From positions 16,240 to 80,239 of the forward strand of contig DCBQ01000005.1 in the NCBI GenBank assembly GCA_002313515.1: a DNA stretch of 64,000 nt, written 5' to 3'. Source of the stretch: Candidatus Saccharibacteria bacterium UBA1103 (lineage in GTDB: Bacteria; Patescibacteriota; Saccharimonadia; Saccharimonadales; Saccharimonadaceae). This document shows, piece by piece, positions 1-64,000 of the stretch (positions are counted from its first letter, which is position 1; each line of letters begins with the position of its first letter). The translations under genes were made by a program, and so were the position numbers. A model generated the notes under the pieces. The model made no database searches and was not told where the DNA came from. It saw only the letters and a list, made by a program, of their open reading frames with translations.

Positions 1-192
1 ACTTTTGGTATGCAACAACTGATGGACCATCTGAATCTGAAGAAATCAGATATTCTCTATTTTGGCGACATGACCCAGCCGGGTGGCAACGATTATCCAG
101 TGATGCAAATGGGTATTGATACGCTAACCGTTACTAAGTGGCAGGATACGGTTTACGCCTTGAAGGGCATTATTGCGGTAAGCAAGAGCTAA
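1..192 (+). CDS. HAD-superfamily (Cof/IIB-like) hydrolase, C-terminal fragment; 5' end outside window
   Basis: Frame is open to position 1. C-terminus ...LYFGDMTQPGGNDYPVM... resembles HAD motif IV (GDxxND). Confidence 0.45.
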   Translation, partial: TFGMQQLMDHLNLKKSDILYFGDMTQPGGNDYPVMQMGIDTLTVTKWQDTVYALKGIIAVSKS

Positions 193-213
193 TGTGATAA
201 AATAATTCTGTAC

Positions 214-305
214 GGAGGGGTGTCCGAGTGGTTGAAGGAGCGCGCCTGGAAAGTGCGTATAGCGGGCAACCGTTATCTGGGGTTCGAATCCCCATCCCTC
301 CGCCA
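214..305 (+). tRNA. tRNA-Ser (anticodon GGA)
   Basis: Acceptor GGAGGGG/TCCCTCC, anticodon loop CT-GGA-AA, long variable arm, T-loop GGTTCGAATCC, encoded CCA. Confidence 0.9.
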
Positions 306-314
306 GATTAACGT

Positions 315-390
315 CGGGGTGTAGCGCAGTTGGTAGCGCGTACGGCTGGGGGCCGTGAGGTCGCAAGTTCGAGTCTTGTCATCCCGACCA
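315..390 (+). tRNA. tRNA-Pro (anticodon GGG)
   Basis: Acceptor CGGGGTG/CATCCCG, anticodon loop CT-GGG-GG, T-arm GCAAGTTCGAGTCTTGT, encoded CCA. Confidence 0.9.
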
Positions 391-413
391 GAGATATTAT
401 TTAATTAACTAGA

Positions 414-540
414 GTCCCCACCTATAAAGGTGGGGCAAGCAGTGGCAACAGCCACGCTGGGGTGGTTTTATTCGCTTCTCTTAAAATCAAATTTCACCTC
501 ACCCGGCGTAGACGCCTGCCCTCCCCGTCAAGGGGAGGGA
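414..540. repeat. Convergent pair of two-hairpin palindromic elements
   Basis: (+) copy 414-469: CCCCACC-TATAAA-GGTGGGG, GTGGC-AACA-GCCAC, GCTGGGGTGG tail. (-) copy 493-540: CCCTCCCC-GTCA-AGGGGAGGG plus GGCG-TAGA-CGCC. Confidence 0.8.
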
Positions 541-546
541 ATAAAA

Positions 547-2124
547 TTATTCTATGCCATATAGCGTCGCCTTGTACTGTTCACTGCCAGTGACCGGGTC
601 TCGGACGGTGATAGTGCGGACGGCTTTCCACTCCGACGTATTTAGCTTAGTGGGCGCATAAATTGTGTCGGTATTAGTGGTACCGGTGACCCAAATCTGG
701 TGATGTTCTTTGGCGAACCGATTCATATCCTTTATGGCGCGGTTGAACTGATTATCGCGTAACATGGCAAGTGACCCAGTGGGGTCGTTTTTAACGCTAT
801 CCCACAGGAAATAGGTTGGATGCTCCTTGCTGTCGTAGAAGCTGGCTTCGTAAAAGCCGTAGGGGCTATTAGAAATTATCGGGGTATTGCTATGGTCGGT
901 GGCTTGAATCTGCTGAATTACTTCGCCAGTTAAAACACTACTGCCGTTGAATTTGTTGTAATTGCCCTGGTGGTAGACCTGGTATATACCGTAGCTGAAG
1001 CAGGCGATAATTAGAACTAGGGTGGCGGGAGCTATCCACCAACTATGTTTATCGGATTTGTAGTTGGTAATCAGTACGGCAATTAGTACCGCCGTAAAGA
1101 TAGCGGCAGATAAGACATATCGATCAACGAAAGATGAGGTTAGAGGTGGCAGCGATAGTAACATCAGGAAAATTACTGGTGCTATTGCCATAGTTAGAAC
1201 CAGGTAAAAGCTCCGTCGCTCGGCACGATCGTAGCGGATTTGGTGTAGGTAGCGATAAACTAATACGCCAACTAAGATGATTGCAGTAAAGAACAGTACC
1301 GGTAGCCAACCGCTCGCCTGATTGCCTTGTAAGTAGAAGAATAACTCGGACAGGTAGTCGCTAGGTGTACTCGGGGTGACAGCGGGAATCCAGAAGCCAC
1401 TACTAACCGTACGGAACTGCGATATTACGGTTGGTACCCAGGGCAGGTATAGTCCGACCGCCACCACATGGGCAATAACCCACTCCTTACTGAAATAATT
1501 TTTAGCAAGCTTCTGGCCTTTTAGATCTTGAATTCGTAGGTAAATCAGGCGATAGACCCAGTGGCTCAACCAAATCACGGCGGTGAAGTAGTGCGTTAGC
1601 ATGCCTAGGTAAACTAGCACGCCATAAATAGCATAATCGCGTAATTTATGTGACCTTAGACCGTGCCACAACATTAAAGTGGCGGCTAGAACGATAGTGG
1701 TGACAACGGTGTACATGCGCGCTTCAATGCCAAACCGTACAAATAATGGAGAAATAGCCACCAAAAATACCGATAAAGCAGCGGTTTTGCGATTAAATAA
1801 CTTTTTTATTAGGAAAAATAGCAGAATTAGGGTAATTACGCCAAAGAAAACCGACATAGAGCGAAAAGCAATCGCCGATGTGCCGAATAAGCTAGTCCAG
1901 CCCTTTAGCAACCAATAATACAGTGGCGGGTGAACGTCCAAGGCGGTGTAGTGGGTGATCTCGGATAAATTATATTTGGTGATGTAGGCGCTAAAGGCCT
2001 CGTCAAACCAGATGGAGCTGGCGGTTAAGCGGGTCAGGGTAAGGGCGAGAAATCCGCCGATCGCAACCGCCAGTGCCGTTAGGCTACCCCATTTCGAATT
2101 AAAGAATTTGGCTGCACTTTTCAT
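547..2124 (-). CDS. Polytopic membrane glycosyltransferase, GT39/ArnT-like (PMT_2-type)
   Basis: 525 aa. Many predicted TM helices over the first ~390 aa, then a soluble C-terminal domain. Architecture matches ArnT/PMT-like lipid-linked sugar transferases. Confidence 0.6.
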   Translation of the reverse strand: MKSAAKFFNSKWGSLTALAVAIGGFLALTLTRLTASSIWFDEAFSAYITKYNLSEITHYTALDVHPPLYYWLLKGWTSLFGTSAIAFRSMSVFFGVITLILLFFLIKKLFNRKTAALSVFLVAISPLFVRFGIEARMYTVVTTIVLAATLMLWHGLRSHKLRDYAIYGVLVYLGMLTHYFTAVIWLSHWVYRLIYLRIQDLKGQKLAKNYFSKEWVIAHVVAVGLYLPWVPTVISQFRTVSSGFWIPAVTPSTPSDYLSELFFYLQGNQASGWLPVLFFTAIILVGVLVYRYLHQIRYDRAERRSFYLVLTMAIAPVIFLMLLSLPPLTSSFVDRYVLSAAIFTAVLIAVLITNYKSDKHSWWIAPATLVLIIACFSYGIYQVYHQGNYNKFNGSSVLTGEVIQQIQATDHSNTPIISNSPYGFYEASFYDSKEHPTYFLWDSVKNDPTGSLAMLRDNQFNRAIKDMNRFAKEHHQIWVTGTTNTDTIYAPTKLNTSEWKAVRTITVRDPVTGSEQYKATLYGIE

Positions 2125-2130
2125 ATGTTA

Positions 2131-2139
2131 ATTATAGCA
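2131..2139 (-). promoter_or_regulatory. Extended -10 box (TGcTATAAT), 6 nt upstream of ATG at 2124; leaderless
   Basis: Minus strand reads TGCTATAAT-TAACAT-ATG. Confidence 0.6.
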
Positions 2140-2150
2140 AAAGAGAAAGT

Positions 2151-2248
2151 CAGCTAGTGCACTTCTGCTACGAAGGACTCGCCTCCCTGTAGCACAGGAG
2201 AGGCGGGAGGCAGTCAGCCGTATCCTGAGGAGCGGAATGCGCTAGCTG
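2151..2248. repeat. Structured inverted-repeat element, family C, copy 1
   Basis: Outer stem CAGCTAGTGC/GCGCTAGCTG encloses hairpin CGCCTCCCTGT-AGC-ACAGGAGAGGCG and the block GAGGCAGTCAGCCGTATCCT. About 80% identical to 57646-57696. Confidence 0.6.
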
Positions 2249-2283
2249 GCATGAACTCTGATCTTGCTCATGTTTAATCATAG

Positions 2284-2292
2284 TGCTACAAT
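2284..2292 (+). promoter_or_regulatory. Extended -10 box (TGcTACAAT) for ohyA
   Basis: TGCTACAAT lies ~44 nt upstream of the ATG. SD GGAGGG at 2319-2324. Confidence 0.5.
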
Positions 2293-2335
2293 ATCCATGA
2301 TTGATTAAGAAACAAAAAGGAGGGAACTGAAAAAT

Positions 2336-4204
2336 ATGTACTACGCAAGTGGTAATTACGACGCCTTTGTGCGACCAAAGAAGCCAGAGGGTGTCGATAA
2401 TAAACATGCTTATATTATAGGTACTGGTCTAGCAGCCTTGGCCGCGGCAGTAGTACTGGTGCGTGACGCGCAGATGCCGGGCAAGAACATTCACATTTTT
2501 GAGAAGGATGAACTACCAGGCGGTGCTTGTGACGGTCGGGAAATTCAAGGCATTGGTTATGTCATGCGTGGTGGTCGCGAGCTAGATAACCACTATGAGG
2601 TGCTATATGATATCCTTCATTCCATTCCGTCACTAGAACGCAAGAACGCCAGCGTGCTGGATGAGTTATATTGGCTGAACCGCGAAGATCCCAACTTCAC
2701 CATGTGTCGCGCCACTGAAGAGCAGGGCAAGCCGGCTGTTGATGGTAAATTTGGCCTGAGTGATAAGGCGGCTATGGAAATCATGGCACTCTTCTTTACG
2801 CCAAATGAAAAGCTGTACAACAAGCGCATTGATGAAGTCTTTGACGATGAGGTCTTTAAATCCAACTTCTGGCTATACTGGCGTACCATGTTCGCCTTTG
2901 AGAACTGGCACTCTGCGCTCGAGATGAAGCTGTATATTAAAAGGTTTATTCACCATGTATCGGGTCTACCGGACTTTACAGCACTACGCTTTAGCCGTTA
3001 TAACCAGTACGAATCATTCATTCTGCCGATGGTCAAATACCTAGAGAAGGCGGGTGTACAGTTCCACTACAACACCAAGGTTAACGACGTCAAGATTGAA
3101 GTTGGCGGTCAGCGTGTAGCTAAGCGTCCACGCTCGAGTGTTGGTGAGGATACTATTTTGCGTATTCAACAAGAGCAGTTCCCGCGTAATCCGTATAGCA
3201 CGGACATCAAGAAGGTAGCTAAAGCCATTGTCATCGCCGATGCAGGTGGCGAGCATACTATTGACCTAACCGAGGACGACTACCTGTTTATTACACCGGG
3301 TGGTTGTGTGGAGAACGCTACTATTGGTTCGCAGAACGAGCCAGCAGCCTGGAACCCGGATCTAAAGCAGGGCGGTGGCTGGGACATGTGGCGCCGCATT
3401 GCCAAGCAAGATAAATCCTTTGGTCATCCAGATAAGTTCTGCTACGACCCAGAAGCCAGTAAGTGGATGAGTGCCACGGTGACGACCTTGGACAACGAGA
3501 TTCCGCCGTATATTCAGAATATTTGCCGCCGCGATCCGTTTAGCGGCCGCACGGTTACTGGCGGTATAGTATCAGTCAAGGATTCGAATTGGCTAATGAG
3601 CTGGACGCTAAATCGCCAGCAGCAGTTTAAGGATCAGCCGAAGAACCAATTGAGCGTATGGGTCTACGGTCTATTTCCTGATCAGCCAGGCAATTACGTC
3701 AAGAAACCAATGCGTGAATGTACTGGTAAAGAGATTTGTGAAGAATGGCTGTATCATCTAGGTGTGCCAGTTGACCGCATTGAAGAACTAGCGACTAATC
3801 ACGCTAACTCGGTGCCAGTGATGATGCCGTATATCGATGCCTTCTTTATGCCGCGTGAAGCGGGCGATCGTCCGGATGTCGTGCCTGATGGGGCAGTGAA
3901 CTTTGCCTTCCTGGGTCAGTTCGCCGAGGAACCGCGTGATGTAATCTTTACTACGGAATACTCAGTGCGTACAGCTATGGAAGCAGTGTATACACTATTC
4001 AATGTTGAGCGCGGCGTGCCGGAGGTCTGGAATAGCACCTATGACGTGCGCGATCTGGTTAATGCCTCGGTTGCCCTGCGTGATGGCCGTAAGTTGACTG
4101 ATATGGATCTGCCGTTTACACAGAAGCTAGTGCTAGAGAAGGTTATCCAAGCCGTTAAGGATACTGATATCGAGAAGCTGCTAAAGGAGTATAAAGCGAT
4201 TTAG
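2336..4204 (+). CDS. ohyA: Oleate hydratase (FAD-dependent fatty-acid hydratase, MCRA family)
   Basis: 622 aa. N-terminus MYYASGNYDAFVRPKKPEG...AYIIGTGLAALAAA (Rossmann GxGxxA) and overall length are typical of MCRA/oleate hydratases. Confidence 0.85.
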   Translation: MYYASGNYDAFVRPKKPEGVDNKHAYIIGTGLAALAAAVVLVRDAQMPGKNIHIFEKDELPGGACDGREIQGIGYVMRGGRELDNHYEVLYDILHSIPSLERKNASVLDELYWLNREDPNFTMCRATEEQGKPAVDGKFGLSDKAAMEIMALFFTPNEKLYNKRIDEVFDDEVFKSNFWLYWRTMFAFENWHSALEMKLYIKRFIHHVSGLPDFTALRFSRYNQYESFILPMVKYLEKAGVQFHYNTKVNDVKIEVGGQRVAKRPRSSVGEDTILRIQQEQFPRNPYSTDIKKVAKAIVIADAGGEHTIDLTEDDYLFITPGGCVENATIGSQNEPAAWNPDLKQGGGWDMWRRIAKQDKSFGHPDKFCYDPEASKWMSATVTTLDNEIPPYIQNICRRDPFSGRTVTGGIVSVKDSNWLMSWTLNRQQQFKDQPKNQLSVWVYGLFPDQPGNYVKKPMRECTGKEICEEWLYHLGVPVDRIEELATNHANSVPVMMPYIDAFFMPREAGDRPDVVPDGAVNFAFLGQFAEEPRDVIFTTEYSVRTAMEAVYTLFNVERGVPEVWNSTYDVRDLVNASVALRDGRKLTDMDLPFTQKLVLEKVIQAVKDTDIEKLLKEYKAI

Positions 4205-4216
4205 CTGTATAGAGAA

Positions 4217-4473
4217 GCCCGCCCCCCATCAGGGGCGAGAAACAGATTCTAATAGTGTCTGCGGCCTATGCTCAGATTTAAAGTCCCGCCCCATCAGGGG
4301 CGTAAGCTGTGACATGCACTACGCGTAAAACTTAAGTCCCGCCCCATCAGGGGCGGGCAAGCTGGTGCGTAGCACCGCTGGGTGGGGTTTGTAAACTCTA
4401 GTTAAACTAACTAATACTACAAACCCCTTCCGTCACGACTACGTCGTGCCACCTTCCCCTGATGGGGAAGGAC
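4217..4473. repeat. Mini-array of three (+) two-hairpin elements plus one convergent (-) copy
   Basis: (+) copies start at 4217, 4283 and 4336; the last is full length and ends GCTGGGTGGGGTTTGT. (-) copy 4419-4473: ACAAACCCC...CCTTCCCC-TGAT-GGGGAAGG. Confidence 0.85.
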
Positions 4474-4605
4474 TTTTGTTATTGACAACTAACACCATTA
4501 TTTCCTAGTGCTTGACAATAAAACATAAACGTGATAGTATTAATAATGTCGAACGAAGATAGAAACGGTTGACAAAGAAGATAGATAAAAACAGAAAGGA
4601 AGATA

Positions 4606-5001
4606 ATGGTTAAAAACCTAAACTCTATTAATAGTGCCAAAAATCAAGAGGCAATTGACAACATGAGCGAGCGCGAGCGTCGTAATGCTGGTTTAACGCG
4701 CGATCTAGCGATCGTGGCTACATCGGAAATGGCTTTAGCTAATCTGGACGACGTTAAGGGCATTAACTTTATGACGCACCGAAAGGCTAACGAAAAGCGC
4801 GCACTGGATCAGGCGGCCAACGAAGCCGGTGCGCAGAAAGAATATGCTCAGGAGGTAGAGAATGCCCCCTTTGGCAGTCACGAAGACTACGAGCAACGCC
4901 AAGCTACACGTGCCGACCGTTACGACGGTACACCGAACTTAAATGAGGACGAAGAGAAAACCGTTCAGGTAGTTAGTGGCGAGGCCACTAACTACGAATA
5001 A
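4606..5001 (+). CDS. Hypothetical acidic protein (131 aa)
   Basis: ORF with SD-like AAAGGAAG upstream and a rho-independent terminator downstream. No recognisable domain. Confidence 0.5.
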   Translation: MVKNLNSINSAKNQEAIDNMSERERRNAGLTRDLAIVATSEMALANLDDVKGINFMTHRKANEKRALDQAANEAGAQKEYAQEVENAPFGSHEDYEQRQATRADRYDGTPNLNEDEEKTVQVVSGEATNYE

Positions 5002-5028
5002 AACGTAGAGTAGCAATTACACATAGAC

Positions 5029-5056
5029 AGCCCTGCAGATATAGCAGGGCTATTTC
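5029..5056 (+). terminator. Rho-independent terminator
   Basis: AGCCCTGC-AGATATA-GCAGGGCT followed by ATTTCG. Confidence 0.6.
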
Positions 5057-5071
5057 GTGAATACGTCGAGC

Positions 5072-5121
5072 TTGACAAAAACGCTAAATCATGTATTCTA
5101 TATATAGATGCAAATTGCATC
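5072..5121 (+). promoter_or_regulatory. Sigma-70 type promoter followed by a perfect 15-bp palindrome (operator-like)
   Basis: TTGACA (5072-5077), 16 nt, TATTCT / TATATA, then GATGCAAATTGCATC (5107-5121). Confidence 0.45.
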
Positions 5122-5160
5122 CATAGCTCGCTTGGGCTAGCTCTTTAGAAAGATGGAAAG

Positions 5161-6192
5161 ATGGTTTTATTCATCATTAGTGTGGTCTTTTTGGTGATTG
5201 CTGTTGCCGCTGTGCTTTATGCGGTGACTAGGCGTCGTGGAATAGCGGCGGCTAAGTCAGAAGTGGCCGAAGCTAAAAAAGCCACCAAGGATGACTACGA
5301 CGATAGCGAATCTCACAGTCTAAAAAAGGCCAGGCATACATTAGCGTATCGGCAGGGCCAACGAATAAAAGGCGCCGTTGTAGCATGTGTTACGGCCATT
5401 ATTGGCGGAATCATGATGCTATTCTGCGTATTCTATACGCAGGATGCGGGCAACGTAGTCGTACTGCGTAACTTTGGTGGTTCGATTGCCGGCGTTTCAA
5501 AGGATGCTGGTTTGCACACTAAAGCGCCATGGCAGACTGTTATAACCTACGATGCGCGCAACAATCTGATTAACTTCTATGGTGCCGACACTGAGTACAA
5601 GGCAGATGGCGGTAGCTACGAAGGTAAGCAGGTTTCGATTAATGATAAGTCTGGCGCCAGTGCTAACGTTGACATTCAGGTAAACTATTCGCTTAACCCT
5701 GATGCAGCCGATGATCTGTATCTGAACTATGGCACGCAGAAAAGTATGACAGAGAAGTATGTCGGCAATGATCTGCGTTCGGTTACACGTGAAGTGTCGG
5801 GTCAGTTTGACACGATTACTATGCTGACTAACCGTAGTCAGTTTACTAAGGCTGTGCAGAAGGCACTGGAGACCAAGTGGAACAAGATTGGTTTGGTTGT
5901 CGAGCAGGTAAGCGTGCAGGATGTGCGCTATCCATCGTCAATTACAGAGGCTTATTCGGCGGCGCAGGCGGCTGAGGTTAACAAGCAAAAGGCTAAGAAC
6001 GAGCAGGAAACTGCTAAGGTTCAGGCCGAGACCAAGAAGATCGAGGCGCAGGGCGAAGCGGATGCTAACGCAGTGCTGAATAATTCACTGACTGATAAGG
6101 TACTGACGCAGAAGTATATTGATGCGCTGAAAAACGCCGATAATCTCACTGTAGTGCCGAACGGATCAGTTCCTATGATTCAAACTAAGTAG
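5161..6192 (+). CDS. SPFH/band-7 (prohibitin/HflC-like) membrane protein
   Basis: Two N-terminal TM segments, an SPFH core (..VVVLRNFGG..KAPWQTV..VQDVRYP..) and a coiled-coil AQ/AE-rich tail. Confidence 0.75.
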   Translation: MVLFIISVVFLVIAVAAVLYAVTRRRGIAAAKSEVAEAKKATKDDYDDSESHSLKKARHTLAYRQGQRIKGAVVACVTAIIGGIMMLFCVFYTQDAGNVVVLRNFGGSIAGVSKDAGLHTKAPWQTVITYDARNNLINFYGADTEYKADGGSYEGKQVSINDKSGASANVDIQVNYSLNPDAADDLYLNYGTQKSMTEKYVGNDLRSVTREVSGQFDTITMLTNRSQFTKAVQKALETKWNKIGLVVEQVSVQDVRYPSSITEAYSAAQAAEVNKQKAKNEQETAKVQAETKKIEAQGEADANAVLNNSLTDKVLTQKYIDALKNADNLTVVPNGSVPMIQTK

Positions 6193-6209
6193 CCATCGAT
6201 CACCTTAAT

Positions 6210-6238
6210 GGGCTATCCTTCATGGATAGCCCATTTTT
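6210..6238 (+). terminator. Rho-independent terminator
   Basis: GGGCTATCC-TTCAT-GGATAGCCC followed by ATTTTT. Confidence 0.75.
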
Positions 6239-6337
6239 ATTAAAAATAATGACATATTTTTATTAATTTGGCCTCCATTGGTTGTGGATTGCCTATCGTA
6301 GCTAATACGACCATGGGGCTCTACCGCCTTTCTGTTG

Positions 6338-6343
6338 TATAAT
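6338..6343 (+). promoter_or_regulatory. -10 box TATAAT, 7 nt upstream of argS ATG; leaderless
   Basis: TATAAT-ATAACTA-ATG. Confidence 0.5.
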
Positions 6344-6350
6344 ATAACTA

Positions 6351-8051
6351 ATGAATCAGTATGCGGATGAAGTAAGGCGAACAGTAAAAAAGCTGTTCGA
6401 TGTGGATGTGAAGGTGGAGTTGAGTCGGCCGGACCCGCAATTTGGAGACTATGCCACCAATGTGGCGATGCAGCTGGCCGGTCGACTACATCAAGCACCC
6501 CGGGCGATTGCCGAACAGATCAAGAACGAGCTAGACCAGAGTGGTACCTATAGTGAGGTTTCAATTGCGGGGCCAGGCTTTATTAACTTACGTTTGTCAG
6601 CTAAAGCCCTGAATCAAGATTTGGAGAATAAATTTAACAGCCAGATTCCGTTTGGCAATAACCAGGACGGGGCGGGCAAGAAAGTGTTGGTAGAATATCC
6701 CTCGACCAACATGGCAAAGCCGTTTTCTATTGGGCATTTACGACCGGCCAATCAGGGTTGGGCGGCACGTAATCTAATGAAAGTGACCGGCTGGGACGTG
6801 ATTACAGACAATCACCTGGGCGACTACGGATCGCCATTTGGTATCTGGGTGGTTGGATTTAAGAAGTTCAGTAGCGAGGAAGCGCTAAAACAGCGTGGGG
6901 TCTACGAGCTGGGCGATATCTATATCAAGACCAAGGCGGCCATGAAAGAAGAAGCGGAGGCAGGTAAACACGACCTAGCGGATGCGGCGCAGGGGTGGCT
7001 ATTAAAGCTGGAACAACATGACCCCGAGGCGGTCGGCTATTCTGAGCGTTTTAATAAAATATCGCTGGATCACATTCATGATGTCATGAAGCGGCTGGGC
7101 ATCAGTACAGATTACGAGCTGGGTGAAAAGTTCTTTGCTGAGAAGGGCAAAGCGGCGGTGCAGGACTTGCTAAACAAGGGCTTGGCCATTCAGAACCCAG
7201 ACGGCTCGGTAATTGTAGACCTGAATGATTATGGTATTAAGACCCCAATGCTGGTACTGAAATCTAATGGTGCGGCACTCTACGCTACGACCGACCTGGC
7301 CACCATGCTGTACCGCGACCAGACTTTTCATGTTGACCGGGTAATTTTCTGCGTTGGTAGCGAACAAAAGTTTTACTTCCAGCAGCTGTTTGCCATGGCA
7401 AAGAAAATTGGGCTGAAAACCGAAATGATTCACATGTGGTATGGCATGATTGATCAGCTGAACGAGGATGGCACGCGCGAGAAGATGTCCAGCCGCAAGG
7501 GCGTGGTACTGCTAGAGGAGCTATTAGATAAGGCCGAAGAGCGGGCGCGCGCCAATGCTAAGACGCCGGATCTATCTGATAGTGACATTAAAAAGATTGC
7601 GGTGGGGGCGATTAAGTTTAGTGATTTTGCCAACGACCGTCGTACCGGCATGCTGTTTGATTGGAACACCATGTTTAGCTTGACCGGATATTCGGGGCCG
7701 TACGTGCAGTATGCCGCCGTGCGGGTGAATAAGATTCTGTGCGACAATCCGATTCCGGAGGTTGATTATAGTGGTTATGACTACGAGCCTGAGAAGGCGG
7801 TGATTTTGAAGCTGCTGGATTATCCAAATATTGTGAAGCTGGCGGCCGATAACCTAGAGCCGCACCGCATTGCGACCTATATTTATGAGCTAGCAAAGGA
7901 GCTAAACCGCTACTACGAACACACACCGATTGCCACCGAGCAGGTGAATGAGGTGGAGAAGGCGGCGCGCTTGCATCTAATGCAGCACGTAGAATATGTG
8001 TTCAAACATGGTTTAGGAATTTTGGGAATTGAGATTCCGGAAAGGATGTAG
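6351..8051 (+). CDS. argS: Arginine--tRNA ligase
   Basis: 566 aa. Class I motifs (..PSTNMAKPFSIGHLR.. HIGH-like; ..KMSSRKG.. KMSKS-like) and a C-terminal anticodon-binding DALR domain. Confidence 0.9.
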   Translation: MNQYADEVRRTVKKLFDVDVKVELSRPDPQFGDYATNVAMQLAGRLHQAPRAIAEQIKNELDQSGTYSEVSIAGPGFINLRLSAKALNQDLENKFNSQIPFGNNQDGAGKKVLVEYPSTNMAKPFSIGHLRPANQGWAARNLMKVTGWDVITDNHLGDYGSPFGIWVVGFKKFSSEEALKQRGVYELGDIYIKTKAAMKEEAEAGKHDLADAAQGWLLKLEQHDPEAVGYSERFNKISLDHIHDVMKRLGISTDYELGEKFFAEKGKAAVQDLLNKGLAIQNPDGSVIVDLNDYGIKTPMLVLKSNGAALYATTDLATMLYRDQTFHVDRVIFCVGSEQKFYFQQLFAMAKKIGLKTEMIHMWYGMIDQLNEDGTREKMSSRKGVVLLEELLDKAEERARANAKTPDLSDSDIKKIAVGAIKFSDFANDRRTGMLFDWNTMFSLTGYSGPYVQYAAVRVNKILCDNPIPEVDYSGYDYEPEKAVILKLLDYPNIVKLAADNLEPHRIATYIYELAKELNRYYEHTPIATEQVNEVEKAARLHLMQHVEYVFKHGLGILGIEIPERM

Positions 8052-8054
8052 AAA

Positions 8055-8594
8055 ATGGACAAAAAGGCAAGTTTATTCTGGGTGGACCTAGAGATGACCG
8101 GGCTAGAACCGGATATTGATAAAATCTGTGAGGTTGGCGTGATTGCGACTGATTGGCAGTTCAATGAAGTAGCGCGCTACGAATCAGCGGTAAAGGTGGA
8201 TCGCGAGTTTATGGAAACCCGCATGACGGGCGAGTTCTGGCAGAAGAATCAGGCGAGTCACGACAATTTAATTAAGAATTCCACGTCGGCGGACGCTAAG
8301 ACGGCGGCGCAAGTCGAGAAAGAGCTAATTGACTTTGTGAACACTAATTTTGATACTACTAATCCGATTTACTTAGCCGGCAATTCGATTCACCAGGATC
8401 AGAAGTTCATCGAGCGGGAGTGGGTAGAGCTGAACAAGCTATTTAATTATCGCCAGCTGGACGTTAGCGCCTGGAAGATTATTTTTGAAAACCGGGGCGT
8501 AGTGTTTAATAAGCCAGAAGCTCACCGGGCCATGAGCGATATTGAAGGCTCGATGGAAGAGCTAAAGTATTATCTAGAAAGGGTAAAATTCTAA
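8055..8594 (+). CDS. orn: Oligoribonuclease (DEDDh 3'-5' exonuclease)
   Basis: 179 aa. Motifs FWVDLEMTGL, GNSIHQDQKFI and HRAMSDI are typical of Orn. Confidence 0.85.
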   Translation: MDKKASLFWVDLEMTGLEPDIDKICEVGVIATDWQFNEVARYESAVKVDREFMETRMTGEFWQKNQASHDNLIKNSTSADAKTAAQVEKELIDFVNTNFDTTNPIYLAGNSIHQDQKFIEREWVELNKLFNYRQLDVSAWKIIFENRGVVFNKPEAHRAMSDIEGSMEELKYYLERVKF

Positions 8595-8941
8595 TGGCGC
8601 TATCTGAATCGGATATCCGTGGTCAGATTGAAGCGTTGGGGGCGGTGATTGACCGCGAGCGCTCCACTGCCGAAAACGATATTTACGCAGTGCAGGGCGA
8701 AATGATGGCGGTGATTAGAAAGAATTCGAATCCGCTACAGTTATCGCTACGCTGTGATTACAATCTCGGTAAATTATTGCGCGACCAATACGAGTCGGTG
8801 CTAGAAGGACAACACCTAAATAAGAAACATTGGATAACTATTTTATTAACTGAACAGCTATCTGACCAGGACGTACACGACCAAATTCGTCACGCTTATG
8901 AGGAAACGATAAGGTTGATCGATAAAGAAGATAGTCTCTAG
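8594..8941 (+). CDS. YjbR/MmcQ-family protein
   Basis: 115 aa. ..LRCDYNLGKLL...GQHLNKKHWITILL.. matches the YjbR-family core. ATG overlaps the orn stop. Confidence 0.55.
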   Translation: MALSESDIRGQIEALGAVIDRERSTAENDIYAVQGEMMAVIRKNSNPLQLSLRCDYNLGKLLRDQYESVLEGQHLNKKHWITILLTEQLSDQDVHDQIRHAYEETIRLIDKEDSL

Positions 8942-8954
8942 CTAGAATAACTGG

Positions 8955-10190
8955 CTAATTAACACTCTTAATGCGATTGCTTAGCTCGGAATAATCATTA
9001 TAGGCGGTTTCTAGTAGCTTCTTGGTCTCCTCGTTGTCGGTGCTGTTGTAGATTTCCTTGATATCGCTGACTACCTTATCGGTGGCACTCTGCAACTCCT
9101 TCTTAAACGAGCTATCTAGTACACCTTGTGATTTAGCTTTGTCTAGATTATTCTTGATGTCTTCGCTGGCGGTGGGCTCGACAGTGTTGCCATCCTTGTC
9201 GGTAGCGGCAATGTCAATTTTGCCTGATAAGATTTTGAACTGCGACTTTGATGTTAAGCTAATTTCCGCATTGACATTGGAGATGTTGGTATTAAAGTCT
9301 TCGGCGGCATCTTCACCGTACTGAGTAACACCTTGTAGATTGGCGATATCTTGGCCTAGCTGAGTTAAGCTGGCAGCGGATGGGCCGTTTTGCTTGCTAC
9401 CGCCAACTGCCGCAATAACCGACACAATGATGACTAGAGCAATTACACCTCCGCCAATTGCCATAAAGAGTTTGCTTGACAGGGGATTAGCGGATAGAGC
9501 CCCAAATCCGCTCTTGCGCGGAGTGTCGGGTGCGATGTAATTCAAGTAGTCAATATTGCCGTAGGTTGGCTGAGGCGGCTGATCAATTGGTAATTGCCCT
9601 GGGCCACCATTAGGAGCAGTGGTCTGTTGACTGTAGGCTTGGTTGGGTGTGGGCTGACCAGGAATAGCGGGCATGGCTGGTGGTGCCATATAGGCCTGGT
9701 TGTAATTTGAGCTGCTAGGCTGCGGCGGCGTGCCATACGGATAACCGTTGGGCTGATTGCTCTGTGGTGGATAAGAGCCACTATAATTATATCCTTGAGG
9801 CATCTGGTTATTGTTGTTATATTGTCCTTGCGCTTGCTGGGAATTGAGAACGAAACTGCTTGGGTCAATATTGAGACGCTTCTCTTTGCGCAAGCTTGGG
9901 GCATAGCCTGAATAGTAGTTAGATGCAATAACAGTGCTACTACCAGCACCATTGACGGGGTTACTATGTTTATTGTGATGGGTGGCGGGAGCACCGGGTA
10001 ATATATTGGCATTGCCAGTTGGCATATTTCCGCCGAGCAGGCTATTGTTATTGCCAGCTACGGCGGAGTTGTCAACGACGGGCGCTGAATTCAGCGGGTG
10101 ATGGGGGTCGTTAAAGGACGGTGCTTGATACTGCACTATATTCGGGCTAAAAGTCCGGTTGGAAGCTCCAGAATCCCCACCTCTACTCAT
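8955..10190 (-). CDS. Single-pass membrane protein with a Q/N/P/Y-rich low-complexity N-terminal region
   Basis: Start moved to MSRGGDSG (10190) because a TGtTAATAT -10 box lies 7 nt upstream. TM LFMAIGGGVIALVIIVSVIAAVGG, then a ~150-aa helical C-terminal domain. Confidence 0.55.
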   Translation of the reverse strand: MSRGGDSGASNRTFSPNIVQYQAPSFNDPHHPLNSAPVVDNSAVAGNNNSLLGGNMPTGNANILPGAPATHHNKHSNPVNGAGSSTVIASNYYSGYAPSLRKEKRLNIDPSSFVLNSQQAQGQYNNNNQMPQGYNYSGSYPPQSNQPNGYPYGTPPQPSSSNYNQAYMAPPAMPAIPGQPTPNQAYSQQTTAPNGGPGQLPIDQPPQPTYGNIDYLNYIAPDTPRKSGFGALSANPLSSKLFMAIGGGVIALVIIVSVIAAVGGSKQNGPSAASLTQLGQDIANLQGVTQYGEDAAEDFNTNISNVNAEISLTSKSQFKILSGKIDIAATDKDGNTVEPTASEDIKNNLDKAKSQGVLDSSFKKELQSATDKVVSDIKEIYNSTDNEETKKLLETAYNDYSELSNRIKSVN

Positions 10191-10197
10191 ACTTAAA

Positions 10198-10206
10198 ATA
10201 TTAACA
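10198..10206 (-). promoter_or_regulatory. Extended -10 box (TGtTAATAT), 7 nt upstream of ATG at 10190; leaderless
   Basis: Minus strand reads TGTTAATAT-TTTAAGT-ATG. Confidence 0.5.
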
Positions 10207-10233
10207 CAAGCGGCACTGATTCTCAATCTAATA

Positions 10234-10239
10234 TATAAT
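10234..10239 (+). promoter_or_regulatory. -10 box TATAAT, 7 nt upstream of dnaG ATG; leaderless
   Basis: TATAAT-ATAGTCA-ATG. Back to back with the divergent promoter inside a 56-bp spacer. Confidence 0.5.
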
Positions 10240-10246
10240 ATAGTCA

Positions 10247-12076
10247 ATGAGCGATTTGAATGACGCCAAGGAAGAAATTCGGTCGAAGCTGGCCATCGAG
10301 GATGTGATTGGCCAGTATGTGCAGCTGAAGCGAGCAGGGCGGTACTGGAAGGGCCTTAGTCCTTTCACTAACGAACGCACGCCATCCTTTATTGTGACGC
10401 CAGAACGTGACATCTGGCACGACTTCTCCTCTGGTCAGGGTGGCGATATCTTTAGCTTTATTATGTTAGCGGAAGGCGTAGACTTCATGGGCGCCATGGA
10501 AATATTAGCCAAGAAGGCTGGGGTGGACTTGTCACAATATGACCGCCGTCGACCGCAAGGGCAAGGTCAGAAAAAAGAGCGCATTTTAGATATGAATATA
10601 CTGGCAGTTAACTATTTCCAGCATTGCTTAATTGACTCAAAACCAGCTATGTCCTACGCTCGCGATAAGCGACAGCTCACCAAGCAAACTATCCTGGATT
10701 GGGGTATTGGCTATGCTCCCAGTCGTCATAATCTAAAACAGTTATTAATGGATAAGGGTTATAGTCGCGAAGAGATAAAATCGGCGGGACTGAATCTGTT
10801 CGAGGACTATAATTTTCGTGGCGAAGGTGAAGGTTACCATGGTGGTAATCGCCTAATGATACCATTAAGGGATAGTCAGGGTCAGGTGGTTGGTTTTACT
10901 GCGCGTATCTTAGATAATCACCAACCGAAGTACATCAACACGCCAGCCACCCTGGTGTACGACAAGGGTCGGCAGTTGTTTGGGTTGAGCTTTGCCAAAA
11001 AAGCAATTCGTGAGCAGGACTTTGTAATTGTGGTGGAGGGCAATATGGATGTGATGACATCTAGTCAAGCAGGGGTAAAAAATATTGTGGCAGTGGCGGG
11101 CACGGCACTAACCGAGTACCATCTAAAATCGCTAGGACGCTTAACTAACGACATCCGATTCTGCTTTGATAGTGACCGGGCGGGCGTAGCAGCCACTGAG
11201 CGGGCAATTAAACTTGCTGAACCATTGGACTTGAAGCTATCGGTAATCGATTATTCCTCGGCAGGCGTAAAGGACCCAGACGAGCTAATAAAAAAGGATG
11301 TTGAAGCTTGGAAGAAGCTAGCTAGTACCAACGTGCCAGCGGTGGACTGGGTGATCAATAAATACGTGGCGACCAACGACCTTACTACAGCTGAGGGTAA
11401 GAAGGAGGTGACCACTAAAGCCTTGAACGTAGTGCGCGGCCTGAGCGATCCTGTGGAAGTGGAGTTCTACTTAAAGAAGATTGCGGATGTTACAGGGGTT
11501 AGCCTTGATAGTGTCAAGGCTAAGCTAAAAGGTGAGGCTACTAAAGCTGCGGCTAGACCAGTACACTTAAAGCCTGCCAAGACTAAGCTAGACGAATTGG
11601 GCAAACGCAATAGCCAGTACTGTTTAAACGCCATCTTTGCTATTGCTAGCCAAGATCAGACTTGCCGCGGTCTGCTGGTGCATCTGCCGGATGACGCTCT
11701 GAATGACGTATTTCAACGCTTAAAATATCTGTTACTTAATCAGCCCCTGGAAGGGCAGCCAGTCAAGCTGACTAGCGACTTATCGGACAAACTGGCTGAG
11801 TTAACCATGTTCTACGATCAAGAACTGGCGGCTGCTAAAAATAACCGACTGATGATTCTGGAGAATTTTACGCAGCTAGAACGCTTAAAAACTGCTACTC
11901 GACTAGATCAACTACAGGCACAGTTCAACGAAGCTTTTGAACAGGGAAATGATGGGGTAGCGAGCGATATTAATCGGGAAATGAATGTGGTGCGTGGGCA
12001 ATTGAATAACATTGAACGTAGTAATGCTAGTAACGACTTTGCTGGGCTAAGGACAATTTGGCAAATCAAGGATTAG
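10247..12076 (+). CDS. dnaG: DNA primase
   Basis: 609 aa. N-terminal zinc-ribbon region (..CPF-like SPFTNERTPSFIV..) and TOPRIM (..VVVEGNMDV..). dnaG-rpoD order is conserved. Confidence 0.9.
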   Translation: MSDLNDAKEEIRSKLAIEDVIGQYVQLKRAGRYWKGLSPFTNERTPSFIVTPERDIWHDFSSGQGGDIFSFIMLAEGVDFMGAMEILAKKAGVDLSQYDRRRPQGQGQKKERILDMNILAVNYFQHCLIDSKPAMSYARDKRQLTKQTILDWGIGYAPSRHNLKQLLMDKGYSREEIKSAGLNLFEDYNFRGEGEGYHGGNRLMIPLRDSQGQVVGFTARILDNHQPKYINTPATLVYDKGRQLFGLSFAKKAIREQDFVIVVEGNMDVMTSSQAGVKNIVAVAGTALTEYHLKSLGRLTNDIRFCFDSDRAGVAATERAIKLAEPLDLKLSVIDYSSAGVKDPDELIKKDVEAWKKLASTNVPAVDWVINKYVATNDLTTAEGKKEVTTKALNVVRGLSDPVEVEFYLKKIADVTGVSLDSVKAKLKGEATKAAARPVHLKPAKTKLDELGKRNSQYCLNAIFAIASQDQTCRGLLVHLPDDALNDVFQRLKYLLLNQPLEGQPVKLTSDLSDKLAELTMFYDQELAAAKNNRLMILENFTQLERLKTATRLDQLQAQFNEAFEQGNDGVASDINREMNVVRGQLNNIERSNASNDFAGLRTIWQIKD

Positions 12077-12099
12077 CTATTGCATAGCCGATGTGGCTG

Positions 12100-12108
12100 T
12101 GGTAATAT
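12100..12108 (+). promoter_or_regulatory. Extended -10 box (TGgTAATAT), candidate rpoD promoter
   Basis: TGGTAATAT lies ~105 nt upstream of the rpoD start. rpoD has SD AGGGAG. Confidence 0.4.
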
Positions 12109-12213
12109 TTACTATGAGTATGGGCTTATTTTAGCTTGCGCGCATGAAGAAGCGCTGATGAAAATTCCAACACTATAAAATAAACAGCTAAGTTGCTAAG
12201 AAGGGAGTTTTGC

Positions 12214-13332
12214 GTGGCGAAGAAAAAGCAGAAGCCGTCGATTGACGAAGACATTTTGCTAAATGAGAGTGCTGATTTAACTGACGGTGACATGCCAGAG
12301 GATCTAGAGGCCGTTGATATCGACGATGATACGGTTATCGAGCCGACCGATATTGATGAGATTTCAGATGACTCAGTGCGGGTGTACCTACGGGAAATCG
12401 GTCGTATTCCGCTATTGAAGCCTGAGGAAGAGGCAGAACTGGCGCAGGAAATTATTAAAAATGTCGAGCCGCTAAAACAAGCCGAGCAGGAACTAGAGGA
12501 AGTTAAGAAACAGCTAGCGGACAAAAATTTGGATCAGAGCACTAAGGCTAAGCTGCGCAGACAGCAGAGCAAGCTGAATCTAAAAATCAAGCGATTGAAG
12601 CGGCCGAAAGATAAAATGGCCGAGGCCAATATGCGCCTAGTGGTTAGTATTGCTAAGCGTTATTCTGGTCGTGGGCTGGACTTTCTTGACCTAATTCAAG
12701 AGGGCAATACGGGCTTGTTGCGTGCGGTAGAGAAATTCGATCCGGATAAGGGCTTTAAGTTCTCGACCTATGCCACCTGGTGGATTCGTCAGGCTATTAC
12801 CCGAGCTATCGCCGACCAGGCTCGCACTATTCGCATTCCAGTACACATGGTGGAAACTATCAATAAACTATTACGTACTCAGCGCAAACTGACCCAGGAC
12901 TTGAACCGTGAACCGACTGTCGAGGAGTTAGCTAAAGCGATGGATGAGACGCCAGAAAAAATTAAATATGTGTTCAAGATCAAGCAAGACATCCAGTCAC
13001 TGGATGCCACCATCGGCGGTAGCGATGACGACGATTCGTCCGAACTAGGTAACTTTGTTGAGGATGATACGACCGCTAGCCCGGAGGACGCTGCGAGTAA
13101 TCATCTATTGAAAGAGCAGGTAATGGAAGTAGTTGGTACGCTATCGGATCGCGAGCAGAAGATTATAAAACTCCGCTTTGGCCTGGATGGCGGTCGTCCG
13201 CATACCCTCGAGGAAGTGGGCGCAGAATTTGCAGTGACCCGTGAGCGTATTCGCCAAATTGAGGCGAAAGCCCTGGCTAAGTTGCGCAAGAACAAGGAAA
13301 CCGACCGTCTGCACGACTATCTAGAACAGTAA
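12214..13332 (+). CDS. rpoD: RNA polymerase sigma factor RpoD (sigma-70)
   Basis: Regions 1.2-4 are present (..[11 protein letters not shown].., ..[12 protein letters not shown].., ..[14 protein letters not shown].., ..[20 protein letters not shown]..). GTG at 12214 has AGGGAG 6 nt upstream; the track start 12193 (TTG) is the alternative. Confidence 0.9.
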
Positions 13333-13342
13333 TAACTTTAGT

Positions 13343-13398
13343 GTCCCGCCCTAGTGAGGGCGGGCAAGCTGGCGCTTTAGCGCCGCTGGGTGGGTTTG
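13343..13398 (+). repeat. Two-hairpin palindromic element, (+) copy
   Basis: GTCCCGCCC-TAGTGA-GGGCGGGC AAGCTGGCGC-TTTA-GCGCCGCTGGGTGGGTTTGG. It is read through by the over-extended track ORF 13341. Confidence 0.9.
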
Positions 13399-13409
13399 GC
13401 TGTATATGG

Positions 13410-13418
13410 TGCTACAAT
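13410..13418 (+). promoter_or_regulatory. Extended -10 box (TGcTACAAT), 6 nt upstream of polA ATG 13425; leaderless
   Basis: TGCTACAAT-ATACCT-ATG. Confidence 0.55.
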
Positions 13419-13424
13419 ATACCT

Positions 13425-15971
13425 ATGAGTAACCCAACCCTCGCCGGTAATAAGAAAATTTTAGCCCTGATTGATGGTAAGTCCGTCTTTTATCGGGGCT
13501 ATTATGGTATGCCGCACCTTAGCACCAAGGATGGCACGCCGACTGGTGGAGTGTACGGTTTTGCCATGCTGGCTTTGCAACTAATCAATCAGATTAAACC
13601 AGATTACGTGGCGGTGGCGTGGGACAAGCCACATACTAATATCCGTCGCCGTCTAAAAATTTATTCGGGCTACAAGGCTGGACGTAAGCCAGCCCCGCCA
13701 GACTTTTATCAGCAGATTCCGATTCTGCATAAATTACTGGCGGCGCTGGGCTGGCCGTTATACGAGCTGGACGATTACGAGGCCGATGACATTATGGGCA
13801 CGCTAAGTAAACAGGCCAACGAGCAGGGTATTTTTACGGTTATGATCACCTCGGATCTAGATATGTTGCAGCTAATTGATGACGATACTGAGCTGTTCGC
13901 CATGAAGAAAGGGTTGGCTAATATTGAGAAGTTTGATCGCCACGCCTTTGAGGAAAAATACGGCATTAAGGTTGAACAATTTTTGGATCTGAAGGCCCTG
14001 AAGGGAGATAACTCTGATAATATCCCCGGCGTACCCGGCGTGGGTGAAAAAACGGGCATTAAGCTGCTACAAGACTATGGCACGCTGGATGGCGTTTATG
14101 AACATGTGGATGAAGTCAAGGGCAGCTTACACGATAAATTGATTAACGGTCGCAATTCGGCCTACATGTCGCGGGAACTGGGGTTGATTATGTGCGATGC
14201 GCCACTGACCTTAGATTTGAAAGCCATGGATATGCGCAACTTGGACCGGGCCAAACTACATAAGATGCTATTGGACCTCGAGTTTACTAGCCTAATTAAG
14301 AAACTGCCCGACGTCATGCAGGATGACAGCGGTGAGATGGTGACCACTGGCCATACGCTACCGAATACTAAAATTATAGATAGTGAATTGCCGCTCAGCG
14401 AAGTGGTGATGGTGCAGGCAGTAGATGACCAGCTGTACCTCAGTCCCGATAAGGAACGGGCCTATAAGGCTAGTTGGCAGCGGACGGCGGAACTGTTAAA
14501 AGGCAAGCGGGTAATTACCCATGACGCTAAGAAATTAGCTGAACAATTTCTGTCTCGCAACCTTGATGTTAATTGGACGGTAGAATTTGACACCAAGCAT
14601 GCTCAGTTTTTGATTAATTCCTTGAACGGCAGCCGGGAACTTAGTGAAATCGTGGCCGATCTAAAGCCAACCTCCGCTACCACGACTGACCAGCTAGCTA
14701 CCGTATGGATGCTATATAACGAGCTGTCACCCGAACTAGCCAAACTAACTAAATTAAATGACCTGGCGCATAATGTGGATTTTCCGCTGCAGCTACTGCT
14801 GGCGAAAATTGAGGCGCGGGGGATGTTAGTGGACACGGCGCAGCTGGCTAAAATGTCGGACGACTTGGACGGGCGGATTAATGATCTGCAGTCACAGATA
14901 TGGCAGGGCGTGGGTTATGAATTTAATATTGGCAGCCCGAAGCAGCTATCCGAGGCGCTCTTTGATAAGCTCGGTCTACCGGCCACTAAGAAGCGCAATA
15001 AGAGTGGCTTCTACCCCACGGGCGCCAAGGAGCTGGCTAAGTTGCACGGTGCTAATCCGGTAATTGAACTGATTGAGCAGTACCGGATGCTAACCAAACT
15101 AAAGTCCACCTATATCGACACATTACCGAAAGCGGTCGGCCTTGACGGGCGGATTCATACCACCTTTAGTCAGGACGTGACGGCGACGGGACGGTTGTCG
15201 TCCTCTAATCCAAATCTACAAAATATCCCCAGTCGTACCGCCGAGGGTAAGGAAATTAAAAAATGCTTTGTAGCGCCGGCGGGGCGGGTAATCGTAAATG
15301 CCGATTATGCCCAGTTCGAGCTACGGCTCGCAACCGCACTGGCACATGATCAACGCATGATCGAGATGTTCAGCGATGACCGTAACGATATTCACCGTAT
15401 GACTGCCGCCGAGGCATACGGTATTCCGGTGGACCAGGTGACGGATGAGCAGCGGCGCCATGCTAAGGTGATTAACTTTGGTGTGCTATACGGCATGAGT
15501 CCGCACGGCCTGGCCGAGGCGACCGGTATGGATTTTGGTGCGGCTAAAAAATTTATTGACCGCTACTTCGCTGTGCGTCAACCGATTCGGGACTACCTGG
15601 ATCAGACCCTTGAAATGGCGGCGGAGCAGGGCTGCGTGGAGACGCTGTTTGGCCGGCGCCGTCCAACCCCCGATGTGAAATCGAGCAACTTCATGGTACG
15701 CGAGGCGGCCAAGCGGGCGGCGGCCAACATGCCGATTCAGGGCACCGAGGCCGATCTAATGAAAATGGCGATGCTAAGGGTTGAGGCGGCCCTACCAGAT
15801 ACAGCCCTGCAGGTCATGCAGGTGCACGATTCCATCATGGTGGAATGTGACGAAGTGGACGCGCCAGAAATCGCCGCCCAGATGAAGCAAATCATGGAAA
15901 ATATCTATCCAGCCCTCGGCGTCCGCCTACTTGTCGATGCTCAGTGGGGTCCCAGCTGGGGAAATCTATGA
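13425..15971 (+). CDS. polA: DNA polymerase I
   Basis: 5' nuclease domain (..KILALIDGKSVFYRGYY..), a central exo-like domain, and family A polymerase motifs (..DYAQFELRLA.., ..AKVINFGVLYGM.., ..QVHDSIMVE..). Start moved from 13341 to 13425. Confidence 0.9.
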   Translation: MSNPTLAGNKKILALIDGKSVFYRGYYGMPHLSTKDGTPTGGVYGFAMLALQLINQIKPDYVAVAWDKPHTNIRRRLKIYSGYKAGRKPAPPDFYQQIPILHKLLAALGWPLYELDDYEADDIMGTLSKQANEQGIFTVMITSDLDMLQLIDDDTELFAMKKGLANIEKFDRHAFEEKYGIKVEQFLDLKALKGDNSDNIPGVPGVGEKTGIKLLQDYGTLDGVYEHVDEVKGSLHDKLINGRNSAYMSRELGLIMCDAPLTLDLKAMDMRNLDRAKLHKMLLDLEFTSLIKKLPDVMQDDSGEMVTTGHTLPNTKIIDSELPLSEVVMVQAVDDQLYLSPDKERAYKASWQRTAELLKGKRVITHDAKKLAEQFLSRNLDVNWTVEFDTKHAQFLINSLNGSRELSEIVADLKPTSATTTDQLATVWMLYNELSPELAKLTKLNDLAHNVDFPLQLLLAKIEARGMLVDTAQLAKMSDDLDGRINDLQSQIWQGVGYEFNIGSPKQLSEALFDKLGLPATKKRNKSGFYPTGAKELAKLHGANPVIELIEQYRMLTKLKSTYIDTLPKAVGLDGRIHTTFSQDVTATGRLSSSNPNLQNIPSRTAEGKEIKKCFVAPAGRVIVNADYAQFELRLATALAHDQRMIEMFSDDRNDIHRMTAAEAYGIPVDQVTDEQRRHAKVINFGVLYGMSPHGLAEATGMDFGAAKKFIDRYFAVRQPIRDYLDQTLEMAAEQGCVETLFGRRRPTPDVKSSNFMVREAAKRAAANMPIQGTEADLMKMAMLRVEAALPDTALQVMQVHDSIMVECDEVDAPEIAAQMKQIMENIYPALGVRLLVDAQWGPSWGNL

Positions 15972-16020
15972 TACTGTCATAGCATGACACTACGCTGGAG
16001 CTCTGTCGGTAGGCGCGCTT

Positions 16021-16049
16021 TTGACACCGTGACGTCATGGTGGTATGAT
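16021..16049 (+). promoter_or_regulatory. Near-consensus sigma-70 promoter
   Basis: TTGACA (16021-16026), 17 nt, TGgTATGAT (16041-16049). ATG 16060 lies 10 nt downstream. Confidence 0.65.
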
Positions 16050-16059
16050 GTGGAGTATT

Positions 16060-16692
16060 ATGAGGCGCGGAAGATTTGGACTAATACTACTGATAGCGGT
16101 AGTGTTAATGGTGATGGTGGGCGCAATATTTTGGCTGGGCTCGAATGTATTGACGTCGGGCAGTCAGCACAAGGCAACTGAACAAGGCAAAAACAATAGG
16201 GTTCTGCGTGAGCCGAAGGATGACACGCGGGTGACCTTAAGCGTGCGTGGTCCGGTGGTAGCCAAAGAGAATAGCTATACAATTAGCATTGACATCAGTG
16301 GTGCATCGCGCAAATTATACGTCAACAAAGCATACGGCGGCGCGGAGCTTGTCAAGATTGAGCTAGACAACAATCGGGATTCATTCAAGAACTTCCTACT
16401 GGCCTTATCAGACAACGGTTATGCATCGACCATTAAGTCGGATGTAAAACAGAATAATGGCCTATGCTCGACTGGTCAGCTGATCAACTTTGGCCTATTC
16501 GAGACCAAGGATAAACAGGTGTTGAATAGCTGGACTACTTCGTGTGGTAATACGGCGGGTGACTTTGGCGGTAATCGTAGCCGTGTGATTGCCTTGATTC
16601 TAGATCAGTTCCCTGATGGCAAACAGCAGATCGATAAAGCATTAGATAAGATTAATAAGCAAGAGGATGGCGTGCTATCGCTAACCTTCTAA
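16060..16692 (+). CDS. Hypothetical membrane-anchored/secreted protein
   Basis: Start moved to MRRGRFGLILLIAVVLMVMVG because the track ATG at 16045 lies inside the -10 box. N-terminal TM/signal anchor, no recognised domain. Confidence 0.55.
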   Translation: MRRGRFGLILLIAVVLMVMVGAIFWLGSNVLTSGSQHKATEQGKNNRVLREPKDDTRVTLSVRGPVVAKENSYTISIDISGASRKLYVNKAYGGAELVKIELDNNRDSFKNFLLALSDNGYASTIKSDVKQNNGLCSTGQLINFGLFETKDKQVLNSWTTSCGNTAGDFGGNRSRVIALILDQFPDGKQQIDKALDKINKQEDGVLSLTF

Positions 16693-16702
16693 GGAGAAAT
16701 AA

Positions 16703-16933
16703 ATGAAAGAAGAAACCCCTAAGACTACTAAAACCACGGTTTATCTACCGGACAATTTACGCCTAGAAGTTAAGAAGCATATCCTAGATACTGGCGAAAC
16801 GTTATCCAAGTTTACCGAGATTGCCTTGCGCAACCAGCTAGAGATGGATGCTTCGCGGGCGGGCAAGAAGCGCATTGAGAAGTTAAAGCAGACCGATGAG
16901 CTGGATAGTGTGATTAAGGATTTGCTAAAATAG
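16703..16933 (+). CDS. Ribbon-helix-helix (CopG/Arc-like) small protein
   Basis: 76 aa. ..TTVYLPDNLRLEVKKHILDTGETLSKFTEIALRNQLE.. fits the RHH beta-alpha-alpha pattern. Confidence 0.5.
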   Translation: MKEETPKTTKTTVYLPDNLRLEVKKHILDTGETLSKFTEIALRNQLEMDASRAGKKRIEKLKQTDELDSVIKDLLK

Positions 16934-16958
16934 AAATAGAAAATAGACAGGAGGGTAT

Positions 16959-17537
16959 ATGAAAATTAAAGCTTTACTATTCGATAACTTTGGCGTACTG
17001 ATGGATCCGGTTTATGATACTTTTTGCGAGACCGTTCCGAAGGATGTCTTTGACCAGATTGTGGCGGCGGGACGGCTGTCGGATGCTGGGAAGATTACTA
17101 ATGACGAGCGCAACTTGCTGATGCGGGCGATTCTACAGCCATTAGGCCGAGACGCTGCACAAGAGATTGAGGCGGCGATGGGCCGATCAAAGCGCAACCA
17201 GAAATTATTTGAGTTTATAGAGGCGCACCGCAAGCAGTATAAAATGGCGATTGTGTCAAACGCCTCGGCTAACGTACTGGAGCTATATAAGGGCGTCGAC
17301 CTGAATAAATATTTTGATCAAGTGATTTGGTCGTATCAGGTGAAGGAAATTAAGCCGGAGCCGGAGATTTACCGTTTGGCGGCGGAGCGGCTAGGTGTAC
17401 AGCCTGACGAATGCGTCTTTATCGACGACCGGCAAAGTAATGTCGATGGTGCGGTGACGGCCGGCATGAAGGGAATCCAGTACCGCGATTTTGAACAGTT
17501 CAAGGCGGATCTAGCGAAGTTAGAGCAGGAGGACTAG
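16959..17537 (+). CDS. HAD-superfamily hydrolase (subfamily IA-like)
   Basis: 192 aa. Motif I-like LLFDNFGVL, ..AIVSNAS.., and C-terminal ..VFIDDRQSNVDGA... SD GGAGGG upstream. Confidence 0.7.
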   Translation: MKIKALLFDNFGVLMDPVYDTFCETVPKDVFDQIVAAGRLSDAGKITNDERNLLMRAILQPLGRDAAQEIEAAMGRSKRNQKLFEFIEAHRKQYKMAIVSNASANVLELYKGVDLNKYFDQVIWSYQVKEIKPEPEIYRLAAERLGVQPDECVFIDDRQSNVDGAVTAGMKGIQYRDFEQFKADLAKLEQED

Positions 17538-18575
17538 GTGCCAGAACTGCCCGAAGTCGAAACGGTGCGACGGGGCCTGAATAAGTTTATTGTTGGCCGA
17601 ACGATTAGGGATATTACAGTACTAAATGAAAAGTCGTTTGACGCTAGCGCTAGCGATCGGGCGGCGTTAATTGGCGCCAGGGTTGTGGGCGTGCGACGGC
17701 GGGGTAAGCTGCTGATTATTGATCTCAATAACCCCACCGGCTCGGCTACGCCGACCCACCTCCCCCTGACAGGGGAGGACAAAAATTCTGAGCCCCGCCC
17801 TGATTCAATGAAGATGCAGGAGGCCGAGTACTTGACAGGCGAAGCTGAGTCCCGCCCCGCCAAGGGCGGGCAAGCAGGCGACTTAGTCGCCGCTGGGTGG
17901 GTTTCTCTGCTTTGCCATCTGAAAATGACTGGCCAAATGGTATATCGGGGTGAAGACAGCTGGGGCGCGGGACATCCGAACGAGTCCTTCGTGGGCGAGC
18001 TGCCGGACCGTTCCACCCGCGTAATCTTTACCTTCGATGACGGCTCCAAACTATTCTTCAATGACCAGCGTAAATTTGGCCGCATCCTGTTCTGGCCGAC
18101 TGATGACGTAAATAACTTTCCTTTCATTAAAAAGCTCGGCCCAGAGCCATTTAACGACGATGGCCTAACGGAATTTCTAAAGCGCGCTAAACGACACCAA
18201 AACGCCCCGATTAAGGCGGTAATCTTGGATCAGTCGGTGGTGGCAGGTATCGGCAATATCTACGCCGACGAGGCGCTGTGGCTAGCAAAAATCCACCCAG
18301 CTACCAGGGTAAAAGATTTATCCGACGCGCAATTGACTGCCATCTATCATGCGGCGGGGCAGGTGATGACTAAATCGATTGAATCAGGTGGTTCCTCAAT
18401 GAAAAATTACGTAAAGGCTGACGGCAGCCGGGGCGATTACCTGGATAACTTTGCCAAAGTTTTTAATCGGACCGGCCAACCTTGCGAACGCTGCGGCACG
18501 GAAATCGTCAAGACCCGCGTAGCTGGCCGCGGCACCCACATCTGCCCGCGGTGCCAGCAGGAGTATCGTCGTTAA
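17538..18575 (+). CDS. mutM: Formamidopyrimidine-DNA glycosylase with a ~60-aa in-frame repeat-derived insertion
   Basis: GTG start gives MPELPEVE. H2TH (..VVAGIGNIYADEALW..) and zinc finger CERCG...CPRCQ are present. An insertion at 17727-17906 separates RRGKLLIIDL from LLCHLKMTG. Confidence 0.85.
   Translation: MPELPEVETVRRGLNKFIVGRTIRDITVLNEKSFDASASDRAALIGARVVGVRRRGKLLIIDLNNPTGSATPTHLPLTGEDKNSEPRPDSMKMQEAEYLTGEAESRPAKGGQAGDLVAAGWVSLLCHLKMTGQMVYRGEDSWGAGHPNESFVGELPDRSTRVIFTFDDGSKLFFNDQRKFGRILFWPTDDVNNFPFIKKLGPEPFNDDGLTEFLKRAKRHQNAPIKAVILDQSVVAGIGNIYADEALWLAKIHPATRVKDLSDAQLTAIYHAAGQVMTKSIESGGSSMKNYVKADGSRGDYLDNFAKVFNRTGQPCERCGTEIVKTRVAGRGTHICPRCQQEYRR
17729..17903. repeat. Composite of two-hairpin palindromic elements inside the fpg coding frame
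   Basis: (-) copy 17729-17780 (AACCCCACC...CCTCCCC-CTGAC-AGGGGAGG), partial hairpin 17791-17805, and full (+) copy 17848-17903 (GTCCCGCCCC-GCCAA-GGGCGGGC...GCCGCTGGGTGGGTTT). Confidence 0.85.
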
Positions 18576-18579
18576 CGTG

Positions 18580-18607
18580 TTGACTTAAAGCAAAAGTTTG
18601 CTACAAT
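18580..18607 (+). promoter_or_regulatory. Strong sigma-70 promoter ~400 nt upstream of rnj
   Basis: TTGACT (18580-18585), 16 nt, TGcTACAAT (18599-18607). Confidence 0.6.
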
Positions 18608-18630
18608 AAGAACAGTTGAACGTAACCCAC

Positions 18631-18664
18631 GTAAAAATCACCCCGAGTGTCCGCTCGGGGTGAT
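18631..18664 (-). terminator. Rho-independent terminator (minus-strand polarity)
   Basis: 11-bp stem ATCACCCCGAG/CTCGGGGTGAT with a 6-nt loop. The T-run (TTTTTA) is present only on the minus strand. Confidence 0.65.
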
Positions 18665-18705
18665 TGTGGGCTTAGATCTTTGTGATCTGTGGGCTGATCC
18701 TAATG

Positions 18706-18774
18706 TTACATCGGGGTAACAGTAATGCGCACTCGCACTCTATTGAATACGAGAATGAACGTAACACGTCGCAT
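18706..18774 (-). CDS. Candidate 22-codon small ORF (MRRVTFILVFNRVRVRITVTPM)
   Basis: AAAGGAGG SD 4 nt upstream of the ATG, its own extended -10 promoter, a terminator downstream, and a flanking 12-13 bp inverted repeat. Below the ORF-track size cutoff. Confidence 0.3.
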   Translation of the reverse strand: MRRVTFILVFNRVRVRITVTPM

Positions 18775-18838
18775 CGCTCCTCCTTTCTGTATTATTAGGG
18801 ATCAGCGAGGCTCTAATTATTATCCTCGCCCAATATTA

Positions 18839-18867
18839 ATTATACCACTAGCGGAATGACAGCTGAA
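18839..18867 (-). promoter_or_regulatory. Candidate promoter for the small-ORF transcript
   Basis: Minus strand reads TTCAGC, 17 nt (including TGg), TATAAT. Confidence 0.45.
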
Positions 18868-19012
18868 TGCGGCCTCTTGCTCTAAACGACCATATATGCT
18901 AGTATATTAATACTTAAGCGATTGAACGCTCTCTCTGACTTAACCATTTTATTCAAGAAGCGAAATAAATCGACTAATATTCAGATAAATTTTTAGACGA
19001 AGGAGAATTTTT

Positions 19013-21337
19013 ATGGGGCAACAACGCACCAAAGAAATGCAGGCCGACGATGTATCCAAGCGGCCTGCGGTAGCTAGAACTACTAGACGTAAAACTGGCA
19101 ATACTATATTAGACGCTACACACACTCGGCGGGGTGAGGTAGAGCGCGCCAAGCGTCGCATCAGTGACAATGTAAATGCGCAAGCTTCCTTGCATCGCAT
19201 GGACGCACCAGTAAACCGCTCGATTTACAACGGTTATAACGGCGAGCAGTATACGCCATCGTTAGCACGTAAACATCGCCATAGTAAGAGTGAGCAAGGC
19301 GCCTTGAAGGTCATTCCGATCGGTGGCGTTGGTGAAATGGGCATTGGTAAGAACATGACAGCTATCGAATACGGTAACGAGATTATCGTAATCGATATGG
19401 GCTTTCTATTCCCAGGTGACGACTATCCGGGCATTAACTACATTGTGCCAGATATTACCTATCTAGAGAAAAATAAAGAGAAGGTAAAGGCGGTTATTAT
19501 TACCCATGGACACCTGGATCACATTGGTGCCTTCCATCACCTAATACCAAAGATTCCGGCGCCAGTTTACGCCACTAAATTTACTATTGGCATGCTGGCT
19601 AAGAATATGGAGGAAGAGGACACTGACTTCAAACCTGAGTTCCACGAGCTGAACCCAGAAAACCATGACCGGGTGCAGGTTAGTGAGCACTTTAGCGTCG
19701 AGCTGGTGCGCGTGAACCACTCTATCCCAGATGCAGCTGCAGTTGTTCTGCGTACGCCACTGGGTGTGATTATTAGCTCGGGCGACTGGCGCTTTGAGAA
19801 CGATCCGGTGGACGGCAAGAAGTTTGACTTGAATCGCATGAGCGAGATTGCGGCTAAGGAAGGCGTCTTATTGTTCATGAATGAGTCGACCAACTGTGAG
19901 GATGATGGCACGGTAACAGCCTATGGCGAAAAAGACATCAAGCAGAGCTTTGATACCATTATGGATCAGCATCCGAATAGCCGCATGATTATTTCCTGCT
20001 TTAGCTCGCAGGTGCACCGTATGCAGAATATTGTGATGAGTGCAGCGCAGCACGGGCGCAAGGTGGCTTTTGCTGGCTTCTCGATGGTGCAGAACGTGGA
20101 GATTGGCCTAAAGACCGGCATTCTGAATCTGCCAAAGGACACTGTGATGACCATGGAAGACGTGGTAAAACTACCGGATTCACAAGTTTGTATTGTTTGT
20201 ACGGGTTCGCAGGGCGAGTTTAATGCGGTTCTAAACCGCATGGCCTCGGGCGCGCACCGTTTTGTAAAGATCAAGAGTAGTGACATTATTGTCTTCTCAT
20301 CTAATCCAATTCCAGGTAACGAGAACCACGTAACTCATACGGTGGACGGCTTAATGCGTGAAGGTTCAGAGGTGCTACAGAACCGCAAGACTGCGCGTTA
20401 TGGTATCGGGCCACTGCACCTATCGGGCCACGGCAAGCGCGAGGATCATATCAAGCTAATTAACGCTCTGAATCCGACCTATTACCTACCGAATCACGGT
20501 GAGTTCCACATGCTGGTGCGTAATGCTGAGATTGCCGAGAACGATTGTGGCATCCCACGCGATCATATCTTTGTCTGTGACGCTGGCGACGTAGTAGAGT
20601 TCTACCCTGATGGTAGCGCCATGAAGACTGGTCGCGTGCCAGTAGGTGGTGTAATGTACGACGATAACGGTGAAGAGGTTAGTGAGGTAGTACTGAAAGA
20701 CCGCATCCATATGTCAACCGAGGGTATCTTTGTGGTGGTGCTGACAGTGCAGAAAGGCACGGGCAAGATTTTGACCAGCCCTGACATTGTGTCGCGCGGT
20801 TTCATTTACCTGCGCGATAGCGAAGAGCTGATTAATTCAATTCGTCAGTATCTACGCCAGAAGGTGGCTAAGGTATATAGCGGTAAGCGAATTGATATGG
20901 AGAGCTTTAAGCACGATTTGCGTGATGAGATTACGCAGATTTTGTACGATCAGACGCATCGCACGCCGATCGTCATCCCAGTGGTGAATGAGGTGAATGG
21001 CAGTGGTAAGGCTAGTGCCGAAGCGCGTCGTCGCGAGAAAGAGCAAGAGCGTCGCAAAGCCGAGTTTGAAGAGCAAGAGCTAGAGCGCATTCGCGGCGGT
21101 TCGAGTCGCCCCAGTCGGACGGCCAAAGTAACGCCACGGGTACATGTGCAGACGCATGCTATGCACTTTACGCCACGTCGTCATATTGGCCAGAACCAGA
21201 CCATCGTGCCACGGGCGCTAGCCGAGAAGCGCGAGGCGGGCAATATTGATACGACGCGTCGCCCAGCTGCCAAGCGTGTCATCTCCTTCAAGCGTACCCC
21301 CGATGGTCCCAACCCCATGAAGATGTGGAAGGAATAA
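19013..21337 (+). CDS. rnj: Ribonuclease J with basic N- and C-terminal extensions
   Basis: 774 aa. Beta-lactamase/beta-CASP core (..VIITHGHLDHIG.., ..PLHLSGHGKREDH..). Flanked by a ~95-aa basic N-terminal region and a ~130-aa R/K/E-rich C-terminal region. SD GAAGGAG. Confidence 0.85.
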   Translation: MGQQRTKEMQADDVSKRPAVARTTRRKTGNTILDATHTRRGEVERAKRRISDNVNAQASLHRMDAPVNRSIYNGYNGEQYTPSLARKHRHSKSEQGALKVIPIGGVGEMGIGKNMTAIEYGNEIIVIDMGFLFPGDDYPGINYIVPDITYLEKNKEKVKAVIITHGHLDHIGAFHHLIPKIPAPVYATKFTIGMLAKNMEEEDTDFKPEFHELNPENHDRVQVSEHFSVELVRVNHSIPDAAAVVLRTPLGVIISSGDWRFENDPVDGKKFDLNRMSEIAAKEGVLLFMNESTNCEDDGTVTAYGEKDIKQSFDTIMDQHPNSRMIISCFSSQVHRMQNIVMSAAQHGRKVAFAGFSMVQNVEIGLKTGILNLPKDTVMTMEDVVKLPDSQVCIVCTGSQGEFNAVLNRMASGAHRFVKIKSSDIIVFSSNPIPGNENHVTHTVDGLMREGSEVLQNRKTARYGIGPLHLSGHGKREDHIKLINALNPTYYLPNHGEFHMLVRNAEIAENDCGIPRDHIFVCDAGDVVEFYPDGSAMKTGRVPVGGVMYDDNGEEVSEVVLKDRIHMSTEGIFVVVLTVQKGTGKILTSPDIVSRGFIYLRDSEELINSIRQYLRQKVAKVYSGKRIDMESFKHDLRDEITQILYDQTHRTPIVIPVVNEVNGSGKASAEARRREKEQERRKAEFEEQELERIRGGSSRPSRTAKVTPRVHVQTHAMHFTPRRHIGQNQTIVPRALAEKREAGNIDTTRRPAAKRVISFKRTPDGPNPMKMWKE

Positions 21338-21342
21338 TAAGA

Positions 21343-21375
21343 AAATCGCCTCTATTGAGAGGCGATTTAATTTTA
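21343..21375 (+). terminator. Rho-independent terminator of rnj
   Basis: AAATCGCCTC-TATTGA-GAGGCGATTT followed by AATTTTA. Confidence 0.8.
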
Positions 21376-21405
21376 TGTACAACTAAGCAGCAAGGATCGC
21401 ATGGC

Positions 21406-21675
21406 TTAGCTAAGGTTAGGCATTGTATCCCATGTATATACGGCCGTGCCCAAGCTCGATATCCCCAGTAGTTTACATACTTTCTCTAGTTCCCATCCAG
21501 GAGCATCTGTGTTAGAAATAATCTGAATTAGCGCAGTCCTACTTAAGCTGGTTTTTAGCTGTGATTTCATATACCCTCCAACACTATCTATGATAGCTCT
21601 TGTCTTGTCGGCTGAATTCTCGGCTGCTTTATCTACGATGACCTTATAATATCCGTCTGTGTTCTCTTTGGACAT
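21406..21675 (-). CDS. Hypothetical small protein, paralog of 50478-50732
   Basis: Start moved to MSKENTDGYYK (AAGGAG SD upstream). Gapless ~30% identity to the 84-aa protein at 50478 (DGYYK.IVD...GGYM.S...L..IS.TD.P..EL). Confidence 0.55.
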   Translation of the reverse strand: MSKENTDGYYKVIVDKAAENSADKTRAIIDSVGGYMKSQLKTSLSRTALIQIISNTDAPGWELEKVCKLLGISSLGTAVYTWDTMPNLS

Positions 21676-21702
21676 TTTAGTACTCCTTGTCAATTTGTTA
21701 AA

Positions 21703-21729
21703 GAGTCCTTGTCGTATAGACAAGGACTC
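21703..21729 (-). terminator. Perfect 11-bp hairpin between two small ORFs (terminator/attenuator candidate)
   Basis: GAGTCCTTGTC-GTATA-GACAAGGACTC lies 6 nt after the stop of the 64-aa ORF. Followed on the minus strand by TTTAAC. Confidence 0.35.
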
Positions 21730-21734
21730 GCAGA

Positions 21735-21929
21735 TCACTTCTTTGAGTCGTAGTAGTCTTGGTGTACCGCATATCCTATTGCGATTGCACCCAGGCTGCT
21801 GCTGTGTGTAGCTGGTCCAATGGCTTTCCCTTGCGAGTTCATCGGCTGGGATGTCACGTGCAGACGTGAATCATTCTTGCTGGTGTGGGGAATGCTGATT
21901 TCGAGATGGTCGAATTCTTTGTTGACCAT
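21735..21929 (-). CDS. Hypothetical 64-aa protein
   Basis: ORF only. No clear SD and no recognisable domain. Confidence 0.3.
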   Translation of the reverse strand: MVNKEFDHLEISIPHTSKNDSRLHVTSQPMNSQGKAIGPATHSSSLGAIAIGYAVHQDYYDSKK

Positions 21930-22092
21930 AATAATCTCTTTGAGAAGTGTCGCTTAGCGACGAACACTAGCCGGAGGGCGCTAGCTCCCAGAATCTATTG
22001 CTAAATCCCGATAAGATTATATAACTAATAGTTTTTCTCTGCAAGGAGATATATCAGCTAATACACAATATTTGAAAAAACCGTAAGGATAT

Positions 22093-22098
22093 TATAAT
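22093..22098 (+). promoter_or_regulatory. -10 box TATAAT, 9 nt upstream of ftsK ATG
   Basis: TATAAT-ATAAGAAAT-ATG. No SD is present. Confidence 0.4.
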
Positions 22099-22107
22099 AT
22101 AAGAAAT

Positions 22108-24417
22108 ATGTCAGCTAAGAAGCGTGGTCCGGGTAGGCCACCAAAAAACAAAAAAGCTGCCGCAGCAAAGGCTAAGGCGGCCGCACCGTCGCACACTGTG
22201 CCGTCGGGATTTTGGGCGCAGGTTGGTGCTATCTTTGTTATTATTCTATCGGTGCTGATTCTAGTCGGGATGTCGGGCTGGGGCGGTGAAGTGCCAGCAG
22301 CCGTGGCGAAGTTTGTACGCTACGCTATGGGCTGGTTTGGCTATCTGTTCCCGTTACTGATGATCTACTTGGCGGTGCAGGCCTTTCGGGACGAGTCCAA
22401 GCGTCCTTCGCCTGTGGTTATTGTGACTGCAATCTTGTTTTGCATCATCTTAGCCGCTACCTTCCAGTTGATGCTGCCCGATCCAGCTAAAATGAGTCAG
22501 GCTGACCCAGTGGATGGAGGTGGCATGATTGGCTGGCTAGTGGCGGACTTTACTCTTGGCTTCGTTAACGTTCCCGTGGCTGCGGTTATCTATATCGTAA
22601 CCCTGCTAGTCCTTGCGATGTTTGTCTTCTCGGTATCGCCAAAAGCGGTGTTTGAAACATTGAAGAATATGTTTGGTACTGAGTCCGATACTAATGCTGA
22701 GGCTAATGCTGAGGTGGCGCGCAAGGTGGCTAAGGCTGATGAAGAGCCAAGGAAATCACCAGAGGTCAGCGGCTTGACCGATGAAGCAAGCGACGAGGAC
22801 AAGGGTAAGGCCCCACGCGGATTGGCACGCCTACGTCGCAAGAAGCCAGAGCCAGAAGAAGCGTCGGCTGTGGACAAGCCGAAGGAACCTGAGGCCAAGT
22901 TGTCGCACGCCGTAGATGTTAGCAAGACGGCTACAGTCGCGGCAACGCCTGTTACTGCTTCTGCGCCAGTAATCAACAATGCCAACTGGAAGTTCCCAGA
23001 TATTAAATTACTATCAAAGAAGCACGGTGATCCCGATCCGGGCGACTTTAAACGTAATATTCAGATTATCGAAGACACCCTACAGCAGTTTAATATTAGC
23101 GGCACGGTCGAGAAGGTTAATATTGGCCCGCGCGTGACGCAGTACTGCCTGCGGCCGCAGCGTGGTATTAAGCTGTCGCGCATTTCCGAATTGCAGGATA
23201 ATCTACTGGCCAATCTAAAGGCTACCAGCATCCGCATGGAGACCCCAATTCCGGGTCAGCCGTACGTGGGTATTGAGATTCCGAATAAGCGCTCGGCCTT
23301 CGTGGGTATTCGCCAGATTCTCGAGACTGAGGCCTGGCAGAAGTCAAAGGCGCCGCTGACCTTTGCGGTGGGTCTCAATGTGACAGGCAATCCAATCGTG
23401 ATGGACCTGGCGTCTCTGCCGCATCTATTGATTGCTGGTACTACTGGTTCGGGTAAGTCGGTGATGATGAATGCTATTATTGTGTCCCTACTATATCGCA
23501 ACACGCCAGATGATTTGAAATTCGTTCTAGTGGATCCAAAGGGTAATGAGATGGTGCAGTATAAGGATATGCCGCACTTACTAGCACCGATTGTGGGTGG
23601 TACAAGTAGCGAGGCGATGCACAAGTTAGCGAAGACTTTAATTTGGCTGGCCGACGAGATGGAGCGGCGTTATAAGCTGTTTGCGGAGCGGGGTGGCGTG
23701 AAGAAAATCAAGGACTTTAATAAGCGCTTTCCGGATGAGAAAATCCCGAATATTGTGCTGATTATTGATGAGTATACCGACCTGATTGATTCATTAAAGT
23801 CGACCGAACGTGAGACGGTGCAGACGGTAGTGCAGCGTATTGCCCAGAAAGGCCGGGCCGCTGGTATCCATGAAATCATCATGATGCAGGCGCCGCGGGC
23901 GAAGTATATTCAGGGTCCACTGAAGGCCAATGTGCCAGCTGGATTTGCCTTTGCTGTGCGTAGCAAGATGGAATCACAACAGATCATTAACGCCTCGGGC
24001 GCCGAAACCTTGATGGGCAAGGGCGACATGCTGATGGTGACTAACGAGATTAAGGAGCCGCGGCGCGTGCAGGCGGTTAATGTGGAGGACGAGGAAATCG
24101 ATCGCATTGTGGCGGATCTGCGTATACAGTCGCCAGCGCAGTACAGTGATGACTTGATGGCCAAGCTATCGGAAACGGCGTCGGCTAGTGGCATGTCGGG
24201 CGAGTTCAGTATGGGTGAAGACGAGGACTATAATCGCGCCGTACAGGTGGTGATTAACGAAGGTAAGGCTTCGACCTCGCTGTTGCAGCGCCGCATGCGC
24301 ATTGGTTACGGTAAAGCTTCGCGCATCATGGACGAACTGGAGGAGCACGGTGTCATTGGTCCATCCGACGGTAGTAAGGCGCGCCAGGTGCTGATCCAAT
24401 CGGCCGATGAGGCGTAG
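22108..24417 (+). CDS. ftsK: DNA translocase FtsK
   Basis: 769 aa. N-terminal TM helices, a charged linker, motor domain (Walker A ..IAGTTGSGKSV..) and a C-terminal gamma winged helix (..TSLLQRRMRIGYGKASRIMDELE..). Confidence 0.9.
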   Translation: MSAKKRGPGRPPKNKKAAAAKAKAAAPSHTVPSGFWAQVGAIFVIILSVLILVGMSGWGGEVPAAVAKFVRYAMGWFGYLFPLLMIYLAVQAFRDESKRPSPVVIVTAILFCIILAATFQLMLPDPAKMSQADPVDGGGMIGWLVADFTLGFVNVPVAAVIYIVTLLVLAMFVFSVSPKAVFETLKNMFGTESDTNAEANAEVARKVAKADEEPRKSPEVSGLTDEASDEDKGKAPRGLARLRRKKPEPEEASAVDKPKEPEAKLSHAVDVSKTATVAATPVTASAPVINNANWKFPDIKLLSKKHGDPDPGDFKRNIQIIEDTLQQFNISGTVEKVNIGPRVTQYCLRPQRGIKLSRISELQDNLLANLKATSIRMETPIPGQPYVGIEIPNKRSAFVGIRQILETEAWQKSKAPLTFAVGLNVTGNPIVMDLASLPHLLIAGTTGSGKSVMMNAIIVSLLYRNTPDDLKFVLVDPKGNEMVQYKDMPHLLAPIVGGTSSEAMHKLAKTLIWLADEMERRYKLFAERGGVKKIKDFNKRFPDEKIPNIVLIIDEYTDLIDSLKSTERETVQTVVQRIAQKGRAAGIHEIIMMQAPRAKYIQGPLKANVPAGFAFAVRSKMESQQIINASGAETLMGKGDMLMVTNEIKEPRRVQAVNVEDEEIDRIVADLRIQSPAQYSDDLMAKLSETASASGMSGEFSMGEDEDYNRAVQVVINEGKASTSLLQRRMRIGYGKASRIMDELEEHGVIGPSDGSKARQVLIQSADEA

Positions 24418-24511
24418 CAGGCTAGCCTTGATTTTATAGTTAAAACAGTAAATATTGACTATGCAACTATATTAACTATAAGCAATCAAGGCCGACTGGT
24501 TATTGCGTGTC

Positions 24512-25213
24512 TTATTGTAGCTTACTGACGCTATCGCGGTATGCTTTATAGTCTGTAGATAGCTCGTCTAAGCTAGATTGTTCGTTGAAATTATTGATAA
24601 TCTTGTTTAGCTCTTCGCGTGCGTTGATAATATTCTTGATTGCGCTGATGACTGACTTTTTATCCATATCGTCAATGGTCTCGGGTGGATCATTGACATA
24701 TGTTTGATACGCAGACTTGAGATCAGAGACAATTTGTTTACTCTTGCTACTATTAGCATGAATTTTTGATAATTCATCTAGCGATTTATTATAATCTGTG
24801 TATAGAACTGTAGCAGCCTGTATATCATAGGCATCCTTAACATCTTGTAACTTTGTCGTCCATTTTTCTAAGCTATTGAATTTATTGCTTACATCTTTTA
24901 TTGCTGAATCATTGCCAAATTTTTGTGTAGCTGCATCTATTAAATCGTTAGCTTTCGCCATTTTATCTAGTATATTATTTAGTGCGGTGCTTGATGTTTT
25001 TATACTGCCAGTTTTTTCAGCTTCTATGTATTCATCAAGCGGTACTTTGATACTCTTTATTTCTGATATGCTTTTCGCATAATCATCGCTTCTAATTTTA
25101 TTAAGTGTAGCTATTGTAAATAACGCTAAAATAGCAATTAGAACGGCTATTACTACTGCTACAATTATCTTGTTGCGGTGTTTACCGATAAACACTTTCC
25201 ATTGATTGATCAT
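24512..25213 (-). CDS. Membrane-anchored coiled-coil protein, AT-rich gene
   Basis: Start moved to MINQWKVFIGK (25213) because TGcTATCAT lies 7 nt upstream. One TM (IIVAVVIAVLIAILALFTIATL), then a helical K/D/S-rich domain. Confidence 0.5.
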   Translation of the reverse strand: MINQWKVFIGKHRNKIIVAVVIAVLIAILALFTIATLNKIRSDDYAKSISEIKSIKVPLDEYIEAEKTGSIKTSSTALNNILDKMAKANDLIDAATQKFGNDSAIKDVSNKFNSLEKWTTKLQDVKDAYDIQAATVLYTDYNKSLDELSKIHANSSKSKQIVSDLKSAYQTYVNDPPETIDDMDKKSVISAIKNIINAREELNKIINNFNEQSSLDELSTDYKAYRDSVSKLQ

Positions 25214-25220
25214 TGTGCTT

Positions 25221-25229
25221 ATGATAGCA
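25221..25229 (-). promoter_or_regulatory. Extended -10 box (TGcTATCAT), 7 nt upstream of ATG 25213; leaderless
   Basis: Minus strand reads TGCTATCAT-AAGCACA-ATG. Confidence 0.5.
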
Positions 25230-25259
25230 TAGTAAATATAAATATGCCAGGAGTGTGTG

Positions 25260-27737
25260 ATGAAGAATTTTGCAGGTAAATTTTTAGGGATTATATCGTT
25301 TTTACTAGCTATGGTGCTCATACCACTGCTTTCTTCTGATCGTGCGGCCGCATTATGGTGTCCAGAAGATGGTAGATGTGAACGGGGTGGAGGACCCAAT
25401 GGTTGGTCTCAGGTTCGGTTGTATGTCAGCGCGTGGGTTGAGGGCGATCGAGTGAGGGCTCGGGCGGAGTACAGAGTAGAAGGGGTCTACGGTAAAAGTC
25501 TTGGTTGTTATCTCAATAGATACGGACAAGGCTATTTGATATATACGTTGCATAATATTGCGCTAACTGCACCAGGACACCCTACTGTTTGGATGACACC
25601 TGTAGAGGGTAATCACCCATCGGGATGGCGCCTTAATCAGAATGGCAATACAAAACGTATTGCCGAATACAATACTATAAGCATCTATAGTCTTGCGCCA
25701 AATGTAAATTATACTGTTTCACTCAATGGAGTTGATACTACTAACGACAGAAGGCATATCTGTTCTATATCATCTGACCCTCTACCTATAGGAACCGGCA
25801 ATGTATCTCGTCGAGCTGTGTGGTCGATTAATGGGCAATCATACATTGGTGTATCCGCAGGAAATGAGAGTGGACGAGACTCTACTGGTCATGTAATCAA
25901 CCGCAAACAGGGTGAAAATGCTATATCCAATGTACGCCCTGGCCAAAAACTACACTGGGATCACGATTTACGCAATGTTGGCCACGATAACATGAGAAGT
26001 AACGAGATTATTGTAAATATAGACCATCAGAATAAAAACTTGATTACCAATCAGTGGTCGGCGCTTTATTCTGATCCGAAAAATGAGAGGCACGGGGGTA
26101 ATGTAAACCAATTGTTCTACGATAGGGGTACAGATATGACGGTGACGCAAAATGAGGTGGGCAACAAAGTTTGCCAACGTGTAGCGTGGGCCGCCGCGTC
26201 ATCTAGTAATAGCGGCTGGGGTCTCGCACGGTATGCGTGTGCGGATGTACCATATAATTATGAACCACCAGATAATCCACCAAACAATAAAAAGTCTGGC
26301 GTTTATGCGACGTCCAGTGGTAATGGTGATGTATTTATGGGTGATGATGTACCCTTCAAGTATCATGTTGTGAATCGCGCCAAGTCCGACACCAAGACCA
26401 AAAACATGCCATACCGTATTTATACTTTTACTTTGAAGGATAAAGCTGGGGACATCCCAAATGATACAACTATTGGTTGTTCACCTGTGGGTGGAGGTGA
26501 CGAAGATCCAGGCTGTTTAGTTGATCGATCGGGAAGTGACCATTTTGGTAATGCAACACCTGACAAGCGTTTTGGCAGTAATGTTAGATACTGGACTGTT
26601 CAAAAGTCTGGCAATACGAACAATATCAATCCTAATAGCTCACAAACTCTCGATGCGACTGTTCAGTTGCGCACAGATAACGCATGGAGGGACACGCAGC
26701 CAGGCGATCGCGTATGTACTTACATCGCGGTTGACCAATGGGCGGTGACGAATAATGTGGATGATAACCGCGTGCGCCTGTCTAAAGTATCTTGTTATGA
26801 TGTGGGCAAGAAGCCGCAGCTACAGATTCGTGGTGGTGATTCAAAGTCGCAGGATGGGTTCGAGGGTTCAACGTTCAAATCAACTAATATAAACCCAAGC
26901 AACAAAAAGCGTGGCTCATTTAGCCAATATGGACTGATATCGCTAAATAATTCTGTTAGCAATTTTGGCTCGGCTGGCTATGTGTCGGCTAGTGGCAGCG
27001 ATACTGCGTTTATTAATAATTGGTGTAAACTAATATATGCTAATGCATCGAGCACTGGTGGTATAGGATCTGCTTGTGGCGGCATCGGCAACTTCGATAA
27101 TGGATCAGGGTCGTATACACCAGGAATGCCAACGATTGACGATAGTAAGGCTACTACTATAAATGGAGAGATAGATCTGTCTAGCTTAAACAGTGGGTTA
27201 TACAAGGTCGATGGCGTCGCAAATATCAGCGGTTCATTGCGACAAGGTGTAAATGCGATCGTCAAGGTCAATGGTAATGCTTATATAAATAGTAATATCG
27301 GAAGTGATCAGGTGTATGCTAATCTAGAGGATGTACCTAATCTGACACTATATGTTACAGGGAGCTTAATAGTTAGTAGCCCAGTCACCCGGATCGACGC
27401 AACCCTGATTACAAATAAGTTAATGACTTGTGCTTCGCATAGCTACGACTGGGGTATTGCACATGGTTACGATAGATGTAATGTTCAGCTAAAAATTAAT
27501 GGTTCTGTCATCTCAACTGGTACTGGCAATAGCCTGCTATTTCAGCGCACATTTGGTGGAGGCAATAATTATGATGCCATTTATGCATTGTCGGACAGTA
27601 ATAGCGCTTGGTTACCGTCCGAAGTTATTAACCTGTCGCCGAATGCCTTCTTGGTTCCATATATTAAATATAGTAATGACAGGACTATTAATACTTACCG
27701 CGTGATATCTGTTAGTTCCTTGCCAGCACGCTACTAA
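25260..27737 (+). CDS. Large secreted protein of unknown function (825 aa)
   Basis: AGGAG lies 6 nt before ATG 25260. Signal peptide MKNFAGKFLGIISFLLAMVLIPLL..AAA. N/G/S-rich, multiple Cys, no domain I can name. Lower GC than the flanking genes. Confidence 0.6.
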   Translation: MKNFAGKFLGIISFLLAMVLIPLLSSDRAAALWCPEDGRCERGGGPNGWSQVRLYVSAWVEGDRVRARAEYRVEGVYGKSLGCYLNRYGQGYLIYTLHNIALTAPGHPTVWMTPVEGNHPSGWRLNQNGNTKRIAEYNTISIYSLAPNVNYTVSLNGVDTTNDRRHICSISSDPLPIGTGNVSRRAVWSINGQSYIGVSAGNESGRDSTGHVINRKQGENAISNVRPGQKLHWDHDLRNVGHDNMRSNEIIVNIDHQNKNLITNQWSALYSDPKNERHGGNVNQLFYDRGTDMTVTQNEVGNKVCQRVAWAAASSSNSGWGLARYACADVPYNYEPPDNPPNNKKSGVYATSSGNGDVFMGDDVPFKYHVVNRAKSDTKTKNMPYRIYTFTLKDKAGDIPNDTTIGCSPVGGGDEDPGCLVDRSGSDHFGNATPDKRFGSNVRYWTVQKSGNTNNINPNSSQTLDATVQLRTDNAWRDTQPGDRVCTYIAVDQWAVTNNVDDNRVRLSKVSCYDVGKKPQLQIRGGDSKSQDGFEGSTFKSTNINPSNKKRGSFSQYGLISLNNSVSNFGSAGYVSASGSDTAFINNWCKLIYANASSTGGIGSACGGIGNFDNGSGSYTPGMPTIDDSKATTINGEIDLSSLNSGLYKVDGVANISGSLRQGVNAIVKVNGNAYINSNIGSDQVYANLEDVPNLTLYVTGSLIVSSPVTRIDATLITNKLMTCASHSYDWGIAHGYDRCNVQLKINGSVISTGTGNSLLFQRTFGGGNNYDAIYALSDSNSAWLPSEVINLSPNAFLVPYIKYSNDRTINTYRVISVSSLPARY

Positions 27738-27816
27738 TGTGGTAATATTACTACTGTAATATTAACCTGCTGCGGCGATCGACATGTTGGCTGCGGCTTA
27801 ATCCAGAGGAGGACAT

Positions 27817-28191
27817 GTGTCAGAATCTACAAAGAGCTATGAGCTAGTCGTGTTATTCCGCGCCGAGCTAGAAGCTAAAATGGACGCCCCACTAAAGACC
27901 GTGGCGGATCTAGTTGCGGCTAATGGCGGTAAAATTGTCAGTGACGATAACTGGGGCCGTAAGGAGTTGGCATACAAGATTGAGGGTGAAACTCATGCGA
28001 TTTATCATTTGTATCGCCTAGAGCTACCGGCAACTGCGCCAGCTAAGATTGAGGCTAGCTTAAATATCAACAACGATGTTATTCGTCACCTGTTAACTAA
28101 GGTTGATGCTAAGGCTGAAGCAGCAATCGCTGAGGATAAGGCTCGTCGTGCGGCGCGTGAAGCTGCTAAGGCTGAGCGTGACGATAAATAG
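27817..28191 (+). CDS. rpsF: 30S ribosomal protein S6
   Basis: GTG start with SD GAGGAGG. ..YELVVLFRAELE...WGRKELAYKI... rpsF-ssb-rpsR order is conserved. Confidence 0.9.
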   Translation: MSESTKSYELVVLFRAELEAKMDAPLKTVADLVAANGGKIVSDDNWGRKELAYKIEGETHAIYHLYRLELPATAPAKIEASLNINNDVIRHLLTKVDAKAEAAIAEDKARRAAREAAKAERDDK

Positions 28192-28250
28192 TTGCTCAAT
28201 AACTAAACGAGGGTAATATTTCGGATTAGTCCGAATGGAAAGAAGGGAAT

Positions 28251-28685
28251 ATGGCATTTAGCAACATTGTGATTCAGGGCAATTTAACTGCTGATCCAGA
28301 TCAGCGCACCACGCCAAGTGGTCGGGCGCTAACTAGTTTTAGTGTAGCTGTTAATAGCCGCACAGGCAATAATGAGTCAACCGACTATTACAATTGTACC
28401 TGCTGGGATGAACGCCGTGGCGGATTAATCGCAAAATACTTTACAAAAGGTCGACCGATTATCGTAAGCGGCAGCTTGTCTACCCATACCTATACGGGTC
28501 GCGACGGCTCGCAGCGTACAAGCCTGGACGTTAACGTTGATAATTTTGGCTTTGTTGGTTCGCAGCGCGATGCTGAAGCTGCTAACGGTGCCGCACCAGC
28601 TCCAGCTGCGTCTGACGCCAATGCTGCACCAATTGACAGTGGCAGCCTAGACGATGGTATTAAAATCGACGATATTCCTTTCTAA
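28251..28685 (+). CDS. ssb: Single-stranded DNA-binding protein
   Basis: OB fold (..NIVIQGNLTADPDQRTTPSG..), a Gly/Ala/Pro-rich linker and the acidic tail DDIPF. Confidence 0.9.
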   Translation: MAFSNIVIQGNLTADPDQRTTPSGRALTSFSVAVNSRTGNNESTDYYNCTCWDERRGGLIAKYFTKGRPIIVSGSLSTHTYTGRDGSQRTSLDVNVDNFGFVGSQRDAEAANGAAPAPAASDANAAPIDSGSLDDGIKIDDIPF

Positions 28686-28707
28686 TAACTAATGTTCAAG
28701 GAGAATT

Positions 28708-28902
28708 ATGAAGAAGTTTAAGAAGCAATCACCAAAGTATTTCGATTACAAGGATGCCGATAACCTACGTCGCTATACCGACAGTTACGGCCAGATCGAA
28801 CCACGCAGTAAGACTGGCTTGAGCGCCAATTCACAGCGCAACCTAGCGGTCGCTATCAAGCGTGCGCGCCACATCGCACTACTACCATTTGTGGCAAACT
28901 AG
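28708..28902 (+). CDS. rpsR: 30S ribosomal protein S18
   Basis: 64 aa. ..[51 protein letters not shown]... Confidence 0.9.
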
Positions 28903-28987
28903 TTAATAATTAATCAGTTAAACGGCAGAAGGTAAACTAAATTTTTTTGGGTTTATGCCTCTGCTGTTTTCTGGAAAGGGGAACAGC

Positions 28988-29551
28988 ATGTATAGTCCAA
29001 CTGACCTAAAGAAGGGTCGTCTAATTAATTTGAATAACGAGCCATATCGCGTCGTCGATTATGGCCAGAAGGTGATGGGCCGTGGTGGCTCTATCGTGAC
29101 CGTCAAGATCAAGAGTCTAGTTAGTGGTAATGTCCTAACTAAGACCTATAAGGGCGATCAGAAGATTGAGGCGGCGAGCGTGGAAACGCAGCCGGCGCAG
29201 TACCTATATAGCGACAATGATACGGTTTACTTTATGAACCCTGAGACATACGATCAGTTCGAGCTACCACTCGAGGACGCTGAGGATGTGCCGCAGTATA
29301 TGCGCGAAGGTGCTGAGGTGCAGCTACAGTTCTTTGACGGCAAGGTAATCGCCGTGGATCTGCCGACCACTGTGCCGCTAAAGGTGGTGGATGCACCGGA
29401 CGTTGTGAAGGGCGACACAACCAGCAGCGTACAGAAGGAAGCGACTACAGAAACTGGCCTAAAGGTCAAGACTCCAGCCTTCATTAAGGAAGGTGACGTT
29501 ATCAAGGTTGATACCCGCGACGGTCACTATGTTGAGCGCGTCAAGGAGTAG
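28988..29551 (+). CDS. efp: Elongation factor P (Arg at the loop-tip position)
   Basis: Start moved to MYSPTDLKKG (SD AAGGGGA). Gapless alignment to E. coli EF-P (from memory) puts R32 (VMGRGGS) at the K34 position. Confidence 0.85.
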   Translation: MYSPTDLKKGRLINLNNEPYRVVDYGQKVMGRGGSIVTVKIKSLVSGNVLTKTYKGDQKIEAASVETQPAQYLYSDNDTVYFMNPETYDQFELPLEDAEDVPQYMREGAEVQLQFFDGKVIAVDLPTTVPLKVVDAPDVVKGDTTSSVQKEATTETGLKVKTPAFIKEGDVIKVDTRDGHYVERVKE

Positions 29552-29553
29552 CC

Positions 29554-30291
29554 TTGTCAGAAACTAAGGTAAAAGGCGAGAGACTAGACCGAGTGTTAAC
29601 GGCACTAGGTCTAGTCTCTTCGCGTTCTCAAGCCGAAAGCTATATTCGCTTAGGTCGCGTGACGGTCGGTGGTAGGGTAATTAGTAAACCAGGGTTCTTC
29701 GTGAAAGAGCCATCGCAGGTGCGGCTGAATCAGGACGAGCAGTTCGTTTCGCGCGCGGGACTGAAATTAAAATCGGTGGCGCAGAAGCTAAAATTGAATT
29801 TTAAAGATAAGGTGGTGTTGGACGTGGGTTCAAGCACTGGTGGCTTTACTGATTTTGCACTCAGTCGTGGGGCGGTGAAGTCAATTTGTGTGGACGTGGG
29901 TACCGATCAGCTACATCCAAAATTACGAGCCGATTCTAGAGTGGAACTGCACGAAAAGACCGATATACGTGATTTTCGCACGGATCAGCATATAGATATT
30001 ATTGTAATTGACGTTTCCTTTATTAGTCTAAGGGAAATCCTGCCGTATTTAGCTAAGTATTTGGCAAGTAGTGATACACAGATCGTGGCCATGGTGAAGC
30101 CGCAGTTCGAGGTAGGTGAGAAGATGAAAGCGCATGGTGTGATTAAGAATGACGCCGAGCGGCGCCAGATCTTGCGTGATTTTGAGCAATGGTCGCGGCG
30201 ATATTTCTTAATTCGTAATAAGGCCGATAGCGACATCCCTGGCGCCAAGGGCAACCGAGAGCGGTTTTATCTATTAAATAAAATTAAATAA
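29554..30291 (+). CDS. tlyA: TlyA-family rRNA 2'-O-methyltransferase
   Basis: TTG start with SD AAGGAG. S4-like N-terminus (..RLDRVLTALGLVSSRSQAESYI..) and an FtsJ-type SAM fold (..VLDVGSSTGGFTD..). Confidence 0.8.
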   Translation: MSETKVKGERLDRVLTALGLVSSRSQAESYIRLGRVTVGGRVISKPGFFVKEPSQVRLNQDEQFVSRAGLKLKSVAQKLKLNFKDKVVLDVGSSTGGFTDFALSRGAVKSICVDVGTDQLHPKLRADSRVELHEKTDIRDFRTDQHIDIIVIDVSFISLREILPYLAKYLASSDTQIVAMVKPQFEVGEKMKAHGVIKNDAERRQILRDFEQWSRRYFLIRNKADSDIPGAKGNRERFYLLNKIK

Positions 30292-30292
30292 A

Positions 30293-30352
30293 GTCCCGCC
30301 CTATAAAGGGCGGGCAAGCAGGCGTGATAGCGCCGCTGGGTGGGTTTTATTC
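30293..30352 (+). repeat. Two-hairpin palindromic element, (+) copy, between convergent tlyA and ychF
   Basis: GTCCCGCCC-TATAAA-GGGCGGGC AAGCAGGCG-TGATA-GCGCCGCTGGGTGGGTTTTATTCACTTCT. Confidence 0.9.
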
Positions 30353-30357
30353 ACTTC

Positions 30358-31473
30358 TTAAACATTAAACCTAAATTCGACCACGTCGTCAGGTTGCATG
30401 ACATAGGTCTTGCCTTCGGTGCGGACTTTACCAGCGGCGCGAGCAGCGGCCTCGGAACCAGCGGCGACTAGATCGCGATAGGATACCACCTGGGCGGCAA
30501 TAAAACCACGCTCGAAATCGGTATGGATGACACCAGCGGCCTGTGGCGCGGTCCAGCCCTTGTGGATGGTCCAGGCGCGGACCTCTTTTGGACCGGCGGT
30601 TAGATAGGATTGCAATCCCAGGGTGTCATAGGCGGCACGAATTAGCTGAGTCAAACCAGATTCCTTGACGCCGTAATCGGCTAGCAGCTCACTAGCCTCG
30701 ACCTCAGACAGCTCTCTAATTTCACTCTCTAGCTCAGCGCTAACGAAAATGGCTTTAATCTGGTCGGGTGTCTCACCAGTAGCCTTGGCGGCCAGATTTT
30801 TTAGCTCGTTCTGGCGATCAGTATCGGTTAAGCCGTTCTCATCCACGTTAAAGGCGTAGATTACCGGCAGGGCAGAGAGCAGGGCGAGGCCATCTAATTT
30901 TTCTTTTAACTCCTCGCGGTTGAATTCGTTGAACTCAACTGGGCGCTTACCTTCTAGCAATTGGCCTTGTACGGCTTCAAAGAAAGCGACTTTCTCGCGT
31001 AGCTTCGGGTTGGACTTGGCTTCTTTCTGTAGTTTTGGCAAGTGCTTTTCAATGGTTGCGACATCAGCTAGGGCTAACTCAGTATTAATAACCTCAATGT
31101 CGCCCTGGGGATCAATCTTAGTAGTGCCATCGGCACGCTGAATTGAGTCACTCTCGAAAGCGCGTACCACGTGGCAGATGGCGTCACATTCGCGGATATT
31201 GGCCAGGAACTTGTTGCCCAGGCCTTCGCCCTTGCTGGCGCCAGCGACCAGTCCCGCCACATCTACAAATTCGACAGTAGCTGGGATGATTTTATCAGTC
31301 TGATACATTTTGGCTAGGACATCTAGGCGCTTGTCCGGCACTGGCACGATACCAGTGTTGGGCTCGATGGTGGCAAAAGGGTAATTGGCCGCCAGTACCT
31401 CAGAGTTGGTGAGGGCATTGAATAAGGTGGACTTACCGACGTTGGGCAGTCCGACGATTGCAATCTTTAACAT
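30358..31473 (-). CDS. ychF: Ribosome-binding ATPase YchF
   Basis: 371 aa. G1 motif GLPNVGKST, a TGS-like C-terminus and ..[11 protein letters not shown] at the end. Confidence 0.9.
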
Positions 31474-31479
31474 GACTTA

Positions 31480-31488
31480 ATTATAGCA
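31480..31488 (-). promoter_or_regulatory. Extended -10 box (TGcTATAAT), 6 nt upstream of ychF ATG; leaderless
   Basis: Minus strand reads TGCTATAAT-TAAGTC-ATG. Confidence 0.6.
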
Positions 31489-31575
31489 CCTAAGTGCTAT
31501 CTTATTGCCGGTGGAGATACAAAAATCCAGGCGGGTATAAAAATGCGCTATGTTGAATAATTTAATGCGTTTATG

Positions 31576-31581
31576 TATAAT
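31576..31581 (+). promoter_or_regulatory. -10 box TATAAT, 6 nt upstream of pilM ATG; leaderless
   Basis: TGTATAAT-TGAGAT-ATG. Confidence 0.55.
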
Positions 31582-31587
31582 TGAGAT

Positions 31588-32631
31588 ATGAATTTTGGGA
31601 AGTCGGTGGGTAGCTTCTTTAGCCTCGATATCGGAACAGCCGCGGTTCGTGCGATCGAGTTGGCTCACTCTAATAGCGGTTGGAACCTACTGCATTATGG
31701 CGTTAAGCCAATAGATGTGCGGCTAAGTGAGTCGACAGCCGACGCGGATCGGCGTGCGCTGGGCATTGCGATTACCGATGTGATTTCGCAGGCTGGCATC
31801 AAGAGTAAGAAGGTCGCAATCGGTGTTCCCTCAAATAAGATGTTTTCATCGGTAGTAGAGATTCCTACAGTCTCGCGCCAGGAAATGAATGCTACGATTA
31901 AATACCAGGCAGAAAACTACGTACCAATGCGTGCTGATGAAGCTAAAATTGACTGGGCTATAATTGGCCAATCAGTTAATGACCCACAGAATACTGAAGT
32001 GCTGATTGCAGCTGTACAAAATAGCTATACAGAATCGCGATTAGATCTAATTGAAGGTCTCGGACTAGATGTAATCGCAATTGAACCTGAATCACTGGCA
32101 ATTGTTCGTTCCTTGCTACCAGATGGTGTAACTGACGGACGTATGATTATCGATATGGGCGATCGAGCTACTGATATTATTTTGACTATTGGATCGGCGC
32201 CACGCCTAATTCGTTCGGTGCCAATTGGCTTTAGCACCTTTGTACGTATGGCTAAACAGAATCTGAACATCGAGATGCAGCAAGCACGTCAACTTATATT
32301 GAAATTCGGCCTCAATCCCAATAACTTGGAGGGGCAGATTGTGCGGGCGGTTCAGCCAGCGGTTGATCAACTCAAGTCGGAGCTTGTAAAGTCCTTAAAG
32401 TACTTTACGGCTAAGTACCCCAAGTCATCTATTGGTGGCACGCTTATTAGTGGTTACGTATCTGTCCTGCCGGGATTCTCAGATATAATTGCCGGTTCTA
32501 CTAATACGCAGGTACAGATTGCCACCCCATGGCAGCATGTTAACGTACCAGCTTCGGCACAGGCTGGTTTGGCGCCAATTAGCTCGCAACTAGCAGTGGC
32601 GGTTGGTCTAGCAGAAAGGACGGGTCTATAA
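31588..32631 (+). CDS. pilM: Type IV pilus assembly protein PilM (actin-like ATPase fold)
   Basis: 347 aa. ..FSLDIGTAAVRAIEL.. at the N-terminus. First gene of the pilMNO-type block. Confidence 0.8.
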   Translation: MNFGKSVGSFFSLDIGTAAVRAIELAHSNSGWNLLHYGVKPIDVRLSESTADADRRALGIAITDVISQAGIKSKKVAIGVPSNKMFSSVVEIPTVSRQEMNATIKYQAENYVPMRADEAKIDWAIIGQSVNDPQNTEVLIAAVQNSYTESRLDLIEGLGLDVIAIEPESLAIVRSLLPDGVTDGRMIIDMGDRATDIILTIGSAPRLIRSVPIGFSTFVRMAKQNLNIEMQQARQLILKFGLNPNNLEGQIVRAVQPAVDQLKSELVKSLKYFTAKYPKSSIGGTLISGYVSVLPGFSDIIAGSTNTQVQIATPWQHVNVPASAQAGLAPISSQLAVAVGLAERTGL

Positions 32632-32632
32632 A

Positions 32633-33511
32633 ATGTCAGTTCCACAATTAAATTTATTACCTGACGTAAAAAAAGATCTAATCAAAGCGCAGATTCTCCG
32701 TAATCTGACGGTTAGTGTTAGCTTTATTATAGTCTGCGTGGCTGGCGGCATTATATTTCTGATGCTGAGCTGGTGGGGCGTATCTGTTGGCTTGAAGGCT
32801 GTTTCTGAAGGTAATATCAAGAAGTACGAAAACCAGATTAAGAGCGCTCAGAACGATAAGAACAAGAGTCTCAATGAATATCTAACGATTCAGAACGACC
32901 TTAGTCAAATAGCCAGCGTGAAGAGCCAGCAGGAGCAAATGTCACGGATCTTTCAATATATCCTGTCGGTTAGTCCTGCAGGGCGTAACTACATGACGAT
33001 TAGCTCAATGAAGGTTAGCGGCAGTGCGGCGGCGACGTCTGATACAGATACAAGTCAGACAGGTACGATTGTAGTTGAGGGTCGTACTGTAGATTACGCA
33101 GCACTAGATGTAATCAAGCTGACTATGCAACGAGCTAAGATTGAGTATACGGAGGGTGATGATAGCTCAGCCGACGGTGACTCGAGTAACTCGAGCGAAA
33201 ATTCAGACGGCTCGAGTAATAGTACTAAAACAGCTAAACTCTTCACGAATGTACAATTAAGTGGTGTTACTATGTCTGGTGATTCAGGTGATCAGGGTGG
33301 TAGAGTTGGCTTTACCCTGACTTTAACGTATAACCCAGTATCTTTAGCTTATACAACCAAGAATGCGAAGGTTGTTGTGCCAAAGGAAACTATTTCTGAC
33401 TCCCGCGAGAATACTCCTGGCGTAGATAATAGTGCAAATAGCAGTAAGCCACTATTTAACGGTACATCTCAGGATGGTAAGGATAATAGCAAGGAGGGGT
33501 CGAATGAGTAG
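32633..33511 (+). CDS. pilN: PilN-like pilus assembly protein with a Ser/Asp-rich linker
   Basis: N-terminal ..QLNLLPDVKK.. followed by a TM helix is typical of PilN. Low-complexity DSSADGDSSNSSENSDGSSNS segment. Confidence 0.6.
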   Translation: MSVPQLNLLPDVKKDLIKAQILRNLTVSVSFIIVCVAGGIIFLMLSWWGVSVGLKAVSEGNIKKYENQIKSAQNDKNKSLNEYLTIQNDLSQIASVKSQQEQMSRIFQYILSVSPAGRNYMTISSMKVSGSAAATSDTDTSQTGTIVVEGRTVDYAALDVIKLTMQRAKIEYTEGDDSSADGDSSNSSENSDGSSNSTKTAKLFTNVQLSGVTMSGDSGDQGGRVGFTLTLTYNPVSLAYTTKNAKVVVPKETISDSRENTPGVDNSANSSKPLFNGTSQDGKDNSKEGSNE

Positions 33512-34232
33512 TGATGGCAAGTCATTAACTGGCGTACGTAAGCGTCAACAGATCGATAGCACTCGTAAGCAGGTAGTATTTTGGGTTGCTGCGGCTGGTT
33601 GCTGCGTTGTAATTGCACTGATTGCTGGCGTGCGTCTGTGGCAAAAGATTCAGTACCAGAACAAGGTTAATAGTCAGCTGCAAACAGCTGAGAAGACTCT
33701 AAAGTCTAACGTTTCTGCAATAGATTTAATTCGTACTAATGTTGACGCTCTAAAGTCAAATGAACAGCTAAACCTATCGCAATTAAAATCTGACGACCAG
33801 TCGCCACTGCAGGTAGTTTTGGATGCTATGCCAACTCAGGATAACCGCGTAGCACTTGGCTCAGCTTTGCAGGATAAGGTTCTATCGCTGCACGGTGCAA
33901 CTATTCAGAGTTTGACGGTAGTTTCCGACGATACCTCATCGTCATCTACGGATACTACGACGTCTAGTGACTCTTCCTCTAGCTCTTCCACTGGCGGGTC
34001 TAGCTTGAATGTTGCGGCAGTGCCGATCGAATTCTCCGTTGAACTATCTGGAGACTATAATTCGATTCAGAAGACGGTTGAAGATATGGAACGGTCAATT
34101 CGTACAATTATTATTAATAGTATGACGATTGATGGTACAGACGATAAGCTATCGGCTAAAATTGTGGCTACAACCTATTATACGCCAAAGATTAACTATA
34201 AGACGTCGACAACTGAGGTGAAGGAGGATTAA
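33504..34232 (+). CDS. pilO: PilO-like pilus assembly protein
   Basis: Start moved to MSSDGKSL (SD AAGGAGGGG; overlaps the pilN stop). TM, coiled coil, S/T-rich linker, C-terminal domain. The call rests on position and architecture. Confidence 0.5.
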   Translation: MSSDGKSLTGVRKRQQIDSTRKQVVFWVAAAGCCVVIALIAGVRLWQKIQYQNKVNSQLQTAEKTLKSNVSAIDLIRTNVDALKSNEQLNLSQLKSDDQSPLQVVLDAMPTQDNRVALGSALQDKVLSLHGATIQSLTVVSDDTSSSSTDTTTSSDSSSSSSTGGSSLNVAAVPIEFSVELSGDYNSIQKTVEDMERSIRTIIINSMTIDGTDDKLSAKIVATTYYTPKINYKTSTTEVKED

Positions 34233-34233
34233 T

Positions 34234-34488
34234 ATGAAGAAATCAGATATTGCATTAATTGTCTTGATCGTCGGTATCGTTGGGTTTATTGCTTATTATG
34301 CAATTGATATGGTGCTACCACCAGTCAGTAAGTCTTTACAGTCGGTGCCTAAGGCTGACGCCTTTAGTACATCTATTGTTGATCCTGATAAATCAGTGTT
34401 CAACGAAAATGGTATTAATCCGACAGTTGAGTCGACTATCGGTAGTGACGGCTCTAGTACTCAGGTATTTAAAACGGGAGATGAATAG
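34234..34488 (+). CDS. Small single-TM protein in the pilus operon
   Basis: 84 aa with N-terminal TM IALIVLIVGIVGFIAYYAI. Tightly packed between the pilO-like gene and pilB. Confidence 0.5.
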   Translation: MKKSDIALIVLIVGIVGFIAYYAIDMVLPPVSKSLQSVPKADAFSTSIVDPDKSVFNENGINPTVESTIGSDGSSTQVFKTGDE

Positions 34489-34490
34489 CT

Positions 34491-36257
34491 GTGGCGATCT
34501 TAACGGATGAATCTCGACAGAAGATCGAGCAGTACTTCGTTGAGAATGGTGAGCTAACTGAGGACCAGCTAGAAGAATTAAAGAAGCGCGCAAGAGACGC
34601 TGATGAGCCGCTCATTACCTTAATGATTAATGAGCGGGTTATTAATGACGAGCAGTTAACCGAGGCTACCTCGCATGTCACAGGTGTACCTTATGTCAAC
34701 CTATCGCGGGCAGTTATCGATACGAAAATTTTAAATCTGCTGCCGATGGAGACAGCACAACGCTTCATGGCAGTGCCGCTTGGAGAAACAGCTGAGGGTG
34801 GAGCTAAGCGGTTGGCCGTGGCCATGCTGGATGCTAACAACGTTCAGGCGGTGGACTTCCTATCGAACACCATTGGCCGACCAATTAAAGTTTATCTGGC
34901 TTCGGAATCGGGTATAAATAACGTCCTTGCGCAGTATCACATGGATGTTGACCCGACGTTGCAGAATGATGCAACGGCGGAGGCTAAGGCTAAGCTTGCT
35001 AACGTACGTACGATTGTGCAGGATTCGCCGATTTCACGCATTTTGACGCAGTTACTAGAATATGCTCAGCGCTCGCGCGCATCTGATATTCATATTGAGC
35101 CAACCGAGACCAAATTAGTCATTCGTATGCGTATCGATGGTGTATTGCGTGTGGTAATGGAATTACCAAAGTCGGTCGAGGCAGCGTTAATTTCGCGTAT
35201 TAAGATTTTGTCTAACCTAAAAATCGACGAGCACCGCAAGCCTCAGGATGGTGAGTTTACGGTAATGGTCGGTGATAAAGAGGTGGACCTTCGTATTGCT
35301 ATTTCGCCGGTGATTTGGGGTGAGCAGGTGGTGATTCGTTTGCTAGATAAGTCAGGCTCGAGCTTTAAGCTAGAGGACATGGGCTACGCTGGACGGGCAT
35401 TAAGGGCGATTCGTCGGGGTATTAAGAGACCGAACGGTATGGTTCTAACCTCTGGTCCGACTGGTTCAGGTAAGTCTACTTCTTTGTATGCCTTGGTGCA
35501 GGAGATTTATAGCGAACAAATTAACATTATAACCCTAGAGGACCCAGTCGAATATAAGATGAACGGTGTCAACCAGATTCAGGTGAACCCAGCTGCTGGT
35601 TTGACGTTCTCGTCTGGTTTGCGTTCGATTCTGCGTTTGGACCCAGATGTGATTCTAGTGGGTGAAATTCGTGATGCTGAGACTGCTAATTTGGCGGTGC
35701 AAGCGGCTTTGACGGGACACTTGGTCTTCTCGACGCTTCACACTAACTCAGCTGCAGGTATTTTGCCACGTCTTCTAGATATGGGCATTGAGCCGTTCTT
35801 GATCGCCTCGACCATTAATACGGTGATTGGTCAGCGCTTGGTGCGTCGCAATGGTACAGATCGTGAGACCTATACTAGCAGTAAAGTTGAGACCGAACAG
35901 ATTAACGACAAAGTGGGCTATCTACTACCTAAGAATAGTAGCGAGGTTGCTGCAGTTGAGGAAGATTTAGGCTACAAAGGATTGCCGCTATCTGGGCAAG
36001 GATCATATAAGTTAACCAAAGGTATAGATAGTAAGAGCCAGCCGGGTGGCTATAAAGGACGTATGGGTCTATACGAGGTGATTGAGATCTCTGAAGAAAT
36101 TCAACAGCTAATTATTAAACACGCGACCTCTAGTCAAATTCAGCGTCTGGCGGTGGCACAGGGGATGATCCCGATGCAAATGGATGGCTATCTAAAGGCT
36201 TTGACTGGCAAAACTACCATTGAAGAAGTAAACCGCGTAGCTGGTGGTATAGCATAA
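34491..36257 (+). CDS. pilB: Type IV pilus assembly (extension) ATPase PilB/GspE family
   Basis: 588 aa. T2SSE N-domain, Walker A SGPTGSGKST, Asp box, Walker B ..DPDVILVGEIRD.. and His box ..TGHLVFSTLHTN... Confidence 0.9.
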   Translation: MAILTDESRQKIEQYFVENGELTEDQLEELKKRARDADEPLITLMINERVINDEQLTEATSHVTGVPYVNLSRAVIDTKILNLLPMETAQRFMAVPLGETAEGGAKRLAVAMLDANNVQAVDFLSNTIGRPIKVYLASESGINNVLAQYHMDVDPTLQNDATAEAKAKLANVRTIVQDSPISRILTQLLEYAQRSRASDIHIEPTETKLVIRMRIDGVLRVVMELPKSVEAALISRIKILSNLKIDEHRKPQDGEFTVMVGDKEVDLRIAISPVIWGEQVVIRLLDKSGSSFKLEDMGYAGRALRAIRRGIKRPNGMVLTSGPTGSGKSTSLYALVQEIYSEQINIITLEDPVEYKMNGVNQIQVNPAAGLTFSSGLRSILRLDPDVILVGEIRDAETANLAVQAALTGHLVFSTLHTNSAAGILPRLLDMGIEPFLIASTINTVIGQRLVRRNGTDRETYTSSKVETEQINDKVGYLLPKNSSEVAAVEEDLGYKGLPLSGQGSYKLTKGIDSKSQPGGYKGRMGLYEVIEISEEIQQLIIKHATSSQIQRLAVAQGMIPMQMDGYLKALTGKTTIEEVNRVAGGIA

Positions 36258-36301
36258 AGCATAAGTGTGATGATACAATAGAGACAAAATAGGGAGGGTA
36301 T

Positions 36302-37366
36302 ATGGATAGTATAAGAATTGAGATGTTGCTACAAGAGGTGATTAATCAGCATGCCTCGGATCTGCATATTCAGGTTGGCTTACCGCCAATGCTAAGGGTT
36401 GATGGGGCATTGGCACCAATTGCCAATACGCCAACATTAACTCCCGAGATGACGGAAAATCTAATTTTTAGTATTTTGGACGCTGATCAGCAGCAGATTC
36501 TGTTGAAGGATAAGGAATTTGACTTCTCGTTCTCATTTGGTGACTTAGGGCGTTTTCGTGTTAATGCCTTTCACGAGCGAGGCAATATAGCAGGGGCCTT
36601 TCGTCTTATTCCTAACGAGATGCCAACCATCGAGGAGCTGGGCTTGCCAAACGTGGTATCAACTTTTGCGAACTTTCCGCGCGGCTTAGTTTTGGTGACG
36701 GGTCCAACCGGTTCCGGTAAGTCAACTACGCTTGCCGCCCTGATTGATAAAATCAACACCGAAAAGGCTGAGCATATCATCACTATCGAGGATCCAATCG
36801 AGTTTACGCACAAGTCGAAACGTTCAGTCGTTGTGCAGCGCGAAGTACACTATGATACCTATTCATTTAATGCAGCTCTTCGTAGTGCCTTGCGCGAGGA
36901 TCCTGATATCGTCCTGATTGGTGAGATGCGTGACCTTGAAACGATTTCAGCAGCTATAACCATTGCTGAAACAGGTCACTTGGTGTTCGCAACCCTACAC
37001 ACTAACAGTGCATCACAGTCGATAGACCGTATGGTAAATGTCTTTCCACCACATCAGCAGCCACAGATTAAGGCACAGTTGGGCAATATTTTGCAGGCTA
37101 TTTGTTCACAGCGCCTGATTCCGGCCATCGGCGGCGGTCGTGTGGTGGCGGCGGAAATTCTGATCGCTAACGCGGCGGTGCGTAACATTATTCGCGAAGG
37201 CAAGACGCATCAGTTGGATGCGGTGATTCAGACCTCGGCTCGCGAGGGTATGCAGTCGATGGACCGTACGCTAGCCGAGCTAGTGCACAGCGGTCAAATT
37301 ACCTTCGACGAGGCTAAGAATTACGCTGTAGATATAGAGGAATTTGAGAGAATAATGAGGGGGTAG
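36302..37366 (+). CDS. pilT: Type IV pilus retraction ATPase PilT
   Basis: 354 aa. ..ASDLHI.., Walker A TGPTGSGKST, ..DPDIVLIGEMRD.., ..TGHLVFATLHTNSA.. and the AIRNLIREgK-like motif (AAVRNIIREGK). Confidence 0.9.
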   Translation: MDSIRIEMLLQEVINQHASDLHIQVGLPPMLRVDGALAPIANTPTLTPEMTENLIFSILDADQQQILLKDKEFDFSFSFGDLGRFRVNAFHERGNIAGAFRLIPNEMPTIEELGLPNVVSTFANFPRGLVLVTGPTGSGKSTTLAALIDKINTEKAEHIITIEDPIEFTHKSKRSVVVQREVHYDTYSFNAALRSALREDPDIVLIGEMRDLETISAAITIAETGHLVFATLHTNSASQSIDRMVNVFPPHQQPQIKAQLGNILQAICSQRLIPAIGGGRVVAAEILIANAAVRNIIREGKTHQLDAVIQTSAREGMQSMDRTLAELVHSGQITFDEAKNYAVDIEEFERIMRG

Positions 37367-37372
37367 TAGTAA

Positions 37373-38578
37373 ATGTTATCATATAAGTACAAAGCTCGCG
37401 ATACTGCTAGCAATAAAATTGTCAGTTCGACTATCCAAGCGAGTTCTGAGTCGGCTGCGGCACGTCTATTGATGGCGCAGCATATTGTGCCTCTAGAAAT
37501 TAAGCCAGTTGATCAGAGTGGTTTGCTTGCTAAATTGACCAATAAAGTTAGTACTAAGCAACTAGTTATTTTTACACGTCAGCTTTCGACTATGCTGAAC
37601 GCTGGCTTGCCGTTAGCACAGTCACTAACAACTGTGCAGGAGCAGACTAGCAGTGCCGCATTAAAAAACATCGCTGGTGATATTGTCGCTAACATTAACG
37701 GTGGTGCTTCGCTATCATCGTCGATTAAGAAATATCCAGATGTATTCAACAATGTCTATGTAGCTCTGGTGGAGGCAGGTGAGACCTCTGGTACTATGGA
37801 TGAGGCGCTGAATCGACTAGCTAACCAGCTAGAACATGACTCCGATATGTTGGGCAAAATCAAGGGTGCTATGATGTACCCGGCTATCGTGCTAGCAGTT
37901 ATTATCGGCGTGGTGGTGTTTATGCTAGTGTCGCTAGTGCCGCAGGTTAAGAGCCTTTATGACGATATGGGTAAGACTCTGCCGCTACAGACCTTGATCT
38001 TGCAAGCTGTTGCTGATTTCATTATCAAATACTGGTGGCTAACATTGCTAGTGGTTGTTGGTTTGATTATCTTTATTAATCGTTGGAAGAAGACAGATGG
38101 CGGCCGCAAGGCGATTGATACTATGAAGCTTAATGTGCCGCTGTTTGCCACACTGCTGCGTAAGTTATACATGGCGCGCTTCTCGCGTACGATGGAGACG
38201 CTAACTAAGGCAGGTGTGTCTATGCTGGAGTCACTAAAGATTTCGGCCGATGCTGTTAACAATGTAGTCGTCAAAGATGAAATTATGGGTGCGACGAGTA
38301 AAGTAAAAAATGGTAAGTCGCTATCAGAATCGCTATCTAACCAAGACTATATTCTGCCGTTCGTACCGCAGATGATTAAGATCGGTGAAACGTCAGGTGG
38401 TATTGATACGATGTTGGCCAAGGTGGCAGACTATTACGATAAAGAGGTGGACAATGCAATCAACAGTATTTCAACTTTAATTGAGCCAATTCTAATGGTT
38501 CTGATGGCCGGTATGATTGGCTTCATCGTACTAGCTGTGCTACTACCGATTTACACGCTATCAAGTTCGTTGGAATAA
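37373..38578 (+). CDS. pilC: Type IV pilus platform protein PilC (GspF family)
   Basis: 401 aa. Two GspF repeats (..FTRQLSTMLNAGLPL.., ..FSRTMETLTKAGVSM..) and three TM segments. Confidence 0.9.
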   Translation: MLSYKYKARDTASNKIVSSTIQASSESAAARLLMAQHIVPLEIKPVDQSGLLAKLTNKVSTKQLVIFTRQLSTMLNAGLPLAQSLTTVQEQTSSAALKNIAGDIVANINGGASLSSSIKKYPDVFNNVYVALVEAGETSGTMDEALNRLANQLEHDSDMLGKIKGAMMYPAIVLAVIIGVVVFMLVSLVPQVKSLYDDMGKTLPLQTLILQAVADFIIKYWWLTLLVVVGLIIFINRWKKTDGGRKAIDTMKLNVPLFATLLRKLYMARFSRTMETLTKAGVSMLESLKISADAVNNVVVKDEIMGATSKVKNGKSLSESLSNQDYILPFVPQMIKIGETSGGIDTMLAKVADYYDKEVDNAINSISTLIEPILMVLMAGMIGFIVLAVLLPIYTLSSSLE

Positions 38579-38656
38579 TGCTTGCGTTTTTAAATGAACT
38601 GGTATATATTAATGAATGTAAGTTAACTAAAATAAAAGAAAGGGTAGGGAACTTAT

Positions 38657-39172
38657 ATGATTAAAAATCAGAAATCTCAAAAGGGTTTTACCATTATTGA
38701 GGTTGCTCTAGTTTTGGCCGTTGGTGCACTTATCTTCCTAGTGGTGTTCCTAGCTGTGCCTGCACTACAGCGTAACCAGCGTAACGACGCTAGGAAGCGC
38801 GATGCAAGCTCTGTAGCTGAGGCTATTACTAGTTACACGTCAGCAAATCCATCAAAGGCCGTAGATGCCGAAAAGGGTGATGGAAAAATATACGTGGCTG
38901 GAGAAGAAAGCAAGAAGGCAGGTATTGGCCAATTTATTGATACGCTTTCCAATAACACGGATCAGGTCCTATGGAGTGCCGCTACTACAGACATCAACAG
39001 CGTAGGTGATTCTTCGGAGTCAGACAAGAAGAACAGGCTATATGTAGTACCTTCTACACAGTGCGATACTGGCGCTAATACTCTAAAGGCTGGATCCAAG
39101 AAGCAGGCCGCAGTGGTTTACTTTAACGAAACCGCAGGTGGTGTGTCAGCTGCTTGTCAGTCAGTTAACTAG
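38657..39172 (+). CDS. pilA: Type IV pilin (prepilin, major pilin candidate 1)
   Basis: Class III signal MIKNQKSQKG|FTIIEVALVLAV.. with Glu at +5. Own terminator. Confidence 0.85.
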   Translation: MIKNQKSQKGFTIIEVALVLAVGALIFLVVFLAVPALQRNQRNDARKRDASSVAEAITSYTSANPSKAVDAEKGDGKIYVAGEESKKAGIGQFIDTLSNNTDQVLWSAATTDINSVGDSSESDKKNRLYVVPSTQCDTGANTLKAGSKKQAAVVYFNETAGGVSAACQSVN

Positions 39173-39194
39173 TATTAGCTAGGCACAATACCAT

Positions 39195-39221
39195 AAAAAG
39201 AGGGCATTGACCCTCTTTTTT
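39195..39221 (+). terminator. Rho-independent terminator of pilA
   Basis: AAGAGGG-CATTGA-CCCTCTT followed by TTTT. Confidence 0.8.
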
Positions 39222-39235
39222 GTAGCTATGCTGCA

Positions 39236-39403
39236 GTCCCGCCCCCATCAGGGGCGGGCAAGCTGACACATTGATCCCGTAACATCTAACGTCCCGCCCC
39301 ATCAGGGGCGGGCAAGCTGGCGCATCGATGCCCTGCGACATCTAACGTCCCGCCCCATCAGGGGCGGGCAAGCTGGCGCGAAGCGCCGCTGGGTGGGGTT
39401 TGT
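39236..39403 (+). repeat. Tandem mini-array of three (+) two-hairpin elements (period 55-56 bp)
   Basis: GTCCCGCCCC-ATCA-GGGGCGGGCAAGCTG at 39236, 39291 and 39347. Only the last unit carries the full GGCGC-GAA-GCGCCGCTGGGTGGGGTTTGT tail. Confidence 0.9.
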
Positions 39404-39408
39404 AAATA

Positions 39409-39417
39409 TGTTATAAT
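39409..39417 (+). promoter_or_regulatory. Extended -10 box (TGtTATAAT), 6 nt upstream of pilD ATG; leaderless
   Basis: TGTTATAAT-TTACTT-ATG. Confidence 0.6.
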
Positions 39418-39423
39418 TTACTT

Positions 39424-40257
39424 ATGGTAATTATTTGTGCAGTATTCTTATTCATATTAGGCGCAGTGTTTGGCTCATTCGTTGGTGCTTTCACTTGGCG
39501 GCTTAGATATCATAAAGATTGGGTAAAGGGACGGAGTGAGTGCGAACACTGTCACCACAAATTAACACCGCTGGATCTAATCCCAGTTATCAGCTGGCTA
39601 AGTTTAGGCGGTAAATGCCGATACTGCAAGAAGCCGATCGGCTGGACAACCTTACTGCTAGAGCTTTGTCTAGGTGCTGCTTTTACATTGTCATTCTATT
39701 TTTTGCCGATTGCTTTCGGCTCGACACCGGCGCAATTGGTGGCTGGGCAGCATCTATGGCTAATTCTGCTATTGGTAATCTGGCTAGTGATGTTAGTAAT
39801 GCTAGCGGCACTATTTGTTTACGACGCCAAATGGCATTTGCTGCCTAATAAAATTATGTATCCTCTCATTGCTGTAACGCTAATTTATACGTTGATTGCT
39901 AGCTTTACTGTCAACCATATGGAGTTTATGACTTGGCTGGGCGATACATTACTAGCCATGCTGCCAGTTGCAGGTCTTTACGGTGTACTATGGATATTTA
40001 GCGGTGGCCGTTGGATTGGCCTGGGTGATGTAAAGCTGGGTGTTGTCGTGGGGCTATGTCTCGATTGGCAGCTGGCGCTAGCAGTGCTCGCAATCTCAAA
40101 TACTATTGCTTCACTGTCGGTAATACCATTGCTCATCACAAAGAAATTGAGTCCTAATAGTCAGATAGCATTTGGCCCATTTTTGATTGTAGTATTATTT
40201 GCTATGGTCTTGTTCGGCAATTATCTGTATGATTGGTTAATCGCTGCAATTCGTTAA
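39424..40257 (+). CDS. pilD: Prepilin peptidase (A24 family)
   Basis: 277 aa. N-terminal Cys cluster CEHCHHKL...CRYCKKPI, the GLGDVKL active-site motif, polytopic. Confidence 0.85.
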   Translation: MVIICAVFLFILGAVFGSFVGAFTWRLRYHKDWVKGRSECEHCHHKLTPLDLIPVISWLSLGGKCRYCKKPIGWTTLLLELCLGAAFTLSFYFLPIAFGSTPAQLVAGQHLWLILLLVIWLVMLVMLAALFVYDAKWHLLPNKIMYPLIAVTLIYTLIASFTVNHMEFMTWLGDTLLAMLPVAGLYGVLWIFSGGRWIGLGDVKLGVVVGLCLDWQLALAVLAISNTIASLSVIPLLITKKLSPNSQIAFGPFLIVVLFAMVLFGNYLYDWLIAAIR

Positions 40258-40279
40258 TCTATGGAGTTTAAATAGCTTG

Positions 40280-40288
40280 TGCTATAAT
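40280..40288 (+). promoter_or_regulatory. Extended -10 box (TGcTATAAT), 7 nt upstream of ATG 40296; leaderless
   Basis: TGCTATAAT-TTAAGTA-ATG. Confidence 0.6.
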
Positions 40289-40295
40289 TTAAGTA

Positions 40296-41156
40296 ATGAA
40301 ACGAGAGGGTGGCTACACATTAGTGGAAATTGGCCTGGTGATGGCGGTATCGGCCGGGCTACTGCTGATTGCGGGCAGCCTGTATGTGATGTCAGGCAAT
40401 CAGCGTTTTACTGATTCGTTGCAGACCATCCGTACATTTATTGAACAACAGTATAACGATGTGCGTTCTAACATTAGTCAACGTGTAGGCGGTGATGAGA
40501 GCCTATCTTCATTGTGTCCAGTTGATTCGCGTGATTCGGCGAAGGACAAGTCTGCGGGCAATAGCAAGAACTGTCTACTGATGGGCAAAATTATTCAATT
40601 TAAAAACGACCGCATGAAGTCTAGCTATGTGATTGGCGTGCAGCCGACGAATGATTGGCCTGATACAAACAAAACAGCGGTGCAGAATATACAGAGTATG
40701 CGGTTGTATGCAGTAACTAGTTCTAGTGCTGGCCGAGGCATACGCCCGACAGAAAAGCTATACTCTAATGGTAACGAGGCGATTGCTACGCTTGTGTGTG
40801 ACGGCAAGGAATGCGACGATTCTAGATCTCAGGCGCCTGGGGATGATGCTAGCGTGCTAATTCTACATAGTCCGCTAGATAACTCGATTTTGACATTTTC
40901 TTATACTAAATTAGACGGTGAGTCTAGCGAGTATGGTGGGTTGAGTAAAGTAATTAACATTGGCGATAATTCATACACAGGACTGGTGCTGGCTATGCAG
41001 TCTGGTAGTTCTGGTGTTAGAACTGGAGCGCTGTGTGTCCCAGTATCGTCAACATCATCGGGCATTCAGACGGCGTCGCCAGCTGATGGCTTGAGCGGGT
41101 CATCTATTAGTGATCGTAAGGCGCTGTTTAATGTATGTAGTGAGGAGATAGACTGA
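40296..41156 (+). CDS. Minor pilin / pseudopilin (286 aa)
   Basis: Prepilin-type signal MKREGG|YTLVEIGLVMAVSAGLLL. Confidence 0.7.
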   Translation: MKREGGYTLVEIGLVMAVSAGLLLIAGSLYVMSGNQRFTDSLQTIRTFIEQQYNDVRSNISQRVGGDESLSSLCPVDSRDSAKDKSAGNSKNCLLMGKIIQFKNDRMKSSYVIGVQPTNDWPDTNKTAVQNIQSMRLYAVTSSSAGRGIRPTEKLYSNGNEAIATLVCDGKECDDSRSQAPGDDASVLILHSPLDNSILTFSYTKLDGESSEYGGLSKVINIGDNSYTGLVLAMQSGSSGVRTGALCVPVSSTSSGIQTASPADGLSGSSISDRKALFNVCSEEID

Positions 41157-41950
41157 TGAAGATAATTGAACAAATTTGGCATAGTATCTGCCACGAGAAA
41201 GACGGTTTACATAGTGCGTCAGAACATGGCGACACTTTGATTGAAGTGGCAATTGCCATGGCGGTGCTAGGCTCTGTTGCGTTACTAACTTTCACTACTA
41301 TGAATAGCAGCTTGGTATCGATCATGAATTCAACCCAGCGTACATCTGTGCAGCAGAAGGTGAATTCACAAATCGAGATGATTAACTATATACGGAATAA
41401 CGATCCAGCCCAGTGGAAGGTATTTACGGACTCGGCCTTCGGCGCTAACTACGGGCAATTAAACAACGATTCGTATAAATGCCAAATGAGTAGTTATAAT
41501 AGCAATGGTGCGCTAATGCCGTCTACTTACGAGAGTAGTACTGATGCACGGAGCCTTGGCAGCGTATGGCTGGAATACCATCCCGAGGATAGCACACATC
41601 CAGTTAGGGTCTATAGCCTAGCAACCGCAATGGGCACCGATAGTTCAAATCGCTCTACTGCTGCTAAATACTGGGGATCAGTGCAAAATAGGGATTATGC
41701 CTTCGATGGCCGTTCTGGTGTGTCTACCGTATCGATTACTGACCCACAGCCAGGCTATGGCATTTGGGTCGACGTGGGCGCAGCTCAGCCGGGGGCGTCA
41801 GGAGCTAGTTATGGAATACGGGCTGATGAACCATATATTGATGTGGTAGTTAAGGCTTGTTGGACGCCGTTTGGCGCCAAGAGTGATGGTGAGGCGCGTA
41901 TTTTACAGACATATCGCATGCATAAGAATGAGCTTTCGGAGGACTACTAA
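41156..41950 (+). CDS. Minor pilin / pseudopilin (264 aa) with a long leader
   Basis: ..SASEHG|DTLIEVAIAMAVLGSVALL.. prepilin-like motif. Start overlaps the upstream stop (ATGA-type coupling). Confidence 0.6.
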   Translation: MKIIEQIWHSICHEKDGLHSASEHGDTLIEVAIAMAVLGSVALLTFTTMNSSLVSIMNSTQRTSVQQKVNSQIEMINYIRNNDPAQWKVFTDSAFGANYGQLNNDSYKCQMSSYNSNGALMPSTYESSTDARSLGSVWLEYHPEDSTHPVRVYSLATAMGTDSSNRSTAAKYWGSVQNRDYAFDGRSGVSTVSITDPQPGYGIWVDVGAAQPGASGASYGIRADEPYIDVVVKACWTPFGAKSDGEARILQTYRMHKNELSEDY

Positions 41951-42723
41951 TGATTAGGACGCATAGGACAAGGGAGCGTAAGGTGTCAGCAGGCTTTACA
42001 ATTATTGAGGTGTCGCTATCGCTGACTTTTATCGCATTTATTATTCTATTCTTAACGGCTAGTATGCTGAGTATTGTTAGTACTTATAATAAAGGCGTTT
42101 GGCTAAGCCAGGTTAACCAGGCATTGCGTCAGATGAATGCAGATATTGTTGACACAGTTAAGTATAGTGCTTCGCCTAAGGTTAAGATGGTTGACGGTGA
42201 AGCTACGCGGCTATGTGCCAATGGTGTAACTTACGCCTGGAATTTACAAAGCTGGATCGACGAGGGACACCCGCGAAACAGGTTCGATAACGAGCGCAGC
42301 TCTAGTACTTCATCATTGCGTTTAGTCCGCATCGAAGATAAATCTAGCTCGTATTGTAATAGTGGCAGTGATGACTTCATTCCACGTGACAGCAATACGA
42401 GGGTTCTACTCGGCAAAGGTGCCATTTTGCAGGAATTCAATGTGGTACAGGGTATAAATAGTACTCAAAGTATCCCGCTGCTATCGGTTAATGGCGTAGT
42501 GTCAACTGAAGGCTCAAATGCTCCATCTAAGGTTAAGTTGGTCGGCAATGACTATAAATTTGTGAACTATAATGATAATAGTGGAACCTGGCAGTGTGGT
42601 GACTGGGTTGACAGTAATGGCAATGATAGAAAGGATACTGGTGAATTTACACCGAGTAAAGGCTCGTTCTGTGCCAAGGCTGATATCGGTATGCAGATTT
42701 ACGAAAGGGGAGTAGACAAGTGA
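41950..42723 (+). CDS. Minor pilin / pseudopilin (257 aa)
   Basis: ..RKVSAG|FTIIEVSLSLTFIAFIILF.. prepilin-type N-terminus. Confidence 0.7.
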   Translation: MIRTHRTRERKVSAGFTIIEVSLSLTFIAFIILFLTASMLSIVSTYNKGVWLSQVNQALRQMNADIVDTVKYSASPKVKMVDGEATRLCANGVTYAWNLQSWIDEGHPRNRFDNERSSSTSSLRLVRIEDKSSSYCNSGSDDFIPRDSNTRVLLGKGAILQEFNVVQGINSTQSIPLLSVNGVVSTEGSNAPSKVKLVGNDYKFVNYNDNSGTWQCGDWVDSNGNDRKDTGEFTPSKGSFCAKADIGMQIYERGVDK

Positions 42724-44057
42724 TAAAGAATAAATATTTTGCACGGTCAGGTGAACGTGGCCAAGTAGCGATTTTAACGGTATCGATTTTCATGGCAGTC
42801 TTTGCTGTGCTAGTGGTGGGCTTTGCATATGTCATGACGTCAACAGTTAAGGATACAACTAATGATAGTACCAGTTATAGTGCACGTGCGGCGGCTGAGT
42901 CAGGAGTCGAGGACGCTAAACGTCTATTAAAATACTGCTATTCACATATGGATAATTACGGAAACTTTAACTCTGATTCGTCTAATGCTATATGCAGCAA
43001 AGTAATTAATAAATCATATGCTGATCAGACTTGCGATACGGCAATCTCTGCTATGACTGACTCAACCGAAGCGAAGACTCAATTTGGCTTGAGCCCAGCT
43101 CTGGAGGAATCCCATGGCGGCAAGCGAATCCGTGTTTACGATACAACTGGCTCTAATAAGAACAGCAAAGCGATCGAGTACTATCAGTGTCTAAAGCTTG
43201 CCACGCGTACTGAGGACTATACTGGCGCTCTGACTGCTGAAGGTCAATCTTCAATTATTCCATTGCGTCTAGTAGATAAGGATGGTAACCGAGCTGATGC
43301 GCAGCGTATAACTATACAGTGGCATAATAATAGTTCGTCAAGCGTTGGCGACAAGCCTGCTACGGACGCACCTAGCGGTAAAACACTGCCAAAGAAGTCC
43401 GAGTGGAAAACTGCTGGCCGCAGCCTTAGTGACTCGAATGTACCAGCTGTTCTGAGAGCGCAGTTTATTCCAGTGACGAATGGTGATATTTCGGTCCAGA
43501 AGCTATCGGCGGATAGTCGTGCTGTAACTGTACGGCCAACTACGGATGGAGCAACTGGTGAATCATGGGGGACTGATGGCTATAGAGTGTATGCTTTACG
43601 CGGTAAAATCAACCTCCAAGACTACACTGTATCGGACGAGCCAAATGCAACAGCACATCCAAGTATAGTTGGCTTACGGAATTGTAGTAGTAGTGATCAG
43701 TATGCCTGTAGTGTGTCATTTAACAATGATGGAGCAATAAACACAAGCACAGCAGACTGGTACTTACGTATAAACGCAGTTTACAAGAATACGCATTTTC
43801 GTATAACTGCATGTAAAGCAGATGAGAGCAATTGCAGCTCAAACAATGTTCTGTATTTTGATGGTATCCAGCCGGAGGTTGACGTAACCGGCAAGTCAGC
43901 AAGTTCGTATAGCCGCATTAAAGCTCGTCTAGAACCGATGATGGATAATAACGATAATCTGGGAAACTGGTGGCCGGACTACGCCATTGATACTGCTGGT
44001 AAGGTCTGTAAAGATATGACCGTACGTTGGAATAACGGCGACGATAACTGCGATTAG
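42720..44057 (+). CDS. PilX-like large minor pilin / pilus tip candidate (445 aa)
   Basis: GTG start with SD AAAGGGGAG. N-terminus ..GERGQVAILTVSIFMAVFAVLVVGFAYVM resembles the PilX N-terminal domain. Last gene of the pilin block. Confidence 0.5.
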   Translation: MIKNKYFARSGERGQVAILTVSIFMAVFAVLVVGFAYVMTSTVKDTTNDSTSYSARAAAESGVEDAKRLLKYCYSHMDNYGNFNSDSSNAICSKVINKSYADQTCDTAISAMTDSTEAKTQFGLSPALEESHGGKRIRVYDTTGSNKNSKAIEYYQCLKLATRTEDYTGALTAEGQSSIIPLRLVDKDGNRADAQRITIQWHNNSSSSVGDKPATDAPSGKTLPKKSEWKTAGRSLSDSNVPAVLRAQFIPVTNGDISVQKLSADSRAVTVRPTTDGATGESWGTDGYRVYALRGKINLQDYTVSDEPNATAHPSIVGLRNCSSSDQYACSVSFNNDGAINTSTADWYLRINAVYKNTHFRITACKADESNCSSNNVLYFDGIQPEVDVTGKSASSYSRIKARLEPMMDNNDNLGNWWPDYAIDTAGKVCKDMTVRWNNGDDNCD

Positions 44058-44070
44058 GCTGCCGCTACTC

Positions 44071-44119
44071 GAACCCACCGTCAGGCTAATGCCTGTCACC
44101 TCCCTTTGTGAAAGGGGGG
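44071..44119 (-). repeat. Two-hairpin palindromic element, (-) copy, between convergent genes
   Basis: GAACCCACCG TCAGGC-TAAT-GCCTG TCA CCTCCCTTT-GTGA-AAGGGGGG. Confidence 0.8.
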
Positions 44120-44125
44120 TATTTT

Positions 44126-45127
44126 CTATAGCTGGCTCTGAAACTTTTCGTGCACTTCACGCAGATGTGGATCGGTGACGTGAGTATAGATCTGGGTAGT
44201 AGCAATATTGGCATGCCCCAGCATAGATTGAACCGAGCGCAAATCAGCCCCGTTCATCAGTAGGTCGGTGGCAAAGGAATGACGCAGAGTATGGGGTGAT
44301 ACATGCTTGGTGATGCCAGCCTTCATGGCGTAACTCTTAACGATGCGCTGGACAGAGCGAGGCGTTAGGCGACGAGATTCAGACTCGGCTACGGTCTCGG
44401 CGTGATTATCTTTGCCAACATTGCGCGAGTTGTTTAGAAACAGCGGTTTTAGGTTGTCTACCCGTGAATCAAGATATTGTTCAACGGCAGTAGCAGCGGT
44501 AGGGCTAATGAAGATTGGTCGGTCTTTGCCGCCTTTACCACGAATGACAAACTCGCGTCGTTCAGTATTGATGCGGTCACGGTCTAGGCTGCACAACTCA
44601 CTGACCCGCATGCCGCCGGAAAATAGTAGTTCCATGATGGCTTTATCGCGTAGACCATTCTCGGTGGTGGTGTCAATTTCGGCAAACAAGCGTGCAACTT
44701 CTTCGGCCAATAAAAATGAAACCTGTTTTTTGTGTACTTTTGGTAAATTAATTTTGACGGCATCGAGTGTAGGGATGTCACGCTGAGCACAATATTTTAG
44801 GAAGCTACGTAGGGCGATCAAGTGATAACTCTGGGTGATGGTGGACAACTCGCGACCTTGTTCGTCCACGTAGCGAGCTAACCATAGTCGATACTTGCGT
44901 ACAGTTTCATCGGTAATTTGGTCAACCGTGATATCACCCACGAATTCAGCAAAGCGATCCATGTACAAATGATAGTTTTCGGCGGTACGCAGTGAGCGGC
45001 CACGGCCGACTTCAACGTCCTCGACGAAGTCCATGATTAGGTCCGATAGGTAATAATCGGTCGATGAAGTCGGTTTAATATAGTCGGTGCCAGCTGCTTT
45101 GTCTAATTGCTTTTTATTTGTATCCAT
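44126..45127 (-). CDS. Tyrosine recombinase, XerC/XerD family
   Basis: Start moved to MDTNKKQ (leaderless promoter). N-terminal SAM-like domain and catalytic R..HxxR..Y (..GMRVSEL.., ..HTLRHSFAT.., ..LGHANIATTQIYTHV..). Confidence 0.85.
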   Translation of the reverse strand: MDTNKKQLDKAAGTDYIKPTSSTDYYLSDLIMDFVEDVEVGRGRSLRTAENYHLYMDRFAEFVGDITVDQITDETVRKYRLWLARYVDEQGRELSTITQSYHLIALRSFLKYCAQRDIPTLDAVKINLPKVHKKQVSFLLAEEVARLFAEIDTTTENGLRDKAIMELLFSGGMRVSELCSLDRDRINTERREFVIRGKGGKDRPIFISPTAATAVEQYLDSRVDNLKPLFLNNSRNVGKDNHAETVAESESRRLTPRSVQRIVKSYAMKAGITKHVSPHTLRHSFATDLLMNGADLRSVQSMLGHANIATTQIYTHVTDPHLREVHEKFQSQL

Positions 45128-45133
45128 AAGCAT

Positions 45134-45142
45134 ATTGTAGCA
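45134..45142 (-). promoter_or_regulatory. Extended -10 box (TGcTACAAT), 6 nt upstream of ATG 45127; leaderless
   Basis: Minus strand reads TGCTACAAT-ATGCTT-ATG. The first ATG abuts the -10 box and is unlikely to be used. Confidence 0.55.
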
Positions 45143-45288
45143 CAATTGCTATTGTCGCGCAATAACGACTTTTTAACGTTTTACGACGTAAGTAATAGAG
45201 GTGACTCAAAAATAATAATCTGTGGAAAACTATCGATGTATTGTGGGTAAATTGGCGCTGTTGGCTATCGAAATGAATATGAGCGTTG

Positions 45289-45297
45289 TGCTAAAAT
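45289..45297 (+). promoter_or_regulatory. Extended -10 box (TGcTAAAAT), 8 nt upstream of ATG 45306
   Basis: TGCTAAAAT-ATGGACAA-ATG. Confidence 0.45.
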
Positions 45298-45305
45298 ATG
45301 GACAA

Positions 45306-45845
45306 ATGACCAGAAATAAACAGTCAAGCAAAAACAATCAGGGCTTAATGTTTCAGGGGCAGCATCCCGATGAACAGGTGTTGTTTACTTTTCGCCAGCA
45401 CATCATTGTGATGCGAAAGGGCTTTTACGCAATTCTGTTATTGTTTCTGCTGGGCTCAGTGCCGTTTATGATTTGGCAGGACGATATTCAGTTGCTATGG
45501 GGTCCGCTGATCGGTATGGCGCTGGGTATTTTGGTATTCTTTCACTATTGGATCGGCTGGCATTTCTCGTTGTTCATTGTGACTAACGAGCGCATTCGGC
45601 AAATTACCCAGAAGGGGCTGTTTAACAAGACGGTGATTGACTTGAATTTGAATAAAGTTCAAAATATCAGTTATAATATACCTGGTATGACTGGCAGCAT
45701 CTTTGGCTTTGGTACTTTGGTGCTGCAAACTATGGTCGGCAATATGGTGATAGAAAAAGCGGCACACTGTGAGCGGGTTTACAACGACCTATCCGATGCA
45801 GTGCGTGCGGCCGGCGGTATGACGGATATTGATAATAAGGAGTAG
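45306..45845 (+). CDS. Membrane protein with a bacterial PH (bPH_2/YdbT-like) domain
   Basis: Start moved to MTRNKQSS. Two TM helices followed by ..FIVTNERIRQITQKGLFNKTVIDLNLNKVQNISY.., typical of bPH_2. Confidence 0.55.
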   Translation: MTRNKQSSKNNQGLMFQGQHPDEQVLFTFRQHIIVMRKGFYAILLLFLLGSVPFMIWQDDIQLLWGPLIGMALGILVFFHYWIGWHFSLFIVTNERIRQITQKGLFNKTVIDLNLNKVQNISYNIPGMTGSIFGFGTLVLQTMVGNMVIEKAAHCERVYNDLSDAVRAAGGMTDIDNKE

Positions 45846-45854
45846 CTAGCAAGA

Positions 45855-46976
45855 ATGTCAATTAAGGATAAGATAGCGGAAAAAACAGCGGCGCTGACTG
45901 ACAAGTCAAAGAAGTCGGATAAAATTATTCAGAACGCCCAGCGCAAGGCGCAGTCTATCCGCATTACCAACGACAATATTTCCGAACACCGCGCTAAGAT
46001 CTTGGCGCAAGGTAAAAAGTTCAAGTACCCAGTACAAGTGTCGCGTAAGAAGCTGATAGTGCGCGCCTTGATTATCTTGCTAGTAGCTGTGGTGGCTTTT
46101 GGCGGCTTTGTGGGATTGCAGCTATACCGTTCGCAATCCATGAACGATTTGAACTATAGTGTTACTCGGATTGTGCCGCTGCCGGTAGCTCAGGTAGATG
46201 GCTATAGCGTGCGTTACGATAGCTACCTCAGGCGGATCCGCTCAATCGTGCATTATTACACTGCTCAAGAGCGCCGTGACTTTAACACCAACGAAGGCCG
46301 TAATGAGCTAAATTATTACAAGCGTAGCGAACTAAAATCAGTGGAGCGCGAGGCTTATGCGGCAAAGTTAGCTAAGCAGCACAATCTAACGATCACCGAC
46401 GACGAGGTGAACAAAGAAATTGCGCAACAGCTAAAGGCCGAGAAGTCTAGCGATGAGGATCTACTGTCTACCTTAAAGAACTATTACGGTTGGACGCGTG
46501 ACGAGTACGAAGCCGTTCTGAGGGACCAGATGCTAGAGAAGAAGGTAGCCTATCGGGCTGATACGGCTGCCAAGGAGAAGCTAGAGCAGGTGCAACAGGC
46601 ACTAAAGAAGGAAGACTTTGTGGCGGTAGCAGCTAAATATAGTGATGATGAAGCCAAGGCCGAAGCAACTCCTACAGTCGTGAGTGCTAATAGTACTGAC
46701 CCCACGAAAGTGCTGGATGCGGTTAAGCAGGTGAAGGATGGTCATATTACTCAGCCGATTAAGGTAAAGGTAGATAACGGTGATTATTATTACTACATCG
46801 CTAAGCGGATTGGAATTACTCAGTCGGACGAGGGCGAACAAATGAATTACCTGCTGATTACCATCAAGCTAAAGCAATTCACTTCGGATTTTGAGAAGCT
46901 CCAAAAGGAAGGCAAGATTAAAGAGTTTATATCTGTGCCAAGTGAACACGATGTAGAGCAAGCACGACAGGGCTAG
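45855..46976 (+). CDS. Membrane-anchored SurA-N/parvulin-like chaperone candidate
   Basis: 373 aa with SD AAGGAG. One TM, then a helical SurA_N-like region and a C-terminal segment (..FVAVAAKYSDD..) resembling a degenerate PpiC domain. Confidence 0.45.
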   Translation: MSIKDKIAEKTAALTDKSKKSDKIIQNAQRKAQSIRITNDNISEHRAKILAQGKKFKYPVQVSRKKLIVRALIILLVAVVAFGGFVGLQLYRSQSMNDLNYSVTRIVPLPVAQVDGYSVRYDSYLRRIRSIVHYYTAQERRDFNTNEGRNELNYYKRSELKSVEREAYAAKLAKQHNLTITDDEVNKEIAQQLKAEKSSDEDLLSTLKNYYGWTRDEYEAVLRDQMLEKKVAYRADTAAKEKLEQVQQALKKEDFVAVAAKYSDDEAKAEATPTVVSANSTDPTKVLDAVKQVKDGHITQPIKVKVDNGDYYYYIAKRIGITQSDEGEQMNYLLITIKLKQFTSDFEKLQKEGKIKEFISVPSEHDVEQARQG

Positions 46977-47064
46977 AATTGGCCTTGTCGCCAGCTTAAG
47001 CGACGATAATTTTGCGTAGCTATTGCAAAACTGCTAGTTATTTGGTATATTAATACTAGTTGAT

Positions 47065-47141
47065 GCGCTCGTGGTGCAGTTGGTTAACACGTCGCCCTGT
47101 CACGGCGAAGACCGCCAGTTCGAGTCTGGTCGAGCGCGCCA
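47065..47141 (+). tRNA. tRNA-Asp (anticodon GTC)
   Basis: Acceptor GCGCTCG/CGAGCGC, anticodon loop CT-GTC-AC, T-loop TTCGAGT, encoded CCA. Confidence 0.9.
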
Positions 47142-47153
47142 GGAAATTATATA

Positions 47154-47180
47154 GCCCGCCTATGGCGGGCGTATTTATTT
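47154..47180 (+). terminator. Rho-independent terminator after tRNA-Asp
   Basis: GCCCGCC-TAT-GGCGGGC followed by GTATTTATTT. Confidence 0.7.
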
Positions 47181-47181
47181 A

Positions 47182-47190
47182 TGCTATAAT
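47182..47190 (+). promoter_or_regulatory. Extended -10 box (TGcTATAAT), 10 nt upstream of tRNA-Thr
   Basis: TGCTATAATATAAC.. shares the same 14-mer with the thrS and M50 promoters. Confidence 0.55.
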
Positions 47191-47200
47191 ATAACATATT

Positions 47201-47276
47201 GCCACCTTAGCTCAGTTGGCTAGAGCATCGCTTTCGTAAAGCGGGGGTCTGGGGTTCGAATCCCCAAGGTGGCTCC
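47201..47276 (+). tRNA. tRNA-Thr (anticodon CGT)
   Basis: Acceptor GCCACCT/AGGTGGC, anticodon loop TT-CGT-AA, T-loop TTCGAAT, encoded CCA. Confidence 0.9.
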
Positions 47277-47294
47277 AGATTATATAGGTAATAT

Positions 47295-47368
47295 GCGGGT
47301 GTAGTACAGCGGTAGTATATAACCTTCCCAAGGTTGAGATCGGAGTTCGACTCTCCGCACCCGCACCA
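47295..47368 (+). tRNA. tRNA-Gly (anticodon CCC)
   Basis: Acceptor GCGGGTG/CACCCGC, anticodon loop TT-CCC-AA, T-loop TTCGACT, encoded CCA. Confidence 0.9.
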
Positions 47369-47381
47369 AAACTTATTGATT

Positions 47382-47825
47382 ATGACAAGTACTAAAGTTA
47401 CTGAGAAAAAGGTGCCGAGCACGCCAGGTAAACCGACTAAGCACTTAGCTGCTATTGTGGCGGCCGTAAAAGATGCTGTACACAGTCGATTCTTTGTGTG
47501 CCTGGTGCTGATTAGCTTTATTCAGATGCTGATTTTGCTAATCATTACGGTTACCCATATCCAGCCAGGGCTAACCATCAAGACTCACTGGGACTTGATC
47601 GGTGCGGCTGATCCGATTGGCCAGTTTGAGCAGCCTTGGTACTACGTGTTCAATTTTGTGGCCTTACCGATTGTGTTCTTTATGATCAATGTGGCAGTAG
47701 CCTTGAAACTACTAATGGCGCGTGGTCGCCAGCTGGCACTCTGTTGGTTATGGCTGATGGTGCTAGTGGGACTGGTGGTGGTAGTACTAAGCAGTGCCTT
47801 TATCTTAAAGGCAGCCGCCGCTTAA
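47382..47825 (+). CDS. Hypothetical polytopic membrane protein
   Basis: Start moved to MTSTKVTEKK because the track ORF begins inside tRNA-Gly. About 4 TM helices. Immediately upstream of the GT2 synthase. Confidence 0.5.
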   Translation: MTSTKVTEKKVPSTPGKPTKHLAAIVAAVKDAVHSRFFVCLVLISFIQMLILLIITVTHIQPGLTIKTHWDLIGAADPIGQFEQPWYYVFNFVALPIVFFMINVAVALKLLMARGRQLALCWLWLMVLVGLVVVVLSSAFILKAAAA

Positions 47826-47838
47826 GGAGTTTGAGTGT

Positions 47839-49482
47839 ATGACTGACATCGAAATACCGCTCGGCAAGCGTACTAAGCTATACCGCTTCTTTGAGATTCT
47901 GCCAGGTGCTTTGTCGATTGGGGCGATGGTGCTACTGATAGTACTAAGTTTTATTAGTCCGACTGTTGCGGCAATTTACATCTTAATTCTAGTCATTATT
48001 ATGTTTGTACGCGCTTTTGGTACGGCTTATCGGACGATTCAGGGTCGACATCGGTTGCTGAAGACAGAGAGAATCGATTGGGCAAGGCGGCTAGCGGACC
48101 TCGACCATCCAACCCAAGCGCTAAAGGAATATGAGCAGTTGGATGCTAAGACGAAAAAAGCGGACTACAAGCTATCTGAACACCTAAAGGTGTTAAAACG
48201 TTTTACTGAGCATAAAAGTGATTTTCCGACGGCTAAGCAGACGATTAACGCTTGTATGATCGCCTTCTATAACGAGAGTTACGAGGTGTTGGGACCGACA
48301 CTGAAAAACTTATCTGAAGCGGATTATGATATCGCTCACAACCTAGTGGTGGTGATCGCCTATGAACAGCGGGGTGGTGAGGCAGCGTTAAAAACAGTAG
48401 AGCAGATTAAGAAGAACTGGACCGGAATCTTCCGTGATTTAATCTTTGTCGAGCACCCAGCGAATTTGCCCGATGAAGTGGTGGGCAAGGGCGCTAATTT
48501 GGTTTACGCTGGTCACGAGCTATCTAAGTGGGTACGACGCCATCATATTGATCCGAAAAATGTTATTGTAACCAGCATGGATTCGGATAACCGTCCCGAT
48601 CCGAAATATTTTGCCTACCTGACTTACGAATGGATTATCACGCCGGATCGCCAGCAGGCGGCCTTCCAGCCGATTTGCCTATTTAATAACAACCTGTGGG
48701 ACGTACCGGCACCGATGCGGGTAGTGGCGACCTCGAACTCCTTCTGGAACGTGATTTCTTCGATGCGGCCAAATATCTTGCGCAACTTTGCTTCGCACGC
48801 TCAGGGGTTATGGGCGCTAGAGCAGATGGGCTTCTGGTCGCGGCGCACCATTGTCGAGGATGGTCATCAGTACTGGCGTAGTTACTTCTTCTTTGATGGA
48901 AAATATCGGGTGGTACCGCTACGAATTGGTATTGGCCAGGATGCGGTGCTATCGGATACGTACAAGAAGACACTGAAGGCACAGTTTATCCAATTGCGTC
49001 GTTGGGCCTATGGAGCCTCGGATGTAGCCTACGTGGCGACCATGGGACTTAGAAAAGACTGTAAATGTCCTAAGGGAGACCTGCTAGGTAGGTTTGGGCG
49101 GCTGCTTGAGGGCCATGTGTCGCAGGCCTGTATGGCGCCGATTGTGGGTTTCGGTGCTTTTGCACCAATCTTTCTTAATCCGATTGCCGCACACAGTAGC
49201 ATTATTGCCAACGATTTGCCACTAATCGTCTCGTACGTGCAGAAAATTGCCGTAATTGGGCTGTTTATTACGGTAATTACCTCGCTTTCGTTACTGCCGC
49301 CGCGGCCGAAGCGGTATAAGAAGACACGTAATATATTTATGATTTTGCAGTGGGTACTGATGCCGGTAACCGCCATTGTCTATACCTCATTATCGGCCTA
49401 TGTAGCGCAGTGGAAGCTGTTGACTGGCCATTATCTAGCCAAGTTTGATGTCACTGAAAAAGCGGTGAAGAAAGTAAAATAG
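47839..49482 (+). CDS. Membrane-embedded family-2 glycosyltransferase with a Q(R/Q)xRW motif (processive synthase-like)
   Basis: 547 aa with SD AAGGAG. N- and C-terminal TM helices flank a GT-A domain with ..SMDSDNRPD.., ..IVEDGHQYW.. and ..FIQLRRWAYGASD.. (QxxRW). Confidence 0.65.
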   Translation: MTDIEIPLGKRTKLYRFFEILPGALSIGAMVLLIVLSFISPTVAAIYILILVIIMFVRAFGTAYRTIQGRHRLLKTERIDWARRLADLDHPTQALKEYEQLDAKTKKADYKLSEHLKVLKRFTEHKSDFPTAKQTINACMIAFYNESYEVLGPTLKNLSEADYDIAHNLVVVIAYEQRGGEAALKTVEQIKKNWTGIFRDLIFVEHPANLPDEVVGKGANLVYAGHELSKWVRRHHIDPKNVIVTSMDSDNRPDPKYFAYLTYEWIITPDRQQAAFQPICLFNNNLWDVPAPMRVVATSNSFWNVISSMRPNILRNFASHAQGLWALEQMGFWSRRTIVEDGHQYWRSYFFFDGKYRVVPLRIGIGQDAVLSDTYKKTLKAQFIQLRRWAYGASDVAYVATMGLRKDCKCPKGDLLGRFGRLLEGHVSQACMAPIVGFGAFAPIFLNPIAAHSSIIANDLPLIVSYVQKIAVIGLFITVITSLSLLPPRPKRYKKTRNIFMILQWVLMPVTAIVYTSLSAYVAQWKLLTGHYLAKFDVTEKAVKKVK

Positions 49483-49526
49483 ATGTAACTGTTAGCCAAA
49501 GGGAGGCGCATAGTTGTATAGTTAAA

Positions 49527-49562
49527 ACCCGCCACTTTAGGATCTCTCCTGCTGGGGCGGGT
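49527..49562. repeat. Degenerate hairpin-1 module of the palindromic repeat family
   Basis: ACCCGCC, then a 20-nt loop, then GGGGCGGGTAA. It lies 3' of the GT2 gene. Confidence 0.4.
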
Positions 49563-49888
49563 AAACTTTATCTTCTAGTTTTTTGACGTTCCTGAGATAC
49601 TTCCTAATCGATTGATGGGGAAAGAGGATTAGGCTAAACCATGGCTCTCGCAGTTGCTATGGTTCATTTTAAGCTCTTCTACAAGCCTTCAAAGTAAATG
49701 TGGAACTGTGCTAGTCGAGAGTTCTTAACTCTGGACTGTGGTTGCTTTTTCATAAGCTTACTTATCATAACAAAAGCGTGATGTAATGTCAATAACCAAA
49801 ATGAATTAGCGTTATATCATAATATGCATAATATGGTGTAAAACAGGGTAAAATATCTGTGGAAAACTCTGTGTGAAAAACCTGATTG

Positions 49889-49897
49889 TGTTAAAAT
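49889..49897 (+). promoter_or_regulatory. Extended -10 box (TGtTAAAAT) upstream of the second pilin gene
   Basis: TGTTAAAAT-GTGGGGTATT-ATG. The track ATG at 49896 overlaps the -10 box. Confidence 0.45.
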
Positions 49898-49907
49898 GTG
49901 GGGTATT

Positions 49908-50456
49908 ATGACTAGCCAAAAGCGAAACAAAAATATTAACAAGTCGGCGGGCTTTACTATTGTCGAGGTGGGGCTGGTACTGGCCATTGCGGCACTGATT
50001 TTTCTGTCAGTATTCTTGGTTATTCCAGCCTTCCAGCGCAATGCACGAGATAATGCCCGTAAGGACGATGTAACGTCGGTGGCTAATGCAATATCAAAGT
50101 TCTACGCGAATGATCCGTCAAACATCCTGAGTAACGCGAGTGATCTAGACAAATATCTTAGCGATTTTTCTAGCGATAGTTCATTGTCAGTATTAAATGC
50201 ATGTGCTACATCTGCTACTGGACTAATGCACGGCGGTCAACTTGTCTATAATCAGATTCTAGTGTGTAGTGGCTATCGCTGTAAATCAGATGGGGTTACC
50301 CAGGTGAATGGTTCATCTGACGACTCAAAGGATATGCTTGAAGAATCTGGCGAGCGTTCGGCCGCTGTCTTGACTCGCCTTGAATCAGGTGATGCTAACC
50401 AGGATCCAACCGATGGCAAAGCTCAGGGCTACTGTCAGAGTGTAGGCGAGAATTAG
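49908..50456 (+). CDS. Type IV pilin paralog (prepilin, major pilin candidate 2)
   Basis: MTSQKRNKNINKSAG|FTIVEVGLVLAIAALIFLSVFLVIPAFQRNARDNARK. The N-terminal ~55 aa are collinear with the pilin at 38657. Confidence 0.75.
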   Translation: MTSQKRNKNINKSAGFTIVEVGLVLAIAALIFLSVFLVIPAFQRNARDNARKDDVTSVANAISKFYANDPSNILSNASDLDKYLSDFSSDSSLSVLNACATSATGLMHGGQLVYNQILVCSGYRCKSDGVTQVNGSSDDSKDMLEESGERSAAVLTRLESGDANQDPTDGKAQGYCQSVGEN

Positions 50457-50477
50457 AGGCTGAGCTATACGATTAAG

Positions 50478-50732
50478 ATGGACGGATACTATAAAGATAT
50501 CGTGGACGCGGCGCGACGGCTGACCAATCACCAGCTACTTGATATGGCGCACACTGCCGGCGGTTACATGAGCAGCAAAGTGGGCCACAATCCCAATAAA
50601 GTTACCTTACTAGAGGCGATCAGTCATACTGATTCGCCGGCTAAAGAGTTAAACTACATTCGCCGCCGCCTGGACATCACCAATCCCCGTGATGACCTGT
50701 ATCAGTGGGAAGATCTACTGAAATTAAAATAA
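50478..50732 (+). CDS. Hypothetical small protein, paralog of 21406-21675
   Basis: 84 aa. MDGYYKDIVDAA...GGYMSSK...LLEAISHTDSPAKEL. Confidence 0.5.
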   Translation: MDGYYKDIVDAARRLTNHQLLDMAHTAGGYMSSKVGHNPNKVTLLEAISHTDSPAKELNYIRRRLDITNPRDDLYQWEDLLKLK

Positions 50733-50734
50733 TT

Positions 50735-50790
50735 ACCTCCCTTTCGCAAAGGGAGGTGGGCGAGCTTTAGCTCGGTCGGTGGGTTCGACC
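50735..50790 (+). repeat. Two-hairpin palindromic element, (+) copy, CCTCCCTTT subfamily
   Basis: ACCTCCCTTT-CGCA-AAGGGAGGT GGGCGAGC-TTTA-GCTCG GTCGGTGGGTTCGACC. Confidence 0.8.
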
Positions 50791-50840
50791 TTCAATCTTG
50801 CGCTACAAACAGATTTTTGCTAGTATATAACTAGTCTCAT

Positions 50841-50917
50841 GGGTCGGTAGCTCAGTTGGCTAGAGCGCGTCCTTGACGTGGACGAGGTCAGGAGTTCGAG
50901 ACTCTTTCGACCCACCA
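50841..50917 (+). tRNA. tRNA-Val (anticodon GAC)
   Basis: Acceptor GGGTCGG/TCGACCC, anticodon loop TT-GAC-GT, T-loop TTCGAGA, encoded CCA. Confidence 0.9.
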
Positions 50918-50928
50918 GAGATATTATC

Positions 50929-50950
50929 GACGCCCGCACGGGCGTCTTTT
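50929..50950 (+). terminator. Rho-independent terminator after tRNA-Val
   Basis: GACGCCC-GCAC-GGGCGTC followed by TTTT. Confidence 0.8.
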
Positions 50951-50952
50951 AG

Positions 50953-50961
50953 TGCTATAAT
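50953..50961 (+). promoter_or_regulatory. Extended -10 box (TGcTATAAT), 6 nt upstream of thrS ATG; leaderless
   Basis: TGCTATAATATAACCATG is identical to the 18-mer at 57729-57746. Confidence 0.65.
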
Positions 50962-50967
50962 ATAACC

Positions 50968-52794
50968 ATGAATCAAGATGATATGAACAAAGTGCGTCAC
51001 AGTCTCGCACACGTACTGGCGGCGGCGGTGAAGCGCCTATATGGTAACGGCGTAAAACTGGGTGTCGGGCCGGCCATTGAAAACGGCTTTTATTACGACA
51101 TGGACCTGGGCGATAGGCATCTAGTCAACGAGGACCTGCCGAAGATTGAAGCGGAAATGCGCAAAATCATTGCTGAGAAGCAGGACTTTACTGTGGCCAC
51201 TAAGACTGCCGAAGAGGCAGAGCAGTGGGCGAAAGACAACGACCAGCCGTATAAGCTAGAGCTGATTGAAGATTTTAAACAGAACGGCACCACGCGTGTG
51301 TCGGGTAAGGAAGAGTCGACTGACCACGATCATATGACCTTCTATACTAATGGCGAATTTACTGACCTCTGTCGGGGTGGTCACGTGGTTAATACCAGTG
51401 AGATTCCGGCGGACGGCTTTAAGCTAACCCGGATTGCCGGTGCTTATTGGCGTGGTGACGAGACTCGCCCAATGATGCAGCGGGTGTATGGCGTCGCCTT
51501 TGCAACCAAGGCTGAGCTAGACGATTATCTAAAGCGCCAAGAGGAGGCCAAGCAACGCGACCATCGCAAATTAGGCAAAGAGCTTGATCTGTATGTTACT
51601 AGCGATATGGTTGGCGCAGGCTTGCCGATCTTTACCCCGCGCGGTACGGTCTTGCGCGAAGAGCTAGCCAAGGTATCCAACGAGCTGCGTGAAGATATTG
51701 GTTTTCAAAAGGTCTGGACACCTAACATGACTAAGAAAGAATTGTACGAGGCCTCTGGCCACTGGGCTAAGTTTGGTGATGAACTTTTCTTGGTAAAGTC
51801 ACAGGAGACCAGTGATAATTTTGTGCTTAAACCGATGAACTGCCCACACCATACACGTATTTTTGCTAGTCGCACTCGTTCTTATCGTGACATGCCGCAG
51901 CGCTATCTAGAGACCACGACTGACTATCGCGACGAAAAGTCGGGTGAGCTAGGCGGTTTGAGCCGCGTCCGCGCTCTTACTCAGGATGACTCGCACGATT
52001 TTGTACGTCCAGATCAGATTGAGTCGGAAATTGCTAACTTGCTAGACTGCGTACAGAAACTATATTCATTAGTAGATATGAAGCTAAGGGTGCGCCTAAG
52101 CTATCGTGATGATTCCGACCACTACCTAGGTTCAGACGAGCTATGGGAATCAGCACAGCAGCAGCTAAAGGCGGCGGTGCTGAAGCTAGGTCTAGATTAT
52201 TACGAGCAGGAGGGCGAGGCAGCTTTCTATGGTCCGAAGATCGACTTTATGGCGACCGACGCCCTGGGTCGTGAGCACCAGCTAGCGACCGCCCAGCTGG
52301 ACTTTGTGCAGCCGGAGCGCTTCCATCTAGAGTACACGACAGAGGATGGCGGTACGGAGCAGCCAGTGATGATTCACTGTGCGCTACTGGGCTCAATCGA
52401 GCGCTTCTTGTCAGTCTATATTGAGCACACCGCTGGCAAGTTCCCGGTCTGGAATGCACCGGAACAGCTACGTATCGTCAAGGTGAAGGATGACCCAGAG
52501 ATCGATAAACTACTAGACGAGCTCAAATCGGCCGCCCATAAGGCGCGCGTGCGCTTTACAGTGGATGATAGCAATAGTACCTTGGGTAAGAAAATTCGTA
52601 GTGCCGTGGCCTACAAGGTGCCCTACGTGGTGGTCTTGGGTGAGCGCGAAGCGGAATCCGGCAAGGTCGGCGTCCGTATCCGCCAAGACTTAATTGGCGA
52701 AGGCACGGATGAAAAAGCTACCTTTACGCCGGCCGAACTAGTCGCCGCCATCCAGCGTGAGCACGACGAGCGGTTAAAAGTCTCGACGCTGTAA
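50968..52794 (+). CDS. thrS: Threonine--tRNA ligase lacking the N-terminal TGS domain
   Basis: 608 aa. Begins at the editing-domain HxxxH motif (..VRHSLAHVLAAAV..GPAIENGFYYD..). Class II core and anticodon-binding domain are present. Confidence 0.9.
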   Translation: MNQDDMNKVRHSLAHVLAAAVKRLYGNGVKLGVGPAIENGFYYDMDLGDRHLVNEDLPKIEAEMRKIIAEKQDFTVATKTAEEAEQWAKDNDQPYKLELIEDFKQNGTTRVSGKEESTDHDHMTFYTNGEFTDLCRGGHVVNTSEIPADGFKLTRIAGAYWRGDETRPMMQRVYGVAFATKAELDDYLKRQEEAKQRDHRKLGKELDLYVTSDMVGAGLPIFTPRGTVLREELAKVSNELREDIGFQKVWTPNMTKKELYEASGHWAKFGDELFLVKSQETSDNFVLKPMNCPHHTRIFASRTRSYRDMPQRYLETTTDYRDEKSGELGGLSRVRALTQDDSHDFVRPDQIESEIANLLDCVQKLYSLVDMKLRVRLSYRDDSDHYLGSDELWESAQQQLKAAVLKLGLDYYEQEGEAAFYGPKIDFMATDALGREHQLATAQLDFVQPERFHLEYTTEDGGTEQPVMIHCALLGSIERFLSVYIEHTAGKFPVWNAPEQLRIVKVKDDPEIDKLLDELKSAAHKARVRFTVDDSNSTLGKKIRSAVAYKVPYVVVLGEREAESGKVGVRIRQDLIGEGTDEKATFTPAELVAAIQREHDERLKVSTL

Positions 52795-52803
52795 CTTCTA
52801 TTT

Positions 52804-52931
52804 CTTTCTCCTTGGTGTGGAGGGTAGGCGTTTACGCCGGGTGAGGCGGTTGCTTTAGCGCCCCCTACAGGGGGTTAGAGTATTTACACTATCGCCAGTT
52901 GGGTCCACCTCCTCTTTAAGGAGGAGGTATG
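52804..52931. repeat. Composite cluster of at least 3 palindromic elements between convergent thrS and the RCC1 gene
   Basis: ..GGAGGGTAGGCG-TTTA-CGCCGGGTGAGG.. is near-identical to 61050-61075. Also CCCCCT-ACA-GGGGGT and CCACCTCCTC-TTTAA-GGAGGAGGT. Confidence 0.7.
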
Positions 52932-52949
52932 AGCTGTGAATGTACTATG

Positions 52950-54422
52950 CTAAATTCCAGTATTCGGCGCAGCAATAGTTGGCTTCGAATCTACACTATT
53001 AGTCGCTGGCTTGGGTTCTGGTAATGAGGTCTTATCGATATACTCATAACCATCTTTTAATACAGTCTTATGCCCTTCGCTATCGGTAATGGTTACGTCA
53101 ACCTTGCCGGCAGCGTGAGCAGGAACGGTGACCTCGATAGTATTGCTGTCTTTGATGGTGTAGTTGGCTTTATTAATACCGAATTTAATTGCAGTGATAT
53201 CGTCGTAATTGAGGTGGGTGATACGATTGCTAACGTTGGTTGGGTTGAATACGCTGGCTTTGTCGTCATTGGCGTTTAATAGATACCAATCATTATTGCC
53301 GGCACTAATGATGCTACCGTTGGTTGCCAGAGCCATTGTTGCCCTTGAACTTGAATCGGTTTGCAAGCCTGAGTTTTTCCAGGCTGTCGTAACATCGACC
53401 GGATTGGCTGTAGTAGTGCTGGACGTAGATATTCCATATTGACCATAGGTGTTATCGCCCCAAGCTAAATAGCGGCCGTCGCTAGTTTCAGCGACATAAT
53501 AACCATTACCGACATGAATATGCCTAATTGTTGCATTATCAAATAGACTATTCAATTCAATTGGCGTATTGGGCGCTTTATCGTCAGCAGTGAGTCCTAG
53601 GCTGGTCGGATTACCTAGACTATAGAGTCTACCGTTCTCGTCAATAAAGTAGGTGCTGTCCCAGCTTGCTGCGGTGCTCATTATCTTATCATTTGCAAAA
53701 TAGCTAGATATGTCTGTTAGCGTGTTTTGCGAACCCCAGCTTGGAACTAGATTGCCATACCGATTGCTATTATTAGCGCCCGCCACTAAAACGCGGCCTT
53801 TGGTAGTGGTAATTATTAGCCCACAGTCTCCGCTGCATGCAGAAGCAATTTGCTCATTGTCCTTTAGCTGGTTATTTATGGTTGCTGGTGTTTTATTATC
53901 GCCAGTGCGTCCGTCGACCCCGTAGTAGTCAGAGCCCCATGTATATACAGAACCTCTATCGGTTATGGCAACCATGGTGGAGCCAACATAAAGTTGTCTA
54001 ATTCTACTATCAAACTTATCTGTAATATTAATAGGTTTGCGTGACCAGGTGGTGTCGCCCGTGGCGAGTTGGCCGGAATAGTTCTGTCCCCATGCCCAAA
54101 TGTGTCCATTGCTAGTAGTGGCGAAGAAGGAGTTGACTGATGTGGCGTATAGTTTGTCTACGGTGTCGCCGCCAAATTGGTCAGTGATATCAACGGGACT
54201 TAGATAATATGCGCACTGTTCTAGCCTATCGGGTGTACATTGATCGTTTGGGTAGGTTATACCTTCGTTGTTGGGAGTATAAATGGCGGCGGCATCGCCC
54301 CATATATAGACATGGTCGTCCTCAGATAGGGCAACCACATCGATGCCGTTATGGGCGAATTGTTTAATCTTTTTCTGCTTAGTAAATCCTTCACCCTTAA
54401 TGGTAAGGGTATTTTCTGCCAT
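52950..54422 (-). CDS. RCC1-repeat (beta-propeller) protein with a C-terminal IPT/TIG domain
   Basis: Repeated ..W(G/A)xNxxGQLG.. blades (e.g. VYIWGDAA, IWAWGQNYSGQLATGD, VYTWGSDYYGVDG, LAWGDNTYGQYG) and an IPT-like ..TIEVTVPAHAAGKVDVTITDSEG... ATG at 54422; the track start 54479 is a GTG. Confidence 0.65.
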   Translation of the reverse strand: MAENTLTIKGEGFTKQKKIKQFAHNGIDVVALSEDDHVYIWGDAAAIYTPNNEGITYPNDQCTPDRLEQCAYYLSPVDITDQFGGDTVDKLYATSVNSFFATTSNGHIWAWGQNYSGQLATGDTTWSRKPINITDKFDSRIRQLYVGSTMVAITDRGSVYTWGSDYYGVDGRTGDNKTPATINNQLKDNEQIASACSGDCGLIITTTKGRVLVAGANNSNRYGNLVPSWGSQNTLTDISSYFANDKIMSTAASWDSTYFIDENGRLYSLGNPTSLGLTADDKAPNTPIELNSLFDNATIRHIHVGNGYYVAETSDGRYLAWGDNTYGQYGISTSSTTTANPVDVTTAWKNSGLQTDSSSRATMALATNGSIISAGNNDWYLLNANDDKASVFNPTNVSNRITHLNYDDITAIKFGINKANYTIKDSNTIEVTVPAHAAGKVDVTITDSEGHKTVLKDGYEYIDKTSLPEPKPATNSVDSKPTIAAPNTGI

Positions 54423-54645
54423 TAATTGACCCACTGGTTTGTGATAGCGATGAGATGGACAGAGCAGAAGAGACACCACTGAAGCTCTGGCTTAAGCAAA
54501 TGATGCCAGCAGTAGCTGCTAGACCGGCAACGCTCAGCCCATATCTAACTTTACGTTTAATCCCGATAGATAATTTCCGATACTTATTTACGGTCCTATA
54601 ATCTTTAGCTATAGAACCAATGTCATTGAGCTTTTTGTGTCTCAT
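54397..54645 (-). CDS. Signal-peptide-only ORF, probably the detached 5' end of the RCC1 gene (frame-split)
   Basis: SD AAGGAG. MRHKK..NKYRKLSIGIKRKVRYGLSVAGLAATAGIICL is a Gram-positive type (YSIRK-reminiscent) signal peptide. It overlaps 52950-54479 in a different frame. Confidence 0.4.
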   Translation of the reverse strand: MRHKKLNDIGSIAKDYRTVNKYRKLSIGIKRKVRYGLSVAGLAATAGIICLSQSFSGVSSALSISSLSQTSGSINGRKYPYH

Positions 54646-54703
54646 ATCTCACCACTCCTTTGTATTTATATTACTGTTCCTGTTCGAGCCCATTATTTTT
54701 TGT

Positions 54704-54750
54704 AACCCTCCCGATTGCCTACGGCAATCTGCCCTCCCCTTGGGCGGGAC
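54704..54750 (-). repeat. Two-hairpin palindromic element, (-) copy, hybrid stem
   Basis: AACCCTCCCG ATTGCC-TAC-GGCAAT CTG CCCTCCCC-TTG-GGCGGGAC. Confidence 0.75.
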
Positions 54751-54888
54751 TATGGCTTCATTTAAAACGTACTAAACAAAAAATGGACACCGCAGCAGGG
54801 TGTTCGAAGTCCTTTGTAGTCAACTTGTCTCTAGTAGATTAGCACTAAAGCTAATATTGGAGCTGCGATGCCCAATGCTTAGCTTAAA

Positions 54889-54897
54889 TGTTAAAAT
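54889..54897 (+). promoter_or_regulatory. Extended -10 box (TGtTAAAAT) with no ORF downstream; candidate sRNA promoter
   Basis: TGTTAAAAT lies ~95 nt upstream of the terminator-like hairpin at 54986. Confidence 0.3.
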
Positions 54898-54985
54898 CCC
54901 TAAAAATTGCTACCAAAAATTGGTTGGCTAAATACTTCGAACACTTTTAATGTGTCAAACACTAGCGTAATATGTCAATAGATAA

Positions 54986-55027
54986 AACTTCCGGAAGCCA
55001 CCCAAAGCATCCGGAAGTTTCGTTCTT
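54986..55027 (+). terminator. Terminator-like hairpin upstream of the miaA promoter
   Basis: AACTTCCGG, a 16-nt loop, CCGGAAGTT, followed by TCGTTCTT. Confidence 0.4.
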
Positions 55028-55033
55028 GAGAGC

Positions 55034-55042
55034 TGATATAAT
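55034..55042 (+). promoter_or_regulatory. Extended -10 box (TGaTATAAT), 6 nt upstream of miaA ATG; leaderless
   Basis: TGATATAAT-AGGGAT-ATG. Confidence 0.6.
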
Positions 55043-55048
55043 AGGGAT

Positions 55049-55963
55049 ATGGAAGAAAATTCGGTCTTGCCGCTAATTGTAATATTGGGGCCGACGGCCA
55101 GTGGTAAGTCGGCGGTAGCGATTAAATTGGCGCAAACACTGGGCGGCGAAATTATTTGTGCAGATAGTCGTACGGTTTATAAAGGTATGAATATTGGCAC
55201 AGCCAAACCGACCGCCGAGGAAATGCAGGGTGTGCCGCATTGGGCACTAGACTTAATCGAGCCGAATCAGCGGTTTACGTTGTATGATTTTCAACGATAT
55301 ACCTGGCAGAAGATTAATGAAATTCGATCGCGCGGCCATGTGCCGATGTTGGTGGGTGGTAGCGGCCTATATATTGATTGTACTTTATACAACTATGAGT
55401 TGACTAATAACGAAGTGGATCTTAGACGTCGAGCTGAGCTAGAACGGATGTCCAACGAGGAACTAGTACAAAAAATACAACAAAAAGGCCTGGAGCTGCC
55501 TCGTGATATTCACAACAAACGGCGCCTGGTGCGAGCGCTGGAGCTTGGTAGAATTAACCACACTCGGTCACCACGACGCCACGATGCTATTGTGGTGGGA
55601 ATTAAAACGGATTTAGTGACGCTAAAGCAACGGATTGCTGGACGTGGTGAAACTATGCTGCGGCAGGGGTTGGTTGACGAAGTTACAACATTAAATCGAC
55701 ACTATGGCGACGTGGAGCCATTGAAGCGCAATATCTATGGCGTGGTTAAAAAATATTTACGTGGTGAAATTGACTATGAACAAATTTCCGATGAAATAAC
55801 GAAGGTCGACTACCATCTAGCGCGCAAACAGTTGACGTATTGGCGCGGGGCGGCACGAGCTAAGGATATTTGGTGGCTACCCCTGCAAAGTGTTGCAGAG
55901 CTAACAACGTATAACTGTAGTGAACTAATGCGCATGTACTTGGATAATATTGAACAATTATAG
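55049..55963 (+). CDS. miaA: tRNA dimethylallyltransferase
   Basis: 304 aa. P-loop ILGPTASGKSAVAI and ..ICADSRTVYKGMNIGTAKPT.. are typical MiaA motifs. Confidence 0.9.
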   Translation: MEENSVLPLIVILGPTASGKSAVAIKLAQTLGGEIICADSRTVYKGMNIGTAKPTAEEMQGVPHWALDLIEPNQRFTLYDFQRYTWQKINEIRSRGHVPMLVGGSGLYIDCTLYNYELTNNEVDLRRRAELERMSNEELVQKIQQKGLELPRDIHNKRRLVRALELGRINHTRSPRRHDAIVVGIKTDLVTLKQRIAGRGETMLRQGLVDEVTTLNRHYGDVEPLKRNIYGVVKKYLRGEIDYEQISDEITKVDYHLARKQLTYWRGAARAKDIWWLPLQSVAELTTYNCSELMRMYLDNIEQL

Positions 55964-56000
55964 GCAGTGTGGTATCCTACTATCAGGAGTAAAAATAGAA

Positions 56001-56654
56001 ATGATTGATTCGCTGTTTGGTTCACGTACCAGGGTAAAGCTACTCGGATTGTTTATGAACAATCCGGGGCGGTCGTTTTACGTACGGGAAATAACGCGCA
56101 ACATCGGCGAACAAATTAACAGTGTGCGGCGCGAGCTGGCGAATCTGGTGGAAATCGGCATTATTAAATCGCGTTCAGTGGACAATCGTTTGTATTATGA
56201 GGTGGACACGGAATTCAAGTTTTATAAACCACTGCGCGAGATGTTTGCGGATGCTGACGATGTGGTGTCGGGTGCGAAGGTCTCGGAAACTGCTTGGGCG
56301 GATAAATTCCGTAGTATCGAGGGCATCAAAGAGGTTATCTTTGCTGGATGCATGGTGTACGAATCAAAGTCACCAATCGACCTACTAATCGCTGGCGACC
56401 GCACCATGAGCCAAGCTAAGCTAAAAAATTTGATCAAGCAGCTGGAGCGTGAAAATGGTACTTCGCTAAATTATTCAATCCTAAGCTATGATGATTTCTA
56501 TTATCGCCTGAGTATACGAGACAAATTTGTGCTAGATGTGCTAGAATCTAAACATATAAACGTGCTGGATGAAGCAGGGGTGTTGAGTGAGTTCCCCGGG
56601 GTGGACGATGCGGCAGATAAGGATGATGGTCCAGAGAAGGAGGATGACAACTAA
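56001..56654 (+). CDS. Winged-helix (ArsR/MarR-like) DNA-binding protein with a C-terminal domain of unknown function
   Basis: Start moved to MIDSLFGSRTRVKLLGLF (AGGAG upstream). ..FYVREITRNIGEQINSVRRELANLVEIGIIKS.. is a wHTH pattern. Confidence 0.5.
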   Translation: MIDSLFGSRTRVKLLGLFMNNPGRSFYVREITRNIGEQINSVRRELANLVEIGIIKSRSVDNRLYYEVDTEFKFYKPLREMFADADDVVSGAKVSETAWADKFRSIEGIKEVIFAGCMVYESKSPIDLLIAGDRTMSQAKLKNLIKQLERENGTSLNYSILSYDDFYYRLSIRDKFVLDVLESKHINVLDEAGVLSEFPGVDDAADKDDGPEKEDDN

Positions 56655-57301
56655 TGGAGATTGACTATAAGGGCGCGAACTGCGTGGTGATTAAGCTAAA
56701 GAACGCTACGGTTGTAACCGATCCAACCCCTAATGTGAATGTTAAAAAAGAGCTAAACGACCCAACGGCGGTGGTACTGGCCACGCAAACCGATTTTGCG
56801 CCGATGGAGGACAGTGTTAAGAGCTTTATTATCGATATGCCGGGCGAGTATGAACATAAGGACATTAGCGTGCGTGGTATTCCGGTCAAGGCGCATCTAG
56901 CCAGCGACGAGAGTGCACAGGGTGCTACGATATACAGTATTCACGCCGACGGACTACGCATTGCCGTATTTGGTCATACGGTAGCGCCGATTGAGGATGA
57001 TGACCTAGAGGAGTTGGGGCTAATCGATATTGCCATTATTCCGGTGGGTGGCAACGGCTATACCCTGGACGCGCGAGATGCAGCGGCCATTGTGCGCAAG
57101 ATTAACCCGGCCCCGAAAATCGTGATTCCGACGCACTATGACGATGGCGTCACTAAATATGAGGTAACACAGGACGGTCTAGCGGACTTTGAGAAAGAGT
57201 GGGGTGGCAACGTCGAGAAGCAGACGGTGCTGAAGCTAAAGGATGTTAGCAAACTGCCCGCCGACAAGACTACGGTAGTTGAACTGACGGTCAGTAAGTA
57301 G
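56654..57301 (+). CDS. MBL-fold/UlaG-like hydrolase homolog; canonical HxHxDH not evident
   Basis: 215 aa. ..VVTDPTP.., ..IAVFGHTV.. and ..IPVGGNGYTLDARDAAAIV..PTHYDD resemble Lactamase_B_3-type proteins. Weak call. Confidence 0.4.
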   Translation: MEIDYKGANCVVIKLKNATVVTDPTPNVNVKKELNDPTAVVLATQTDFAPMEDSVKSFIIDMPGEYEHKDISVRGIPVKAHLASDESAQGATIYSIHADGLRIAVFGHTVAPIEDDDLEELGLIDIAIIPVGGNGYTLDARDAAAIVRKINPAPKIVIPTHYDDGVTKYEVTQDGLADFEKEWGGNVEKQTVLKLKDVSKLPADKTTVVELTVSK

Positions 57302-57392
57302 ACACCTTAATTTTGGACGCCGCTAAACTTGACAGGGTCGCCCGATATGCGGTAAAATGAACCAGAGTAACTTATAAAGGAGATATTTTAAT

Positions 57393-57599
57393 ATGGCACG
57401 ATGTCAAATCACTGGCAAGGGTGCGATGACTGGCAATAACGTCAGCTTCTCGATGCGCCACACCAAGCGTACCTTCAAGCCAAATCTACAGAAGAAGACC
57501 TTCTACGTGAACGGTCAGAAGGTTAAACTGCTAGTGGCCGCCAGCACCATTAAGACCTTGCGTAAGAAGGGCTTTACCACTCAGCCAACCGCTGAATAA
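57393..57599 (+). CDS. rpmB: 50S ribosomal protein L28
   Basis: [35 protein letters not shown]... SD AAAGGAG. Confidence 0.9.
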
Positions 57600-57607
57600 T
57601 TAACACC

Positions 57608-57628
57608 ATCTCTGTCGTTGGCAGAGAT
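57608..57628 (+). terminator. Hairpin after rpmB (weak terminator candidate)
   Basis: ATCTCTG-TCGTTGG-CAGAGAT. No clear T-run. Confidence 0.35.
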
Positions 57629-57703
57629 ACAAAATCCAGAGGATTTGCCGTCCTGTAATACAGGGTCGGTGGAGGCAATCAGCCGTATCCTCTGGATTTT
57701 TGT
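57629..57703. repeat. Structured inverted-repeat element, family C, copy 2
   Basis: 16-bp outer stem ACAAAATCCAGAGGAT/ATCCTCTGGATTTTTGT encloses CCGTCCTGT-AAT-ACAGGGTCGG and GAGGCAATCAGCCGTATCCT. Confidence 0.65.
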
Positions 57704-57728
57704 ATTGAGGCGGCGTTCAGCCTCAGTC

Positions 57729-57737
57729 TGCTATAAT
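57729..57737 (+). promoter_or_regulatory. Extended -10 box (TGcTATAAT), 6 nt upstream of ATG 57744; leaderless
   Basis: TGCTATAATATAACCATG is identical to the thrS promoter/start 18-mer. Confidence 0.65.
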
Positions 57738-57743
57738 ATAACC

Positions 57744-58424
57744 ATGAGTGGAGCGGATTCGAAATCGACCATTATTATTCTGGCGGTAGTATTTGTGGTG
57801 ACGCTATTGTCGATGATTCTACACGAGCTAATGCACGGCTTGACCGCGTATTGGTTGGGCGATGATACAGCGAAAGAAGAGGGGCGGTTGACCCTTAATC
57901 CGCTCAAACACATCGATCCGTTTCTGACGATACTGCTGCCACTAATCATGGCGGCAACTGGTGGTCCGATTTTTGGTGGCGCTAAACCAGTGCCCTTTAA
58001 CCCTAGTCGTGTCCGCGGCGGTGAGTGGGGCGCGGCACTGGTGGGAATTGCCGGGCCACTGACGAATCTAGTTCTGGCCTTTATCTTTTATGTCGTCACG
58101 GCGCTGCTGCCGGCGGCGATCGTGCAAAATCCCGTCGGTGAAATTGTTTACCTGTTTTGTCTATATGGTGTACAGGTAAATCTAGGCTTCTTTGCTTTCA
58201 ATATCTTGCCGGTGCCGCCACTTGACGGCTCGCGCTTGCTGTACGCCGTGGCGCCTGAACCGGTACAGCGCTTCATGGATATGATGGAACAGAGCTTGGG
58301 CTTGATTGTAATTTTCTTAATTGTGCTGTTTGCCAGTCCGATTATTGGCCAACTGATGCAGTGGATTATGCAAGGCGTACTGGCTGGATTTAACTTTATA
58401 CTATCACCATTGGGTATAGTTTGA
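57744..58424 (+). CDS. Site-2 protease family (M50) membrane metalloprotease
   Basis: Start moved from 57618 to MSGADSKS. HExxH motif (LHELMHGL), polytopic, ..NILPVPPLDGSRL.. second metal-ligand motif. Confidence 0.75.
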   Translation: MSGADSKSTIIILAVVFVVTLLSMILHELMHGLTAYWLGDDTAKEEGRLTLNPLKHIDPFLTILLPLIMAATGGPIFGGAKPVPFNPSRVRGGEWGAALVGIAGPLTNLVLAFIFYVVTALLPAAIVQNPVGEIVYLFCLYGVQVNLGFFAFNILPVPPLDGSRLLYAVAPEPVQRFMDMMEQSLGLIVIFLIVLFASPIIGQLMQWIMQGVLAGFNFILSPLGIV

Positions 58425-58588
58425 TATAATACAGTTAGCCCCAGGCAGCACAATTATTTCCTAACATCATTAGATACGGGAGTCTTAATGGTATGTTACC
58501 GTGGTAATATATTGCGGACACCCACCTGGATTACCGGGGGATCTAAGACGTGTAGCTGGGGTTCTTGAGATTATTATAGGGGTGGGAT

Positions 58589-59479
58589 TTGCGTCAGAAA
58601 GTTGTAATTAGGGCAGTTGTACATCAGCACGGCAAGGTGCTACTGCTTCGACGTCACGGCGGCCGGCCATCGATTGCCGGTAAGTATGAGTTGCCGGGCG
58701 GGTCACTACATCTGAATGAGCAACCTGTGGACGCGTTAAAGCGCAGCCTACAGATTCATGCCGGTATTGAGCCGGAGTCATATGCTCTGCGAGATGTGGT
58801 AAGTTTTCTTGACCCCGATCGTCGCGATTTGCAGTATACTTTCATCGTATATGATGTGGTCTTACCGAAGGGGCGGGGTTCGCGTGTTACCTTAGATGAC
58901 GAATACCATAATTACATGTGGGCTGACGTCAAGACGGTCAATGGCGGGCTACTGACCAACTCCACTAAAATTATTCTAAACATCGGTACGGATGCCATTG
59001 CTGACCCAGATTTCGTGAAGGTACGGGGTGAGGACGAGCAGAATCTAAAGACCCTGGTGATTCATTCGGATGGCGGTAGTCGCGGCAATCCGGGGCCGAG
59101 TGCTAGTGCCTATGTGATTATGGATACTGATGGCAAGTTGGTGGCGCAGGGCGGCCGCTTCTTGGGTTGGAATGATAGCGGCATGGCGGAATATATTGCG
59201 GTTGAGCTAGCGTTAAAGAAGGCGGCGGAGCTGAAGGCGGAGGTAGTCGAATACTATAGCGATAGTCTAATGGTGGTCAATCAAATCAACGGACTGTTCC
59301 AAGTTAAAAATCCGGAATTTAAGGATGTGCATGACCGTATCATGAAATTGCTATTTAACTTCCGTAGGGTCAAGTTTACCCACGTTCATCGCGAGTATAA
59401 CCGCATTGCCGACAGCCTAGTTAACCGTATTTTGGACGAAAACGAGGGTAGCAATGCCGCCCGCGACTGGAAGGGCTAA
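58589..59479 (+). CDS. Fusion protein: degenerate Nudix domain + RNase HI domain
   Basis: TTG start. The Nudix box reads GGSLHLNEQPVDALKRSLQIHAGI (REUXEE glutamates replaced). The C-terminal RNase H has DEDD residues (HSDGGSRGNPG, AEYIAVE, YSDSLMVV, NRIADSL). Confidence 0.75.
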   Translation: MRQKVVIRAVVHQHGKVLLLRRHGGRPSIAGKYELPGGSLHLNEQPVDALKRSLQIHAGIEPESYALRDVVSFLDPDRRDLQYTFIVYDVVLPKGRGSRVTLDDEYHNYMWADVKTVNGGLLTNSTKIILNIGTDAIADPDFVKVRGEDEQNLKTLVIHSDGGSRGNPGPSASAYVIMDTDGKLVAQGGRFLGWNDSGMAEYIAVELALKKAAELKAEVVEYYSDSLMVVNQINGLFQVKNPEFKDVHDRIMKLLFNFRRVKFTHVHREYNRIADSLVNRILDENEGSNAARDWKG

Positions 59480-59529
59480 TGTCGCACAATGGTGCAAATG
59501 GTAGGTTTGGCAGCGGCGTGCTGATCCTG

Positions 59530-59538
59530 TGTTATAAT
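59530..59538 (+). promoter_or_regulatory. Extended -10 box (TGtTATAAT) for rnpB
   Basis: TGTTATAAT lies 5-7 nt upstream of the predicted P1 5' strand (TGCCAGA). Confidence 0.6.
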
Positions 59539-59542
59539 ACTA

Positions 59543-59912
59543 ACTGCCAGATGGCTAAATGATCGCTGGTGGGGTATGGCCCCGCGAGAGGAAAGTCCGG
59601 GCAGCATAGGGCAACAACAGTCGCTAACGGCGACCGAGGGTGACCTTAGGGAAAGTGCCACAGAAACTTATACCGCCTAGTTATTATCCGTGACGTTTTG
59701 GCGTCGCCGCTAGGTAAGGGTGAAAAGAGTAGGGCAAGAGCCTACAGTGCTATATGGTGACATATAGCAGGGGTAAACCCTGTTGGCTGCAAGGAGGCCA
59801 GGTTACGGGCGACCCGTCCGCTGGCCGATTGAACCGCTAGAGCGCGGTGGCAACGCCGCGAGTAGATAGATGATCATTCACGACAGAACCCGGCTTATCG
59901 GCTGTCTGGCAT
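59543..59912 (+). ncRNA. rnpB: RNase P RNA, bacterial type A
   Basis: Conserved GAGGAAAGTCCGGGC, ..AGGGTGAAA.., ..ACAGAACCCGGCTTA... P1 pairing GCCAGA/TCTGGC. End coordinates are +/-5 nt. Confidence 0.85.
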
Positions 59913-59934
59913 GAAATTATTATAATATTTAATT

Positions 59935-59977
59935 CCTTCTCTTTGACGGAGAGGGGCGCTTGTGCCGGGGCGAGGTT
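59935..59977 (+). repeat. Two-hairpin palindromic element, (+) copy (degenerate), 3' of rnpB
   Basis: CCTTCTCT-TTGAC-GGAGAGG GGCGC-TTGT-GCC GGGGCGAGGTT. Confidence 0.6.
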
Positions 59978-60072
59978 AAGACTAGAAGTGGCTACGTGGT
60001 TATAGCCAACTCTTTATTTTTATGGCTAAGCACTGTATACTATTATTGTAAACATAATACAGAAAGGTAAAA

Positions 60073-60957
60073 ATGGAACTGGCTATAGTAATTATAATTT
60101 TGGTGCTAGCAACGATCATTGCGGGTGCCAAGGTAGTGCGACAGCAAGACGTCGCGATTGTAGAACGTCTAGGTAAGTATAATAAGAGCCTAGGGGCGGG
60201 CTTTCATGTCATTATTCCTTACATTGATCGCGTTGCCGCGACTGTGCCATTACGGGTGCAGCAGAACGATCTGACAGTTGAGACTAAGACTAAGGATAAC
60301 GTGTTCTGTAAAATCGCTGTATCGGTGCAGTACCGGGTTGACCCAACTAAGGTAGAGGATTCTTTCTATAAGCTACAGCGTCCAGTAGCACAGATTGAAT
60401 CATACATCCAGGATGCCGTGCGTAGCGCCGTGCCGAATCTAGAGCTAGATGCCGCCTTTGAGCGTAAGGATGATATTGCGAAGAATGTGCAGGAAACGGT
60501 CAAAGCGGGTATGTCGGACTATGGCTTTATCATTGTCAACACGCTAATTACCGAGGTCAATCCAGATGCTAAGGTGAAGGCCAGTATGAACGAAATTAAC
60601 GCTGCTCAGCGTACCCGGGCGGCGGCGCAAGAGCTAGCAGAGGCCGATCGCATTAAAAAAGTGACGGCGGCTAAGGCGGACGCCGAATCGGCGAAGCTAC
60701 GTGGTGAAGGCTTGGCAGCAGAACGTCAAGCCATCGTGGATGGTCTAGTACGTAGCGTGAAAGGTCTACGCGCCAGTGGTATTTCTGAGGATAACGTTCT
60801 GGTGTTACTGATGCAGAACCAATACATGAATACTATGGAAACGGTAGCTGGTAGCTCGAACAAGGGCGTAATCTTTATGGACAGTGGTGCTGATGCGTCG
60901 GACAATCTGAAGCGTCAGATTCTGCAGGGCATGGAAGCCACTAAGATTAGTCAGTAG
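60073..60957 (+). CDS. SPFH/band-7 (stomatin/prohibitin-like) protein
   Basis: 294 aa. N-terminal TM, ..VVRQQDVAIVERLGKY.., SPFH core and an Ala/Glu-rich coiled coil. Confidence 0.8.
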   Translation: MELAIVIIILVLATIIAGAKVVRQQDVAIVERLGKYNKSLGAGFHVIIPYIDRVAATVPLRVQQNDLTVETKTKDNVFCKIAVSVQYRVDPTKVEDSFYKLQRPVAQIESYIQDAVRSAVPNLELDAAFERKDDIAKNVQETVKAGMSDYGFIIVNTLITEVNPDAKVKASMNEINAAQRTRAAAQELAEADRIKKVTAAKADAESAKLRGEGLAAERQAIVDGLVRSVKGLRASGISEDNVLVLLMQNQYMNTMETVAGSSNKGVIFMDSGADASDNLKRQILQGMEATKISQ

Positions 60958-60967
60958 GCAACTAGCC

Positions 60968-61079
60968 GAGCCCACCGGCTCGCCTACGACAATACCTCCC
61001 TTTTATAAAGGGAGGTATTGCTAAATCAAAATACCCTCTCCTTGACGGAGAGGGTAGGCGTTTACGCCGAGTGAGGTTT
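60968..61079. repeat. Convergent pair of two-hairpin palindromic elements between convergent genes
   Basis: (-) copy 60968-61017 (GCCCACCGGCTCG...TACCTCCCTTTT-ATAA-AGGGAGGTA). (+) copy 61033-61079 (CCCTCTCC-TTGAC-GGAGAGGG TAGGCG-TTTA-CGCC GAGTGAGGTTT). Confidence 0.85.
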
Positions 61080-61084
61080 ATAAC

Positions 61085-61432
61085 CTATTTATTTACTGAT
61101 TTCACAATCGCGGCGAAGGCAGCGGGCTCACGGACGGCTAGGTCGGCTAGGGTCTTGCGATCCAACTGGATGTTGGCGGCCTTTAGACCGGCGATTAGCT
61201 TGGCGTAAGTGGTGCCATTCTGGCGGGCAGCTGCGTTGATGCGGGTGATCCATAGTTGACGCATATCGCGCTTTTTGCTGCGGCGATCACGGAACGCATA
61301 CTGTAATGACTTTAACACGCGCTCTTTGGCCATACGGAAGCTGCGGGTAGCGCTATTGTGTTTGAAACCCTTGGCACGCTTTAGCATCTTGTTGTGACGA
61401 GCGCGAGCGGTTACACCTTTTTTAACTCTCAT
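61085..61432 (-). CDS. rplT: 50S ribosomal protein L20
   Basis: [23 protein letters not shown].. and infC-rpmI-rplT operon order. Confidence 0.9.
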
Positions 61433-61488
61433 TGATTACTCCTAACTTGGTCGAATAATTAATTGATTAACGTTAAATTAGGTATCTA

Positions 61489-61683
61489 TTAAATACCTAG
61501 GGCGCGACGAATAATCTTCGCGTGCTCACCCGTGATTTGCACTGGGGCGGCTTTGGCGCGCTTGTTGCGCTCAGTCTGATGTGATAGCTTGTGATGAGTA
61601 GCGGCTGATGCGCGAAATAGCTTACCACTCTTGGTAACGCCAATGCGCTTGCTGGTACCCTTATGAGTCTTCATTTTTGGCAT
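61489..61683 (-). CDS. rpmI: 50S ribosomal protein L35
   Basis: MPKMKTHKGTSKRIGVTKSGKLFR... Overlaps the infC stop. Confidence 0.9.
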   Translation of the reverse strand: MPKMKTHKGTSKRIGVTKSGKLFRASAATHHKLSHQTERNKRAKAAPVQITGEHAKIIRRALGI

Positions 61684-62216
61684 TTTGAATTGCTCCTTAC
61701 CATGACGCTCAGGTTACGACCCGCCATTACTGGTTTATTATCAGCCACGGCTACATCCGAAAGGTCGTCGAGTATTCGACCAAGTAGGGCTCGACCTACC
61801 TCGGGGTGCGCCATCTCGCGACCGCGAAACATCAATTGAATCTTGACCTTGTCGCCGTCTAATAAGAACTTACGGATTTTGCGTAGCTTGATGTCTAGAT
61901 CGTTTTGACCAATTTTGAGGCCTAACCGCATCTGCTTAATTTCACTACTGCGTGCATTCTTCTTATTACGCTGCTGCTCCTTCATCTTTTGGTACTGGTA
62001 CTTACCCCAGTCGATGATTTTTGCAACAGGTGGCGTTGCAGTTGGTGAAATTTCTACTAAGTCGAGACCGGCATCACGAGCCTGATTGAGGGCGTCACGC
62101 TTAGACATAATGCCTAGCTGCTCGCCATCTTGACCAATCACACGAAGCTCATGGGCACGGATCTCGCCATTTATCCGAATTGATTTGTTGGCTATTTTAG
62201 GATCCTTACCTGAAAT
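61671..62216 (-). CDS. infC: Translation initiation factor IF-3, predicted AUU start
   Basis: The conserved N-terminus ..SIRINGEIRAHELRVIG.. lies upstream of the track start (GTG 62141) in the same open frame. ATT at 62216 gives (M)SGKDPKIANKSIRINGEIR, collinear with E. coli [20 protein letters not shown]. Confidence 0.8.
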   Translation of the reverse strand: MSGKDPKIANKSIRINGEIRAHELRVIGQDGEQLGIMSKRDALNQARDAGLDLVEISPTATPPVAKIIDWGKYQYQKMKEQQRNKKNARSSEIKQMRLGLKIGQNDLDIKLRKIRKFLLDGDKVKIQLMFRGREMAHPEVGRALLGRILDDLSDVAVADNKPVMAGRNLSVMVRSNSKCQK

Positions 62217-62228
62217 TAAATTATTATT

Positions 62229-62303
62229 TGGCTCCGGAGGCCGGATTCGAACCGGCGACCCATTGATTAACAGTCAACTGCGCTACCGCTGCGCCACTCC
62301 GGA
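62229..62303 (-). tRNA. tRNA-Asn (anticodon GTT)
   Basis: Minus strand: acceptor TCCGGAG/CTCCGGA, anticodon loop CT-GTT-AA, T-loop TTCGAAT, encoded CCA. The 3' end is 12 nt from the infC ATT. Confidence 0.9.
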
Positions 62304-62431
62304 ATATGCTGCTTCCATACTTAATGAAAACACTGTGATAATTATATAGATTATGTTGGCGCGGGTCAAGGGCTACGAGGCGTGAATTAGAGAAAATATC
62401 GTTTTGGCTTAATTTAGGCGTATAGTCAGGG

Positions 62432-63925
62432 CTATAGTAGTGTAATCTGGCGGTACTGCAATGCCTCGGCGGCGTCGGCTAGTTCGACTTCGGTGTGCTG
62501 ATTCAAGTCGGCAATGGTAGCGGCAATACGCATGATTTTAAAATAGCTGCGGGCGGATAGCTTTAGCTTCTCGGTAGCATTAAGCAGTAGGTCGGTGGCA
62601 GTCTTGGCGAATTTAATCCTAGACTTTAGCTCTTTATTAGTCAGATTAGCGTTGAATTTACCCTGACGCGTTTGCTGTTGCTGGCTGGCGCTAGCGATGG
62701 CCTGGCGATACCGATCAGACAGGTGCTCATCACTGCCACGCGTGAGGTCGCGCTGCGGTACGCGTGAGACTTGAACAAATAAATCGATGCGATCCAGTAG
62801 TGGACCGGAAATTTTCTTCTGGTAATTCTGAATAAGTTGCTGGGTACAGGTGCATTCGTGATCGGGGTCGCCATAATATCCGCAGGGGCAGGGATTCATG
62901 GTGGCGAGTAACATAAAATTGGCCGGATAAGTGGTCTTGCCACCAGCGCGACTAATATGAATCTCGCGGTCCTCTAGTGGTTGGCGCAGGGACTCTAGGG
63001 TGCGGCTGGTAAATTCCGGTATTTCATCCAGGAACAGCACGCCATTGTGGGCCAGGGAAATTTCGCCAGGTCTAACATTAGATCCGCCGCCAACCAGGGC
63101 AACGTGCGAGGCGGTGTGATGGGGCGCACGAAAGGGACGCTTAGTAATGATTCCATCGGATTCGCTGGCAAGCGAATATAATTTAGTAGTCTCGAGTACT
63201 TCGTTGTGAGTCATGGGCGGAAGTAGGCCAGGCAGGGCTTTAGCCAGCATGGTTTTGCCAGATCCGGGAGGGCCGCAGAATAATATATTGTGATGACCAG
63301 CTGCGGCAATTTCGAGTGCACGTTTAGCAAGTTTTTGCCCGAAAATATCGTCAATAGAGTTAAAATTAGTATAAGTATTTTGCACAACGGTTGGTTGGGT
63401 GTAGGGAATGCGTTGCTCGCCAATTAGGTGCTGAACTACACTGTTAAGCGTAGTAGCTGGTACAACGCTTATGTCATTAACTAGGGCTGCCTGATCGGCA
63501 TTAACGCTAGGCAGAACGAACTCACTTAGTCTGCTAATACGGGCGCATTCAGCAAAATTAAGTGCCCCGCGAATAGCGTGTAAATCGCCGTTCAGACCGA
63601 GCTCTCCGGCGAACAATGTTTTATTTACAGCATTTTGCTGTAGTTGGCCGCTGGCCACTAAGATGGACAAAGCGATTGCCAGGTCTAAGTGTGTGCCGTC
63701 TTTGGCAATGTCGGCCGGAATTAAGTTGATGGTAACGCGTTTGGCGGGGAATTGATATCCGGAATTAGTAATGGCTGAGCGTACACGTTCGCGTGATTCG
63801 CTAATGGCCTTGTCGGCTAGCCCTACGATGTTGAAAGCGGGCAGACCCTTAGTAATATCACACTCGGCGGTGACGAGGACGGCGTCAAATCCTTTGATTA
63901 CTGCTGTCCTCACCCTTGAAATCAT
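62432..63925 (-). CDS. comM: Mg-chelatase-like AAA+ ATPase, YifB/ComM family
   Basis: 497 aa. N-terminal Lon-protease-like domain, Walker A GPPGSGKTM, ..GVLFLDE.., zinc-ribbon-like CPCGYYGDPDHECTC. Confidence 0.85.
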   Translation of the reverse strand: MISRVRTAVIKGFDAVLVTAECDITKGLPAFNIVGLADKAISESRERVRSAITNSGYQFPAKRVTINLIPADIAKDGTHLDLAIALSILVASGQLQQNAVNKTLFAGELGLNGDLHAIRGALNFAECARISRLSEFVLPSVNADQAALVNDISVVPATTLNSVVQHLIGEQRIPYTQPTVVQNTYTNFNSIDDIFGQKLAKRALEIAAAGHHNILFCGPPGSGKTMLAKALPGLLPPMTHNEVLETTKLYSLASESDGIITKRPFRAPHHTASHVALVGGGSNVRPGEISLAHNGVLFLDEIPEFTSRTLESLRQPLEDREIHISRAGGKTTYPANFMLLATMNPCPCGYYGDPDHECTCTQQLIQNYQKKISGPLLDRIDLFVQVSRVPQRDLTRGSDEHLSDRYRQAIASASQQQQTRQGKFNANLTNKELKSRIKFAKTATDLLLNATEKLKLSARSYFKIMRIAATIADLNQHTEVELADAAEALQYRQITLL

Positions 63926-63931
63926 ATAGTT

Positions 63932-63940
63932 AGTTTAGCA
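63932..63940 (-). promoter_or_regulatory. Extended -10 box (TGcTAAACT), 6 nt upstream of comM ATG; leaderless
   Basis: Minus strand reads TGCTAAACT-AACTAT-ATG. Confidence 0.5.
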
Positions 63941-64000
63941 TAAGCTGAATAACTGTTCAAGAATATTAAATCTTGTCGCCTATAGCTCCGATATAAAAAT

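Follow-up and report, generated by a model that had tools for sequence, protein, structure and literature searches.

The window analysed here, 64,000 nucleotides of one contig of Candidatus Saccharibacteria bacterium UBA1103, holds a family of short dispersed repeats. We count 16 full copies, four truncated ones and one lone hairpin, spread over 13 loci, well above chance and at a density of about one copy per 4 kb. A full copy can be read, in order, as a pyrimidine arm (Y), a short loop and a purine arm (R), which make up hairpin 1, followed by a very variable hairpin 2 and a G/T/A-rich tail (H), the putative third-strand domain. Monomers measure 45-57 nt, and two different subtypes are frequently joined head-to-head as dimers of about 115-130 nt. 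The copies are given below with the reading frame that contains a pair of them; blocks are in the order Y / R / H, CM denotes the covariance model, and the copies at 52804 and 54703 are counted as full.

414-468, plus: full copy, type A3, CCCCACCT / AGGTGGGG / GGGGTGGT, with triads; CM 63.2 bits, E 7e-15; 24 nt past tRNA-Pro
495-541, minus: full copy, type D1, CCCTCCCC / GGGGAGGG / GGGTGAGG; sub-threshold whalefall-1 match; 5-7 nt past the stop of the PMT_2 gene 547-2124(-)
4217-4330, plus: two truncated tandem units (4217, 4283), hairpin 1 and a degenerate remainder without third-strand domain; after the MCRA gene
4336-4389, plus: full copy, type A2, CCCGCCCC / GGGGCGGG / GGGTGGGG; CM 73.9 bits; fold computed
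4422-4473, minus: full copy, type B1, CCTTCCCC / GGGGAAGG / GGAAGGGG; CM 45.1 bits; 8/8 triads; tail-to-tail with 4336(+), with no minus-strand gene upstream
13343-13397, plus: full copy, type A1, between the rpoD stop (13332) and the polA start; CM match
17538-18575, plus: fpg/mutM reading frame, 345 aa, in which the element pair makes an in-frame insert of 55-58 aa
17729-17780, minus: full copy, type B3, within fpg, read antisense (...PTGSATPTHLPLTGED...); CM 50.3 bits
17849-17904, plus: full copy, type A, within fpg, read in sense (...SRPAKGGQAGDLVAAGWV...); CM 67.8 bits
30293-30347, plus: full copy, type A1, filling the gap between a tlyA-like gene (stop 30291) and ychF(-) (stop 30358); CM 74.7 bits
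39236-39335, plus: two truncated tandem units (39236, 39291) without third-strand domain; after a pilin-like gene
39347-39400, plus: full copy, type A2, final unit of the tandem array; CM 73.6 bits
44071-44122, minus: full copy, type C1, CCCCCCTTT / AAAGGGAGG / GGTGGGTTC; 6 nt past the xer(-) stop
50736-50786, plus: full copy, type C1, within an 85-nt segment (50733-50817); starts 2 nt past a stop codon
52804-52848, plus: type D copy with degenerate hairpin 1; 10 nt past the thrS stop
52888-52929, minus: lone pyrimidine/purine hairpin, ACCTCCTCC / GAGGAGGT, without recognisable third-strand domain; adjoins the RCC1(-) stop
54703-54750, minus: copy of type A5 with broken hairpin 1, 5' of an RCC1-like gene; CM match
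59935-59977, plus: full copy, type D3; 22 nt past rnpB
60968-61014, minus: full copy, type C2, head-to-head with 61034(+), between SPFH(+) and rplT(-)
61034-61078, plus: full copy, type D2, CCCTCTCC / GGAGAGGG / GAGTGAGG; CM match; sub-threshold whalefall-1 match

The dispersed family reported by an earlier sequence-only reading was confirmed at the places it named by an exact pattern, by repeat grouping and by a covariance model. Exact matches to the core pattern GTCCCGCCC-N6-GGGCGGGCAAGC number 6 in the window and 0 in 100 shuffles, and a repeat-finding run clusters the same copies as that reading had listed. The covariance model it had proposed, trained on type A and B copies and run on the window with filters off, gave 13 matches at E<0.01; type C and D copies came up weakly, and the scan returned no strong unlisted copy. 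A supposed degenerate copy at 49527-49562 is a mere 7-bp hairpin with a 22-nt loop and was left out of the census because no model detects it. The existence of subfamilies and a density unusual for a reduced genome were both borne out, with at least 18 distinct subtypes compared.

Most window copies start 2-25 nt past a stop codon or a tRNA or rnpB end, and all 8 solo copies point the same way as the adjacent gene. These two features would be predicted by a role at the RNA level too. At other loci, several copies seem antisense to the upstream ORF, as far as rough ORF calls can tell. The earlier claim that nearly all copies lie 3' of stops or of tRNA and rnpB ends holds for the majority that fall within 25 nt but not for several that are in frame in coding sequence: the pair it listed at 17729 and 17848 is inside the fpg reading frame and not 3' of a stop codon. 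Of the copies that it listed at 54704 and 4419, the first, 54703(-), sits 5' of a gene and the second, 4422(-), follows none. The convergent pairs it saw at tlyA/ychF and pilX-like/xer are single copies at each site, and the SPFH/rplT pair, described as convergent, is oriented head-to-head. Ordinary terminators also occur in the window, at 6207-6235 and about 59985-60025.

Both hairpins are kept by compensatory changes, as had been proposed. In an alignment of 49 distinct copies from the window and its relatives, itself fitted to the model, 93.1% of stem cells are paired, compared with 75.9% in shuffles and 40-54% with slid partners, and 15 of 17 pairs, covering both hairpins, have changed on both sides. 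The purine arm of hairpin 1 is 98% paired and covaries strongly; hairpin 2 is hypervariable in sequence and a hairpin in every copy. Folded as RNA, the hairpins give z-scores of -2.7 to -7.7.

The G-rich tail, previously taken for a tail and nothing else, covaries with hairpin 1. H is the mirror image of R, the 3' arm, with G facing G and A facing T or A, and Y, R and H covary three ways. Across 18 distinct subtypes, with several H assignments made at the best-scoring offset, canonical triads fill 131 of 148 cells in the mirror register and 72 of 148 in the direct register, the two being separable only in asymmetric subtypes because many GGGNGGG arms read alike both ways. In these subtypes a G in R stands opposite G in 99/104 cells, an A opposite T or A in 32/38 and opposite G in none, and an interrupting C or T opposite T in 6/6. 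In 12 subtypes, a copy's own tail fits better than the tails of other subtypes (91.8% versus 77.4% under the mirror model; 78.5% versus 72.8% under the direct one), and the observed mirror fit was reached in 0 of 100,000 permutations, a test that overstates independence because the subtypes are related by descent. The best mirror-register match between tail and R equals or exceeds the direct-repeat match in every copy, and Watson-Crick/GU pairing of the tail with Y in nearly every copy. Individual changes are followed as well: in type A an R that starts with A or G goes with an H that ends in T or G, respectively, and in type C the tail answers an AAA of the arm with TT. Type D fits more poorly, with one non-canonical triad in each of 3 subtypes. 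With a sequence-blind descriptor of class II triplex geometry, the window yields 10 sites and shuffles a mean of 0.15. Judged by sequence, the mirror covariation is the predicted signature of a reverse-Hoogsteen third strand, and the Y-R-H layout is the design of a putative class II purine-motif intrastrand DNA triplex.

Comparison with relatives identifies the copies as insertions and not conserved terminators. In three syntenic 21.8-kb loci of a sister species (L031, about 77% identity), a scan with filters off gave no model match, and ordinary terminators stand at spots where the window has copies; at the 3' end of xer(-), the site of copy 44071, there is a plain hairpin with a T-run. The 85-nt segment that holds copy 50736 is missing in this species, which has an empty site, and a 2.2-kb segment that it also lacks has copy 52804-52848 at its left edge. 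The rpoD-polA junction, occupied by copy 13343 in the window, is empty in the relative L026. The 54703 locus carries a single copy in some strains and two in others (in tandem in L007, L008 and L011); over 13 kb compared in 10 strains, it is the sole variant of more than one base. The pair 17729(-)/17849(+) is in frame within fpg, whose reading frame stays open; the insert is confined to the closest relatives (345, 347, 345 and 325 aa, versus about 289 aa in all others), and at the DNA level the arrangement is B(-)/A(+) in L028 and B(-)/C(+)/A(+) in L026, with no element in L029. Relatives have further in-frame insertions in genes for a UvrD-like helicase, a methyltransferase, an acyltransferase and a PIN-TRAM protein. 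No target-site duplication was definable at the copies, and no transposase or mobilising gene was found among the 43 window ORFs scanned with Pfam.

We consider it probable (about 0.65) that the copies represent small DNA repeats of class II triplex design, non-autonomous and of recent spread, in a Saccharibacteria (CPR) lineage. On single-stranded DNA, H would occupy the major groove of hairpin 1, antiparallel to R, and G.G-C, T.A-T and A.A-T triads would yield a class II purine-motif intrastrand triplex, in which hairpin 2 would stand where E. coli PIT/BoxC/TMECO elements have a 3-nt second loop. The fold is probably transient, appearing on single-stranded DNA in replication, transcription or transposition, and may itself be the target of copying machinery or of selection. 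In-vivo DMS footprinting of TMECO did not detect a stable triplex (PMC4666352). The copies are probably selfish passengers, tolerated chiefly right after stop codons and promoting local rearrangement as a side effect; they would not be the terminators of the adjoining genes.

An RNA-level element at transcript 3' ends, with the two hairpins and a short U-run serving as an intrinsic terminator or a barrier to 3' exonucleases and the family spreading owing to that function, appears unlikely to us. It would account for the closeness of copies to gene ends, for their co-orientation with neighbouring genes, for the 2-4 T that follow the tail and for hairpins that covary and fold well as RNA. The likeness to Rho-independent terminators (GC-rich hairpins just past stop codons, then a few T) is nevertheless incomplete: the T-run is short, the 8-9 nt G-rich domain stands between it and both hairpins, the terminator scan of the window did not call the sense copies, and ordinary terminators coexist with the repeats, the rnpB copy itself preceding an ordinary hairpin and T-run at about 59985-60025. 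The terminator or 3'-stabiliser idea, which the sequence-only reading had left open, is weakened: the sister species has ordinary terminators at the same spots and no copies in the loci scanned. Nor does it sit well with copies that lie in frame in fpg and in four further genes without breaking the reading frame, with the apparently antisense copies at other loci, or with the mirror covariation of the tail, which RNA base pairing does not explain. Purine-motif triplexes exclude RNA, and no terminator activity was seen for E. coli PIT elements (PMC4666352).

That the copies encode a small structured non-coding RNA related in type to whalefall-1 (RF01762), or are fragments of one, is quite improbable. 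The Rfam comparison suggested earlier did match type D copies to this family: 61031-61078(+) and 495-541(-) align end to end with its hairpin 1, hairpin 2 and tail GgGuGAGG (18.8 and 18.1 bits, E 0.006-0.013 in searches of 111-251 bases). Whalefall-1, described as a non-coding RNA and known from a metagenome only, was rated certainly an RNA by Weinberg et al. 2010 (PMC2864571). However, scores of 18-19 bits are half of the gathering score of 37, which no match attains across the window and 148 kb of related loci, and an sRNA gene is hardly expected in some 20 copies per 64 kb, in both orientations, partly in coding sequence and with none in the sister species. Two hairpins and then a conserved tail are common to the DNA repeat and the RNA, and the first stem (UCuCuCC/GGaGaGA) and tail of whalefall-1, as read from its consensus, obey the mirror rule at 6 positions; more likely, whalefall-1 itself belongs to this kind of repeat.

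Three related blocks per copy, intergenic copies and inverted pairs might bring to mind sites for a sequence-specific host protein, as for REP/BIME with gyrase or IHF, the G- and C-rich blocks being half-sites. We find this very doubtful: because the subtypes, at least 18, differ in all three blocks yet keep them matched to one another, and hairpin 2 is always a hairpin despite its hypervariable sequence, the constraint appears to be nucleic-acid structure and not a fixed protein site. The triplex-type explanation would leave room for a structure-specific protein. A DNA or RNA G-quadruplex of the purine arm and tail, with hairpin 2 as a long central loop, could draw on the four G-tracts of 3-4 in type A (GGGGCGGG ... 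GGGTGGGG) but is scarcely credible when types B, C and D have tracts of two G only, when G-runs would not require mirrored A/C/T interruptions answered by T/A, nor the type C AAA answered by TT, and when the purine arm is already committed to a covarying hairpin.

With respect to known repeats, the earlier interpretation survives in part: the family, hairpins, subfamilies, density and REP/BIME/RPE-like behaviour stand, whereas the passive tail and the lack of a named kind do not; the stop-codon link is looser and the terminator idea weakened. Like REP/BIME/REPIN elements, the copies are short GC-rich palindromes, mostly extragenic at gene ends, with subtypes joined in inverted dimers, and the dimer seems to be the insertion unit (fpg in L028; helicase and methyltransferase in L017 and L018). 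Unlike them, they have no conserved GTAG head at the stem foot, add a third-strand domain and a second hairpin, and lie in some cases in coding sequence; the available sequence showed no RAYT gene. The Rickettsia palindromic elements (RPE) of another reduced genome, reportedly described by Ogata and colleagues in 2000, are said to insert in frame into genes and to be translated as extra loops. By description, the insertions in Fpg, the UvrD-like helicase, the methyltransferase and the acyltransferase resemble these; the host, however, is unrelated, the units are shorter and of triplex-type design, and most copies are intergenic.

Where the sequence-only reading recognised no named family, the repeats fit the PIT/BoxC/TMECO kind, with a hairpin as second loop. 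Potential intrastrand triplex (PIT) motifs go back to Hoyne and Maher 2000, as cited in Holder et al. 2015, NAR 43:10126 (PMC4666352). In E. coli, PIT/TMECO elements have the class II order Y-R-H, triad rules and inverted pairs of two types, and TMECO varies among strains and formed a triplex in vitro (PMC4666352). Shared features are a pyrimidine arm, loop and purine arm followed by an antiparallel G/T/A third-strand domain, stems of 7-9, the same triads with one mismatch tolerated, dispersed copies at strain-variable loci, inverted pairs that always join two different subtypes, and no known function or mobilising enzyme; type D (CCCTCTCC..GGAGAGGG..GAGTGAGG) almost spells the TMECO blocks. 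In contrast, the second loop is a hairpin of 13-26 nt here and 3 nt there, so that ITxF and TMECO search rules would miss the Saccharibacteria copies. Many diverged subtypes keep the three-way match here, whereas TMECO is almost invariant; copies number about 1 per 4 kb versus 23 per 4.6 Mb in K-12; some are in frame within genes, whereas TMECO is always intergenic; and the host is a CPR bacterium instead of E. coli or other Proteobacteria. A triplex-type repeat in a reduced CPR genome would thereby be related, with unusually good support, to the BoxC/PIT repeats of E. coli, which are themselves poorly understood.

The sequence-only reading had proposed a dispersed repeat with two hairpins and a G-rich tail, present in at least 20 copies at 13 loci, and the family proves to be real. 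Its type A core, GTCCCGCCC-N6-GGGCGGGCAAGC, has 6 matches in the window against 0 in shuffles, and repeat detection groups the same copies as the core-pattern search. Covariance model R1, run over the whole window with filters off, returns 13 matches at E<0.01 and, with weaker scores, the type C and D copies as well; it adds no strong copies to those originally listed, and the stretch at 49527-49562, entered there as a degenerate copy, does not belong to the family. We count 16 full copies, 4 truncated tandem units and 1 lone hairpin at 13 loci, or about one full copy per 4 kb, a density as unusual for a reduced genome as had been thought. The window is gene-dense, with a G+C content of 0.44-0.50 per 4-kb window (~0.48 overall) and positive GC skew throughout, and it carries housekeeping genes (rpoD, polA, dnaG, argS, thrS, ftsK, RNase J, ribosomal proteins, type IV pilus, rnpB and 7 tRNAs). 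Extended -10 boxes resembling TGCTATAAT recur a few bases before start codons or tRNA-Val (50953-50987, 57729-57763, 18875-18912, 50796-50833 and 13420-13445); their closeness to the starts suggests that 5' leaders are very short or missing in this organism.

Beyond the window, a core-pattern scan of a genome collection found one other Saccharibacteria MAG (uncultured, L001, with comparable context) and two chance matches in high-GC genomes, and a metagenome scan with the repeat pattern gave 12 loci; a literature search for repeats in Saccharibacteria gave nothing relevant. When 49 distinct copies, drawn from the window and from related loci, are aligned, pairing extends to 93.1% of cells, compared with 75.9% in shuffles and 40-54% with slid partners, and 15 of 17 pairs show two-sided changes, which substantiates the compensatory stem changes first noticed in the sequence. 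The alignment of these copies was fitted to the model and thus favours structure; even so, hairpin pairing is beyond doubt because the hairpin 2 sequences differ so widely (GGCGC/GCGCC, CACGAC/GTCGTG, GATTGC/GCAATC, AACGAG/CTCGT and others). Tandem arrays at 4217-4389 and 39236-39400 of the window and at 16680-16800 of L007, a related locus, have a period of 54-62 nt; their upstream units retain hairpin 1 and lack hairpin 2 and the tail, and the last unit alone is complete. The two window arrays were considered as CRISPR mini-arrays and rejected: they have just 3 units of 54-56 nt, and the would-be spacers are related to one another and to hairpin 2 (shared ACATCTAAC). No CRISPR family in Rfam reaches its gathering score, the sole lenient match being CRISPR-DR57 at 12.6 bits against 39.

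The G-rich tail is more than a tail. In all full copies a single strand carries, in this order, the pyrimidine 5' arm of hairpin 1 (Y), its purine 3' arm (R) and, beyond hairpin 2, the tail (H), which is the order of a class II intrastrand triplex, and H is a mirror of R, as the following pairs illustrate.

Purine 3' arm of hairpin 1 (R) and the tail of the same element (H)
3' arm GGGGAAGG, tail GGAAGGGG
3' arm AGGTGGGG, tail GGGGTGGT
3' arm AGGGGAGG, tail GGTGGGGT
3' arm AAAGGGAGG, tail GGTGGGTTC
3' arm AGGGAAGG, tail GGATGGGT
3' arm AGGGGAGC, tail TGAGGGGT
3' arm AAAGGGGGC, tail TGGGGGATC

Over 18 distinct subtypes, a G in R stands opposite G in 99 of 104 cells, an A in R stands opposite T or A in 32 of 38 and never opposite G, and C or T interruptions face T in all 6 cells. 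These pairing rules, as read from the alignment, are those of the purine triplex motif. The mirror register yields 131 canonical triads out of 148. If a T opposite a C/T interruption and the terminal C of the 9-position C and E2 subtypes are set aside, 17 of the 18 subtypes have at most one non-canonical triad, the exception being C2 with two. The tail thus qualifies as a putative triplex domain under the PIT definition of ITxF, which asks for H antiparallel to R, triads of the G.G-C, A.A-T or T.A-T kind, a stem of 6-15 and no more than one mismatch. Each arm also fits its own tail (91.8%) better than the tails of other subtypes (77.4%; 12 subtypes), a value reached by 0 of 100,000 permutations, and in type A the R base that closes loop 1 (A or G) tracks the final base of H (T or G). 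A sequence-blind descriptor, which requires a pyrimidine/purine hairpin and, 8-32 nt downstream of it, a mirror third strand, has 10 matches in the window compared with a shuffle mean of 0.15. To our knowledge, the repeats that replication and recombination generate are direct or inverted and not mirrored. That the mirror symmetry persists while the sequence changes therefore indicates a constraint on structure, one that places the tail antiparallel to R.

Other readings of the tail fare less well. Watson-Crick or GU pairing with the 5' arm, either as an alternative helix or as one closing a terminator, is workable only where the arms are symmetric, as in GGGNGGG; it falls below the mirror model in asymmetric subtypes and leaves the R1/H8 covariation unexplained. 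A direct repeat of R accounts for 72 of the 148 triads, and a G-quadruplex built from the G-runs was set aside. We also considered, as a hint of DNA folding, the GNA triloops with a closing C-G pair that are seen in hairpin 2 (14 of 49); since G[CUUG]C loops, favourable in RNA, are present as well, the hint is too weak.

Comparison with relatives indicates that the copies are insertions rather than conserved functional sites. The sister species L031, represented by ERZ28646674 scaffold_1 (732 kb) and syntenic with window positions 40967-63952 at ~77% nucleotide identity, has zero covariance-model matches in three 21.8-kb loci searched with filters off; the window has nine copies there. The sister lacks an 85-nt segment that contains the copy at 50736 and comes immediately after a TAA stop, and the rpoD-polA junction is empty in the related locus L026. 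The structural differences between window and sister all have repeat copies at their edges. One is a 2.2-kb segment (52794-55036) bounded by copies on both sides and absent from the sister, in which thrS is followed directly by miaA; the other is the SPFH/Band_7 gene at 60112-60947, inverted relative to L031 16734-17569 and flanked by 59935(+) on one side and by 60968(-)/61034(+) on the other. The 2.2-kb segment holds a gene with RCC1/TIG domains that is split or shortened in the window (54397-54645, minus strand, with indels at 54412 and 54417; 509 aa from a GTG start), split into 82 aa and 490 aa in identical strains, and a single 564-aa ORF in L007, L008 and L010, the difference being a 1-nt deletion near a short A/T run; it could be a pseudogene or a frameshift polymorphism.

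Closer still, ENA metagenome contig ERZ808291 NODE_2 (209 kb) matches the window at 100% identity, and nine further assemblies of the same species match it at 99.5-99.99%. Among ten strains compared over 13 kb, the sole multi-base difference is the presence of one or two tandem copies at 54703. Just past the right end of the window, a stretch of ~2 kb (5500-7508 in L004-L013) has no gene called in most strains, and nhmmer found no repeat copies in it.

Most copies do lie just 3' of stop codons, if less strictly than had been stated. The pair 17729(-)/17849(+) sits in frame within fpg (protein of 345 aa). The insert of 55-58 aa separates the conserved blocks ...GKLLIIDL and LLCHLKMTGQ...; among the aligned homologues it is shared only by the three closest (347, 345 and 325 aa), one other has a short remnant of 14 aa, and nearly all the remaining homologues listed measure 282-304 aa, typically 289. 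At the DNA level, fpg contains a minimal B(-)/A(+) dimer in L028 and B(-)/C(+)/A(+) in L026, and the site is empty in L029. In-frame repeats, as dimers or monomers, occur in other genes of relatives too: within the UvrD_C domain of a UvrD-like helicase, in mid-domain and near the N-terminus of a methyltransferase, and in an acyltransferase and a PIN-TRAM protein.

Three blocks mutually matched, a second hairpin that is variable but always present, and recent spread by insertion are thus established. Most likely, the fold forms on single-stranded DNA, the purine motif being, according to the literature, a DNA-only structure, and this fold is what selection or a copying enzyme would recognise. 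Head-to-head dimers, with the third-strand domains as outer ends (...AACCC[A/C]CC ... GG[T/G]GGGTT...), look like the unit that enters coding regions, by analogy with REPINs. Most of the surviving copies would be those just behind stop codons, the places at which so compact a genome is least harmed by an insertion, and the few in-frame copies may have landed in surface loops and been tolerated. A further-reaching reading is that the covariation of Y, R and H over at least 18 subtypes reflects an intrastrand DNA triplex that is selected in cells and forms the core of a mobile element copied via folded single-stranded DNA, and that the Rfam family whalefall-1 (RF01762) would then belong with these DNA elements rather than with RNAs. 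To this reading, based as it is on sequence comparison, we assign a probability of roughly 0.4.

The main rival, which we regard as unlikely, would have the copies act at the RNA level, as terminators or 3' stabilisers. The position and orientation of the copies within the window are what it explains best. The orientation, strong in the window, is no proof of RNA function, since a count that takes in all loci and the dimers gives about 8 sense copies against 8 antisense in co-directional regions (rough ORF calls). GC skew is 0.08-0.15 and positive in every 4-kb window of 1-64000, and most genes are on the plus strand; the whole window lies on one replichore, so that strand bias of the repeats is inseparable there from that of the genes. 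An RNA-level role is also hard to reconcile with the in-frame copies inside fpg and genes of relatives, and with the mirror covariation of the tail with R. Furthermore, the sister species, devoid of copies in the loci searched, has plain hairpin and T-run terminators at the same spots, and in the window the copy behind rnpB is itself trailed by an ordinary hairpin and T-run; another canonical terminator lies at 6207-6235. A scan of positions 1-20000 for intrinsic terminators (a GC-rich stem and, 0-2 nt further on, 8 nt with at least 5 T) picked up none of the sense copies; at the repeats it called only the fragment 17887-17900 and, in two copies, hairpin 1 on its antisense side.

If the triplex is indeed selected in cells, BoxC/PIT repeats, the comparable motifs of E. 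coli, would gain a testable reason to exist. Many diverged subtypes in which hairpin and third strand are kept matched provide covariation evidence for a DNA triplex, which the near-invariant E. coli motif cannot give; this is the type of argument by which RNA secondary structures were established, applied now to a DNA triple helix. The repeats are probably selfish elements, and they are actively invading a very small CPR genome, DNA-repair and helicase genes included; that they also border an inversion and a 2.2-kb indel bears on the plasticity of reduced genomes. At least one Rfam "RNA" family may need reinterpretation.

The likeness to REP/BIME and RPE repeats seen in the sequence-only reading stands for the behaviour of the family; it was the view of H as a plain tail that had to be given up. 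REP sequences and REPINs have a conserved GTAG at their 5' foot, whereas the copies studied here start with GTCC, ACCT or TCCC and have GTAG-like letters only around the loop of hairpin 2. No transposase domain, RAYT included, and no other mobilising gene was found in the 43 window ORFs scanned, and no transposase domain among the gene calls of L004; comparison of filled with empty sites defined no target-site duplications. L026, in which 21 kb contain no copies other than the three in fpg, carries an integrase/transposase gene of the rve (DDE) type close to fpg (16761-17975); this gene probably belongs to an ordinary IS element, with no visible link to the repeats. Rickettsia palindromic elements insert in frame into coding genes, and the present repeat resembles them in lying in frame in conserved proteins and being absent from orthologues. 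In another Saccharibacteria genome (L001 5734-7279, L019 4312-5856), a stretch of 1.5 kb resembles a cassette array, small genes taking turns with three B(-)/A(+) dimers whose spacer, ACAGATTGG[C/T]TGCTAT, is conserved; judged by eye from its translation, one of these genes appears to encode a DUF559/Vsr-like endonuclease domain.

At gathering level, Rfam recognises only rnpB and tRNAs in the window. A lenient search gave whalefall-1 as the sole consistent match: two type D copies align to it end to end with 18.8 and 18.1 bits, below its gathering score of 37, which nothing reaches in the window or in 148 kb of related loci. Whalefall-1 has been described as a non-coding RNA known only from metagenomes (PMC2864571). 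Its consensus, UCuCuCC..GGaGaGA..hairpin..GgGuGAGG, obeys the mirror rule at six positions, and we suspect that it is another repeat of the triplex type.

The intrastrand triplex repeats variously called BoxC, PIT or TMECO have been known since the 1990s; their E. coli copies are nearly invariant, which leaves biophysical in vitro data as the only evidence for a triplex there, and we know of no function found for them in E. coli. The motif reads CCCTCNCCC N3-6 GGGNGAGGG N3 GGGNGAGGG; as a single strand it forms a stable triplex in vitro, none being detected in vivo, and it lacks promoter or terminator activity (PMC4666352). Purine-motif triplexes do not form with RNA (PMC4666352). By its sequence organization, the Saccharibacteria family is a class II potential intrastrand triplex repeat (Hoyne and Maher 2000, as cited in Holder et al. 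2015, PMC4666352) of the PIT/BoxC type, new in having a hairpin in loop 2, with REP/BIME- and RPE-like behaviour and a very high density in a CPR genome. Loop 1 measures 3-7 nt, and the connector from R to H, at 13-26 nt and folding as a covarying hairpin, is longer than the 1-6 nt of the triplex finder ITxF (PMC4666352) or the 0-10 nt of Hoyne et al. (as cited there). It is because loop 2 is a hairpin that the window contains no match to the exact TMECO pattern and that current triplex finders (loops of at most 6 nt) miss this class; allowing 10-30 nt for loop 2, with stems of 8, gives 2 window matches against 0 in shuffles. The blocks of type D, CCCTCTCC TTGAC GGAGAGGG ... GAGTGAGG, have almost the same letters as those of TMECO, and in 5,426 E. 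coli genomes blastn found no match to a type D copy. The second loop is 3 nt in TMECO and a hairpin of 13-26 nt here, and TMECO is always intergenic, whereas the Saccharibacteria repeat is also found in frame in fpg and in four genes of relatives. TMECO forms inverted pairs that combine two different subtypes and marks loci that are more rearranged between strains (PMC4666352). The Saccharibacteria repeat is like it in both respects, with B(-)/A(+) dimers in L001, L019, L021, L024, L028 and fpg, a C(-)/D(+) pair at 60968/61034, and a strain variant at 54703.

Follow-up and report, generated by a model that had tools for sequence, protein, structure and literature searches.

In-frame copies of a REP-like palindromic repeat in fpg/mutM of a Saccharibacteria genome and the slow evolution of their hairpin stems

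Described palindromic repeats and the present family

Palindromic repeats inserted in frame into genes have been described before, in Rickettsia and in other bacteria; what is unusual in the case analyzed here is the conservation of the hairpins. According to PMC10969869 and PMC3733652, which report on Ogata et al. (2000, 2002), the Rickettsia palindromic elements (RPEs) occur in intergenic regions and in frame in translated housekeeping genes of a reduced-genome bacterium, at positions where the fold tolerates them, with some insertions old and common to species and other families proliferating by lineage. An earlier note had drawn the analogy between RPEs and a repeat in the window, i.e., the whole 64,000-nt stretch of Candidatus Saccharibacteria bacterium UBA1103 analyzed here, and this analogy is supported by in-frame copies in fpg, a TRM11-type methyltransferase gene, and a helicase gene. 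As with RPEs, copies lie in frame in functional ORFs (three host genes, with four length variants in fpg) and are probably translated. The unit measures 54-58 nt as opposed to ~100-150 bp for RPEs in the same sources (PMC10969869, PMC3733652). Judged by the annotated homologs of TRM11, the host belongs to the Saccharibacteria of the Candidate Phyla Radiation (CPR) and not to the Alphaproteobacteria, and the two families are set apart by unit size and phylum. Amiri et al. are said to have found in 2002 that, at orthologous sites, RPEs drift in the manner of neutral sequence, unlike the stems in fpg, which are ~8-fold more conserved than synonymous sites.

The repeat unit (~55 nt) is composed of NGTC, an 8-bp G/C hairpin with a 4-nt loop (hairpin 1, with compensatory changes in four of its eight pairs), a second hairpin, and a G-rich 3' end, which repeats the 3' arm of hairpin 1 in mirror order. 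Intragenic GTAG- and CGTC-tagged REPs (Di Nocera et al. 2013, PMC3733652) are short G/C-rich stem-loops found mostly downstream of genes. Head-to-head dimers predominate, often as heterodimers, and of the intragenic cases more than half are dimers or groups, which encode 20-82 aa (PMC3733652). Their hosts are enriched in proteins of DNA repair and replication (UvrD/REP helicases, RecBCD, PolA) and in RNA-modifying enzymes, while CPR is not among the phyla listed and the host table contains no fpg or other glycosylase gene (PMC3733652). The hosts of the present family, fpg, a UvrD/AddA-type helicase, and a TRM11 methyltransferase, are of similar kinds. Head-to-head pairs and copies downstream of ORFs are shared with the CGTC REPs, as are the 8-bp stem and the 4-nt loop of hairpin 1 (8-9 bp and 4-5 nt in the CGTC REPs). 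Hairpin 1 carries an NGTC tag, which is CGTC in some copies and then resembles that of CGTC-1. The CGTC tag of REPs is unpaired and has TGTC and CCTC as allowed variants (PMC3733652). Here GTC is invariant and its final C pairs within the stem; of the 14 aligned copies, one (w39346) has C before it, about a third have T, and the others have A. Truncated units of the array at 39235-39401 also start with CGTC. Unlike in the CGTC REPs, the stem is all G/C (CC…GG) and not A-T at positions 1-2, CAAGC or TGG stands after hairpin 1 in place of a CCA tail, and an extra ~30 nt hold the second hairpin and the mirrored G-rich end. Unlike in the GTAG REPs, the stem base carries no GTAG, and (G)TAG is confined to the hairpin 2 loop.

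REPINs, ascribed to Bertels and Rainey (2011) and discussed in PMC3733652, are reportedly RAYT-mobilised REP doublets whose mobile or persistent unit is an inverted pair of hairpins with a short spacer. The mobile or persistent unit here also seems to be such a pair, but its members come from different subfamilies and would not make one long hairpin. Pairs of a (-) and a (+) copy with 9-12-nt spacers occur in fpg, TRM11, and the helicase gene, and at 60967-61079. No RAYT or HUH transposase was found among the Pfam matches of ~7.5-64 kb of the window and the flanks of its relatives, and the only recombinases in the same set were one of the XerC/D type and an rve integrase. Bacterial MITEs with coding potential (ERIC, BOX, QMITE1, Anabaena; PMC10969869) are small and non-autonomous and sometimes form in-frame fusions; unlike them, the present unit is much shorter and lacks reverse-complement termini, its 3' end mirroring an arm instead. 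No target-site duplication was seen at fpg, and comparison of filled and empty alleles at TRM11 site 2 yielded a doubtful CAAAA repeat.

The following intergenic copies occur in the window:

413-542: variant-subfamily pair, 413-469 (+ strand) and 494-542 (- strand)
4216-4474, mixed strands: cluster of two truncated units, a full (+) unit at 4335-4390, and a (-) unit at 4421-4474
13342-13398, + strand: copy between a sigma-70 gene and polA
30292-30348, + strand: copy between convergent genes, starting 1 nt past a stop codon
39235-39401, + strand: tandem array of two truncated units and one full (+) unit

Intergenic copies lie 0-15 nt past stop codons. This position at the 3' ends of genes suggests that they act in termination or in keeping mRNA 3' ends stable. 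Intrinsic termination is supported only in part: an antisense hairpin 1 with a T-run is present in some intergenic copies only. At fpg, the (-) copy is followed by ACAAAAAT, and a terminator search gave only a marginal 5-bp match at 17887-17900. The copy at 13342-13398 has no counterpart at the orthologous position in the relatives L001 and L003, and it is swallowed by an 876-aa polA call. While 89% of the window is coding, only 1 of 11 loci is a coding locus (P = 3.5e-9), a deficit that reflects selection against most coding insertions. An Rfam scan of the window returned no family for the element and no intron or ribozyme. Among the matches listed for the pattern GGGCGGGCAAGCWGG in genome contigs, only chance single matches in unrelated phyla were found, and a pattern with 24 specified bases hit only seven metagenome loci and none in viral contigs.

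In-frame copies also occur at two sites of the TRM11-type methyltransferase and in the UvrD/AddA-type helicase-nuclease. Their (-) copies are 96% identical between the two genes. In the TRM11 model, confidence is low only at the element-encoded residues 25-45 and 304-341. A 222-nt in-frame cluster beside the site-1 copy of TRM11 is present in some 96-98% identical alleles and absent in others, and by this polymorphism the family is mobile at present. Alleles of TRM11 with 452 and with 526 aa occur. In P0177, the only diverged TRM11 ortholog (80% identity), site 2 is empty and site 1 holds no recognizable element. In these other genes, the element DNA is read in other frames and gives unrelated peptides. 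A chimeric six-frame peptide query against 5.8 billion sequences found one extra protein only, in a search in which 19-aa matches fall below significance and which is therefore not a census. The earlier note had also asked whether the element is selected to be stop-free in one frame. This was rejected: the frame used in fpg is open in 11 of 12 copies, with ~74% expected from composition (an estimate from base frequencies). Most stops in repeat copies trace to a conserved TAG within the hairpin 2 loop.

The in-frame insert in fpg/mutM

The coding sequence and the parts of its insert are as follows:

17538-18575, + strand: fpg/mutM coding sequence, 345 aa, GTG start (ORF list, Pfam, PDB, Foldseek)
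17727-17906, + strand: in-frame insert of 180 nt or 60 codons (residues 64-123), absent from most homologs, coil in the AF2 model
17728-17781, - strand: (-) repeat copy of the 'CCTCCCC' subfamily (model R2, 53.1 bits, E 5.7e-12)
17759-17778, given on the + strand: hairpin 1 of the (-) copy, CCTCCCCCTGACAGGGGAGG
17782-17791, + strand: A-rich spacer AAAATTCTGA between the heads of the head-to-head pair, continuing the last A of the (-) copy
17792-17847, + strand: middle segment, a decayed 63-nt in-frame tandem duplication across the junction, with only the 5' arm GCCCCGCCC kept
17848-17905, + strand: (+) repeat copy of the main 'CCCGCCC' family (model R2, 66.3 bits, E 1.6e-15), with hairpin 1 at 17851-17870, hairpin 2 GGCGAC-TTA-GTCGCC, and the terminal GGGTGGGTT, all on the + strand

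By its domains and predicted fold, the ORF is a bona fide Fpg/MutM glycosylase gene, and the hallmarks listed in the earlier note were confirmed by the ORF list and Pfam. Matches above the cut-offs were obtained for PF01149 (Fapy_DNA_glyco, in two stretches), PF06831 (H2TH, residues 200-289), and PF06827 (zf-FPG, 313-341). Sequence matches to Fpg/MutM entries of the PDB reached E 1e-50, and Foldseek placed the model on MutM structures with TMt 0.87-0.91 (E ~1e-29 and TMt 0.88-0.91 for 3jr5, 1r2y, and 1l1t). The N-terminus reads MPELPEVE, in which the catalytic dyad P2 and E3, nearly invariant among 121 homologs, directly follows the initiator Met; K57, M130, R178, F180, N240, R331, and the four zinc-finger Cys are retained as well. 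The GTG start lies directly 3' of the stop codon of the HAD-hydrolase gene upstream, and synteny is conserved. Outside the insert, dN/dS amounts to 0.019-0.048 at dS 1.2-2.5 over ~280 codons. From these ratios and the intact residues, we infer that the insert-bearing Fpg removes 8-oxoG/Fapy lesions. The insert is not an assembly artefact, because the identical 345-aa protein was recovered from at least 10 independent contigs of ENA, NCBI, and Logan assemblies, which differ in sample and assembler. The 90% cluster of this Fpg has 29 members, each of 345 or 347 aa.

The insert is located between IIDL and LLCHL. In ~115 of the 120 best Fpg homologs (285-300 aa) and in E. coli Fpg, the sequence runs from IIDLSxx to YSLVIHLKMTGQ without it, and alignment to orthologs defined its boundaries and confirmed the 180 nt at 17727-17906 to the base. 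Its length is a multiple of 3 and it is stop-free in the fpg frame, also as noted earlier. Origin from the intergenic repeat was corroborated by an independent covariance model (R2), built from non-fpg copies only to avoid circularity, which matches both the (+) and the (-) copy; the segment is repeat sequence and not a conserved non-repeat domain. The middle part had been described as a partial hairpin. Repeat-derived it is, but only a 5' arm is left of it, and comparison with L005 identifies it as the decayed duplication listed above. In L005, a 97%-identical allele, the direct-repeat finder detected a 36-nt direct repeat of 92% identity with a distance of 63 nt, a duplication missed by TRF. 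Relative to L005, the middle segment of the window has lost 6 nt in frame; it evolves fast even between these two and is wholly absent in L001. The window, L005, and L001 share the spacer AAAAAYTCTGA, and the (-) copies of the window and L001 are identical save 4 bases, all in the loop. The termini of the insert are able to pair (17730-17738 with 17896-17904).

The same site and junctions are occupied in all four alleles, with insert lengths of 180 nt in the window, 186 in L005, 123 in L001, and 189 in L003, all of them stop-free multiples of 3. Indels among these alleles (6 and 63 nt) stay in frame. The (+) copy is 0.89-0.98 identical to its orthologs in L005, L001, and L003, compared to 0.80-0.89 to paralogs. 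On these alignments, the insert is old and orthologous across three diverged lineages, and the maintained frame suggests that it is translated into protein. In the AF2 model, the core has pLDDT values of ~85-98, while residues 69-119 fall below 50 and form coil between strands 58-64 and 122-127; disorder here means low confidence only, and just three other alignment rows contain the insert. In line with the extruded loop considered in the earlier note, the model places the insert as low-confidence coil on a beta-hairpin of the canonical MutM fold, and it is predicted to be a disordered surface loop.

A head-to-head pair of small REP-like palindromes would have been acquired by an ancestor that at least three Saccharibacteria lineages have in common. 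The landing site would be the turn of a beta-hairpin in the N-terminal beta-sandwich of Fpg; by strand positions, K57 and M130, which contact the DNA, lie ~7 residues from this turn on either strand. At so permissive a turn, an insertion could have survived only if it was in frame and stop-free. Later growth would comprise the 63-nt in-frame tandem duplication in the lineage of the window and a third element in that of L003. Transcribed and translated with fpg, the insert would form a disordered Pro/Gly/Ser/Thr-rich surface loop of ~40-63 residues on an Fpg core that has stayed the same and on which purifying selection remains strong. This account as a whole, from ancestral insertion and in-frame growth to a translated disordered loop on an intact Fpg, is judged very probable from the alignments and models. 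Fpg with the insert would be made and active, and the loop peptide would be a passenger.

Slow evolution of the hairpins and competing explanations

Synonymous-site comparisons, limited to one locus and three lineages with 19-27 sites each, showed differences at 1/25, 0/26, and 1/19 four-fold sites of the outer copies, compared to 49-57% of flanking four-fold sites (P = 1e-6 to 2e-8). The outer copies and the gene have the same dN (~0.05), but a dS of 0.157 and 1.225, respectively. The outer copies are thus ~8-fold more conserved at synonymous sites than fpg, with changes confined to the loops; it is the stems and the G-rich end that evolve far slower than the synonymous sites of fpg. The 30-nt bins of coding sequence adjoining the (-) copy show background identity between the window and L001. 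In hairpin 2 of the L003 (-) copy, a compensatory change from TCGGC/GCCGA to TCGAC/GTCGA was found, and RNA of the insert region folds more stably than shuffles (z = -4.1). There is about an even chance that the slow evolution of the stems results from selection on DNA or RNA structure.

The rival that weighs most holds that the low divergence of the outer copies has a cause other than selection on this locus: paralog gene conversion, or re-insertion at an occupied hot spot, would reset the fpg copies to the consensus. The family is mobile now and stacks beside existing copies (the 222-nt TRM11 cluster), the TRM11 and helicase (-) copies are 96% identical as if recently spread, and paralogs are seen only within the ~64 kb of the window and 21 kb per relative, out of ~1-Mb genomes. 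However, the fpg (+) copies are nearer to one another across lineages (0.89-0.98) than to window paralogs (0.80-0.89) and have a locus-specific hairpin 2 in common (…TAGTCGCC). The fpg (-) copy is without a close window paralog, the nearest (4421-4474) having other stems, and the junctions and spacer are common to the fpg lineages while the middle segment of the same locus decays freely. Such concerted evolution is considered improbable, if the strongest of the alternatives. That the 60 residues form a functional protein module under peptide selection, such as a regulatory or interaction loop, with repeat origin incidental, would agree with retention of the insert in three lineages since before synonymous saturation and with the dN of the outer copies (0.05), which matches the low value for the remainder of fpg. 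Against this, the anomalous quantity is dS (0.157 vs 1.225) and not dN, and the changes sit in hairpin loops and are mostly non-synonymous (LT/SI/PI; PAK/PGE; DLV/DVV/GVV/AS). The middle part is moreover wholly different among lineages (absent, duplicated, or with a third element), AF2 predicts no structure for the 60 residues, and the element gives unrelated peptides in other genes, all of which leaves such a module quite unlikely.

Conserved RNA structure could also be explained if the insert were excised or skipped in the manner of an intron, an intein, or translational bypassing, for which the GC-rich 'byp' inserts of yeast mitochondria are a precedent. Strong folding (z = -4.1), stem conservation at synonymous sites, and the pairing of the insert ends would favor this explanation, but a removed segment has no need of four lengths (123, 180, 186, 189 nt) that are all stop-free multiples of 3, and the 6- and 63-nt indels between near-identical fpg alleles are in frame. 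The TRM11 insert, with its 222-nt polymorphism, and the helicase insert likewise keep the frame, no Rfam intron or ribozyme was found in the window, and Pfam showed neither an intein nor another domain in the insert; removal is therefore very unlikely. Least likely is that fpg is decaying, with the insertion as an inactivation step, or that the insert is a repeat-caused assembly chimera. CPR genomes are reduced and short-read assemblers are confused by repeats, yet a dN/dS of 0.02-0.05, which also disposes of the pseudogene considered in the earlier note, stands against it together with the intact catalytic residues, the recovery on at least 10 contigs, the 29-member cluster, and the conserved synteny.

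Beyond selection on structure in general, a specific form of it can be proposed, although it is probably not the right one: the repeat may be a compact structure of hairpin a:a', a second hairpin, and the G-rich a'' that is selected by the host even in coding sequence, in the form of a triplex or quadruplex. Set against the purine arm, which it mirrors, a'' has G facing G, either T or A facing A, and T facing a C-G inversion; this may be the code by which an antiparallel purine-motif triplex forms intramolecularly. As another option, the four G tracts of a quadruplex may come from a' and a'' jointly. If such a structure existed, a G-rich fold in cis, located within fpg and further genes of nucleic-acid repair or modification, might cause ribosomes or RNA polymerase to pause, shield the mRNA upstream, or sense guanine oxidation, and the 60-residue loop would be merely a by-product of a function at the DNA or RNA level.

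Implications for Saccharibacteria and REP-like elements

Bacteria of the Candidate Phyla Radiation have tiny, streamlined genomes, and it is therefore notable that a repeat family is tolerated in their repair and RNA-modification enzymes. The phenomenon of selfish DNA in proteins, as seen with Rickettsia and REP elements, is extended to a very distant bacterial branch, and fpg joins the list of DNA-repair genes that host repeat inserts. In the annotation of MAGs, such inserts inflate protein lengths and give rise to spurious 'novel domains' and extended ORFs, as in polA. The locus further offers a natural experiment in which one insertion can be traced through lineages whose divergence has reached synonymous saturation. 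As far as the alignments tell, conservation lies with the hairpin stems and not with the peptide, which bears on the question of whether REP-like elements are parasites only or have a function at the level of the host.

The fpg insert and its host gene

The fpg gene starts with GTG and encodes 345 aa, beginning with MPELPEVE and carrying the CxxC…CxxC motif at its end. Pfam places the Fpg N-terminal domain in two stretches, with H2TH at residues 200-289 and the Fpg zinc finger at 313-341, and sequence matches to solved Fpg/MutM structures (E ~1e-50) also come in two pieces with a break at residue 66. Sixty residues lie between IIDL and LLCHL, where nearly all homologs, 285-300 aa long, read IIDLSxx-YSLVIHLKMTGQ in an alignment of the 120 best homologs and E. 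coli Fpg. The ORF and this alignment bear out the coordinates, length, frame and peptide reported in the earlier note.

17538-18575, + strand: fpg
17727-17906: insert in fpg, in frame
17728-17781: (-) copy of the repeat in the insert
17848-17905: (+) copy of the repeat in the insert
17534-18127, - strand: antisense ORF, 197 aa, spanning the entire insert and the 5' half of fpg

The antisense ORF is probably a by-product of the G+C-rich codon structure. At least 10 contigs from various samples and assemblers, an NCBI MAG among them, carry the gene for the identical 345-aa protein, and 29 sequences, each 345 or 347 aa long, make up the 90% cluster of the window Fpg. In the rest of fpg, dN/dS comes to 0.019-0.048 at dS 1.2-2.5, with P2, E3, K57, M130, R178, F180, N240, R331 and all four cysteines preserved. 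The low dN/dS and the retained catalytic and zinc-finger residues indicate a functional gene and not the pseudogene that the earlier note had considered.

Variants of the insert occur at the same site and with the same junctions in syntenic orthologs of three diverged lineages.

Variants of the fpg insert
L001 (diverged relative): 123 nt, (-)/(+) pair alone
Window: 180 nt, 17727-17906
L005 (97% identical allele): 186 nt
L003 (diverged relative): 189 nt, pair and a third copy of a variant subfamily

All four lengths are divisible by 3 and stop-free, as had been claimed for the window, and indels of 6 and 63 nt between close alleles are in frame. This pattern argues for translation of the insert with the gene rather than its excision from the RNA. 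Overall, the insert is genuine, old and kept in frame. In the L003 lineage, ~7 kb separate fpg from the RNase J gene (L002/L003/L004 11109-17990), while the gap in the window is 0.4 kb. This extra segment resembles a mobile island; its genes encode Fic, a YcaO/nitroreductase protein, DUF2268, an rve integrase and a methylase fragment.

An AlphaFold2 model of Fpg built from a 121-sequence alignment had a core predicted with confidence (pLDDT mostly 85-98 when averaged over blocks of 10 residues, pTM 0.78) that matched MutM structures with TM scores of 0.87-0.91, normalised to the target. Residues 69-119 had pLDDT below 50 and no secondary structure, and emerged between strands 58-64 and 122-127. 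From this placement, the insert is predicted to protrude as a loop where a beta-hairpin turns, in agreement with the surface loop proposed for the N-terminal domain. K57 and M130, the DNA-contacting residues of solved Fpg complexes, lie at the opposite ends of these strands, ~7 residues from the turn, and the turn should therefore point away from the DNA cleft, judging by strand positions.

Anatomy and spread of the repeat family

The family unit is ~55 nt long and consists of NGTC, hairpin 1 (an 8-bp G/C stem with arms a and a' and a 4-nt loop), a linker, a short second hairpin and a G-rich end, a'', reading GGGTGGG(G)TT. Compensatory changes were found at 4 of the 8 pairs of hairpin 1 across subfamilies. 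Since the first covariance model had included the fpg copies, a second was trained on 14 non-fpg copies; it matched the (+) copy with 66.3 bits (E 1.6e-15) and the (-) copy with 53.1 bits (E 5.7e-12), which upholds the derivation of the insert from the intergenic family. The two copies stand head to head with an A-rich spacer of 10-11 nt between them. What had been described as a partial hairpin in mid-insert, a stretch of ~56 nt that separates the spacer from the (+) copy, keeps the 5' arm alone and can be identified further, through L005, as a decayed 63-nt duplication. This allele carries a direct repeat of 36 nt, 92% identical and 63 nt apart, which points to a 21-codon tandem duplication across the junction; the window's duplicated segment has decayed since then, with a 6-nt loss relative to L005.

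All other window copies are intergenic, typically 0-15 nt past a stop codon. Although ~89% of the window is coding, only 1 of 11 loci is, fewer than under random insertion (P = 3.5e-9). Two intergenic tandem arrays contain three units each at a spacing of 53-56 nt, of which units 1 and 2 are truncated after hairpin 1 or the linker and the last alone is complete.

4216-4392: tandem array
39235-39401: tandem array

The arrays have a superficially CRISPR-like look; their "spacers", however, resemble one another by descent. Some intergenic copies resemble terminators in the antisense reading, while the fpg copies do not. The longest polA ORF (876 aa, 13341-15971) starts within the intergenic element 13342-13398, which L001 and L003 lack at the same position. 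Of the public gene calls, one (L127) takes the 876-aa version and others an 848-aa start at ~13425; the longer call is an example of repeat-driven ORF over-extension in MAG annotation. A type IV pilus cluster (PilM, PilB-like MshEN/T2SSE, PilT-like, PilC-like, prepilin peptidase) and a gene for an XerC/D-type tyrosine recombinase are located at 31588-40257 and 44126-45145, and the 3' end of the recombinase gene abuts a variant copy at 44070-44122.

On the sequence evidence, fpg is not the sole gene invaded. A peptide search with element translations picked up a TRM11-family methyltransferase (P0176) of 452 aa, compared with ~392 aa in relatives, and a pattern scan of metagenomes yielded a UvrD/AddA-type helicase-nuclease of 1142 aa.

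L133 6267-7625 (also L136): TRM11 with element, in frame, two sites
L142 3362-4942: TRM11 with element, in frame, two sites
L135 2302-5730: helicase-nuclease, head-to-head pair at 4151-4268, in frame inside the UvrD_C domain

The TRM11 gene has a (+) copy near codon 25 (60.7 bits) and a head-to-head (-)/(+) pair near codon 305, and the helicase (-) copy is 96% identical to the (-) copy of this second site. In the AlphaFold2 model of TRM11 (pLDDT 86, pTM 0.86), the only low-confidence segments, 25-45 and 304-341, are the element-encoded parts. Among alleles 96-98% identical, some have in addition a 222-nt cluster of variant units, in frame and adjoining the older first-site copy, and in a relative at 80% identity site 2 is cleanly empty. 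This polymorphism and the empty site indicate a family that is currently mobile and piles up at sites already occupied. The L133 and L136 TRM11 genes differ at 26 positions in two short patches (203-268, 584-608), 17 of them within 66 nt, which suggests recombination patches within the population. In L139, a further copy (582-640) is close to the start, itself uncertain, of an ORF for a type I R-M specificity subunit. By the annotated homologs of TRM11, the organism belongs to Saccharibacteria (TM7, CPR), a group with which the window's type IV pilus cluster is consistent.

Two CPR-type Fpg homologs (P0068, P0069; alignment A1 columns ~194-232) carry unrelated inserts of 30-40 aa at a second site that precedes the DDxxKLFFND strand. 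Their peptides (…VIASGAKQSS…LLCRLKPPRND) look as if they could be translations of another palindromic repeat class; if they are, other lineages may have seen separate invasions of Fpg.

Conserved hairpins and the mirror-repeat end

Identity at four-fold degenerate sites of fpg is 51% between the window and L001 and 43% between the window and L003. In the two outer copies, such sites differ at 1/25 (window-L001, P 1e-6), 0/26 (L005-L001, 2e-8) and 1/19 (window-L003, 2.5e-6). By Nei-Gojobori, dS is 0.157 in the outer copies and 1.225 in the flanks, while dN is equal at ~0.05. A recombination tract was sought in the 30-nt CDS bins adjoining the insert and none was found, as their identity of 0.63-0.83 equals background. 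Gene conversion from unseen paralogs could also keep the copies alike; however, the fpg (+) copies are closer to one another across lineages (0.89-0.98) than to window paralogs (0.80-0.89), which favours vertical descent under constraint. Changes within the outer copies fall in loops and mostly alter the peptide, and hairpin 2 of the L003 (-) copy carries a compensatory change (TCGGC/GCCGA to TCGAC/GTCGA). The middle segment decays freely. RNA over the insert folds at -88.4 kcal/mol compared with -70.2 ± 4.5 kcal/mol for shuffles (z = -4.1). The slow synonymous change and the peptide-altering loop changes indicate that the nucleic-acid structure of the outer copies is conserved and the peptide is not.

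In ~12 stem variants, a'' is the mirror image of a' and not its direct copy, for example GGGGAAGG / GGAAGGGG, AGGTGGGG / GGGGTGGT and AAGGGAGGT / CGGTGGGTT. For 18 informative copies mirror order gives the better fit, for 1 the worse, and 14 are tied. The mirror score is 0.96 with a copy's own tail and 0.81 with others' tails; none of 20,000 permutations attained the observed value. Mirror covariation is seen, for example, at window 413-469, 4421-4474, 17728-17781 and 50733-50787 and at L001 16000-16199. Facing positions in register are G-G (64), A-T (14), A-A (8) and C-T (2), the base code found in antiparallel purine-motif triple helices. The element may fold into such a triplex with hairpin 2 as the connecting loop; alternative candidates are a G-quadruplex of four tracts or weaker Watson-Crick pairing between a and a'' in a shifted register. 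This architecture was unexpected.

Relation to known palindromic repeats

In-frame palindromic repeats are a hallmark of Rickettsia RPEs (summarised in PMC10969869), and REPs inside genes have been documented across many bacteria (Di Nocera et al. 2013, PMC3733652). More than half of the latter form head-to-head dimers or groups with a coding length of 20-82 aa, their hosts are enriched in DNA repair/replication genes and RNA-modifying enzymes, and REPs lie mostly downstream of ORFs (PMC3733652). The Saccharibacteria element matches them in dimers, coding length, host types and location. The published host table includes UvrD/REP helicases and RNA methyltransferases and no fpg or any glycosylase, and the phyla surveyed do not include CPR (PMC3733652).

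With CGTC-1 class REPs the element shares the 8-bp stem and 4-nt loop of hairpin 1 and the head-to-head heterodimers, and its NGTC tag is reminiscent of theirs; it lacks two defining features, the A-T pairs at the stem base and the CCA tail, and has an extra 30-nt 3' part. It differs from RPEs in size and taxon, from GTAG/RAYT REPs in having no GTAG at the stem base, and from MITEs in having neither reverse-complement termini nor a clear target duplication. Where precomputed annotation covers the window and flanks, it shows no HUH transposase, and no paper describing such elements in Saccharibacteria was found in the literature searched. The Rickettsia-like reading of the earlier note gains support from the family copies, the kept frame and the working gene. 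The insert is thus supported as an RPE/REP-like intragenic insertion, in which the phylum and host gene are new and the phenomenon is known; the mirror-repeat architecture is worth follow-up, as is the apparent purifying constraint that synonymous sites of the hairpins show.
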